A stretch of DNA of 60,000 nt from assembly GCF_036321535.1 (NCBI RefSeq), contig NC_087436.1, positions 74,340,001 to 74,400,000 on the forward strand, written 5' to 3'. Origin of the DNA: Camelus dromedarius (Eukaryota). Shown here piece by piece: positions 1 through 60,000 of this stretch (the first letter of the stretch is position 1; each line of letters begins with the position of its first letter). The notes below the pieces were generated by a model. The model did not search any database. It worked only from the letters and a program-made list of their open reading frames with translations, and had not been told where the DNA came from. The position numbers were made by a program, and so were the translations under genes.

Positions 1-101
1 TCGGTAAAATGGGACCAGTAACAAGGCTACCTTGAGGTATTACTGTAAAAATTAGAAATAAGGTATATGAATCCTGAGGCATGTGTAAAACTAGTAGTGG
101 A

Positions 102-360
102 CAAGGAACCCTCCTACACTGTTGGTGGGAATGTAGTTTGGTGCAGACACTATGGAGAATGGTATGGAGGTTCCTCAAAAAACTAAAAATAGAACTATCA
201 TATGATCCAGCAATCCTACTCCTGGATATACATCTGGATAAAAGTATAATTCAAAAAGACACCTACACCCCAGTGTTCATAGTAGCACTACTTACAATAG
301 CCAAGATGTAGAAACAACCTAAATGTCCATTGACAGATGACTGGATGAAGAAGGTGTGGC

Positions 361-404
<44 letters not shown>

Positions 405-894
405 TGTGTGTCTCTCTCTATATATAATGGAATATTACTCAGCCATTAAAAAGAATGAAATAATGCCATTTGCAGCAACATGGATGGGCCTAGAGATTAT
501 CATATTAAGTGAAGTAAGTTAGAGAATGACAAAGATCACATGATGGCACTTATATGTGGACTCTAAAAAAAGATACAACTTTTATTTACAAACCAGAAAT
601 AGACTCATGGACATAGAAAACAAACTATGGTTACCAGGGGGGAGAAGGGGGGAGGGATAGATTAGGAGTTCGGGATTAATAGATACACATTACTGTATAT
701 AAAACAGATAAACAACAAGGACCTACTGCGTAGCACAGGGAACTATATTCAATTTCTTGCAATGAGCTGTAATGGAAAAGAATCTGAAAAATATATATGT
801 GTATGTATATGAATAACTGAATCACTTTGCTTACACATGAAACTAACATTGTAAATTGACTACACTTCAATTAAAAATAAGAATTATATTAAGA
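102..894 (+). mobile_element. 5'-truncated LINE-1 (ORF2 C-terminal remnant plus 3' UTR), inserted into a MIR
   Basis: ORF 81-311 reads as L1 ORF2 end ([35 protein letters not shown]). It is followed by a typical artiodactyl L1 3' UTR and an A-rich end. TSD aaaactagtagtgga (87-101) vs aaaattaatagtgga (895-909), 13/15. MIR-like sequence lies on both flanks. Confidence 0.92.
364..426. repeat. Compound microsatellite (AC)n-(GT)n-(CT)n-(TA)n inside the L1
   Basis: Read directly from the sequence. Confidence 0.95.
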
Positions 895-3339
895 AAAATT
901 AATAGTGGATACAAAATAATTGGTGGCTGTTACTGTGACTGAGAGGCTACAGCTCAGCTCTTTCTGGTCTACCACCGAGAAATGGTGGCCAACAGCCTGC
1001 CACAATCTGCCCAGGACCCTGCTATCTTATTGCCTTTGGCCAATACAACCACACTTTGGACACCTCCCAAAGGTGCTGATTACAAGAACTTTAAAAAGAA
1101 ATTCTCTCTCCCATCTTATCTTCTGGTTCCCAGGCAAAGGCACTAAAGTATGTGGAATAACACTGACATCCGGCTTGGAGTAGAATAGCTTCCTGAACAC
1201 CTCCTGGGAGAAACTTGTGCTTAAAAGCAAATAAGCTGGAAAGTCAAGAAAAATTTTCCTCTTGCTGGAATCTACATGTGAAAGTATAAAATGAACCTGT
1301 TTGACTTGAGGCAGATGAAAAAGATCCTAGAAAATGACCTATTATCGTGGTGCTTGGTGGCTAGAAGCTTTTTTTAAGCGCATTGTTTGTGGGTTTTTTT
1401 TAAAAAAAAAGTAGAGGCAAATTGGCTTCTGTAAGTCAAATAGTTAGAGTGAGACTGCCAAAAAAGTAAACAAGAGCTACATTTAATTTCTCTGTTTTTC
1501 TTTTACGAGCCAGAGACGCTAATACTTCCAGACCAAGGAAGCTGCCAACTAGCTAGTGGAAAATTTTATTTTCAAAAATAAGTTTACAAATGAAGGTGAT
1601 TTTTTTAAACCTGAAGCACCAAATAGGATTGAACTCCTTTAGAAAAATATGTAAACATTAAATTACTTGTTGTCTAAACCTCAGTGGCAGAAAATCGTCA
1701 AAGCGAGTCATCTACATTTCAGAAATTCCACTTGGTTTTTACCCTAGCAACTTTTCCTGTTTTTATCCCTTGACGTTACACTTCTGTAGCACTTTGGATT
1801 GTTCTTAAAGCAGTGTATGTCAATGTTGATATCATTTAAGTATTTAAAATATTTATGTGTATGTAAGACTTCATATAACACAATCTTAGGGAGAAAACCT
1901 AGTCAGTAGAATAGATGTCTTGATGGTATGAGTAACACTAATAAGGTGTCCTTTTTGAAAGGCCTAAGGTTCTGATCTAATGGAAAAACCAGAAGTGCCA
2001 AATCAATGAGCAATTTCAAAAAAGAACTAATTTTGGTTTTGTTGATGTTTTGTATCCGTATGAAGAATTCATCGTTGGCGTCTGATGAATTCTCTTGGTC
2101 AAGGAAGTGGTTCTTTACAATAAATAAGTCATAGGTTTGTAAGCAGTGGAATAACATGATGGTTTTAGTCACTGAGACAAATTTCTATGGACCATTTGTT
2201 CAGTTTGTATGACATTTCATAGCAGTGTCACCTGCCTCCATTTCCAGTTCTGCTTTCTCCTTAGATATTACATGTGATTAGATTCAGATACCTCTACTCA
2301 GCCGTAAAACCCACCACCTACTGCTGTCCAGGCGTGCAGGTGTTTTCATCCCACGTCTACTCTGCCCAGTCTTTCTCCCTTTCCATCTCTCATCTCCTGC
2401 ACTGTCTCAGTGACTCCTTCTCCCCACCCAGTCCCCAGGCGGGCTCTCAGACAAGGAAGCAGTTCCTGTATTCCCAAAATACAAGCTGCAAGCCAATGAC
2501 AGAAACTGCACTGAATTCCGGCCCTAAATTGGTTTTGCTTCCCCCTCGTCACACCTCCCCGCTCCCGTCCTTATTTATCTTCATCTGTATCTTCAGGAAC
2601 TTAGGAATATTTTTCTGGGAAGAAAAAAAGTTTTCCAGCTTACAGTTTCAATTATGTCCCAGAAACAACTTCAGTCCTCAGTACTTACGCTCCTTGGACA
2701 CCATCAATTAAGACACTCACCCCCCTTGACAGAAAATAATGTTCACACGTCTTCCAGGCACAGGTTAGGTTGAGGATGCTGGTGGGCTCAGCCCTGAACG
2801 CCCTGGTGCACGCCGCCTCCCCACTTTCCCTGTGTACGTTCTCCCCGGTGTCAAGGACACACCAGTATTTGAATGCACTCCAGCTGAACCCATGCTCTTA
2901 AGGACCTGTCACTTCTAGAGTCTTACCTGTCAGGATTCTGGGCTGTCAGTACTCATTGTCACTTAGATCACGTGTCTTTTTTCCAAGAGTCTAATGCCCT
3001 TCATGCAGCAAGCACACTTCGCCTCCTTCCGGAAGGTTGCGCTGTTAGTAGTTTACATCAACCCTGTTCAGAGCTTCAGGGTTGAAAAGGAAAAACCCTT
3101 TCTCCAGCACAAACAACTACAGTCACTTTTAAGCTAGTGAGATTTTGTTGTTTGAATTGTGCTTGACCTGGACTTGTTACACGTGAATTTGCAAAGTGGG
3201 TTTTCTTCTCTGAAATTTTGTTTGGTGACCAAAATTGAAATGAATACCATGAGTTTGAAGACTTTTACCATAGTTCTCCAACATAATCATTATTCTCCTC
3301 CATACAACCCTTAATCATGATTTTAAGGGCAGCCTAATT

Positions 3340-3575
3340 AATGAGCACCAACATTGAATAAGCATTTTACGTTCTAAGTGCGTCATGTGAAGTATTACAT
3401 CTAAAACTCCTCCAACCCTATGACGCAGGTCCAATTTTTAGCTCTCATTTTACAGATGAGGAAGCTGCTTCAGTGGAGCTGGTAATGACCAGCCTGAGGT
3501 CACACAGTAGGTGCTGCAGCCAGGATTCAAATCTAAGTGTTCCACCCCAGAGGCTGCACTCTTAACTCTGGTGCA
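3340..3575 (-). mobile_element. MIR SINE
   Basis: MIR core ctcattttacagatgaggaagctg ... aggtcacacag ... ggattcaaatc. Confidence 0.75.
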
Positions 3576-3619
3576 ATGCTGGCCCCAAAGCAGTGGGATT
3601 TCACCTTAGTGACAAAGGC

Positions 3620-4010
3620 ATGATGGTCACAATCAGCGAGCCCACCTCCTCCTGTTCACTTCATCCTCCACCTGCCACCAGCGTGATTTCTCGAAGGTGC
3701 ATATTCGATCATGACACTGGTGTAAAACTTTTAGTGATTTCTCATTGCCTACCAGATAAAGTCTAAATCCTGAAGATGACCCAAAAGGCTCCCTTCCATC
3801 ATCTAACTCTCTGACTGTGTTGTTTGCCACCTGCCCATCCCTTGGCCGTGTCACTTCCTGTTCCCCAGTTGGCCTGTGCTTTTTGATACTTTGGGACCTT
3901 CAAACTTTCTGCCCTGACCTTTATTTCCCCTCCTCCTACCCCAGTCAGCTCATGCACATCCTTCAGGATCTCTCTCAAACATCTTCTCTATACCCTTCCC
4001 TGCCATGAAA
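3620..4010 (+). mobile_element. L2 fragment
   Basis: L2-like text tgatttctc...gatcatgacact...ctcattgcctaccagataaagtctaaatcct. Confidence 0.55.
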
Positions 4011-5220
4011 GTCCTCTCCTCTATTTACTACCAGCTCATAGATCTGTTAATCGAAGTGAAAATAGCTACCATATTTGAGCTCTCATGTTCTAGGCACAGT
4101 GCTGAGCATTTTGCAAGGTTGGTGGCTTCACATCTGGAGCTGCAAACACAATGATCTGAGAAATGTATCAGTTTCTTTTTAAAAATAGTGGACTATAATT
4201 TCTGTTTTGAGACCTCATTCAGCAAGGAGACAAACTTAATATCAGCCCATTCAGAGTCTCCTCCAGTTCCTAGGGTTGCAGCTGCATTGTGAGCGGCTCA
4301 TGCAGAGTCCAGGGGTGTGTGTGTGTTGCTGGGAAGTCAGGTAAAGTTGCAACTTTGGTCTCTATGTCACCATCTCCCCATACTGGTATCAGACGTGTCT
4401 GGTCACCATCCAAGCTGAGATGGTGGTGTCTGCAGCCTCCTCAGATCCAGCAGGCATCTATGCCCTCTTGACTTCACCAGAAACATTCTGTCTCTCCTAG
4501 ACCACTCTGGGTGAGGAGGATTGGTGAAAGCATCTCTCTCCCACCTGGGTGCACCACACAGACATTTCTTTAACTCCTACTCTGTGCTGAGTTCCCAGCC
4601 TCTCTGGGACTGAGCCAGTTCTCCAGACTCTTGCTTGAAGTCAGGACCCACATACTTTCTGCTCTCAAATCCCTACACCTATGTGGAGCTTCCCATAAAA
4701 GCCTCAGAGTTGCTCCCGCTTCTGATTCCCCTTCAGTTCCCTTCTGACTCACCTTACCCTTTGTTTGTCTGAGAAAGCTGTAATGTCTACTGGAGAAAAA
4801 CTGGCCCTGAGTTGTCTTTCAAATCTTAAACCTGGATTTTTTTGTTATGTGAGTTCTGCTAAGTCATCCCTTCCTTGGTTAATGAATGACGCCAACTGGG
4901 AGGAAAGACAGGACTATGAAGAAACTCAGTGGTGGGAATGAGAACCATTAATATCTCAGTTTTAGTCATGCCCAACAGACACAAACGCTCAATGATTAGT
5001 TCATATAATCTTTGCAAAAACCTGTGGGAGGTGTAATTATTATTTTATAGAGGAAAAACTGAGGCTTAGTGAGATCAATTAACTCTGCACACTGCTGGCA
5101 AGCTCTTGGCCACCACACCTAACTATCCTTATGTTATGGAAATAATTTCTTTAGATATCTGAGTTTCCCACTTAAACTGAGCTCCTTGAAGTCAGTGCTA
5201 GGGCTTCATCCATCCTTCTT

Positions 5221-5306
5221 CTTCTTTGATGGAGGTGCTGGGGGTTGAACCCAGGACCTTGTGTATGCTAGGCACGCACGCTACCAACTGAGCCAACCCC
5301 TCCCCC
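5221..5306 (-). mobile_element. tRNA-derived SINE (Vic-1-like, camelid)
   Basis: Reverse complement reads GGGGGAGGGGTTGGCTCAGTTGGTAGCG...GGTCCTGGGTTCAACCCCCAGCACCTCCA, with A and B boxes and an A-rich tail. Confidence 0.85.
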
Positions 5307-6198
5307 AAAGACCTCATCTATCCTGATAGCCACAACCCTGTACAGGTGCTCATTAAGTAGTACTTGAATTGAAATGGGTCAAGGAGAGAGAAGGAGAAAG
5401 GAGGAGGGGAAAGGGTGAATGGGATAATTCCCTTATCTAAGCTCTTCTGAAACTTCCTGAATGATATTCTGTCAACTAAAATATAAGGGAAGTTGAAAAC
5501 TTAATGGTATTAACTAAATCACATCCAGAACTGAATTCTCCTTACCTTATACTGTCAGATTATTCTAGGCATAAAAATTAATTCCTTGGAAAAGGTGTCT
5601 AAGAAAAGGTGTAATGGCATCAGTGACACAGCAATAACAAGTGGGGACCACATGCATAAATGAGCAGTGACCAGAACTGTGGGCAGTTATCACAGCCAAT
5701 GCAGTCCCAGTGGATTTTTCTTTACTTTCTAGACATGGCCATCTGGGATGCTGGTGGTATATAAATCTGATAACTTCTGGAATTTCACACCTTTTTATGA
5801 AATTTTCCTCTGAAAGCTCTTGTTATTTCACATTACATAAACCCCTCTGATAACAAATATCATATTTATTAGACCATGCATCTAGGTGAAGGGTAAACGT
5901 TTTAGGCATGCCCAAGTTCCAGTCAAAGGCGGGTTTGCTGAACCTTCTTGTCCTTCTTCATAATTGTCTATCTACAATCAGTTTTATAGTTTTCATTTTC
6001 ATTACTTGGTCTTGTACAACGCAAAAAAAGTAAAATGAGAAAGTTAACATTTCCCCCATCCCACATCTCCCAAGTAACTTCAGTTAACAGCCTAGTGAAT
6101 ATTCTTCATTCTGTGTTTCACAAACATGTTCAATCACATCTTCATGTTTTTAGGAGTTGGATGTTTCTTTTTCTGTTCTCTCTTCTGCCCTTATTGCA

Positions 6199-6346
6199 GG
6201 GGAGGACATAGCTCAGTGGTAGAGCACACGCTTAGCATGCACGAGGTCCTGGGTTCAATCTCTAGTACCTCCATTAAAAAAATAATAAAATCAATTAATC
6301 AATAAACCTAATTACCTCCTCCCACACAAAATTAAAAAAAAAAAAG
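6199..6346 (+). mobile_element. tRNA-derived SINE (Vic-1-like, camelid)
   Basis: ggggaggacatagctcagtggtagag (A box) ... ggtcctgggttcaatc (B box) ... aataaacctaattacctcc followed by poly(A). Confidence 0.9.
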
Positions 6347-6440
6347 AAACTGAAAAGACAACCCACAGAATGGGAGAAAATACTTATAAATCACATATCT
6401 GATAAGAGACTTGTATCCAGAATATATAAAGAACTCTTAC
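6347..6440 (+). mobile_element. L1 ORF2 fragment
   Basis: aaaagacaacccacagaatgggagaaaata...atatctgataagagacttgtatccagaatatataaagaactc is a conserved L1 ORF2 segment. Confidence 0.8.
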
Positions 6441-9400
6441 TTTCAAATGCTGCACGATGTGCTTCAGAATTAATTTAACCACTTTCTTTATGAACACTTA
6501 GGTTGCTTCCAATCTCCAGGATACAGTTCTGTCTTTCAACCAAGACTTTCCAAAGAGAGGGCTGTCAATCCTTGTCTCCTAAATGACTTGAGGCTGCTGT
6601 TACTTAATCAGTGACCCCCATAACATTGAAAATGGTCTTTGTTTCAATAAGGACAAAAACTTGCTGACTCCCTTCACCATCGGCAGCCACCCCTCCGAGC
6701 CTTATTCTGCTAGTTCTGCTGTTGTTCTCGTTTTCCTTTTTGCTTCTGTTTAGACCTGTGCAGGTTTGATGCAGGATCCACAAAGCCACCCATGTGCGCT
6801 GCCACAGAGTGCTGTACCAATCTCCATTTGTGGTGCCACAAATAGTGAGTGAACTTTTGCCTACCTAGTCCTCCCCTCTCCATTCCTTGGGTTCTGACCT
6901 CTGCAAGATCCTAAGGAGCTTTCTAGGTAAAAGCCAGGTTGCATAAAGGCCTTTCCTTGGAGCCCTGGTCCTGGGGCTACAAAGAGCAACAGGAAACACA
7001 GGTGTCTTTGTCAATACGAATCAGCTGCAGGCAGCAGCAGATGCCTTAAATAAGGAGAGAGGGTGAGGAAGGTGTCCGCGTAGAGGACTTGGGGGCTCAC
7101 GGGGCTGTTTGGAGGAAAGGACTGTGATCAGGAGTAACTAACTCTGAGAAGCTGAAAGAGATAATGGGGTTTTCCCCTTTCATGCTAACCATCACCACTT
7201 CATGAAATAAACTATTGCCCAGGTTTGGAGCAGTCTTAAATGCATTTCCTTACTTTAAATGTCCATTTTAACATTTTATTCATCAGGATAGTTATTCATT
7301 TGTTTTTCACATTTTGCTGTGAGTGGTTCAAAAAATTAAAATATTTGTCAAAGTGAGTATCACATTAGAAGTTTAAAAATGTTCGCACTAAACCCAAATC
7401 CCCATTGGAGAAGGGAGCACACCATATATTCTTCCTATTTTCTCTCTGAAGCAAACAACCCATGTATTCTTTCTTGGTTGTGTTTAGACTGACCATTGAA
7501 CAGTCCTTAGAAATAATTTTCAATATTCAACAGATATTGGCATTGGTTTCCTAAGGCATCAACATCCAAGAGTCCAGATGAACCAGGGAATTTCCTGTGT
7601 AGCTGTGGCAGGAGCCAGATGTTGTGTTGCTGTGTTGTTGTTATTCTTTAGCAAAGACTCTTATGTTTCAAATAGTTATGCTTTTCACATTAAAACTTTG
7701 TTTATTTGGAATAATGGAAAGAATGCCAAATGGTATTGGTAAGAAGTAATGGTTAACTATTTCCAAGGGAAATTTAGTTTCATATTCTGAAGTATGAAAG
7801 TAATGGTAGACTATTTCTAAGTGAAATTTAATAAAGTACAATGTATATTACAAAATTTACTACCATAAAATATAGAAAAGAAATTTGTGAAAGAATAAAT
7901 TCTGAAGAAAATCACATGCATGATTTCTATATGTAATTTCTTTGAAGATATAATTCTTTAAATATATTAGACTGGTTAAAATTAAATAATTCAAATAATA
8001 ATTGCTGAAGCTGGAATTTAGAGATATTTGGAAGTAATCCTAAATTTCTGAAGCTTTTGTTTGAAAAAGATATTCATTCTTGCAGGTTTCTCCTTAGTAA
8101 TAAGACCTGACAATTGTAGTGGAAAAACAAGCTACTAAATGTATATATAGTATGAAGCAGAACATTCTGCATTATGCTAGATCCTCAGTTAGCATAGTCT
8201 AATATTACATGATTTTAAATATTTCTAGGTTACCGTATTGAACTCGAACTGAATTTTGGGTTAGTAGGTTGAAATATTTAAGAAAGGAGAGAGGAAAAGG
8301 ATTTGGCCGGTGAGTGCATACAGTGCCGGGCCTGTCCCCACCCCTGCTCCTGACTCATGACCCCTCCCCCATCACTGCCTGGGTGCAGCTTCCACACCTC
8401 TGTCTGGCATGTCTCTGTGTAGGTGGGTTCTGTGGTCCCCCACGCTGTCAGGGATTCATCCCAGGCCCTCTGGTCTTTTCCTCCCACCACCTGCTCCAGC
8501 ATCATAAAAGTCTTGCGAAAAGGGGTATTGGAAAAAAGTGTGCCTCTTTCCAAGTGTAAATTTTATGGTAAATGAATTATATCCCAAGAAAGACGTTTTT
8601 AAAAAGAATCATGACTTTAAACAAAAGAAAAAGTATGCAAACAGGAGGTTGTTGCCTGACCATGCACACCCTTTCTCTAAGATCAGGCTGTATACTTTTC
8701 CTATTTGTTACCTCCAAATAAGATATCTTAGCATTTTTTAAGGCATCATCTCTTGATCCCTATATCTGTTTTCGTTTGAAAAAAATAAAAGGCTTTGGGT
8801 TCCAGTATGATATGCTGTTTCTGAGAGTAAGCTTGATATAGGAACTAAAGGGCAGAATGACTTGACAGAAACCACCTTGGCATTTATCCCTACATACACT
8901 TGATACATGGAACTATTTCACAGACATTTCTCATTTATACTCTATGAGGAAGGGATGAACCATTTTGCAGAAGGAGAACTGAGGCACCAGGGGAGGGAAC
9001 TTGCCCCCTAGCTCAGAGAGATGCAGGGAGATGGTAGCATAATTTTGTCTTGCTGTGGAGAGTTCTTTGTTTCCAGCCTTGCCTTTGATCCCATGAGACA
9101 GTTTGTTTTCCTTTCATCTACAAATATCTGACAATGCCTGTAAATTACAGATACAAGTAAAAAGTATTCTTCCAGAATCTGTGATGCAATGGAAGCCCAG
9201 GGACCTCCCGTCATAGTGATGGATTTCACAGGTATGATTCAGGCTGTGTGGGAGGTAAAATTTGGATCCAAAGTCTGTTCTTAATCATCAATTTAAAGTG
9301 ATGTTTCACACAGGAATAGAGGGATCTGGTCCACCATTAAGAGATTTCACCCGACTCTGAGGACTTAGAAAACAAGACAAAGCAGCAGGGAGGTCTTATC

Positions 9401-10529
9401 TCTTCTTCCTCCAGAGCTCCTGGATGTGTCCTCAACTAATACTTATTTCCTAATCATGGTGGCAGTGGCAATGTGCTTTCTAAACTGCAAGGACTGACCA
9501 CGTCTTTAAAATTTAAGTTCTGGAAAATCTCCAGCTTCCACCCAAAACCAGATTTCCCACAAGACATTAGGACACAGGACAGGCAACTTTAGCCTCCCTG
9601 CTTCCAACAACTAGTGTGTGTGGGTACCCCACTGATTGTGTGTGTGTATTTGTACATGCTTGTGATACCATATTGAAAACAAAATACAGTTCTCAGGTGG
9701 GGAGTACCTTGGGGAGGGGGGATCCTGTCCATAACGGTATCAGTAAAGAGCTTTATTTAGTGGTTGCTGTAGTCCCTAATGTTTCTGCATTCTTCCAGGA
9801 TATCACAAAGAGTAAAGGCAAATACTATTAACTCTATGAGAAGCCTTCTGGTTCCTACCTCATTAGGCATTCTCTTTTTTGTGTCTATATGTGTATTTAT
9901 TGCCTGAAATAGAGAACATGACATTTTAACAGCGATTCTGCTTGAATGAGAAGTAATAAAAGCCAATTTCAAACCTGTTATTTTAATCTCTGGCAGTGAC
10001 ATGTGAAAGCAATTAAGAAGGGTGCTCTCTACGGGAAAAAAAAAATCTTCCCTCCATTGAAACAGTCTGGAAGAGCCTTTAAAGAAAGATTAAACTGAAA
10101 ATAGCACCATACCTTCCTTAAGAGTATTAAATAGGCACCCCGTCCTATCATAATGCAAAACAAATGCTAACGTGTACATTGCCCAAGACCCTAAAGTCTG
10201 CAAAGCTGGTTCCAAAATCTCCTGAAGGACCACAGTTCATAACCACTGAAATGATCACCTGTCCTTCATCTAGAGATGATGCTCCTGGAAACAAAAGGAC
10301 TGGGAAGGGAGGTTTCAACAGCATTTAGCTGATCATCAACAACCTGAATCTGTCCGGTTGATTTATACTGAAAAAGGATACACGGAGAAAAACGATGGCT
10401 AGTTTCCTGGTAATGTGAGCTTTTTTTCTTCCTTCCTTTCTTTCTTTTTTTTTTTTTTTTAAAGCTGTGAACTTTTTACCTTGCTTCATTCATGCTTCAT
10501 TTGATCAATTACTAACTGTATAGCCCCTA

Positions 10530-11420
10530 AAAAGCGAGAGCGCGGGCTTCTTGAAGTTGATACCTTGCTTTTGGATCCCTCTTCGTTTCAGAATGGGCGG
10601 GGAGGTGGAGTTAAGACACCTTTGTGAGTACGAACCGATGAAGCAGAGCCTGGGAGTGTGTGTCGGTCCCCTGAACACCACAACGACCGAGGACGCGGAC
10701 TGCGGAGGGGCGAGCGGAGCCCGACTCTCGCAGCCCGGAATCCGTTTTCAAACCTTCGGGAGCCAGCTCTGCCATTGACATGCAAATCCCGTCCTGAGCG
10801 CCCGGGCCAATCCGGGAGGCTTCCTGTGGGATTACCTGGTGGCGAGCGCCCCGCGAGCGCGGTCCCTCCGGCGCGGACCCCGCGGCCGGGGTGGCGTGGT
10901 GGTCGGGCACCCCCGCACCCTCCGGGCCCGGCGCGGGGATTCGGCCCCTCCGGCCGCGCGCCACAGGCCCGCCGCGCCGCAGCTGCAGTAGCCCGGACGC
11001 CGCGGTGCAGGGCGCGGCCGAGCCGCCCATTGTTGAGCGCGGCCGAGCCCCGCCGACGATGCCCGGCGCCGCCTCCTCGCAGCTGCGGCGAGATTTGAAC
11101 TTGGCGTCGGCCCGAGCCCAGCGCGGCCCCGCGGTAGGGGGGCAGCGGCGGCCCCGCGAGCGGCGATGGTGAGTTCGGTGCCCGGGTCCGCTTCCCCTGG
11201 CCCGCGGCCGGGGCGGCGGGGCGCACTGCTTCCTTTGACGAGGGAGGGCGGGTGCCTGCCGTCTGCTTTCTAAAGGGTGTCTATTTCGGTCCCTGCGGCG
11301 ACTCTGGAAAACCCGGTCAGTGCGGATGGGCCCGCGGGCGGGCTTTCTCTGCCCGCAGCCGGCCTGGTGGGGGGCGGCGGAGTGGGTAGGTGGCGCGCTC
11401 CGAGGGTCTCCAGAAATTCC
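10530..11420 (+). promoter_or_regulatory. CpG island, internal promoter of SHROOM3
   Basis: Very GC- and CpG-dense block within AT-rich intron. GC box GGGCGGGG 10595-10602, octamer ATGCAAAT 10780-10787, CCAAT 10807-10811, and a strong donor ATG|GTGAGT at 11168/11169. Confidence 0.9.
11059..11168 (+). CDS. SHROOM3: Putative alternative first coding exon of SHROOM3 (MPGAASSQLRRDLNLASARAQRGPAVGGQRRPRERR-W)
   Basis: ATG in context acgATGc (A at -3), 36 codons plus 2 nt, then a GTGAGT donor. Phase 2 joins exon 48116 in frame (TG|G = Trp, then RSEPVGRPHSW). Confidence 0.6.
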
Positions 11421-14019
11421 TGGGTCTCGGCCTTTTTTTTTTTTTTTTTTAATATTAAGGAAGCAGAAACTGCCACTTCAAAAGGAAAAGAACTGCAGTT
11501 TATTGACAGCGTGAAAACTTTTCAGAAGAAATGATCTGTGAAATATTTTAATTTTGATAAATTACTTTCTCCGAGGGCTCCTACTGAGTGTAGAACCACT
11601 TGCCTTTCTTAATTTTACTACATTTGTTTCTGTAGGAAATATCCCATTTTCAGGGGCATGCCTGCCCCTCCCCCCTTACACTTGTTAAAGAACTTAACGC
11701 AATTTTTGAAAAAGGTGTGTGCCACTGTCGTGTAGAAAAATTAAATAATGAAAATGAACGTATACCTGACACATGCTTTACTGAGTTGCCAGAGAGAGAA
11801 AGTGCATTGCTGAGGGGTTGGGGAGCGGTTATAAAATTTAAATACATTCAGCATCCGGTGGGGGTGGGGTGTGTCCGCCTCTCTCTCTGATGTATTTTGG
11901 CATTACTTTTGTTTGTTTTTAATTTAGTCGTAGTGTCGTTGTGGTACGCTTCTGTGCATGGAGCCTTTTGGACTGGGAGGAATGGGCGCCCATGACGTAT
12001 AATCTCCATGGAGAGATTGCTGCCAGACATCGGGGTGCAACAGGAAATCTTAGCACAGTGGCGTCTAAAGATAGTTCTATTTCTAATTAGTTAATATTTA
12101 AAGGCTAGTTAAATTATCATTTCTGATTAGAAGCGCTCGGGTCAGACATATGGCTAAATCGTCCCTCAAATCATCTCACCCTACCGTGGTTTACATCTTA
12201 ATTTTGATGGTTATTTTTGTCTTTTAAAAATCTTTTTTCCCTGATCACCAAAGTATGAATGATCATTGCAGAAAAGGTGGAATATACAAAACTAAGAAAG
12301 ATGTAAACTGTTTATAACAGTAGCATTTACATTCTATATAACAATAACATTTACATTCTATATGCTAAGGCCTAGTTTTTCATAGAAGCCTAGTCATTTG
12401 AAAACTTTGCAGCTAGGGACTTTTAAAAATTGCTGACAAACTTGGTTTAGGAGCTAAAACTAGGAATTGACCAGGAAATAAAATTGTACCTTAAAAAATG
12501 TGATAAACAACAATAACTTTTTCACACGGTTCATGGGACAGAATTTATTGTGGCAATTTCTCTTGAGTCAGCTTCCCACATCTGCTCCTGACAAATGGTT
12601 TCTGTTTGTATAGTCTGTTTTGTAAATACATTTCTACCACTAAGGCAAAGTGCCCAAACACATACTCCTTTCCCGTGCTGGTAGCTAGGCTCATCGAGTT
12701 AATATTTTTATTGGTTTCTGCATCAGAACTTCCTCACCGTCCACTTGATAAAACCCTGGAGAAGGTTACCAAGGGATGTTGCAGAGAATTTACTTCCCTG
12801 GAGATTTTAAGAATAGGATAAACATCCATCTGCCTAGGATGGCTTCAGTGCAGTACCATCTGGATAAAGGAAGGCTAAGCCACCTCTCTGAACCCCCAAA
12901 ATGAGGAATTCTAAACAAATTTCAGTTCTCAGTAACCTAGGACCAACAGAAATACAGATTGCTCCTAAGCCCAGGATGTGGTGAATCCCTGTTCTGATTT
13001 ATGTACAACAAATAGTCTCCTTTGGTAAGAGATTTTAAATGATCCCTGGGACTTGCCAATACTTTTCTATTGATAGAGAGCAAATCAATAATGATTTCTT
13101 TACCTTCTAAGAAGTTCTAGGTTGAATACAGTATAAGTTCCGTAACTTAAAGTAAATGAATGAATTGATTCATGGAAATTCAAAGTTCTGCCTCGTAAGA
13201 AGGCAGAAAGAGGGATGTGTGTGTAATAAACCCTGGAGCTTAGGTTGGTGTCCCTGAGAGCTGTCTCCACTGGGGACCCAGCCTTCTTTTCAGTCTCGCA
13301 TCCTGTGTGTTAAATCTGGTTACATTTTTACATGCACATTTTACTTCCTCCTCAACATTTATTCTTAACTTTCCATGTAGAAACTAGTGTAGAAACCCAG
13401 GTAGTCCTTTTACCCAAACCAGGTATTCCTATAACATCTGTTGGAGGCTGTTCCCCTGAACTACAGCTGTGGTGCTGTTTTCCTGGGGACTTTCAGAAGG
13501 GGGGGATTTCATGGGTTGCTGCTTCCTCTGCCCTCCTGTGTGACAGAAGTATCCTGTAATTCTAACCACTGTGTGACCTCAATTGCAGTCACACCTTCCT
13601 CCCTTTCTGTAGTGTCACTTGATCAAGAAAGCCAACCCCTTGTTCTCCCTGCAGGATCACTGGGAGGGGTTCACTTTCTAGGAAAGGTCATGTCAGAAAG
13701 AAAATGGGGAAGTCAGGAGTCTCTGGGCTGGGTGGTTTTTTTTACCTCTACCTCACATCCTTCAGCTTGTCATATTTCTCCACGCATGCCCAGCAGGTCT
13801 TCTTATGCCATGGTAACGCCCAGAGAAGGGATAGGAGTAGGAGCAATGGTGGCTCATTTGTTCAACAAACATTTGCTCTGTGGGAGGTAGCCCAGCAACT
13901 GGAGATGGGTTCTCTGCCCTCTGGGAACTTGTCATATAAGGGGAGCAATCAAACATGTTAATAAGCTAGTGCCACTTTGAGGGAGAAGAGTACAGGGGTT
14001 AGGAACTTAGTTTTGTTGT

Positions 14020-14560
14020 AAAGTTAAATATACATCAACCCTGTGACTCAACACATCCACGCCTAGCTGTTAACCCAAGTTGATGAAAACAAAGGTCCAC
14101 AAAATGATTTTTACAGAGCAGCCCCAGCAGCCTTATTCACAGTTGCCAACCACTGAGAACAACCCTCTGTCCATCAACAAGAAAATGGATAAATTGTGGT
14201 ATATCCATGCTGACGGAATACTACTCAGCAATCAAAAGGGATGAACTTGTGATATACACAACAGCCTGCGCGAATCTCAGAACCATTCTGTTAAACTGAA
14301 AGAAGCCAGACACCAAAGACTAGACAAGCAGTTCTGTTTTTGAAGTACTACAGGCAGAACTAATCTATGACAGCAGAAGTTAGTGGTTGCTTCTGGGAGC
14401 CAGGGAGTTTGACTGGAAAGAGATAAAAAGAGACTTTCTGGTCTCTGGGAAATGTTCCATGTCTTGATCTGTGTGATGGTTATACAATGATCAAACTACA
14501 TCAAACTGAACAGTTAAGACACATGTATTTTCTTGTATGCAAAGCATTAGCTCAATTAGA
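14020..14560 (+). mobile_element. Old L1 (L1M-type) 3' region
   Basis: gtccatcaacaagaaaatggataaattgtggtatatccat...ggaatactactcagcaatcaaaagg...gaagccagacac. Confidence 0.75.
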
Positions 14561-14569
14561 AGAAGAAGA

Positions 14570-14775
14570 AGAATTTAAGTTCTAGAGATGAATGAAGGTA
14601 TACATCCCATCTCTGCCTCTAGGTATGTGTTACCTTGGGCAAGTTATTAAATGCCTGTGAACCCGGAAACACTGGACAATAATAAAACAGCTCCTTCATA
14701 GGGTTGTTGTAAGGATCGAGTTAGATAATGAAAGTATTCTGCTTGGTAAGTACTAAATAAATGTCAGCTAATAAT
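14570..14775 (+). mobile_element. MIR SINE
   Basis: ccttgggcaagttattaa ... cataggggttgttgtaaggat-like core ... taaataaatgtcagcta. Confidence 0.7.
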
Positions 14776-17700
14776 CCCATGTACTGTAATAAATACGTGG
14801 TGTTGGTGTTGGTGACACTTTTTGGGAAAGCCACTTCACTTATTTAAGATTATCAAGGATCTTGTAACATATTAACTGATATCCTTAGCATTATATGTAT
14901 CTTCATTTTAATGGGTCCTTTCTCGAGGTGGTAGGGAATTTAAAGTTCTTGCCTACCTGATCAAAATACCGCTGGGGCTTTGCTTTGCCAACAGAGGTAA
15001 ACCTCAGCGAGAAGAAATACCTGCAAGGGAAGCCCTCTTTTTTTGAGGACTGATTAAATGATGGTAGTTAAGGCTAACTCCCAGACTAGGCGCACAGCAT
15101 TCACAGAATTCAGGCGAAGGGTTTACATATTACATCCTCTTTCCAAAGATGTAGATGGAAGAGAAAAACCGTTGATCTCTGTGTCTAATTAATATTGTGC
15201 TTTTTTTTTTTTTAAGGGACACATGGAACTCTAATTTTCAGTAAAATACCTTGCACAGAATGGTAAACATAAATAGTTAATCTTTTAAGCTTCAATTATT
15301 TACATTCAACAAAGTGTTTGGGAAAGACAATACATAGTTTGCCAACTCTAGCAGAGGCATTTTGTTGTTGGGTTGGTTTAATTCATTCAGTAAATATTTA
15401 TCAAACATTAACTGAGAACATATCAGCCTCCGGGAATTCAGTGATGAATAAGACATTTTACACTCAAGGGTTCATAGGTGCCCTAACTGTGAGTGTGAAT
15501 GTGTGTCTACTTCTCCTGGAAATTTTTTCAGAGCAGAGGGCTCTGTCTTAGGCTAGTCTTGTTGGTTTTTTAAAAAGCCTCTTGCGTAAGATGGAGGTTT
15601 AAAATCCTGGGTTTTTCCCTCTTTGTTGGTGCTATTTTCTTAAATATCAGAATTTCTTCTTTCTGTCTATACTTTAAAGTAACAACAACAAAATGGTCTT
15701 CTATAAAGGCAGTGTAGTGTCAGGGAATGGTCTTAGCCTGTGGGGACAGAACCCCTGGGTTTGCATCTGAGCTCTGCTACCTCCTAGTAATTTAGGGTTC
15801 TTAAATTCTTTAAGCCTGAATTTTCTCATCCACAAAAAGGTGAATAAGTAATACTTTGAAAGAGGTATTAATCTGTATCAGATCAGGCTGTTATAAGGAT
15901 TAAATGATAAAATACACATAAAAATAACTAGCCTGGCACCTGGCTAGTTAATTAATTTCTAATATTTATCAAGTACTTGCTAAGAGTCAAGCGCTGTCTG
16001 AAACTTGTATCTTCCTGACACTCCTGTGAAGTCGGCACTTTTATTACCCCTTTTCAAGGAAACCCAAAACACAGAAGAGATTTAAATAGCTTGCTGAGGG
16101 CATGGAAGTGCCAGGACAGGAACCCCCCCAAGATCTTGCATCTCAACCGAGAATGTTCATGATGTCAGTTACTTTTCCCTTTTAGGTAAAATTATTTTTG
16201 AGATTTAATTACCACAGGGAGAAAGGGACACCAGTGAGGGGGGCTAGGACCACCATTATGGGCTGCGTGCATGTGAACACTGGTGATGGAGAGTTGGTGC
16301 ATCTTTAAATGGTTAATGGGTCTACTTTCTACCTTGTGGAGGGGGGCTTGCAGGAGAGGTGCTGATGTACATGTCAGGGTCTTTCCCCTGCCCCTCAGAA
16401 GTCTTCCTGTCAGCCCTCCCTCCTACATTGCCCATCATCCCCTACCCCAGTGACTCCAATTAAGAAGTCAATGTGTGAACAAAAAATGTGGGCAACAAGC
16501 ACCTGTTAGGGTTTGCCTAGGTTTTGTGGAAGCCGTGTAGGGATTGACATGAATGTGATATTATTGTGGTCTCCACCAGGAAGGCAGAGTGAGATGTGTG
16601 CCCCAGACCCCTGAAAGTAAGAGGACCAGGAAACTGTTACCCTGGAAGATTTTGTATTCTCCATTTCCGTGGTGTTTCCTCAACTGCCTGGGCTCTAGAG
16701 AACCCTGAGTTAGAAGTTTAAGAATAAATCCCAAGAACCCGACTGAATTCATGAAGACATACAAAGTCACGCTGGCCAATTTATTAAAATAATGTGCAGA
16801 TACCTCGGAGAGGGGGTACGTAGTTAAATAACAGCTTTCCTGTTTAGATATGAGCCTTTTCACTTCATACCCACCCCGCCCCGCCCAAGTACTGGTTTTT
16901 GTGCGGAGGCTCTGTATTAACGTTCTCAACAACCACGCCTCTCCTCTGCAGTGAGGCTAGACAGACAGAACTTCAGGACCGTTTCCTCAACCACCCAGTG
17001 GTTCCAGGTCTGTTTAAGGAACACCCCCCCCCCCCACAAGAAGTCCCCCAGCCTGCAGAGTGGGGGCCTCTGGAGGAGATGTGCTGAAGCCAGGGGTCAT
17101 GGGAGGAGTCCCTTTGCAAAGTGCTGCTTGTATTTGAAGGAATGTCACCATGTACCAGTTTTGTTCATCCAAGTAACCTCATTATCTCAGAGCAAAATCC
17201 CTGGCGGATGAAATTTTTGGGGTTCTGCTCTCTGAGGGGGAGAAAAGAAACCTGCAGGGATCTTGGCTCCTTGGTTTTCCCTGACCCCTCAAGGCTGCTT
17301 GGCTGCGTGCAAGCTCCACAGCCTTTTAGTCTGATCTACAATAGCTCCGCTAAAGTCCGGAGAATCGCAGGACTGTCGCTTGAAGTCCCTCTCTGCCTCT
17401 TCACCATCGCCTCCAGCCTCTTTCCCTCAACTTTAAGCCCTTTGTGTTGGTTGCCATGGTTACCTCTTCACCACTAGCAGCTGGAATTCCATAGTGAGAG
17501 GAGGCTGCCTCCCCACTGAGCCAGGTCTGGCTGGGGCGGAGGCCACCAATCTGCCGCTGGGGTCACAGTCCAGTACCTTCTCTTTGTCATGGATTCTGTA
17601 CCCTTCCCAGGCTTGGCATGCTGGTGAGAGAGTGGCAGGGGAGACCAGGGCTGTTGTCCAGTGCACAGGGTATCTCCTGCCCTCAGCTGGCCTGGCTGCC

Positions 17701-18249
17701 CTGTGACCTGCCCGCTGCCGCTTCCTTTGGATGTTGATACCCAGGGCAGGACCTGCTCCACCCAGTCAGATAAAAATGACCACTCACTTCCCCACCTGCT
17801 TTCCCATCGGCTTTTATGCCCAATACCATCTGTTTATGCATAGTTGATGCGAACAAGGCTGTGGTCTGGAAGGATCTGGTACCCAAGGCAGGTTTTCCTC
17901 CAGCCTGGAAGAGCAGGCAGGCACAGGAAACTGGGGGACAGTGGGGAGACCTGAGGTTCAAGAGAGCAGTGTGAGAACACAGCTAGCTCAGAGTTTGTCA
18001 AGAAGCTGATCCTTCAGGTACTGTTTAAGGCCTAAATTTCTTCTCATTTGGGCTGCCATTGGCTCCAGCACTAAAACAGGAATTGTAAACCCGGGGGAAA
18101 ATGAAGCAGGCCCGGTGGTGAGAGCAGGGAGCAGCAGTAACCAGTAGAAATGGCCCCAAGCCGTCACTCCTGAGGAAGCCAGTGCTGGGGGAATGGTGCT
18201 CTTCCTGGGATCCGGCAGCTCGGTTTTCACGGTTGTGAACAAGGTTAAG

Positions 18250-18445
18250 GGCATGCTTTGGAGCTTTTATAATACATCGGGTCCTGGCTTGACCACTTTC
18301 TTTGTGATCTTGAGCAGCTTATTTGAATTACTCCATGCCTCAGTTTCCTTTTCTGTAAAAGAGGGCGAACACTTCATAGGGTTGTTGTGAGGATTGAACT
18401 TGTAATGTAAAAATACTTTGTAAAGCCCAACACAGGTGCCAATTT
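18250..18445 (+). mobile_element. MIR SINE
   Basis: tgtgatcttgagc...gcctcagtttccttttctgtaaaa...catagggttgttgtgaggatt. Confidence 0.75.
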
Positions 18446-20352
18446 GTAATATTATGAAGTGATGTTTTGAGGGTGCCATGCTAAGCGAAAGACAGATTTT
18501 TGTTCCGCTTTTCTGTTACATATATCAGTGGGTCCACAATTCCCTGGAGAGGATAAGATAGTGTTAGGGTAAGTAGGGACATACAGGATTAAGAAAAAGA
18601 AGAAGAAAAGGAAAAGAACTCTGGATTGTATTACACTAACCCTATAGGAACCAAGGGAACAATGATGGAGCTGAGTAGAAACTTAGCCAATGGAGCCATA
18701 GTTACAGACACCTTGTAAAGGTACATTGTAAACCACAAACGATGACTTTTCCACAAATTGAGTGCAGTTCAGTACCTTCCCTTCCAGTTAAACTGTGCTT
18801 CTGAAGAATTTAAAGCAACAACCAGGGGAAAGCTTGGGAGACAGAGTCCCACTTTGGGTGATAGCAAAGGTTGGAAACATCTAGGTTTGAGATTTGGAGG
18901 CATTTAAATAGCATGGAATGTCTATTATCTACCCTAAAAAGCAGAACGAATCTCGGATATTGTGGACACAAATGCAGTTGGCACGAGCTTAAAAAAAGTG
19001 CATGTGAGCTTCTTTCTAAGACCCAATAATCCTCTCGGGCAAAGTAAGGATTAGGCTTCTCTCACAAACAAGGGGGTGAGTTCATTTTTGCTAAGATTCC
19101 TCGGCTGATGCCAAATTTAGCAAGGGACCTATTTTCTCCCGATGAATGACCATCTCCATTTACATTTTTCATGTCCACCCCTCTTCTCTAGGCAGGTCTA
19201 GGACAGGAGCAGCTTATTTGCATGTAGATGGGAGAGAGAAACTCTGTTCCCCGAGACACCCTTGCGATCCCAGGGACCTTCCAGAGCCAGAGCTTCTCCA
19301 CCCACTCCCGCCTGCAGGAGGGCAGGGGTCTCTCTCCCCAGAGCCTGAGATGAGAGGACTCTGGTGGTTCAAAAAAAACTGGGTCCAGACTCATTACTGT
19401 GTTTTTCAAACAGCCAGGCAGATACATTCACTGATCATGGCCCCTGCCCAGTGCCTGAGGCTTCCTCTGGTGAGAAAAGGCCCCCAGGAGAATTCCTCAG
19501 GCTAATTCTGTCAGCTTTGATGCTCCAGGAACCATTTCTTTTGCACCAGTTGCTGGGTCCTCTATGCCTGTCTGTTCCTAACGGGCCTAAGTAGTGCCCC
19601 ATATTTCCTGCTTTTATGCAAAAAACCTCCACTGTGGAGTTAAATATGTATACCCCTCCCCAAATGCTTTAGACATTTGCAGTTTTGTAAGGAATTCTAG
19701 AGCTCATCATTACACCAGCATCCCATCACACCCCTTGGGTGACTCCCCACATCCATCTCACAGAGACCACTTGGGTTGAATGGTAATTGGTATCACATGC
19801 CAGGCTCCCTAGGTCCCACAGCAATGTCACCAGGCAGACAGTACTCTGTTCCCTGTTTCCAGTTGAGGTCCTGAGGCTTACATGGAATCGTGGCCAGGGA
19901 CTGGCGGAGCACAGACTGGAACCAGGTTGGTCTGGCTCCAAATTCTGCGTGTGTCTCTCCGTCAAGACCAGAAGTCAGAAATTGTCTTTTATTCCACACA
20001 GATTCCAACTTGGAGGCTGCGTGTAGAAAGTGCTCGTCACTGGTGGATGGAGATACCCAAGAAACTTTTCTCACTTGGGATTTGTCACTGATGCCCTTTT
20101 TTCACCTTGGCTCATAGACAGTTAAAGGTAAAAGGAGCCTTAAAAACTCAAAAGTTCACCTGTACCACCCCAGTGCAGGCCTCCAGGCTCTTGGTCCAGT
20201 GCTATTTCCCTCTATAAGAGTGCATGTGTATATGGCCATTTTTAGTGTCTATGTAGCCATCCAAACTCTTTTTTCCTAATGTTTTGTGGTAGTTAAGGCA
20301 GGATGTATTACCAGATCTATTTTCCTGTCTTACTTCCACCTTGTCGCTTCTT

Positions 20353-21550
20353 TTTTTTTCATAATTGACATTTTATTGGTTGTTTTGAGGATCAGTTCAC
20401 AGATGTTTCAATTTGTACACAATTCTTAACATATATAACAAAAAAATAAAAAGTCATGAGGTTGTGATTCTTTTCTGAACAGTTATTCCTGTGACTTCCC
20501 AGCTTAAAATTTGGAGGCACATTTTCCTTAACAGAATATTAGGTACCAGTATCTTTAAATGTTGATACGCTGTTATATATAAGTCCCACTAATTCACAGT
20601 TTAATACCATAGACCCTACACACTCAAATTTCAACTGTTAACAGCATATTAAGAAAGTTACTAAGAAAACTGGACTACCACTACCAGAGATGTTACAGAG
20701 TGCACAGGATTCTGACAAGGAGAGCCAGGATCAAGGAGTGGTTGGCTTTAGGAAACAATTCACCAAAAACAACATGGAAAGAGAAGTAATCAGAAGTGTT
20801 CAAGACATAGTAAATGCACAGCTGACTCTAAATTGCCGTGTAGTATGCTTTGTATTATAAGATATAAAAACTACTATATGGATGTTAAGCTGACACCTAA
20901 GACAATCAAATCCCCCCCCATATTTAATATCCCACTGTTTTCTGGTTATACCAAAAAAATAAACAACCAGCAAATGATCTCACCTCTTTAACAAAAAAAA
21001 AAAAAGGCATTTACACTTTAAAAAATGAATGAGTGGGATTCCCTCCTTCTTAAAAATGTTTCTGCTTAAAAACTTGCATTTACAAAATAGTTGATAAAAA
21101 TGTTCCTCTGGATTGTACAAGAAGGGAGACGGGCCAGTGATAAAACCCAGTGTGTGATATTAATCAGACTTGGCGGCTTTCTCTCCTGCTTCATCAGAGG
21201 CTGTGCTCGCCTCGTTTTCAGTTTCCTGTTTCCTTCAGGTAAAGCTTCTTTAGTCTCTTGGTTAGCCACTGTGGCATGTTTTCCTTTTGCTCCCCTTTTC
21301 CTTTTGTTTGCACTTTTTTGTCTGAAGACTTATCCTTTCCTGCCACCCTTTTTGGCTTCATTTCCAGTTTTGCAGAAACGGGTTTAGCTGACAACCTCAC
21401 CGATCTCCTCTTGGGCTCCGTCGCCACCACCAAGCTGATCTTGTTGCTGGGCATCGTGGCTGCAGGGCGGGCGCCTGCCTGGTGCCTTCATCAAGCAGGG
21501 CTGCCTGGGCGCTGCCGCTCCTCCCACTGCCACCAGAGCTGCTAGGATCC
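20353..21550 (-). pseudogene. HMGN1: HMGN1 processed pseudogene (5' UTR, disrupted CDS ~21454-21160, long 3' UTR, short poly(A))
   Basis: Minus-strand translation EPKRRSVRLSAKP...KDKSSDKKVQTKGK, then a frameshift to ANQETKE, and a C-terminus ...AKSD-stop. Intronless, AATAAA at 20372-20377 (minus), poly(T) at ~20351-20359. Degenerate TSD ccaccttgtcgcttctt (20336-20352) vs ccacagtgtcacttctt (21551-21567). Confidence 0.93.
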
Positions 21551-23109
21551 CCACAGTGTCACTTCTTGTCCTCTTTCTCTCTTGCTAGTCTCGCCTCTAG
21601 TAGATCCTCTCCAGTTTGCTTTCCTGAAGGTCATCACTGGTACTACACCATGCAGTGTGGTTAGGAGAGGAAGGTCATAGAAATTTGGACCAGGACATCT
21701 TCATGTCTGTTTTACCAGCTTTGCAAGCCTAGTGCCTAATCCATTGTGTGGTCCATGGTTGATACTTAGCGATGGTTGATGGAGTGAGTGAATGATTGGG
21801 CTGGGTACAGAAGTGTGCTCTTGAGTCTCAGCACGAAGCATGTCCTCTATCATTTCAGCAGTGTGACCAGTGTTAGGAAGTTCCAGGTCAAGAGCAGGTA
21901 TGCAGGCTAGACGGCAAGGATTTGGGGAGCCTTTCAGAATCTGGGCTCAACGTTTCTCTAGGCTGAGGGACATTTGGGTTAGAGACAGAGGGGACCTGTC
22001 TGAACTTCAGTTACTTTCCACTTTCTTCTGAAGAAGCTTTCCCTTTAAAGAAGCTTTGGTATTGTTTGTCACGTGTGTCAGAGGACTTTTAGGATTGTAG
22101 ACTCCAAAGACAATTGGAAATGAGAGAGGGGGAATGTGAAAGTTAGATTTGGGGACCCTGGCTTCATGTGCCCGTCGTGGCGCTTACGAGTCCTGAACTC
22201 AAGCAAGTGACTGTCCCTCTACAAGGCTGTCTCTACACCTGTTAATGGGGATAAATAAAACTGCTCTATGTGCCCTTTAGGGTTGTTATGAGGACCAAAT
22301 GGGCTAATGCACCGAAGGTACTTTCATACTATAATGAATGATATTAAAGTAAGGAATTATTATGATTCTTGGGGAACACTAGGGAGAGAGAGGGTGGGAG
22401 GGAAGAAAGACAGAGTCCTCACTTTCTTAAGACAGATTCATCTCCCTCTACTGATACTGGTTTCCCAGAAACCCTACTTCCTCCAAGCTCCCAAAGTAAA
22501 CTCCACCACCAGCGTGAAGTCTTTCCACTGCCCAAATGTGCTCCCAGGACAGATACATCCACTGCCATTTCCCGACAGAGATTTTCCTTGAAAAATATGG
22601 AGAAATTAGACTCAGACTCATTCTCATAAGGAAAAAAAATAAAGCTTATTTTACCTTTTCTGATAATTAAAATAATAAATGTTAACTGCAAACAATTTGC
22701 AAGATAGAGAAAAAGAGAAGGAAAAGATTATCCATAGTCCTTTCGCCCAACAGTGGCAGTTTGGTACCTTTGCTGGTCTTTTGTCTTCATGCGTATCTCT
22801 TTGTCTCACATAAAGGGCAGAAGAGTCCTGTGGCAGAAATGCCAGGCGTGTGTGGCTTGGGCTGTGGCTGACGCCTAAGAAAAACGTATGCAAAGCCCAG
22901 GGATCCTCAGAGGCACTTAATGAGGGGTGGCGTGGTCTCTGGCCAGACCTCTTTCTGTTTATTTTGTTGCATTTTGCTTTCTTTAGCTGTAAAACGAGGA
23001 TCATCACTGTCTTAGATGATAAGATAACAATAGCTTTTGAAAGCACAGTATCTGGGTACATACCACGTGCCCAGTAAATGTACATTTCTCTTCTATTGGG
23101 AAGAAGCAA

Positions 23110-23310
23110 ACCCTTATTGCCAGGCACTGAGTGCTTTGCACATGTTAATTCACGCAAGCCTCACAACTACTCTTTGATGTGAGTACTATGATTATCCTTA
23201 CTTTATAGAGGAGGAAACCGGGGCACAGAAGGTTAAGTGACCTGCCGTAAGCCAAACACCTACTGGATGACAGAGCCAGACTTAGGAACTTGAGCAGCTG
23301 GCTGAGAATC
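23110..23310 (-). mobile_element. MIR SINE
   Basis: gccaggcactgagtgctttgcacatgttaattca...cctcacaac...ctttatagaggaggaaaccggggcacagaaggttaagtgacctgcc. Confidence 0.8.
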
Positions 23311-25161
23311 TGCATTGTTCATTCAAGTTCTCCAGCCGGCCACTTACTGGAGGTGCTTTAAGCTCAGGCTCTGAGTGTTTGTAGCTAGGGCTGTCCGCCC
23401 CACTTTAACCATAAGCCCTTGCATGAGGGCCCTTGGTTTTCTTATGCACTTGCCCTGGGCGAGCTATGTCATAGGGCCCAGTGAGCGGAGGGATTGAAAT
23501 CAGAAGTAAATCTGGAGCAGATGAAATCTTTAATAGGTAAGTGAAAAGATCTGCTAGTCATTAGGCTTTCTCTTCTATCCACCCTTTTCCAGAATTCATG
23601 CAAGGTTGACATAGAGATCATTGGCTCAGATCTGGAGATAGTTAGGTTTATGGTTTCAGAAAGAATCAGAAACATGCTGGATGTCAGTGGTGTAAATTGT
23701 ACACATGGATCCATTTGGGAGGGTTCAAGGGAAATCAAGTGAGAAAAGGCGTCGGCAAGAGGAGCCGGAGGAACAGCTGGGCACAGGAGTGAGACATACA
23801 AAGCACATCCCTGCATGGCTGAAGGGTTGTGTACGGCCCTCCTGTAATAACCAAGCTGCCGACTGAGGTGGGTGAGCAAAGGAAGAGGTTTTAAGGACAG
23901 GTAAATGGCATGCCTATGATGGAAAGCACCTGACAGGATACAGGCCTGAGGGAATACAGAGCAAGATTCTCAGATGGTAAATAATGATTTATAAAACAAG
24001 AAAAGAGAGTAATGAAGGGACAGTGACCCAGAAGGTTAAGTCTAAATAAATATGTAGGTACCAAAAGGTCAGGAGTAGGAACAAGGGGCTTTTAAAGAAA
24101 GGGCAGTTCATTGAGAATGCCTGTGAAACCTTCGATTAATGCCCAGTCATCAGAAAATGAAGAACAGGTTAGGCAAAGAACAGAAACCTGAGCCTAAGGG
24201 GGTCAGTTCTTAAAATCTTCCTCCAGACACTGGAAAAATAAAAAATTCAAGCCCTCCCCGCCTCCAGGAGACTGAAGGGGAAATTGCTGGGGAGCCGAAG
24301 GTGACGACTCGAGAGCCTGCTCATGGGGTGGAGGGAAGCTAGGGCCAGCTTCCTGCGTGATGGACGCTGAGCAGGACAAAAAGAAAACAGAAACACAGGA
24401 AACCACAAACAGGACTTTTCACGAAGCAAATTATGAAAATGATTACTTGTAAGCACCCGGCCTAAATCCAGAGGCATTTCTCAAAAGGGCTCTGAGGACA
24501 CTTTAGTCCTGTATAAATGTGCTTCTGCCTGCTTAATCTCAAAAAGCATTCTAGCTGCTTCAAAATATAAGGCGGCAAAACTGCGGGGAGCTGTGCCAGC
24601 GCTTTGTCCAAAGGCTTGGCCACAGTCCCCCAACACTGGTCCTCTCTACTCCACGAAAGCCAGCGGCTGCTGACACGGACCAAAAGTTAGAAGTGAATTC
24701 TACTTTCACAAAGAAACTGGCTCACAACCTTGTATAGAGAGTGACTGAAAGAAAAGAGATCCCACCTTCCCCAAATGTGTATTGTAAACATGCAATGGCT
24801 TTACAAGTTTAAGGGCCTAGAGCTCCACTTGGGATGCATCACACAATTGTTCCCTTTACAGTCAACCACGATTCATTCTATAAATCTGTATTGTGTGCCT
24901 ACTGTGAGCCGCTCGCTGTCCGAGGCCCTGGGTATGGAGGGGTTTAAAACCACAAAATGAAGAAAAGCCAGCCGTGGGTCCTGACCTTGTAGAGCTTACT
25001 GGCCTGTAGAGGAAGCAGACCGTGCAGAAGTGATCATTTACACGTGGCCCTCAGTGCGACGAAGGGGAGACCTGGTGCCGGGAAGACTGTTTGTGGTAGA
25101 AGAGGCGGTCTCTGAGGAGGTGATGTTCCACCTGGGACCAGCAGGCTGAGGAGGAGCCAGC

Positions 25162-25610
25162 TGTGAACGAGAAAGTGCCTGCCACCTCTGTAAACAAAGG
25201 ATGCTGCTGACATCAAGTCATCAGCCAGGACCACTACCCCCTTCCCCCCAGGGTGAGCTGGAGGGAACTCAGGATGGAAAGAACAGGAGACTGGCCCCAG
25301 ATAGCTAGGTGCACATCAGAGGAATGATTTCAGTGAGCCCAGACTTTGGCACCTGCCCATACATAGAAAAGCACCAAATTCCCTAACTTGACATGTCTCA
25401 CTTTCTTTGATTAACAATAATCTTTTGATGTTCTGACCACCTGGTCTTTACTCCAAAAGCTCCTACATACCCTGACTCCTCCCTGCCTCTTTGGAGTGGT
25501 CTCTCAGAGCAGTCCTAGAGGCTGTCACCCCAGGCTTAAGTCCTCAGACATGTCCGCTGAGTAAAATATAACTCAACTTTTAGGTTGTGCATTTTTTTTT
25601 TCAGTCAACA
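25162..25610 (+). mobile_element. Solo LTR, ERV1 class (449 bp), inserted within an L2-like relic
   Basis: Termini TGTGAAC...GTCAACA. Perfect 4-bp TSD cagc at 25158-25161 and 25611-25614. AGTAAA poly(A)-signal-like motif near 25560. L2-like sequence continues on both sides. Confidence 0.85.
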
Positions 25611-28600
25611 CAGCCAAGTGAAGAATTAGGAGGAAGACTCTTCCAGGTGGAGGGAACCGCATTGTGAGAGTGAAGAGCTTGGTGGCCTTGGGGCACTCAG
25701 GGCAGGCCACTGAGGACAGGCCGAGTGAGAGGGGAGATGTTGAAAGTGGGGAGCAGCCGGGGCACTCGAGGCCTCGCAGCCAGGTTAAGGAATTTGGGTT
25801 TCCTCCAAAATGCACAGGAAGCTACACAAGTCTTATTAGAAGATGGCAGTAATCCACTTACATTTTTTAAAGGTCACCAGTGCTGGCTGCTGGGTAGGCC
25901 CTGGGTTGGAGTGGGGACAGGAGTGGATATGGCTGGTGAGAATGCTGTTCCCTCCTGGGCAGAACACAATAGAAAGGACGAAATTGCTGATTCTCAGAAC
26001 CAAGGTTGTAACTGTCCATGCTGAGGAGATAGGAGCCCCTGTCCCCCCAGCCCCATTTAAACTCAGTAGAAACCAGCAGCTCAAGGGATCTGGAGGGACC
26101 AGGTTATCAGGCCCAGCCCAGCTCCTGACATCTTTCACTCTGCTTTCCCCCGTCCTCCCCCATTTTTCACAGTGTTCAAGAGAACTACAGGAACAGGACA
26201 ATCTGGAACCTTTTCTTCAATGTTGGCTGCAACTCAGCTCAGAAAGCAGTTAAGGACTGTATTAAAATACCAAATAGTAAAGCAATCAGCATGTATATTC
26301 AGGAGTTATGAAAACTGGGGAGGAGATACGTATGTACTTATCAGAGGAAGTAGAAATAGGTAGGTGGTTGGCCTGGATTTCTTGTTTCTTAACTCTCTGG
26401 CAAGGAAAGATGATACTGGGATGTGGATCAATCATTGTTTTAGCCCCTGCTGAATCTTCTCAAATCAGCTGTGATTCCTGTTTCCTCACTCAGAGTTTGT
26501 GATGTTGAGAGTTCGTGATCTCTTGGAGAACAGCAGGAAACTGTTTTTTAAAGCCCTCCAAAACATCCCATAAGTTTTGGCAGCAAGAGTGACAATGGAA
26601 ATTTTTTCATTAGAATGTGTGCATTTAAAAATGTTTATTTGTTGTCCAGGTTATTCCAGAAAGCGTTAAAGGCAGAAAAGGTGTGTACTGGGTGCTGGTG
26701 ATTCTTCCTGCATTCCTTCTAGCCTGTTTCCTCCTTGGTGTAGGGCTCCCAGACAGCCCACTCAGGAGCCTCAGGAGCCAGCCCATCCAGGGAGGCTATT
26801 CTGTGACTTAGTCTGGGGACTGCAGTCAGAAACATGCAACACAGGTTTTATGAACCCTCACACCTAGTAGTTAATCTCAGCTGGTCCCCTGGAGGTTGGT
26901 AGATGGCCCTGGAGGGCAGTGCTGGCACTCATCTCTGCTAGGGCTGAAAAGAATCATGCATTGAAAAGCCTTAAAAAGAAGAGACAGTCTCATGTTCCTC
27001 CTCCTTCCATCTCTTTCCTATTTGCCTGGTCTTCCCACCAGCCCTTCCCTCCAACAGCCTGTACCCCAGACTTTCTGTCCCTTCGGGCCTCCCAGAGAGG
27101 GCACAGGGGCAAGGAAAAAGAAAAGGGCTCAGCCATTGTGCAGAAAGGAGGGAGCCAACAATTGTGGTTTATGCAAAAAAAAAAAAAAAAAAAGGAAGTT
27201 ATTAAATGCCACAAAGCTGTTGTGAAAGCCCAGACCTGGCCGTTAGTGTTCCCCCAGCAGACAACATCAGGGTCTGGAGCAGAGCTGTAAAGGCAAGCTG
27301 TCTGTCAGGATGGATTCTACCAATGGCGGTCTTAGATGTGCTGTTTATGTTTGTGTCATCTTTATGTTCATGGGTTTGATGATGAGATGCCTTTGAATAT
27401 ATTTTCTACTTCAGCTTAAGCCAGATGGCCTTTGGGGTTCGTGTGCTGAGGGTTGTAGGAGAAATCCTAAATGGAGACCACATGATGAATTCTGCAAAAG
27501 GCTTTGATGTGTTAACTCTGGACAAGGCTCTCCCCACTATTATTTCCAGCATAAATTAGGTCTCTTTAGTTGTGTCTGTTTCACATGACATCTTAGCTGA
27601 AAGGAACTCTAAAATGAAGGTACTGTTGAAGACAATAATGGAAATAATTTGTTAATTAAGCTCATACCCCATGTGGAGGAAGTATGCCAGACAGTTAATA
27701 GACATTATCTAGAAACTTTATAGCAACTCTGTAGGATACGTATAATAATAGTGGCTCATTTGCTGAGTGCTGAATATGTTGCAGACTCTATTGTAAGTGC
27801 TTTACCGGAATTACTTTAAGTTTCTCAATGACCCTCTGAAAGCCATTGTGCCTTTGTACCCATTTCAGAGATGAGAGAACTGAGGCACAGAGAGGTCAAG
27901 GTCACAGAGCTGGTCAGTGGTAGGGCCAGGGCCAGGCTCCCAGCATTGTGTGCTCTGCCTCTTATTTTCACATTACTGACAAGGAGAGCCTGAGGCTCAG
28001 TGTTCACTTGCCCAGTGTCATTCAGCTCACAAGTGACAGAACCTCAACCAGGTTTTCAAACTTCACTCCAGGGTAATACTGAATATATTCAAACCAGGAA
28101 TCTTAAATTTGGTGAGCAAAGTAATGTAACAAAGGAAGTGATGGCACTCAGGTAAAACTAAGGTAAAGTTTTAGTCCCTGCTGACTCCATGATCATCTCC
28201 CTCCCTGAAATACAAAGAAATCAACACCATTTGTTATCCCACCAGTCTCAGCCAAGGCTTGTGCAGAGGAGAGACAGAAGGCATGGTACCGTCTACAGAT
28301 TCCTGCTTCTAGGATGGGGTGCAAGGGCTACCGGTCGGTTCTCCAAGGCTTAGAAAGATCCTCAAAGACAGACATTGAAAACACACCACTGGTACCCAGC
28401 ATGGCAAACCCGCTCTGAGCCTGACGCAGGGGACAGTCTGCTCAAGAGGAGGCCCTGAAGGTGCAGTTGGGGTGTTTGGACATTCAGGAGCCAGGACCCT
28501 CCTAAGGAGAAGAAATGCATCTGTTCCTGTGGCGGACCGCATTGGCCACTCGGGGCTTAACATTTTTCTCAGACTCCCTGGGAGTATGGAGGACAAGATT

Positions 28601-29180
28601 TATGGGAATGGTGTGGGGGGCCGGGGGTGGAGGGTGGATTGAAACGGACACACAAAAGGCTTGCCTCCAGCGCAGCGGAATCTAAACCATCTGAAATAGC
28701 TCGGGCTCAAGAGTTGGCATGTGCTTCTGAGCTGCCACCCACTGCACAGAGCGAGGACCGCTGCACTCGGAGATCGCTCTCTGTACGGCGAAACCAGCGG
28801 GGACTTGCCTCAGGGAGCCACTTCTTTTGACAATTTGCCTTCGTGAGTCCAGTTTTTCACTTACAATAGATACTGAAATATAGGAGGGTTCACCTTCATC
28901 ATAGTTAATAATCTTTCTTCTCTCTTGGCTGGAAAAATCTGGTCTTCTCTGATTGGGAAGTATACGTTATTGTTTCACAGAAACACAGGAGAGGATGGAG
29001 ACCTTCATTCACCTTCCTTGGGGCAGAGCACCGGGGTGGGTGCAGGCTTAGCCCTCTGCACTTAGCTGTGCTGCTCTGGCCCCGGGCTTCTTTCTCATTC
29101 ATTTTTCTGTGTCAGAATCCTTCATGCCCCCTGCCCGTGAATACCATCACACTCAACTTCCTGTTTTCCTCTTTTTCCAG

Positions 29181-29312
29181 AGATGCGTGTGCAGACCCAG
29201 GCCCTGTAGATACTGGCACCTCTGACTCCTTCAGCCCGGAGCACCTCACCTCTGATACCCCACACAGGAGAGCAGCATGGTCAGGAGGAGTTAAACTGCG
29301 GCTGAAGCACAG
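29181..29312 (+). CDS. SHROOM3: SHROOM3 internal coding exon (canonical exon 3; DACADPGPVDTGTSDSFSPEHLTSDTPHRRAAWSGGVKLRLKHR)
   Basis: Polypyrimidine tract and ttccag acceptor, donor ag|gtagga, 132 nt, phase 2-2. The peptide matches the post-PDZ segment of SHROOM3. Confidence 0.92.
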
Positions 29313-29554
29313 GTAGGAGGCACAGAGGTCTGTGCTGAGCGGTTCCAAAGAAGAGGGACTTGGGGGCAAGGCTGGTCAGGATTCAGGCTAGTTAGAGAGC
29401 TGAGAAGGGACCAGACGAGGAGGTCAGATGGAAACTCAGAGATCAGGAGGATACCACCTTAATGACCGTTTTCAAGCCAGATTCTGAAGAAGCATAACCT
29501 TCCTGGGAGGTAATCCAGGTGTCCCTTAAATCATTTGATACGAATATCTTTTTT

Positions 29555-29882
29555 TTTCTTTTATTATAAGAAATTTTTAATTGAAGTATAGTCAGCTTAC
29601 AGTGTGTCAGTTTCTGGTGTACAGCATGATGTTTCAGTCATACATACACAAAGATATATTTCTTTTCATATTCTTTCTCATTATAAGTTACTACAAGATA
29701 TTGAATATAGTCCCCTGTGCTACACAGAAGAAACTTGTTTATCTAATTTATATGTAGTAATTAGTATCTGCAAATCTGGAACTCCCTACTTGTTCCTTCC
29801 CACCCCCCTTTCCCACTGGTAACCAACCATAAGTTTGTTTTCTATGTCTGTGAGTCTGTTTCTGTTTTGTAAATAGTTCGTG
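29555..29882 (-). mobile_element. L1 3' end (lineage-specific)
   Basis: Poly(T), then aattgaagtatagtcagcttaca...gatattgaatatagtcccctgtgcta. TSD-like tgatacgaatatcttttt / tgatgcaaatatcttttt. Confidence 0.88.
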
Positions 29883-30464
29883 TCTGATGCAAATATCTTT
29901 TTAAAAATATACATTCACAGCTGTTTTTAAAACTATAATTAAAAACTCTTAAAGAGATACCAGGGTCTTACACTTGATAAATGACTAATACCTTCACTTG
30001 TATGAGATTGATTTGTTTCTGAACTGATAACTCATTTAAAACATCTCATCTCTAATTGAGGGATGTCCTGAGATTACAAAGTTAGCCTAATAAAAATTTG
30101 CAACTACTTGCCTGTGCTTCCTCTGTGCTAGGGCTTTGCATACCTCATCAGATTCTCACACCAGAGCGGATAGTGTAAAGGCATCTAGGTAGGAGGTGGT
30201 GGATTCAAATTCAGGCTATTTGAGCTCATAGCCACCCAACTCTATCCCCGCAACAATCAACATAACAGAACCTCCTCCATAGGGCAACTGTGGGAATTCA
30301 ATGTGAGCCGGTATTCAAAGCACTTAGAACAGAGCCTGCTTGTGGGGAGTGAGAAATAAATGTCAGGTGAAGTAAATATTAGGTGGTGGCATAATGGTGT
30401 CGTGGTTATTATTCTCATCATCCTTTCATCACTGTGACACGAGTCTGTGTGCCAGCCTGAGAGA

Positions 30465-30700
30465 CAGTATAATGCAGTGGGTAAGATGCAGTCTGTGGAA
30501 TCAGACTGCCTAGAATCCAAATCTTGGTTTTGCTGCTTACTGTATAACTGCAGGCACATTATTTAAGCTCTGTTTCCAATCTGTAAAACGAGTTTAACAA
30601 CTATTCTACCTCCTAAGGTTGCTGAAAGGATTGTTAGTACACCTAAAGCATTTAGAGCTGTGCCCAGCACATCATAAGCACATCATTAGCACATCATTGT
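30465..30700 (+). mobile_element. MIR SINE
   Basis: cagtataatgcagtgg...ggaatcagactgcctag...ctgtaaaacg...aaggttgctgaaaggatt. Confidence 0.75.
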
Positions 30701-31959
30701 TACCAGTTACCCTGATTTCAGCTTGGGAGGGTTCTTGCATGTAGACACATGGGCTTGGGTGATAAATAAATAAACATTATACATTTAGATTTATGCAGTT
30801 ACCCATGTCTGTGGATATGCAAATACACATTAAAATATTTGTTACATTTTATATAATCAAAACTACATTTGTATCTGGTGTCTACAGTTAAGTTCTTGGT
30901 AAGATTTCACTTGAAAAAAGGATTGAAAAGAAGTTCGAACATAGCAGTTGAGGGCAGGCTGAGATTTGCAGAGGGCTCCCTCTATCGGAGAGGCAGCTGG
31001 CGAAAGGTGGCTTCAGGATCAGCCTGAAGAAGCTGAAACCCCAAGGTTGTTGCTGTTCCCTGCGGCCTCTTAGGATCTTTAAAACGTAGAGGATCAGAGC
31101 CTTATATTTAACCAGACTCCACCGAGCTGTGTAGGTTAACAAAGTCAGTGCCAAACTACTTGAGGCCGGAAAGCTGTAGTTAGGAAGTTACTGCTCCAGC
31201 CTCGGAGGACAATGCCCAAGACATGAACTAAGCAAGTGGTGATGGGACAAGAGATGAGACAGATCTGGGATGAACTCAGGAGGCAGATCAAGAGCAGATG
31301 AGAGTGGGAGAAGAGAGGTTAAAGAGTGTGACTCCTAAGTTTCTGCCTCGGGGCACTTGGGGGTAATTTGGGGACCATTAGTCAGGATGATGAAGGCCAG
31401 AAGAGGTGAGACTTAAGTTGGAGCCGAGAGGGTGAACAGTGAAATCACACAGACCTGGTTTTGAGCTTGAAGCAATTGAAATATTTTACAGAGCAATCCT
31501 TAACAGTTGGATAAAACAAATGAACCTAAGTGTATATCCAGTTGGTGTCCTAACCAAGCAGAGATTGTCTTTATAACCACAAAGAGATTGTCTCTAAAAC
31601 ACGTTGGGATTGCCCTCAGCATGGCCCAAGTCGGCCCCTTGCGGTCTGTCTAAATGATGGGAGGCTGCAAGGGAGCAGATAGGCAAGCAGTTTCCTTTTG
31701 AAGAAGTCATGACCTGGATGTTGCATACATGACGCCTGCTCATGTCCTATTGGCTGTAATTTTTCCTCTATTTTACACTCGAAGAATTTTACATGCATGT
31801 GTCTTGCCACAATTATATCATAAGCCCCTACAATAGTCCACCTCATAATTCCTTCGTATCCTCTGAGGTCTCTGCCACCCAAGTGTTACTGATGTAGCAG
31901 TAAACTTGGAAGCTGGTGTGGTTCTCATCCAATTATACTCAGATCCCAAATCCTGTCTG

Positions 31960-32860
31960 TTTTGTTTTTTACTCTTTATTTTGAAATATCTTTAGACTCA
32001 TAGAAAAGTTGTGAAAATAGTACAGAGATTTCCCATCCACTCATCACCCAGCTTTCCCTAATGTTAACATCTTTTAAAACCATAGTATAAATATTAAAAC
32101 TAAGAAATTAGCATGGGTGTAAATACTATTAAGTACAGACTATAAGACTTTTTAAACTATAGGCTTTATTCAGATTTCACCTTTTTTTTTCCCCCTGCCA
32201 GTGTCCTGTTTCCATTCCAGGATCCTACGTTGTGTTTAATTGTCATGTTTCCTTAGTCTCCTTTAATCGTGTTTCCTCAGTCTTTCCTTGTTTTTTGTGA
32301 CCTTGACACTTTTGAAGAGTATGGGCCAGTCATTTTGTAGAATGCCTTCTGTTTCGGTTTGTCTGATACTGTCTCATGGTTGGTTTGAGGTTATGTATTT
32401 TTGGCAAGAATACCACTGAAGGGCTGTGTGCTTGGTGCGTCCTCTCCGGGGTTACGTGGTGTTTACTGGTGCTGTTAACCTTGATAACTGGTTAAGGTGA
32501 AGTCTGCCAGGTTTCTTCACTGTAGAGTTATTATTTGTCTCCTTGTAATTGATACATATCTTCGGGGGAGAGATCTTTAGGCTATGCGAATATTCTGTTT
32601 CTCCTCAAACTTTCTCCCATTGAGTTTAGCATTTATCGATGGATATTTGCTGCAAGTTATTACTGTAATGTTCTAAAGATGAATTGTATTTCCTTCATTC
32701 CTTCCACGTTTATTAATTGGAAGTCTTCTGTAAGGAAGAGCTGTCTCTTCCCTCCACTTATTTATTTATCCAACTATTTCTATCAGTAAGGATTCCTTCA
32801 TGTTACCTTTTTCTGTAGGTTATAATCCAATACTCTCATTTATTTTATTGCTCAGAGTTC
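31960..32860 (-). mobile_element. Old L1 (L1MB/MC-like) 3' region
   Basis: tttattttgaaatatctttagactcatagaaaagttg...aatagtacagagatttccc...cattttgtagaatg...gttaaccttgat. Confidence 0.75.
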
Positions 32861-34266
32861 TTTGAAGCTGACTGTGGTCTAAATCCTGTTTTGAAATATG
32901 GAAAGGGGTGAGGTGCTGTCTTTAAGGAGAGCAGACATGATGTGCTTATCATCTTAGGAGTCTTACAAGTACTGAGGTAGAAGGTTAGTAGTGGGCAGGG
33001 AGCAAGTCTAATTCATGACAGGTCACAGAAGCCTACACTGATTTTGGAATTGAAAAGGACTGGGATCACCTTATGAGCCAACTCCAAGTCCAGTGGGTCA
33101 TGGGTATATGTAGCTCCTTTTTCATTGAGAAAAAATAGCCAGAAAGGATTTTCTCACTTATTTATAAGAAAAAAGAAGACACTCCCTCCCTCCAGGTGTA
33201 TTCAGGGACCAGCCAAACCACCAAGTTAAAGAGAGAGAGAGAGAGTGATGCTCTTAGTGGTCCAGGGCTTAATATTCTCACACATCCAATCTCATCCTTC
33301 CTTTTCTGCTTAGATCCCTGAATTCTCTCTTGTCTAACTTGTCAGTAAGAGCCCTATGATCTAACTTATCTCGGCAAAAACTTCTCCCTAAAATCTGTCA
33401 AGCCTTAGGCTAGGGTGGTTCAATGAGTGAGTTAAAGAGACAGAATGTTCCAGCTTAAAACTCAAGATTTTCCAAGCCATTGCTTTCCTCCATGAACTCT
33501 CACCCCTCCCTTACCTTCCACCACCAGTCACCACCGTCACTATGATGACCGACTCCTCTAACCATTAAGCCATACCTCGTGTTATGTGCTCTGTAAAGTT
33601 AAATGGAGATGAATGGGTAATGGAAGCTCAGGGTTTGACTCTGAATCCGTTCTCATTTGGGCAGCAAGGTGAGCTCAGCTGGCACTTGCACTCCTGCTGG
33701 CAGTGAGTTCTGTCCCCGTGCTGCTCACTTAGCACGCTCAGAACAGAACAGCGTGCCTCGGGAGGCCTCAGTGGATGTTGGTATTGCCCCCTTGCTGTAG
33801 TGGTCTTCCAAACTGGGGGAAGTTTCAAGCAATTAACATGCATTTTTGCAGACAGTGGCATTTTTTGCATGTGGAGGAGGGTGCAGGTTTGGCAGAGAAG
33901 ATCAATTAAAAAGGAAATGTCCTGATCGCAGTCTGATGCATTTTATCAGCAAATGGTTTTCCTTCTTTCCCTCCTCCTCCTGTGCACAGAATAGAATTCT
34001 GGCATTTCCAAGCCATGTGCTATTGTCTAAGGTGCTGGTTCTTCTCAGGAAGAGTCACTAAGGTTCACTTTTCTTCCCTCTTAGAGAGCAATTAAAATTA
34101 AATTTTAATTGGCAATTTACAGAGGTGGCTGGGAATGAGTCCCTCCCATTTGCATGAAGCTTAGTGAGTTCTAGGCGGTTCCGGCTGTGTGACGGAGGAG
34201 TGTGGAATTGTTGGGAAGAATTTGCAGCTCTGGGAGGAGGAGCAGAAAGAGCAGGAGCAGGGTGAA

Positions 34267-34346
34267 ATGGCTTTTTATGCCACTCCTGAGTGTGACACGC
34301 AGTTGCCCAGAGGGTTGCTATCTAGGCTATTTATCTTTGCCCCAAG
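34267..34346 (+). CDS. SHROOM3: Putative alternative first coding exon of SHROOM3 (MAFYATPECDTQLPRGLLSRLFIFAP-R)
   Basis: Strong Kozak gaaATGg, 26 codons plus AG, near-consensus donor AAG|GTAAGC. Phase 2 is in frame with exon 48116 (AG|G = Arg). Repeat-free, motif-rich upstream region. Confidence 0.65.
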
Positions 34347-36929
34347 GTAAGCTCACTGTTATGTTAGAATGAGATTTAGAATCTCGAATTGCAGGATTCT
34401 CAACTGACAAGCCTTTCGCTGGTGTCTTTTTCATGTTATGTTGTATGTATCTGTTTATAAAGAAATATTAGTAACCAACCACATATTAAGTTTAAGCCCA
34501 TTTCTCTAAATTGTCATGAAAATTCTCATAATTTGAGGACCTCGTGGAATGCAGTGTACTATCAATATTTCTGTGTGGGGATTTTCAATCATTCTCTCTC
34601 CTATATATACAGTCACCATATTTCTTCTGATGAATGTGTTTAGAGTGGGTTTTTATCTCATTCAGGTTAGCAGTTGCTTTGTGTTGTGTGCTTCATGGTT
34701 TTGCCTCCCCATTTCCCCAGGGAATCTCAGGGTAACAGTTTCTGTTTCTCACGAGGAATGGCCACTTACCTAGGAACTGGTAGCCAAGTTCTCTATTCTC
34801 ATTGCCAGCATTTGTAGAAAGAAAGGGAACCTGTGACTATCGTCTCAGTTTTCAAGAAAAGGTGTGGTCTTCCCATTTAGCTTTGAGTTTACATGAAAAG
34901 AAGTGTTTACTGAGAGTGCCGATTGTACATTATTTCACCCCATCACAGTCAAAGGTTTAAATACTTAATTATCTTTTCCCTTATTCACGATAATTTGAAT
35001 TCAGCTTTTATCTTTGTATGATCTTTGAATTGAAACTTTTGTCCGGAGTTGTGCCTAATGTCAATGCGTACACCTAGAGATGCTTTTACTTAAATGGAAA
35101 TATGAGGTCGAAAAGAGCAGGTGGCTGCAATGGTCGTGGTAATGTTCTGGATCCCAAGGTGACTTGAATATTTATTTTATTATTCTGGGCATTCATTTTA
35201 TTATTATACCATGTAAAAGGTAAAAAAGAAAATATGAACTGCTTAGATTACAAAACACATATGGAGAGAGAGGGATCCAGGGCTGGTTTTTCAAGTTTTA
35301 TTTGGCGTTCTTTCACCTGAAGGTGAATAAGAGAGAACATTCTTCTGAGTTTTATTATTTTCTCCTCAACAGTGTCAGGTTATGTGTGAGTGACGGCGGT
35401 GGTTAAACTCCTCCTTGCTGTAAAATTTATTATGGAAATGTTGGCAGATGGGAACTGAGAGGCCGGAGCAAACATTCTTAACGTTGGCAGCCTCTCTGCC
35501 TTAAACCTTCACTATTCTTTTCATTCTGGTTTCAGTAATATTTGAAAACTTTATTTTAATGAACAGTTCTTTTCCAGTATGATTTTAAAATATAGATTCT
35601 TTTGGCCATTGCCTGAGGTTCTTATCTGACATTAGTGTTTTTTGTCCTTTCTGTTGTTTTCTTGTCTTTAATTTCTCATTTGTGGCCTCTTCCTCTAAAT
35701 GAGAAGAAAGTGAAATAGGGACAAAAAAATCACAATACAATGCATCAAACTTACTCCAGAAGAGAATGCTGTGTCTTTAGTGTTGGAAGTTTGGGGAGCA
35801 CTTATCTGTTTTTGTTGAATGGAATAATGTGTAGAAAAAAATCACTACCAAAAGGCAAGGCTTCTACCTCACCCAAAAAACAGCCTTTCTTTACTGGTTT
35901 TGACAAATGAAATATAATTTACACTTTGGCCTTGTATAAAAATTAATTAGCTTGATTTTGAAATATCTTGGTTGGTATTTGGTTTGAAGAGTGTCCTTTA
36001 AAACTTCAAAGGGCAGTCTTCTGTGGGTTTACACACGGAGGAGGGTGTCCAGCTGTCGCGGTGGGTGTCCTGCCTCCTGCCCTCAGCCCTGCAGCCCCAG
36101 TGGAAGGGGAGAGCCCTGCATACCGTTCATTGTGTCCTAATTTGTCCAACAGGGGTCCCCTGGGAGAGCCTCCGGGAAGTTCAGGGGCACACACAATGTT
36201 TCTAGTTCTCTGCATCTATCTGATCCTCTCTGAGATCCATGAGCATGTATTTGTGGGTGTCTGCCTGTGTGTTAGTGTGTGGAAGATGAATACAGCACAG
36301 AAGTGATTTCTCCTCTCTAAGCCCTAGCAACCTAGTCTGTGGCACAGAGAAGTAGTGTCAAAGACACTTAAATCATAATAGTCAGTATTTGAAGAAATCA
36401 GTAAAAGCCAGTCCCTCCTTCCTTCCTCAAACAAATGAAATGTCTGGTTCCAAACTGAGAATTGAGAAGAAGAAAGTGTTAATAATTAGAGCTCATGCTA
36501 GTCTATGTATGCTATGCATTCTATTCCATTGTAATTGAATTTGGAATTTGAAGAAAAACAAAGATGCATGCTATTATAGACGAGAGATGTGTTGGCGTCA
36601 ACTTCTGCCATGACTTACAGGCAAACGTTGAAGTGTGGGGAGGAGAGTTGACTATTCTGATTCCTCTGTATGTGTCAGTCGAGGGGAGGAGGGGAATATT
36701 GAGGAAAAGATATTTCAGCATCACCACCCATTCATTGGTGACTAACTGAAAAACACTGACCCCCATGGCTAGACCTTCTTTTTTATGGTAATAGTTTTGT
36801 GTGATCATCAATAAAATTTCAACTTAAAAAAATGTTTCAAAATGGAGAATAAGGAGGAGATAAACTAGTAATGAAAGGATGTTGGAACAGGTGTGGAGGA
36901 GTTGGATAAAGTCTCTTATAAGAAAAGGA

Positions 36930-37089
36930 GGGGAGGGTATAGCTCACTGGTAGACTGTGTGCCTAGCATGCATGAGGTCCTAGGTTCACCCCTAGTACCG
37001 CCATTAAAATAAACAAACAAACAAACCAAGAAACTGACCTGATTACCTTCCTCAACCAAAAAAAACCCCAAACAAACAAACCAAAAAAA
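36930..37089 (+). mobile_element. tRNA-derived SINE (Vic-1-like, camelid)
   Basis: ggggagggtatagctcactggtag...ggtcctaggttcacccctagtacc...ctgattaccttcc with an (AAAC)n / A-rich tail. Confidence 0.88.
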
Positions 37090-37323
37090 GAGGTTTTTTT
37101 AATTATGCAAATTTTAGATGTTGGAATCTTATGTGTGTGTCTTTTAGCATACTTTACTCTTAGTTGTGATTTAGTTGCCAAAGCCAAAGTCCTCAGGGCA
37201 TATTATCAGGATGTGACATTTAAAAAGAACTTCTCTTTCCAGAAAGAACTGTGTGTTGCTATCGGGTTGTATTACCTAATGCATACCTTTCTGCCCACTG
37301 AACCACTTTTTAAAGACACAGAT

Positions 37324-37582
37324 TTTTAAATATTTATTTATTTACTTATTTACTTATTATTTTACTGCTGTTGATGGGCTTCCTTCCTTTTTTTATTCGA
37401 TTTTTTTGAATTTTACTGAAGTAGAGTCAGTTTACAATGTTGTGTAAATTTCTGGTGTACAGCATGATAGTTCAGTCATACATATACACACATGTATTGG
37501 TTTTCATATTCTTTTTCATTATAGGTTACTACAAGATATTGAATATAGTTCCCTGTGCTGTATAGTATAAACTTGTTGTTTA
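37324..37582 (-). mobile_element. Short L1 3' end with perfect TSD
   Basis: Same 3' UTR family as the 29.6 kb copy. Perfect 14-bp TSD ttaaagacacagat at 37310-37323 and 37583-37596. Confidence 0.9.
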
Positions 37583-38189
37583 TTAAAGACACAGATGTTA
37601 GTGAGGCAATTATAAAAGCTTTGGGAAAGTTTGCTTGTTAGACTTTTCTATAAATTCCAAAAGTCTGAAGCATAGCATTGAGGAGCCCAGTTGTCATGGA
37701 AACTAGAGGTTAGGGATGCTGAAAAGGGCTAAAGGATTTCTCAAAAGCAATGTCTTTGCCAACTGTGTGTTAAGGAAAAGTTACCACCTTTTTTTCACAT
37801 TTTGGAAGTTGATGCATTTTTTCAACTCTAAAAATTCTTAAGAGCTTGTCTGTCTCCTGTGAATATGTAGAAAACATATCTCAGTATAGGGTAATTTTCT
37901 TTTTTATTCCAGAAAGTGTTCCATTTGGATTTATGAATGGAACAGTGTTACAAGTGCAGCCTAGTGCAGCTTGACTTGCTTGTAGTTATCAGTGACTGTA
38001 TATTTTTATCATCAGTATTTGGGGAGCATCATTTTCCTGTAAACAGGAAATGCCTAAAAAGGCATTGTTCAAATACAAATCATCTATTCTTCTATACCAA
38101 AGAAGATATAATTGTAATTCCCTAAAGAATTATTTGCACAGCAACATTTAATTATTCATATTGTTTGTTTCTTCTTTAAAGCATGAAAG

Positions 38190-38830
38190 GGGCAATTTAA
38201 CAATAACTACCAAAATTGCAAGTGCATTTTATTTTAAGCCAGCTATTCCACTTCGAGGAATTTCTGCAGATATGTCGGCAAGATAGAAAACAGTGTGTGG
38301 ATGTAGTTATTCCCTGAAGCATTATTTTTAATGACAAAAGACTGGAAATCGAAAAGTGTCTACAGAAAGGGTCTGGTTAAATAAGTATATTGTATGCACA
38401 CAATGGAATACTAGGCAGCTAAAAGGAAAAAAGAAAGCTATGAGGAAGCTCTGTAAGTACTGATATAGAATTTAAAAAAAAACAAGAGGTCTCTTTCCTT
38501 TTGTGAAGGGACCAAAATGAGATATGTTTTTATTTGTTTGTACTTCATCATAACAAAGTACTGGAAAAGGTACGTAAGAAATTAACCCACAGAGGTTCCC
38601 TGTTGGGGGAAGAGAAATGGGTGGAGGGGCTGGAATATGAGGAGAGTAAGACTTCTCAACGGCTTCCAATTAAAAAAAAAAAAAAACCCTGCATTAATTA
38701 ATTACCTATTCAAAATAATACCTAAAATAAATATGGGGAAAATACTAAGATTTGATAAATTTTAGTAATGAGTACATGAGTGTTTTTTTTTATTAATTTG
38801 AATGTATTTATGTATGTCTGAAGTGTTTCA
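38190..38830 (+). mobile_element. Old L1 (L1M-type) fragment
   Basis: ccagctattccactt...gcattatttttaatgacaaaagactggaaa...acaatggaatact. Confidence 0.6.
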
Positions 38831-38909
38831 TAATTTTTTTAAAAGATGGGGGAAAATAGGGAAAAAATCACAGCAACACACAAAAAGAACCTTAGGAAAC
38901 ATACTTTAA

Positions 38910-39452
38910 ACCTAAAGTCCGTCAACAGATGAATGGATAAAGAGGATATGGTACATATATATGAAGAAATATTACTCAGCCATAAAAAAGAATGAAATAA
39001 TGCTACTTGCACCAACGTGGATGGACCTAGAGATTATCATACTAAGTGAAGTGAGTCAGACAGAGAAAGATAAATATCATATGATATCACTTATATGTGG
39101 AATCTAAAAAAAAAAATGACACAAATGAACTTATTTACAGAACAGAAATAGACTCATAGACATGGAAAACAACCTATGGTTACCGAAGGGAAGGGGTGGG
39201 AGGGATAAATTAGGGATTTGGGATTAACAGATACACACTGCTGTATATAAAATAGATAAGCAACAAGGACCTACAGTGTAGCACAGGGAACTATATTCAG
39301 TATCTTATAATAGCCTATAACAGAAAAAAATCTGAAAAAGACTTTATATATATATATATATATATAGTATAACTGAATCACTTTGCTGTACACCTGAAAC
39401 ATTATAAATCAAGGATACTTTAATTTAAAAAAAATCAAATTTAAAAAAAGAA
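38910..39452 (+). mobile_element. L1 3' end (same family as 102-894) containing (TA)n
   Basis: gtccgtcaacagatgaatggataaag...ggacctagagattatcatactaagtgaag...gcacagggaactatattc, then an A-rich tail. TSD aggaaacatactttaa / aagaagcatactttaa. Confidence 0.92.
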
Positions 39453-42239
39453 AAGAAGCATACTTTAATCCCCTGCTAAGCTCATGGTGTTCAGTAAGTG
39501 TATCATGAAGACTCTCAACCCAAATCCATGACATGTTCATTCTAATAGACCTAATTTACAGAATATATTGGTATAATTGTTTCTCCTTTTCCTTTCTTTT
39601 TTTCTCGTGGGGGGTGGGTAAGACTAGAACCTTGTTACGATGGACTTTGTTGTCTGTGATAGCGTTGTGCACCTAGCAAATGACGGCAGGTAGGGTGTTA
39701 GTAAGTCGATTGAGAAACATGATATTGTATCCGGTAGTGCTGGTAGTCCGAGTGTATTTGATATTCGTACACATTCAGTTCACGTCCAGTTGATGACTGG
39801 CATGGTATATGATGTTAGTGGGCCCAGAAGAGCCCAAGCAAGTCTGTCATAACAGCTCATCAGAGAACAATATCAACAAAATATTGACTCCAACTCTTAG
39901 AATTTCTTATTTTCCAAGTTGTGGTTGTCACCTTCTCCATTTATCCAACCCTTCAGGGTTATCTAAATTCCCGCTCTACTACCAGGCCTTGCTAGCCAAT
40001 GTCAGACGTGAGCATTTTGGGGCTTATGCCAAAATCCTCGAGAGCCTAGATGGCCCCTTATAACTGGTTGACCTTCCTACCATCTGCTCTCCACTCACAA
40101 GGCTCTGGCTACCCTCTGTTCTGCTGCTTGGAAACCTCACCTTTATTCCTGCCTCAAGGCCTTTGCATTTCTTTGTTGCTTCTGTGCTAAACACTCTGCT
40201 CGCTGCTCTGCATGGTTGACTCTTTCTCATCATTTAGATCTGGTTCGAATGTTACCCTCTCAGAGAGACTGTCCCTGACCCAGACCAGGATCCTCAGTCA
40301 CACTCTCACATCACCCAGTACTGCTTCCTTCAGAGCCCTTCACAACTACATGAAAATATCCTGTTTCTTTGCTTACTTGCCTATTGTCTCCCTCCTCTGT
40401 CAACCTCACCTCGTTGTCATTTATACCGCTTGTTGCTCGGAGGTTAAGAGCACGGGCTCTGGTTTAAACATCAGCTCTGCTCCCCACTGCCCTTGTGACT
40501 GTGGACGAGTTGCTTAGTCTCTCGTGATGACCTCATTTTCTCCTTAATGGTCTTATAAAGATACAATGTAAAGGGTAAGTGAGAAAATACGTATATATCA
40601 AGGACCTAGAATGGTGCTTGGCACTCGGGAGGCACTGAAATGTTTTTTGAGTGAATGAGTAATACTGTGATGCTGTTGAATATTTCTTCTTGTATTTGAG
40701 ACTCCCCAACAAGATGATAAACTCCTTGAGGCCATCTGGGACCTCCCAGAGCTTCAGCTGTACTTCTGCAAAGTAGAAGGCACATTGTAGGTGATCAGTG
40801 AATACTGTTTGAAAGACCTGAACTGCTTTAGTGTAGATATCTCCAAAATATGCTTTGCATTCCTGAATCTCTCTCTGTTCCGGGCAAAATCATCTAAGAA
40901 GGACATCGTGTCACTTGCTAGTTCCAGTTTCATCAGCCTACCCATCCCACGCGACTGAGCTTCCTTGTTTGTGGTTAGGAATGCAACAAAAGGGCTTTGT
41001 TTGAATTACGCCCACACACAAAACTTAGTTTGCTTGATTTTAAAATTAAATGGTCTTCTGACTCTTCCTGATATGCTCATGATGTAATGTGCTTTAGGAA
41101 AATATTTCCTTATCCTCTTAAAGATCAAAGTGATCCTAAAATTTAAAAGCGTGCTGTGCTCTTTAGGAATGCTTAGTAAATTATTTGCATCATTGAAAAA
41201 GTCACTAAACAGCTGTTTGACTTTTTTGGTTATCTCAAGGTACAGTGAATTATATTTTTAAAATGGGAGGCTATTCTTAAAATACTTTGCTTTTTAATAG
41301 GTAACACATGTACATGGTACACAATTCAAAACTTACAAAAGGAAACACAGTGAAAAATAAGTTTTTCTCCCCAGAGGCAGGCACTGGTTCTAGTTTCTCA
41401 GGTGTTCTTCCCATTATATTCTTTACAGTAATAAACATAAGTGATTATGTAGGTCTTTTCCCCACATACTGCATGCACAGTTCCTGAATCTTAGTATCAC
41501 CCTTTAACCGTATATTTTGGAGATATTTCCATGTCTGTGTATAGAACTACTCATTTCTTTCAATGACCACATGAGTATTTCCTCACATAGAGGTACCACA
41601 TTGACTTAACTGATCTCCTGCTGATAAGCATTTAGGTTGCTTTTCAGACTTTTGAGGCATATATTTAAAAATCTTTTGCTAAACGTTGCCAAGGTGCTCC
41701 TGATTCAGGTTGTACTCATTTACACCCCTCTCCAGCAAGGTATGCGTGTTGGTGGGCTATATTTTAGTCGCCTTTTTCATTGTTCTTTTCCCTGATTTCA
41801 TCACTTAGCTGTACATACTGGAAGAATCTTACAAAACAAAGATTTATCTCTGAAACCTTCTCCTAGCATATGCTCTGCGTCCAAAAGAAAGGGGCATATT
41901 TTTCAGAACCTTATGATTTGTTTGTTTGTTTCAAAATCACCCTGTTCTTAATGTATTGCACCTGTGTGAAATCTGCCCACCCCAGGGCACATGGTTACCT
42001 CTCCAGGCTACTCCAGAGAAGCAGCTCCCCAAGCTGGGTTTCCTGTCTTGGCATTGCAGGTCTTGGGCACTTACTTTATCTTGCAGGAATTATTTCTTTA
42101 TGATTTCTGTATGATTTATTGATTTATGTAGGAATTATTTCTAAATGGTTTATCATTTACTATAGGATTACTTCATTTGGTCTCACTACCAGAATGTAAG
42201 TTCCGTAAGGGCAGAGACCACATCTTTGTTATTAAATCT

Positions 42240-44050
42240 TTTAAATATCTCTAATCAGTTCCAACTCTTCAGTCCCTATCCGCCATGCCCCTGGAGCCCC
42301 ACCTACATCAAGCCCCTCCCTTTTCCCTCTTTGTGGCTTCCTAATGAAAATAGAGGACAGTGGGTGTAACATCCTTTAACCATCCTCCCACCGCTTCCTT
42401 TCATACATAAGTATGAACATCTTACCTCCTCCTTTCTTCTCATCTCAGTGTAATTGGCTTGACTTCTGCATGTGGTCATGCCGTCCTCCTGTGCCCTAGA
42501 TAGAATGCCATCCTTTCCTACTTCCTCCCGAGTCTTAAGGAGTGTCAGCCTCTCTTCATCCTCTGCCTTCAGCTATGCATGCGTGCTTTCCCTGTCTCAT
42601 ACAGATTTGCTCACCCTTCTCATTATTTAAAACTAAACAGCAAGAACAGATCCTTTTTACTCCCTGGCCCCCTCAAGTCTTCTAGTTACCTCCCTCTTTC
42701 TCCCCTTTAGAACCAAGTTCTTGAAAAATTTCTCTGCCCTTGCTGTCTCCATTTTCTCTCTCATTTACCTTTTGGCCCATCATAATCAGGCCTCTGCCCC
42801 TGTCATTCCATTGCAAAGACTTCCCAGTCTTCAAATCCAGTGGCCATGCATCTGTCCACATCAGACTAGCCTCTCTGTAGCGGTTGGAATGGTTGACAGC
42901 TCCTCCTCCTCGTTCTCCCCCTAGGAGTCTGTAGAAGCCTCTCCTACTTCTCTGGACACTTCCTGTTAGACTCCCCCCGCCCACCCCCCCACTCCCCCAC
43001 CAAATTGTGATAGTTCTCGGAGACCCATCCTTAAAGCACTTTTTGTTGGGCTCCCTGTGCTCCTCCCCAAGCAGCTTGTCTTTTCTCAAGGGCCATGTGT
43101 TTTGTGACCCCTACATTTCTGTGTGCAGCCCAGACCCCAGTCCTGTAGACCCCACTGCCTCCCGTACACCCCCACTGACAAGCCCGCAGCACCTCACATT
43201 TGCATGCCCTGAGTGAGCCATCAGCTGCCCCGCTCCAGTTCCCTCCTCTTCCTCTCTCCACCCCCATCTCATAGTTCTTTACATAGGTTAATAATATTAC
43301 CATTCTCGTACAAGCTATAAACATAAAAGCCATCCTTCCACTTTGACTATACTCTGTCTACACCAGCTCCATCCAGGTAGTTACTAGGCTGAGCGTTCTG
43401 CCACCTTAGTGGCTCTTAGATCTCTCATCAACCTTAACTTCACGGTCATTGCCTTAGTGCCGGGCCTTTATTGTCTCTTACCCTGGGCAATACAATATCT
43501 TCCAGTCTTATCTCTCTCAAATTTATTCTCATTATTGGCAACAGCTTCCCGAAGCTCATATTTGAACATACCCCTCCTTGGCTAAGGTTCGTTGGTGGCT
43601 CCCAGTTCTACAGGGTGCTGTCCACACCCTCGGTGAGGGACATGAAGATCTGGACACCCCCCCCCACCCCGCCTCTTCACCGTCCTCTGCTGCATCATCT
43701 CTCCAGCCACTTGAGTTGCTTGTCCTTTTTCTTGTGCCTTTCCACACATTTGTCATGCTATTTCTTCTACCTGGATGTCCTTTTCCATTTCTTGCCCCTT
43801 CCATGTGGAGAAATCGTTCATGGTTTAGTTAAAAGTGAAACCCCCTGTTCTGAGTTCACCGAGCACCTTGTCCAGGTCTCTGTCACGGAGCCCATCGTGC
43901 CGTGTTCTAATGGTCCTCTACTTGGCTGTAGAATTACTGTACTGTGAATTATTTGGGTCTAATGATACTTTGTTCATCTTTGTATCACCAGGGCCAGCAC
44001 GGTGGCTGACATGTAGAAAATCTCTATGAATGTCCTTGAATGAATGGGAA
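42240..44050 (+). mobile_element. Degenerate L2 element(s)
   Basis: Pyrimidine-rich L2-like segments ending in an L2 3' terminus (gttcatctttgtatcacc...gaatgaatg). Confidence 0.55.
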
Positions 44051-45689
44051 GGAAATTGTAGAAAAGTCCAGATAGCTTACATTTAAAAGAAAGCCTTGCT
44101 CTTGTCTTCAAAGCACAAAGAGAAATTTTCTTCACCTTACCTAGATGAAAGTGCTCCATTTATCATCGTCGTACTCTGCACAGCCTCGTTTTACACTTCA
44201 GCGTCTGATTCAGAACTTTGCGCAGTGTCTGATCCTTCATGAGGGAGGTGTACCAACTGATTTTAAGACTGGGTCGCTGTGTTCTGCTACAGGGCACCCC
44301 CTCACTTCTTCCCACTGAGATTTCAGGCTGGAGGGCTTCTCTGGAATCCCTGAGGTTATTGGTAAACATTGTCTCATGCCTCAGCTCCTTGATGAGAAGA
44401 GGGACCTTCTCTTCTCTCTACAGAGCCTGTTGAATTTTCCAGCCCTGTCCATTTCCCTTGGGTGGGAAAAGCTGCTCAGCCCCGGGGTATTTAGCTGAGC
44501 ATGGACGGATACTGTTGGGGTATAAAGATGCCAAAGAGCCGTTCTCAGCATTACCATCCTCAGGTGCTGGGCTGCCTTCACTCTTCACCTGTGCCCGTTG
44601 CTTCCCGAGTCCTACCACTGAGAACTCTTCACTTGGCAGCCAGAACATGAGTGATGCTCAGAGCTGGGCCGCTCCACCACCAAGACAGTTTGCTTTTTCT
44701 CCTTAGGTATTTTGGACCCATTTGGGTCCAGAATGATACGTATATGAAATGTTTCCAGGTGCCTTATGCTAAAGAGACTTTATATTTTTTTCCATTAAGT
44801 TCTGGGGTTTTGCTGTATGATTAACCAGTAACATTTATTGAGTCTGAAGTCATATGTAGCTTGGTTTGAGCACTGACCCTGGGACTTAACAGACTATGTG
44901 ATTTGGCCTGTCCTTAAGGGGCTTGGAGCACTGGGAAGGATTTCTCATCACTGGATGGAACTGGGTGATAAGGTGGGAATCTAAGTCAGTGAGGAATTGG
45001 GGTTCAAGGGGGTAGCCTGGCTTCGAGGAACTGGTCGAAGAGGCATCAGCCTAGTTTCTGAGAAGCAGGGTGTGCAGGGTCAGAGTGGAGCTAGCAGCAA
45101 GAATGCCAAGCCACTCAGATCCTGAGCCGTGAACCCAGGGCTCCCTGAATGCCTCCCTGAGCAAGGATGGATTGAACTTACCGGAGGAGTGGGGCACCTG
45201 GGGCCTTCTGTGAGGATTAGAGAGGGATGGGAGCAGGAAGCCAGGCAAGTTGTCATCTGTTGGCTTCCGCAGTGGGCCTCTTAATTTCGCATCCTGCTGC
45301 ATCTCTCTGGCCCAGGGCAGTGCTGCTGTTCCCTTGAGTTCTGTCCTTGTACCCAGGTGGGCAAGGCTTGTTCCTCCTTGGCCTGTGTTTACTTCCCTGA
45401 CTAGAGGTCCCAGCCACTGCCCTGGCCTCACCAGAATGGCCAAGGTCCTTCAGGCTGTGACCACAGTAGGTCTCAGCACAGGTTCTGCCCTAATTCTTAA
45501 CTCTTGATACCTTACTGGGATGCTCAGAGCTGGGCCACTGCGCCACCAAGAGTTCCTGTCCATTCCCCTCCCCGCTTTCATTCATCCAGCCTCTTGCTCC
45601 CCTTTTCTGCCCTTCCTCTCAGAGCTCTCTAACGGGCTTACCTCGACTCCTTATCAATTCATTAATAATGAATGGTTGATGATAATTAT

Positions 45690-45900
45690 ACTTAACAGGT
45701 ATTGAGCTCTTACTGTGTGCTGGGTATATAATCTCATTTTTAATCTCACATAAACCCCTATGAGTAGGTTCTATTATAGTCTGCTGTTTACAGATGAGGA
45801 AACTCAGAGCAGTTAAGAAACTTAACTAAAATCCAAAAGCCAAGAAACCGGTAATGGGTATTAGGATTAGAATTTCTCTGACATTGGAGCTGGTACCTTT
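45690..45900 (-). mobile_element. MIR SINE
   Basis: tattgagctcttactgtgtgc...tttacagatgaggaaactcagagcagttaag. Confidence 0.75.
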
Positions 45901-47082
45901 AGCCACACATTCCAGCCTCTTTCCAACTCCAGAATTCGATCAAAAGAGATTTCAACTTTTCTCTCTTGGCCTGGCCTGTCTAGCAACCCAGACATTAGTC
46001 CACCTGCCTTTAGGTGCCTTTGATTCAGTATTTATTGACTGACGGCTGAAAATCTTGTTTGCCTCCAATGATCATTTGCTTCACACAAGACCATTTTCCC
46101 ATCACCATATCTGCTCTTCAGAAAATTGAAATATATGTATGTTTTGGAAATCATTCTCTCTTGGCAAGTCCTTCAGTGTCTCTCTTACACATTTTAAAAG
46201 TTATTTCAGATTAAAATGAGGTTAATCCAGCCTCTTTGGTTAATGTCTTCATTTTAGAAGCTTCGAGTTGGGGAGTGACCTACACAGGGTCGTAGAGCAA
46301 GTTAATAACGTCAGGGTAGGAACCCAAATCTCCTGACACCTGGGCTAATATTATTCTGATACACTTAACACTCTTCAAATTTTATTGGTTGGTGCTGGAT
46401 AGAAAAGGAATAGATATTTACAGCTTCACCTTCAGCAAATCAAGGTGGATTCCTGGATCTCATAAAAGTGCTTCTAAATTGCAGAAAGATTTCCTTACAT
46501 TCTTACCATTCAAAAGTTTTTAGCATAAAATGCTTGATCGCTTACCTCATTTTTTTTTTTTTTTTTTTTTTGCCAAAAATAAAGCATAGCCACTCTCTCC
46601 TGACCCTGACCTTCAATAGTAGTGTAATCCTCCTTACCAATTCCCCTTCAGGATTGCAGTTTGAAAGACACCCACTTTTCCCTTTGGCTTTGTCAGTTCT
46701 TTGTGTTCTAAGGGCAGAATGTTTAAAAATGAAGTCATTGAGTTGCAAAATGAGAAACTGTTTTGTAGAGTATCTTGTTTATGCTGTGCAGCCTGGAGCA
46801 GTGTTAATACCAAGGTAGCTGCTAATTTTTATGTAGTTCTTACCAAGATATTAAAATAATAGCATTTCCAGCATCAGGATATGACAGGACTTTAAAGTCC
46901 CCAGAAAGCTTTTAACCATATTTCCACCCGAAGTCCCTTGGGAGGTGGGCAAGAATTACTGCTCCCGTATTTATACATGGGTAAGTAGTGCAAAGAAAGA
47001 CCAAGGCAACTCCATGTGCTTTAAATAAAACATAAAATGTTAACATGTAGGAAAGCCTGGTGAAGGTCATGTGGGATTGTTT

Positions 47083-47858
47083 CCCATCTTTATTGAAATA
47101 TAATTAATATTTCAATCATTGTATAAGTTTAAGGTATTCAACATCTTGATCTGGTACATTTATAAATTGCAAAATGATTACCACCATAGTATTAGTTACC
47201 ACCTCCATCCAGTCACATAGTTACCACTTCTTTCTTTCTTTCTTTCTTTTTTTGCAGTGAGAACATTTAAAATCTATTCCCTTAGCAACATTCGAGTATG
47301 TATATGTACAGTATTATTAACTATAATCACTCTGTACATTAGATCCCTAGAACTTGTTAATCTTATAACTTGAAGTTTGTACCCTTTGACCAAAATCTCC
47401 CCATTCTCTCCAACCCCTGGTAACCACCCCTCTACTCTGTTTTTCTGGGTTGTTCTTTTTAGAGTCTTCATATAAGTGAAATTATGCAGTATTTGTCTTT
47501 CTCTACCTGGCTTCATTCACTTAGCATAATGCATCCAAGTTGTTGCAAATGACAGGATTTTTTTCTTCCCCATGACTGAATAATATTCCGTTGTATACAT
47601 AAGTCACATCTTCTTTATCTATTTATCCACTAATACTTAGGTTGTTTCCATATCTTAGCTATTGTGAGTAGTGCTACAGTGAACATAGGAAAGCAGATGT
47701 CTCTGTGAGATCCTTATTTCAGTGTCTTTGGATATATACCCAGAAGTGGGATTGCTGGATCATATTGGTAGTTCTATTTTTAATTTTTTAAAGGAAACTC
47801 CAGGCTGTTTTCCATAGTGGCTGCACCAATTTGCACTCTCACCAACAATGCACTAGGG
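47083..47858 (-). mobile_element. L1 (L1MA-like) 3' end, apparently nested in an older L1 fragment
   Basis: tttattgaaatataatt...cttagcataatg...atatatacccagaagtgggattgctggatc...ccaacaatgca. TSD-like atgtgggattgttt / atgcgggaattgttt. Confidence 0.88.
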
Positions 47859-48115
47859 CTTATGCGGGAATTGTTTAAACTAAGTTTGCAATATTTGTAT
47901 GTAACTGAAATCATGTTAAAATTAAAAGGAAAATGAAAATATTAATAAAGCAGAGAAGAACAATGATGAGTAAGGTCTACTTGCCAGTATTTACCTGATT
48001 GTTTTTGCTCTCTGAGGACATAGTAGTGTCTGCTTCCAAATACGTAAATCCGGTGGGCAAAGAGATGGGCTGAGAATGCTCCTAATGTGGGGGCCCCTCT
48101 CCTGTGTCTCCCCAG

Positions 48116-48247
48116 GCGCAGTGAACCTGTGGGCCGACCTCACTCCTGGCATTCAACCAAATTTGGAGACAGCCAACCCGATGCCAGCATGATGCAGATA
48201 TCTCAGGGCACGATTGGCACTCCTTGGCCCCAAAGCTACCATTCCAG
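48116..48247 (+). CDS. SHROOM3: SHROOM3 internal coding exon (canonical exon 4; RSEPVGRPHSWHSTKFGDSQPDASMMQISQGTIGTPWPQSYHS)
   Basis: Acceptor gtctccccag|, donor cag|gtaagt, 132 nt, phase 2-2. Carries the Shroom-family RPHSWH motif and is in frame with the flanking exons. Confidence 0.95.
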
Positions 48248-49659
48248 GTAAGTGGCCACACCTGAGGCCCAGGGGGTTCTTACTTTGAAATATCCTGTTC
48301 CCAGAAAAGATTGTTTTCTTAAACTCACGCCGAGTGTTAAATCTCTCTCCCCACCATCCTCATCTTCAAACCCCTAACATGTGTACGTGTCATCCTTGCA
48401 TCCTGGGCTAGAACTGGTGTAGAGGGAGGCCAGGATTATTACGAGCACTGACCGGCCATTTGAGATATTTATGGGGTCTGTCGAGTCTCGGTCAGACCCT
48501 TCTCACATACACATTATAACCTGTGCTAGAAAAACTGACGACTCCCTCCCTCAATGCTTCACGTCCTTCCTTCTATAGTCAGATATGTATCTGTTTTTTA
48601 TCCCAATGATTGTATTCAGTATTTGAACTCCCCCTTGGTTTTTCTCCCTCCGTTCAGGCCAGTTATCCAGTTTGGCTCCAACTGAAGCAGTTAACACACT
48701 GAGAACTGTTCAGCGTGTACGTCATCTCATGTGGTCCTTCATACATGCCTTTGAAACAGATACAGTGTTCTTAACCCTGTTTCACAGGACAGGAAGCAGA
48801 AGCTGGAGAGATGAGTTTGTCCAAGGTCAAGTGTCTGATCAGTAACCTAGTCAAGACTCACATCCAAGCCAGGTTTCAGCACCACTGCCCATAGCCACTG
48901 GCTATACTTCCTCTGTACTAGTTAAACTAGTTGTACATCCTCTGCTTTTCTAGTCACTCTATCAGTCAAGGTCTGTCAGGAAAAAGCAGGTTATGGGAGG
49001 AGAGATTTATTATAGTAATTAGAGCTTACACAGTTGAAGGGGACTGGGGAGAAGGGGGCCGAGCCTGATCACCCAGACATATTACAGAACTAAGTCAGGA
49101 AGCCCCTACACTTACTGCAGACTTGGAGCCATGCGAATTTGCATCCATCTTCTGATTCCAGGGAGGCAGGCTCTGCCACTCACCACTTTTTGAAAGTACT
49201 TGGATACGGGTGGTGGTAGGAAGGCTGGAGGCTCAGGGTAACGTGGGTCCTACGTGAATGAGATGTAGGTGCTGCTGCATATCAGGGAGCGGGGAGTTGG
49301 CTTCTGGAAGGATTACTTAACTAACAGATGGTGGCTATGCATTTGGCCAGGACTCAGAACCCCTAACACTCATGTCTGCCCAAATCAATGGCCAAATCCC
49401 AGATCTCTCAAGGGTGGGCATGGCGCCCAGCATATTACGATACTTCCCTGGCTGCCCTCCTTGTTACAGACACTCCTCTCCCTTGGCCCTCCCAGTAACC
49501 CTGAGAGAGTTTATTCTCACCATCTGAGCCATGTGTGCTCCGGGACCAGAGACCCTGGCAGGGCCCACACCACACAGGCAGAGAGCGTTTGCTCTGTGGG
49601 CGCGGAGGTGTTGAAGACCTTCAGAGAATTCGCTTTGGGAGCCTAACAGTGTGAAGGAA

Positions 49660-49890
49660 GCACGGCGTGATGGTGAGGTACTTGGGCTTCTAAGTCAGAC
49701 CTCGGGTTAAATCTCAGCTTCACCACCTACTGCATGAGCTTGAGCAAACCACTTAACCTCTTTGATCTTGATTTCCTTGTCTGTAAAATGAAATTAATAA
49801 TATATATCTCACTGGATCATAAGGAGGACTAAACAAAATAATGTGCAAAACATTCAGTGTAGTCCCTGGAATGTAGTAGACACTCAATAA
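49660..49890 (+). mobile_element. MIR SINE
   Basis: aagtcagacctcgggttaaatctcagcttccacc...ctttgagcaaaccacttaacctct...ctgtaaaatg. Confidence 0.8.
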
Positions 49891-51539
49891 TTATGAAAAC
49901 TTATTATAATAATTAGGCTGAAGACTTATCAGATGCACAGTGAAACCTAGTAATGAACTAGAGAAATGGCATAAACCGGCTCATATTTATAGAATGCAGG
50001 TGCATGTTAACAGAAGACCCCTACGCAGTGGGGCCCTTTGAAGCCTCCTAACCCCTCACCTTAGGAGGCCTGAAATCTGAAGTCATGCTGTGACCTAAAA
50101 AATATGCTAGTCCAAAGGCAGAAATAAGGCAACTGTAACCAGTGCTTAGAATAACTGCTTGCAGGAGCCCTGGTGAGCGCCAGGAGGCCCCGGGAGGACG
50201 GCGGAGGCGGACTCGGAACTGTGGTATCCTGAAGCTTCTCCACTCGCCGTTTCCTTCTCGGCCCAAGCTCCAGAGGGGTTTAGGCAGGTGGATCTTGTAC
50301 TGTACCTACCAGTCTGTCATCCAGTTCAAGCTTCAGAACAGCCTCCCTCTGACACAGTGACTGTCAGCACAAAAGCTCTGTAGAGGGTACAGAGGGAGAC
50401 TGGAGAGCTCAGAGCACCCAAAGTGACTGACGTGTGGATTCTCCTCGACGCTGGCACAAAGCACCCTGTGGTCTGTTCACTCCGTGCCTCGGGCTTCCAG
50501 CTCCAGCAGCTCAGAGCCTGCTTGGAGAGTCTGCCCTTGGCAACTGTAGATGGGGAAGCTCTGCTGGCACATTTCTGGGGAGCACAGTGGCAGCTAGTAG
50601 TCTGGGGGTTGGCATTCCTCTGACAGCCTTCATTTAGTTCCAGAAACCCCATCTCAGTCCTAAATGTGTGGATCTGTTTCTCATTAAAAAGCGGGAGGAG
50701 GAGGGAGCTCGAGGGGTGGGGAGAGGCAGGAGTGAGGAGAGAGGGACAGGTGTTCAGAGAGACTGAACACATGTAATTTTCACTGTCTGCAAGCTGGCTT
50801 GCATCTGGGATTTCACAGAAATTGTATTTCAGCCGCTTTCTGTCAGACCCTTGTCGCTGAGTTTTTGCTGTCCTACAGAGATCTCACAATGGTCCTCAAG
50901 TATTAAAGAAGAAACCTTAAAGTCATGTAGTCTAGTCCCCTCCTAAGAGGCTGAATTAACAGTATCAAAATTCTAAAGAACCAGTATGTGTTCATTGATT
51001 CTTTTCTTTGACAAATAGATGTGGAGTACCTACTATGTCTCAGATGATTTCTAGTTATTGAGGGTACAAGACTGAACAAGACATAAAAAGCCCCCACCCT
51101 GTAATATTTATTGTTTCCCCAGGTGGGGGGTTCTATAGAATAATAATCCATTAGATGTGCCTTAGAAAAAATTTCTAGGGTCATATACATTTAGAAAACT
51201 CTGCTTAGTATATTTTCCCTTAAAAACATCATGTGAACAATAGTTTATTAAGGACTCAGAAGTCTTAAAGTAACTACAGTTATTTAACTTATTTATCCCA
51301 GTGTCTTCCAAACATATTTGATCATCCAAGGAATTAATGTTTTGGGAATACACTTTAGGAAATGTTTTCATATACTTGCTTTGTGCTCTTTGCTGTATTT
51401 TAAGTATGTAGAAAATACTTTTAAACATAAAATAGAGTAACATTCTAAGGATGCTTGGCTCTACCACAGAATTAACATTTAGTTATATTTGCTTCAGATC
51501 TTAAACATTATAGATACAATGGAAGTCTCTTTCATACAA

Positions 51540-51850
51540 GCAGAGGGATGTGATGTAATATCAAGTAGCGGTAAGTGCTATGAGGTAATAAAGCAGAGTA
51601 ATAGGGAGTAAGGAGAGAGGAGGTACTTTTTAGATAGTGAGTTCCAGGAAGTCTTCTGTGATGCAGAGACTTGACTAGAGGAAAGGAGTGAGCCAGGTGA
51701 AGAGCATTCCTTGTGGTGGGAACAGCGAATACAGAGGCCCTGAGACCCTGACATGGGAATGTATCTCATGGGTTTGAGGGACTGTGAGTAGGCTGTCAGT
51801 GAGCAAGAAGGAGGGCAATAGAAAATGAGGTTGGAGAGGTCGCCACACAC
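51540..51850 (-). mobile_element. L2 fragment
   Basis: gtaagtgctatgag...aaggagtgagcca...gaagagcattcc...gggaacagc...aggccctgag. Confidence 0.7.
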
Positions 51851-54130
51851 AGCAGGAACTCTGACACACTCGACACACTCATCTTGATAGTAAGGCTATC
51901 TCTGTGTGGGCTGGGACTGTTGCAGGGACTGAAGACCTTCATGCTATGTTCTTTTTAAGCATCACTGAGAGTGCCATCTTGGAAGCAGGAATGGTGAGGG
52001 TAATCAGAGTGGCTGCTCCCAGGATGTGGTAGAAGACCTTATTCCTAGAGGGTGATGTCAGGGCACTCCATGGCATGGCACAAGGCATTCATCATGGTCC
52101 CCAGTCAACTCAGGAATGGGAATTCTCTGAAAAGCAGGGAAGAGCATGTCACAGTCCTCAGGTGATGCATTCCATCTGAGGATTGGTGGGTTCAGTTTCC
52201 TTTGGCTATGGGATGGAGCCCACTCTACCCTTGCGCTGCCTGGCTAGAGACATGTACGCCAGTGACTTCGTGTTTCCAGACACCATCTGTATTTTGAAGT
52301 AAGTTGGTGACGACGTTTCCTCCCACTTAGTAGTGCTTCCGTTAACCCGTCAGTTAATACACTTTAATTTAGGAACGTGCAAGAAAAAGTCAAATTTGAA
52401 TTATCCTTTCAATGAAAGACTGCTAAAATTCTTAGCAGTTGGGAGGAGGATTTAGTGGTGTCTACCACCTGCATGGAACTGGTAAGCGATACAGCCCTTG
52501 TGGGATCGACTGCTTCCAGGTCCCCTCGAAGTATTAGCTCTGAATCTTCTGTTTGAGGAGATAAAGGGAAGCAGAAGTGGGTCATATGGGATTATCCTCA
52601 ACTGAGCCTTGTCATGTGCATTTTCAACACAGCCTCTTCACGTAGAGGGGAGCGTGGCGGGTAAAAGCTGGCAGTGACATCTGCCGTGCCACTGAGTGCC
52701 AGGACTGATTTCCCTCATCTGGTTGGCTCGGGAGCTGTCCCCTTCCTTTCTCCCTTGAATTTAACACCTGTCCCTCCCAAAGCAGGATGTTCCAGAAAGT
52801 GAGTTCACTTCCTCTGATAGAGAAAAATTACCTTCTTGGGGTGAGTTGATGAAAATGTAGTCTTCTTTTCCTTGAATTCCTGTACCAGTTTTGACTCAGA
52901 ATATGATCCTTCTAGTCTCTTCCCACATACTCTGGAGACAGTCCAGCCATTCAGCACTGCCACATCCTGGGCCAGTGAGACACCACATTTACTTACAGGA
53001 GATCTAGAAATATAATAATAGCTCCATGAATTTTAATCGTGCCTGGCTGCCTAGTCATTTAAAAATGGAAAACCTTAGGCAAGAGCTCTTAATTCTTCTT
53101 TACTCTTCTTTAGGGAATAGTGAGCCACAAACGTGTGAACTGTGGAGACTATTTGATTTTTGATCTACTGATTCCTTCCTGTATCTATGTCCCTCCTCCC
53201 CCAGCATGTTGGGGAAGTATATTTTGAAATTGTAATCAAAGCTAATTACAAGTAATTCTGTTCCAGGCAGCTTTCTGGGGTGTATGATGCCAGGAGTCAG
53301 AGTCATTCCGCCTCCCCTAGGCAGGCTCTGAAAATCACCTGGAGGAGCCTGTGATAGAGAAAGTGTTACCGTCCGAGTGTTTGAGACTGTGCCCAGACTC
53401 TGGAAGTCGTCCATGGGTGATGGATGCCCAGCACCCAGGAGCCTCCTGTGACTGGGCCTCCCTCTCGTTCTCTCTCGTCTGCTCTTTCTGACTCTTCATC
53501 TCCCTCTCTGTCCTTCTCTCATTCAGTTTCGTGTTTGGCTTTCTCACCACAAACAAATTGTCTCTTGTACAGTTGGGATTCCAGGAAGATTGCCAGAGAG
53601 TAGCCCTTCAATTCCATAAAAAGGAAAGATATTAACTAAAACCATGTACATGTGCAGAGTCTCCCTCACCCAGGCGCGTGCCTGGTCTCTTACTAAGCTT
53701 TCCCCTTTCTTCCCACAGCCCGCCCCAAGGGACGCAAAATGCAGTCTCCGTCCCTCGCCTCTTTCCTCGCCTCTTTCCTCGCCCACCTCTCGCATTTCTT
53801 GGTCTATGCAGAATGTTACTCCTGGCACATAACAAATCACATCAATGTTGCTGCCTGTGCTCAAAGGCCGCCTGGCTTCCTCGTTCTCCCCACTTCTCCC
53901 CTGGTGAGCCTGGGTGATTAATTAGAGGCACACAGGTTACGGTGTTGGGCAATTACTCCTAGTGACGACACGTAGGGAGGCCGAGTCAGGCCCAAATATG
54001 GCCCTTTCCCTGACCCTTCCAGAAACCAAACATCTTGCACAAGAGTACATTTATAAGCTGGGTCCTGTGCCTGTAAGCCTGCTGAATGCTAGCAGCTCAG
54101 TGCTGACTGCTTTGCCTCCCTCTCTTCCAG

Positions 54131-57100
54131 CTCCTCTACCAGTGACCTCTCCAACTATGACCATGCTTATCTGAGGCGGAGCCCTGACCAGTGCAGCTCC
54201 CAGGGGAGCATGGAGAGCCTGGAGCCCAGCGGAGGATATCCGCCCTGCCACCTTCTCTCCCCGGCCAAGTCCACCAGCAGCATCGACCAGCTCAGCCACC
54301 TCCATAACAAGAGAGACTCGGCTTACAGCTCCTTCTCCACCAGTTCTAGCATCCTTGAGTATCCACCCCCGGGCGTCTCTGGCCGGGAGCGCTCAGGCTC
54401 CCTGGACACCATTTCTGCTCGAGGTGGCCTCCTAGAAGGGATGAGGCAGGCAGACATTCGCTATGTCAAGACAGTCTATGACCCCCGGAGGGGAGTCTCG
54501 GCCGAGTATGAGGTGAACTCTTCAGCCCTCCTTCTCCAAGCTAGGGACACCCGAGCATCCACAGATGGTCAGGGCTATGATAAATGGCATAATGTTCCTC
54601 GGGGCAAGGGAGCGCCACCTGCTTCCTGGAGCCAGCAGTGCCCCAGTTCTTTGGAGACCGCTGCTGACCACTTGCCTCCTAAAGTGGGCGCACCTCTGCC
54701 CCCGGCTCGGAGTGACAGTTATGCCGCCTTTCGGCAGCGGGAACGGCCCGGCTCTTGGTCCAACCTCGATCAGAAACGGTCCTGCCGGCCTCAGGCCAAC
54801 TCTGCAGGCGCCCTGAAATCTCCCTTCATGGAGGAACAGCTGCATACGGTGCTAGAGAAGAGTCCAGAAAACAGCCCCCCCGTGAGGCCCAAGCATAATT
54901 ACACGCAGAAGGCCCAGCCTGGCCAACCTCTGCTGCCAACTGGCATCTACCCGGTACCTGCCCTGGAGCCACACTTTGCCCAGGTGCCCCAGTCTTCCGT
55001 AAGTAGTAATGGCACGCTCTACCCTGCACTGGCCAAGGAGGGCGGGTACACCACTCCCCAGGGAGTTTGCGACAAGATGGCTGCCCTTGACGAGAATGGG
55101 AACCAAAATGGCTCTAGCAGGCCTGGCTTTGCCTTCTGCCAGCCCCTAGAACATGACTCCGTGTCCCCAGTAGAGAGGAGACCCGAGACTTCAGCCAAAT
55201 GTGTCCCCTACAAAGTCCATTTCCCTTCAGTGCCTGAAAACGAGGAGGAGACCTCCCTGAAGAGACACCTCACACCTCTCCAGTGTGACAGCCCACTTCC
55301 CAGTGAGAGAAAGAGCTCCCACGGCAACAAGTACTCTCATTACCATGGCCTCCAGTCCCCTCAGGCTCAGGCCTGGCACGTGGGTGAAGACAAGCGATCT
55401 TTCACGCCCTCAGAGCCTTGGGAGGGGGATTTTCATGAAGACCATAATGCCAACATCCAGCGGAGGCTCGAGAGAGGCAGCCTAGGCCAGAGCATGCCAA
55501 GCAACTTTGGCAAGACCAAATCTGCCTTCTCCTCCCTCCAGAACATTCCTGAGAGTCTAAGAAGGCAGAGCAGCCTAGATTTAGGAGGGGGAGCCCAGGA
55601 TGTATACCTGGATGGCCGGCCGACTTGTGCAGTCAATGCCAAGGCAGAGGACTCTGGAAGGAAAGTTGTTCCTGATCACAGGAGCCACCTGGACAGGTCA
55701 ATTTCTTGTCCAAGGCCGGAGGGGAGAACTAGTGCCTTGGCTTCTTTCCACAGTTCAGACCCAGGGTATGAAGAGCCGCTCTCCCCACGCCCCCAGGAGA
55801 CATGGAGCCTGGGCCGAAGGAGGCTCAGCTCCAGCAGCGCCTCGACTTTGCAGGGCTTTCAGTACGGGAAGCCCCACTGCTCAGTGCTGGAGAAGGTTTC
55901 CAAGATCGAGCAGCGAGAGCAAGGGAGCCAGAGACCCCCAAGTGCGGGCAGCAGCTCGAGTTATGCCTATAACCACAGGCCCAACAGGACATTTCCAACT
56001 TCCAATCCTTTGGAAGAGACAAAAGCCCACATCCGTTTTTCCGAATCCACTGAATCCCTAGGCAGTGGGGAGCAGCACTTCAAAAACGAGGAGCCAAAGT
56101 CAGGAGAGGCTTCCTGGCAGCCGTGTGGTCAACAGCCGAGGCGGGGTCCTGAAGGCGGCCGGGGCCCCCAACTACGGGCCGGAGAACCCACCAGGCGGGA
56201 CACTCGCCTACTCCGCAGCCAGAGCACCTTCCAGCTCTTCAGCGAGGCCGACAAGGAGGCTGTCTGGCGGGACGAGAGGCCTGGCACGCCCAAGTCGCCT
56301 GAGTCGCCAGTGCCAGACGCCCCCTTCAGCCGCGCCTATCGGAATAGCATCAAGGATGCACAGTCCCGTGTCCTGGGGGCCACCTCCTTTCGACGCCGGG
56401 ACCTCGAGTTGGGGACGCCCGTGGCTTCCAGGCCCTGGCAGCCGCGACCTGCATCGGCCCATGTGGCGCTGCGGAGCCCCGAGGCGCGTGTTTCCACCTC
56501 CCCGCACACCCCGCGGGAGCGGCACAGCGTGACCCCGGCCGAGGGCGACCCAGCCCGGCTTGCGCCCCCCGCCGCGCGGAGAGGGGCACGCCGGCGCCTG
56601 ACCCCTGAGCAGAAGAAACGCTCTTACTCGGAACCCGAGAAGATGCACGAGGTGGGGGTCTTGGAGGAGGCCGATCCGGCGACCCCGGGCCCTCCGAGGA
56701 AGGGGCCGCATTTCGCCGAGAACTCGGTGGCTGACCGGCGCCGTATCTTCGAGCGCGACGGCAGGGCGTGCTCGACACTCAGCCTGTCCGGGCCCGAGCT
56801 GAAGCAGTTCCAGCAGAGCGCCCTGGCCGACTACATTCAGCGCAAGACCGGCAAGAGGCCCGCCGCCGGCCTCCAGGAGCCCCGGCCGCTGCGGGAGCGC
56901 GCCCAGAGCGCCTACCTCCAGTCCTCGCCCGCGACGCCCGAGGGCCCCGGCCTCGCTGCGGCCTCCAGCCTCTCCTCGCTGCGGGAGCCCAGCCTGCCGC
57001 CCTGCAGGGAGGCCACCCACCTGCCGGCCGCCGCAGTGGGGGGTGGCGGGGAGCCCTCGCGGGTCCCTCGAGATCGCAGCAGCTCCTTCGCCGGTGGCCG

Positions 57101-57341
57101 CCTCCTTGGGGACCGGCGCCGTGGGGACCAAGCCCCAAGAGAGCTGCTCGGTGGAGCTAACGGCGGGCCAAAGGGCCCCCAGAGGCTGGACCGGACCCCT
57201 GGGGAGCCCTCCTCGTGGGGGGCCGTGGCCGGGAGGGCTGGGAAGTCCATGTCGGCCGAGGATCTGCTGGAGCGCTCAGACGTCCGTGCCGTCCCTGTCC
57301 ACATGAGGTCACGGTCATCTCCCATCGCAGACAAGCGCCAG
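54131..57341 (+). CDS. SHROOM3: SHROOM3 giant internal exon (canonical exon 5, 3211 nt) including the ASD1 domain
   Basis: Acceptor tctcttccag|, open frame SSTSDLSNYDHAYLRRSPDQCSSQGSMESLEP...ADKRQ, donor cag|gtatgt. Shroom motifs KRDSAYSSFS, PPARSDSYAA, and ASD1 (YRNSIKDAQSRVLGATSFRRRDL...RLTPEQKKRSYSEPEKMHEVG...VADRRRIFE). Confidence 0.98.
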
Positions 57342-57350
57342 GTATGTGCA
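56100..57350. promoter_or_regulatory. Intragenic (exonic) CpG island over the ASD1-coding region
   Basis: Marked rise in GC and CpG density in the 3' third of the giant exon. Confidence 0.75.
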
Positions 57351-57607
57351 GCCAGTGGGTCCTAGGGCTGCCTCTTCCGTCCCGGAAGCTGTAGTGCAGC
57401 TTCTCGAACCCTTCTCCCCACTTTATTTTCCTTTTACTTGCAGGAGAATAGCATTTGTTTTCATGAGGTGACACGTCTTTCTCAGTGCCCCTGTCTGTTG
57501 AGATCCTTACAGAGATACATACGGCTGTATAGAAATTTTATGCAAATACATATATTGTATGTAGATATACATATTGATATCTAGATACGTGTATCTACAG
57601 ACACACA

Positions 57608-57884
57608 CAGTAGGCCCTATATCGGTTCTGCACTGGAATGGAAAGTATTCAGAAAAATTTCAGAAAGTTCCAAAAAGCAAAACTTGAATTTGCCAGCACG
57701 CTGGCAACAGTATCCATAGTATATGCATTGTAAGTAATCTAGAGATGATTTAAAACATACAGAAGAATGTGTGTAGATTATATGCTAATACTATGCCATT
57801 TTATATAATAAGCATCAGACAGATTTTGGTGTCCGTCCCTGGAGGTCCTGGAAACAATACCCTGGGGATTCCAAGAGAAGACTG
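57608..57884. mobile_element. MER2-type (TcMar-Tigger) DNA transposon relic
   Basis: cagtaggccct...aaagttccaaaaagcaaaacttgaatttgcc...ggaggtcctggaaacaataccc...gactg with degenerate terminal inverted repeats. Confidence 0.75.
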
Positions 57885-59140
57885 GATATAATATATACAC
57901 ACATACACATATATAGTATATAATATTATATAGGGTATGTAATAACTTCATTTTAGTGTCACCCACCTCTCAGTGCAAGAATTGGGTTAGGAAAAGTTAG
58001 GGATTCCCTTTTTTGGCTTTTTTGGAGGCTTTTTTTGTTTTTTTTTTTTTTTTTGGTCTATTTTTAAATTCATGAATAGAGGCTGCCTCAGTATTTTAAA
58101 GATTTTAGCTTTGTACCTTCTTTGTTTCTGTTGGACTTCAGCATTTACAAAATAGGTAGTTATTGACTTTGCTAATCCTTGGTTATTGAGTTCCAGACCC
58201 TCAACTAAGTATGCTTTTACATTTACTATATCATTAATCCTCACATTAATTCTGTGTAGTAGAATATTTTATCAACATCAAATCCATGTCTCTCTAACTT
58301 TCATCTGAGCTCTTTCTGTGCATTATCTTGGCAAGATAGGAGACTCTCAGACTTTTACATCGTCACAGAAAAGGATTTTCTAAGAAAGTCTCCCGAACCG
58401 TGCAAAGATCATGAAGTGCTTTCCACTGAAAATTTTAGGCAGAGCTAGGGAAAAACCCCAGCACACTGACTCCCAGGTGTCTATTAATTTCCCTTATTCT
58501 TGGCCCATCCTCAGGCTGTATTTGCACTGCAGATCAGTGGCCTGCCCCGTGCGTGGTTCCCTTCCCAGGTGAGAAGGTACTAGGAATTCACATATATGTT
58601 AGCACAGGGGAGAACACCCCTCCTTCCTTTGTGCCGTCTCAGATTCTGTTTTCCCCAGCAGAGAACTTAATCATTCAGCAACCATTTGTAAAGAATATGC
58701 TTTATGAAAAGGACTGTATTACAGGGTTGAAGGAAACACAAAATAAGTCTTATGCCTTTCTGGGGTTCACTGAACTGAACAAGAAACATGAACTTATATA
58801 TAAATGACATGAATGGTGAATGCTCTGGGAGTGGTCATACATAACATGTTATGGGAGGGACAGTGATTAACTCTGAGGGAATCTGAGAGAGCATCTCATG
58901 AAGGAGATAGGATTTGACCCAGGCTGTAAAGGATGGGCAGGATATTGGCAAAGGATTGGGGGTTGAGTGTGGGAGGCATTGAGTTGGAGGAAACAGCTTC
59001 AGATGAAGATTCACCCATTGCTGCCTGAGAAATATGTTTGCTGCCCTGCTTCTGAAACACACATACACACAGCCTTCTGGGAGAAAATAGTGCTCCCTGC
59101 CAAGTATTTTCTATTCAGAAGTACTTTCTCCCCCGTATAA

Positions 59141-59142
<2 letters not shown>

Positions 59143-59212
<70 letters not shown>
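59143..59212. repeat. (AC)35 perfect microsatellite
   Basis: Read directly from the sequence. Confidence 0.97.
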
Positions 59213-59214
<2 letters not shown>

Positions 59215-60000
59215 CTACAGAGGCCATCCTCGATAGGTGTCCAATAGCTATTTTTTTCTCCCCTCAGAATGAAGAACATAGCTAATTTCCAGTCCTTATC
59301 CTACCCCTAAAACGCCTTTAAATCCATGTACGTAACATGCCATCTCAGCTAGATGGGCCTCAGAAGCTTACTGCCTAACAAAACAAACATTTTCTTCATT
59401 TCTTTTCCTGTATTCTAAAGAAAATAGAAATGTTTGCGTGAAAACCAAAACATCTGTTGTTTATTCCCCCTTACGCCAAACGGGGGAAATATTTCAAAGT
59501 GAAATACTTTATCTGTGCTGCTTTGCTCCTACCACTTCTGAAAACAGGTTATCATCCCCCGGATCGCAGCTCTGTCCTTGGGCTTCCTCCTTCACTTCTG
59601 CGCTCAGCAACCACACCTTGCTGCCCTGAGAGCTGGTCCCTGGCAAGGTCTGGCCCTCACATCTTCATACATCCATTATCTACCTTAGTTATAGAACTAG
59701 TTAAAAACAAGATTTAAACTAGTCTCCACATAATTATTGTGGTTATTATTTCAAGATATTCTTTTTTTTTTTTTTAATTTGAACAAATTCCAGGCACTTT
59801 ACCATTATCGTTAAGCTTTGGTGAAGCTATTAAATAAGAATTTTTCTCATCCCAGCTTTAGAGAACTCCAAGAAATTAAGTGACCCTGTAGAGACTACAC
59901 CATCTGCCTGAGTTAAACCCAAAATGTGGAGTCTGTTTCTGGTGCTGGCTCAGTCCACAGCATCTGGAACAAATGCTGCTTGCTCCTGCCAACCAGATGT

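Follow-up and report, generated by a model that had tools for sequence, protein, structure and literature searches.

Candidate alternative first exons of PDZ-less SHROOM3 in the dromedary, one of them annotated in isoforms from all four placental superorders

The SHROOM3 locus and the protein collection

The window analysed here, a stretch of 60,000 nucleotides from Camelus dromedarius (NC_087436.1, positions 74,340,001 to 74,400,000), covers camel SHROOM3 from intron 2 to exon 5, with the PDZ exons lying upstream of it. Exon numbering was inferred from the camel protein P0001 together with the usual layout of the gene, and the following constant exons were placed:

29181-29312, plus strand: SHROOM3 exon 3, 132 nt, phase 2 to phase 2, first base A, peptide as in P0001 except for one residue
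48116-48247, plus strand: SHROOM3 exon 4, 132 nt, first base G, holding at 48189 the Met-Met that is the common short-form start
54131-57341, plus strand: SHROOM3 exon 5, large, including ASD1

The exon 5 frame is 100% identical to the Camelus dromedarius Shroom3 (P0001), in which Pfam recognises ASD1 (residues 888-1074), ASD2 and PDZ, while only ASD1 and ASD2 are recognised in isoform P0149. Exon identity, the two ASD domains and a PDZ domain in the long form identify the gene as the SHROOM3 ortholog, and exon 5 was present in 20 of the 24 runs listed. All three exons are entered in phase 2, which confirms what the first-pass annotation of this DNA had stated for those at 48116 and 54131.

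Several other features were recorded along the way. A second CpG-rich region lies within exon 5 (56001-57400), and some protein models (P0121, P0127, P0156) begin near the end of that exon. P0001 and P0122, like similar X1/X2 pairs in many species, differ by one residue (1997/1998 aa), which suggests a tandem splice acceptor. On the minus strand, 21239-21412 (a tblastn subject) has a Lys-rich translation which we take to be that of an HMGN-type processed pseudogene, and the translation at about 38930-39016 resembles a remnant of LINE-1 ORF2 at its C-terminal end.

For comparison with orthologs, 404 proteins were collected, comprising 120 of 246 sequence-search matches, one protein from a short-protein search and no more than 15 of the members listed for each of 30 clusters, the large primate cluster of 279 members being sampled at the same depth. 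Non-mammals are included, RefSeq XP entries are predictions, and 383 of the 404 proteins have at least 1600 residues and were regarded as full-length. When these 383 were classified by N-terminal pattern, 135 begin with the PDZ exon, 26 have their entry at exon 2, the N-terminus of 58 is of the MVLSKG type, 64 start at the Met-Met of exon 4, four start in exon 5 and 80 have other N-termini. Many exon-4-start proteins carry three or four transcript accessions each, and a class of this kind (64/383, several transcripts each) is as expected where non-coding first exons converge.

Candidate sites and the chance level of phase-2 frames

It had been suggested that four intronic sites form a set of alternative first exons giving PDZ-less SHROOM3 different N-termini. 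All four frames are indeed present, each of them ATG-started, free of stops and ending in phase 2 at a GT:

11059-11168, plus strand: ORF of 36 codons + 2 nt, then GT, in the first exon of a CpG island
34267-34346, plus strand: candidate first exon, 26 codons + AG/GTAAGC, joining exon 4, with ortholog isoforms
44654-44706, plus strand: 17 codons + 2 nt, then GT; donor score 1.0, rank 240 of 3032
53845-53903, plus strand: 19 codons + 2 nt, then GT; donor rank 44 of 3032, T at +4

Donors were scored with an approximate matrix that serves for ranking only; among the 3032 intronic GT dinucleotides, 34346 ranks second and 11168 sixth. Phase-2 sites of 15-60 codons with a donor score of at least 4 number ten in total, one of which is the true exon-4 donor at the edge of the interval, leaving nine intronic sites that comprise three from the proposed set and six others. 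At the same threshold phase 0 yields 10 sites, phase 1 six and the minus strand three, and at a score of at least 0 the counts for phases 2, 0 and 1 are 56, 50 and 33, with 45 on the minus strand. No enrichment of phase 2 over the other phases was thus detected in the intronic sequence of the window. The set of four is at chance level as a whole, and separate evidence is therefore required for each site. No match to a canonical TATA motif was found upstream of any of five sites.

The 34267 exon, the CpG-island exon and the remaining candidates

The ATG at 34267 has G at both -3 and +4, and the 26 residues that it opens form the N-terminus of 17 RefSeq isoforms from 17 mammals among the 404 proteins (14 recognised by pattern, and P0363, P0366 and P0373 by BLAST). 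These come from armadillo, tamandua, elephant, ground squirrel, two pangolins, flying fox, horse, warthog, sheep, zebu, pygmy sperm whale, panda, grey seal, jackal, stoat and ferret, and span Laurasiatheria, Euarchontoglires, Afrotheria and Xenarthra, that is, all four placental superorders. In 17 of 17 isoforms the 26 residues run without indels into a junction residue, after which exon 4 begins, so that ATG, frame, length and donor phase are kept in orthologs at the protein level, with the ascertainment bias that this N-terminus is annotated only where a species keeps an intact frame. The camel peptide is 50-73% identical to those of the 17 isoforms, with 65% identity between camel and the others (85% in exon 4), and the mean pairwise identity among the 17 is 77%, as compared with 86% in exon 4. 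Anchored alignment at 34267 gave scores of 78-103 against at most 17 for the next best (12 isoforms). As a control within the locus, camel and dog were compared at a UTR-like exon ending at 10414 (described below), where identity is 41% with gaps and stops, as against 65% without gaps at 34267. On the evidence of these predicted models, 34267-34346 is a conserved coding alternative first exon that already figures in automatic annotations of other mammals, as the first-pass annotation had cautioned might be the case for its stronger sites; from its sequence, phase and orthologs we infer that it is transcribed in camel and that the 26-mer is translated.

On the other hand, 34267 might be a real transcript start whose DNA is kept for regulation or splicing, the peptide being incidental or decaying in camelids and the protein being made mostly from exon 4. 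In this regard, the camel identity of 65% lies near the range obtained by neutral simulation (52-62% at assumed distances of 0.35-0.25), and because of this proximity it may be that constraint on the peptide is relaxed in camel, where three residues are found in no other species and an internal Met is lacking. Moreover, only 4 of the 26 alignment columns are invariant, amphipathicity is not significant, two bats (P0249, P0331) have a shorter form beginning at an internal Met, and none of the 12 camelid-cluster models carries the peptide. This explanation is nevertheless judged unlikely: 17 species and camel show no indel, stop or loss of the ATG, whereas in an indel-free neutral simulation the ATG together with an uninterrupted frame survives in just 17-51% of single pairs, and many of the substitutions are conservative.

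The 34267 peptide was not seen among the listed primate and murid/cricetid models, sampled at no more than 15 per cluster. Pfam has no family for it or for the 11059 peptide, and the ESM Atlas returned no usable match, a result which indicates neither absence nor novelty. An amphipathic helix at residues 11-26 was considered and found to be unsupported (shuffle P 0.24-0.47). Of two metagenome scans for the exon, one gave no matches and the other 60 pattern matches, none confirmed. A short-protein search using residues 1-40 of P0149 as query produced one match among 12 candidates, P0258; this ORF of 51 residues has the 34267 peptide but lacks exon 4, and it has the appearance of read-through from unspliced genomic sequence.

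The second site of interest, 11059-11168, falls in the one CpG island that is not part of exon 5:

10601-11400, strand not assigned: CpG island, GC 0.71-0.80, CpG observed/expected 0.98-1.04

This island is likely to be an internal promoter of a PDZ-less transcript, its activity being presumed from the sequence. The 11059 ATG has A at -3, and its exon ends in TG, which joined to exon 3 (first base A) gives the stop TGA, whereas joined to exon 4 (first base G) it gives TGG (Trp). Because the default 11168>29181 splice creates this TGA, the frame would act as an upstream ORF (uORF), and the junction 11168>48116 is one of exon skipping, since exon 3, which had been overlooked in the first-pass annotation, sits between the two. 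A second ATG at 11166 opens an out-of-frame ORF of 15 codons running into exon 3, and the path that includes exon 3 holds five short ORFs (36, 15, 8, 5 and 3 codons) before the exon-4 start. A CpG island, a strong donor and a short ORF ahead of the main start are all present, as predicted for a promoter exon with a uORF. Among the 404 proteins, N-termini resembling that of 11059 occur only in two GenBank genome models, sheep P0005 and pangolin P0359, both of which contain extra unsupported segments. The ATG and the first half of the ORF are retained in both; in sheep, however, the second half of the exon is read in another frame of the camel DNA, and in pangolin the 3' end is in the camel frame with a different length. 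With TGA at the exon-3 junction and a shifted frame in sheep, 11059 does not behave as a conserved coding first exon, the pangolin being partly in frame. No RefSeq model among the 383 full-length proteins has this N-terminus, and a database search with the frame found none among 65 candidates, which is weak evidence as it was limited to proteins of 82-2000 aa. It has been concluded that 11059 is probably a 5'UTR promoter exon with an upstream ORF, coding only when exon 3 is skipped.

This last possibility could be taken further, in that 11059 may serve two uses, as a uORF with exon 3 (TGA) and as an Arg-rich extension of the N-terminus on skipping of exon 3 (TGG), splicing thereby switching translation. 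The junction codons allow it, exon-3 skipping is present in other isoform models (e.g. P0009, P0295, P0314), so that a minor in-frame form may exist, and the start and first half are kept in sheep and pangolin; but with the frame lost in sheep, lengths that differ among the three species, both matches coming from GenBank genome models with unsupported segments and 0 RefSeq models among 383, such a dual role appears quite unlikely.

Two further candidate first exons were found, one upstream and one downstream of the island:

10395-10414, plus strand: 3' end of an additional first exon, ATG + 6 codons + AT/GTGAGC, in frame on exon 3 with junction ATA (Ile), 7 residues
17589-17623, plus strand: possible first exon, 11 codons + TG/GTGAGA, donor rank 32, weak

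The exon ending at 10414 lies just upstream of the island. The canid RefSeq N-terminus P0313, which aligns at 41% identity (E 2e-4) over 10173-10415, has its end at the 10414 donor, the camel frame upstream of 10395 contains stops, and in the bat models P0327 and P0379 the first 7 residues follow the pattern of 10395-10414. For 17589-17623, the canid RefSeq N-termini P0319/P0322 match at E 0.001, and joining to exon 3 in camel yields the stop TGA. Just before exon 3, stretches within 28458-28842 are similar to the way in which the models of pig (P0154), hamster (P0268) and beaver (P0296) begin at the N-terminus, and in camel this region has an in-frame stop or weak donors. The bat P0338 and anteater P0374 share an alternative N-terminus of about 47 residues on exon 3 that was not located in the window and is possibly, judging from these two models, a third conserved coding first exon. 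The MVLSKG-type N-terminus constitutes a second conserved class (58 of 383 by pattern), and its exon was not found in this window; a weak match of this peptide at 11263 (E 0.34) was rejected because a near-identical alpaca version would be expected and is absent. This picture fits many 5' exons whose short frames would be gained and lost by lineage, plus two conserved coding ones.

As regards 44654 and 53845, neither peptide matched any of the 404 proteins at E<=0.1. The GT at 44706 resembles an acceptor (polypyrimidine tract + TAG/G), not a donor, and an out-of-frame ATG with A at -3 stands at 44647, 7 nt before 44654. The last 20 nt contain 75% C/T at 44654 and 90% at 53845, and the hydrophobic ends of the two peptides, which had been proposed as swapped N-termini and do exist, are translated pyrimidine runs. 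Pyrimidine content alone cannot separate the sites, as the exon end at 34346 is also 70% pyrimidine; it is conservation that separates them. The sole alternative N-terminus seen to join exon 5 (marmots P0282/P0288) does not map to 53845. With neither ortholog support nor a donor above background, both are probably chance frames, as the original caution about the two weaker sites had allowed. About 90 nt before 44654, the segment 44502-44564 is similar to the N-terminus of the dingo model P0323 (E 0.001) and has a weak donor; it may mark conserved non-coding DNA.

Thus, the view that all four sites are coding first exons swapping N-terminal peptides onto a constant body is highly improbable: every frame exists, 34267 is confirmed by orthologs, and 11059 lies in a CpG island with a strong donor, has A at -3 and resembles an ORF in pangolin, but phase-2 frames are unenriched, the 44654 and 53845 peptides match 0/404 proteins, and 11059 stops on exon 3, is frame-shifted in sheep and, for what that weak search is worth, is absent from 65 database candidates. 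Of the original proposal, what is supported is that several promoters serve the gene and that some of its first exons are short and coding (34267 in 17 species, and the MVLSKG class), attached to a constant ASD1/ASD2 body; what falls is the set, one of its four sites being conserved as coding. Searching annotated isoforms for the four peptides recovered that of 34267 in 17 RefSeq isoforms, a resemblance to that of 11059 in two GenBank models only and those of 44654 and 53845 in none; likewise, ATG and frame are conserved at 34267 (17/17, protein level), and the 11059 frame is shifted in sheep.

A model of a probable internal promoter region and its meaning

We consider it probable, from the sequence and the ortholog models, that this is an internal-promoter region in which 34267 is a conserved coding first exon, 11059 an island exon with a uORF, 44654 and 53845 background, and the exon-4 Met-Met the fallback start. 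Several alternative first exons would feed exons 3 and 4, all boundaries being in phase 2. Most of them would be 5'UTR, and translation would therefore fall back on the exon-4 Met-Met at 48189, yielding the known short form. The 34267-34346 exon would place 26 residues straight on exon 4, producing a protein without PDZ or exon 3 that exceeds the short form by about 50 residues. The 11059 uORF, if active, most likely lowers translation of the short form from the island transcript, and the likeliest role of the 34267 exon would be that of a separate tissue-specific promoter, its peptide supplying a strong first ATG and avoiding the uORFs of the island transcript; a role in targeting is possible for the peptide. 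A bolder version has a small but real chance of being correct: an undescribed promoter would lie downstream of exon 3, the placental-conserved 26-residue peptide would be translated and would alter the location or lifetime of SHROOM3, and exon-3 skipping would also yield an Arg-rich N-terminus from the island uORF. If so, the 34267 form could escape alleles that hit only transcripts started upstream, such as the mouse gene trap, provided that the 34267 exon is kept in mouse and is located downstream of the gene-trap insertion.

Variable-first-exon arrays like those of the protocadherin and UGT1 genes consist of tandem paralogous exons encoding whole domains. The SHROOM3 candidates do not form such an array, as they have 17-36 codons and each ortholog N-terminus maps to one site with no similar second exon. 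The closest counterparts of the camel exon are RefSeq SHROOM3 isoforms (XP_070119744.1, horse; XP_071072047.1, armadillo; XP_049741909.1, elephant; XP_077877562.1, ground squirrel), which resemble it in length, Met1, phase and the exon 4 junction, whereas 0/12 camelid-cluster proteins carry the peptide. The MVLSKG-type first exon of placentals and marsupials (alpaca, XP_072798088.1) is likewise short (about 26 residues), conserved, in phase 2 and PDZ-less, but it joins mostly exon 3 and is unrelated in sequence.

One review describes three SHROOM3 transcription start sites (TSSs), with a short form of exons 3-11 made from TSS2 and TSS3, and 13 transcripts (PMC10722951), the human short isoform from TSS2/TSS3 being attributed to Prokop et al. 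2018 (as cited in PMC10722951, PMC12790856 and PMC8073710). In mouse, long and short (ShrmS) forms have been reported to have similar activity (PMC9860048). As these sources present them, the human short isoform and ShrmS arise from internal promoters before exon 3 and lack PDZ but have ASD1 and ASD2, with which the CpG-island exon at 11059 fits; the human TSS2/TSS3 forms hold exons 3-11, whereas the camel 34267 exon begins after exon 3 with its own peptide. A promoter switch has been described in rat heart (PMC8742872). The Drosophila isoforms ShroomA and ShroomB (PMC7875558) similarly come from one gene and differ on the N-terminal side, as the alternative forms do here, and also in localisation; ShroomB, however, lacks the actin-binding region, whereas all SHROOM3 forms considered here retain ASD1, with differences of about 26-180 residues among them. 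In the mainly open-access literature searched, neither the 34267 peptide nor a uORF in SHROOM3 was found to be described, and the exon could already be among the 13 transcripts or in the supplements of Prokop et al. 2018. In short, alternative SHROOM3 promoters are already published, and the 34267 exon is annotated in other species and apparently unstudied.

SHROOM3 is a kidney-disease and neural-tube gene, its secondary start site has been linked to a kidney risk variant (PMC12790856, PMC8073710), and its alternative start site is counted among the best characterised in physiology (PMC12790856), which is why the first-exon architecture proposed here is unsurprising. The 34267 isoform, so far confined to automatic annotations, bears on isoform-aware reading of variants and on the mouse gene-trap allele, which lies between exons 3 and 4 by the numbering of the paper that reports it (PMC10259099). 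For camel, the 34267 exon amounts to a fix of the annotation, and the whole belongs to the ordinary use of alternative promoters for which this gene is known.
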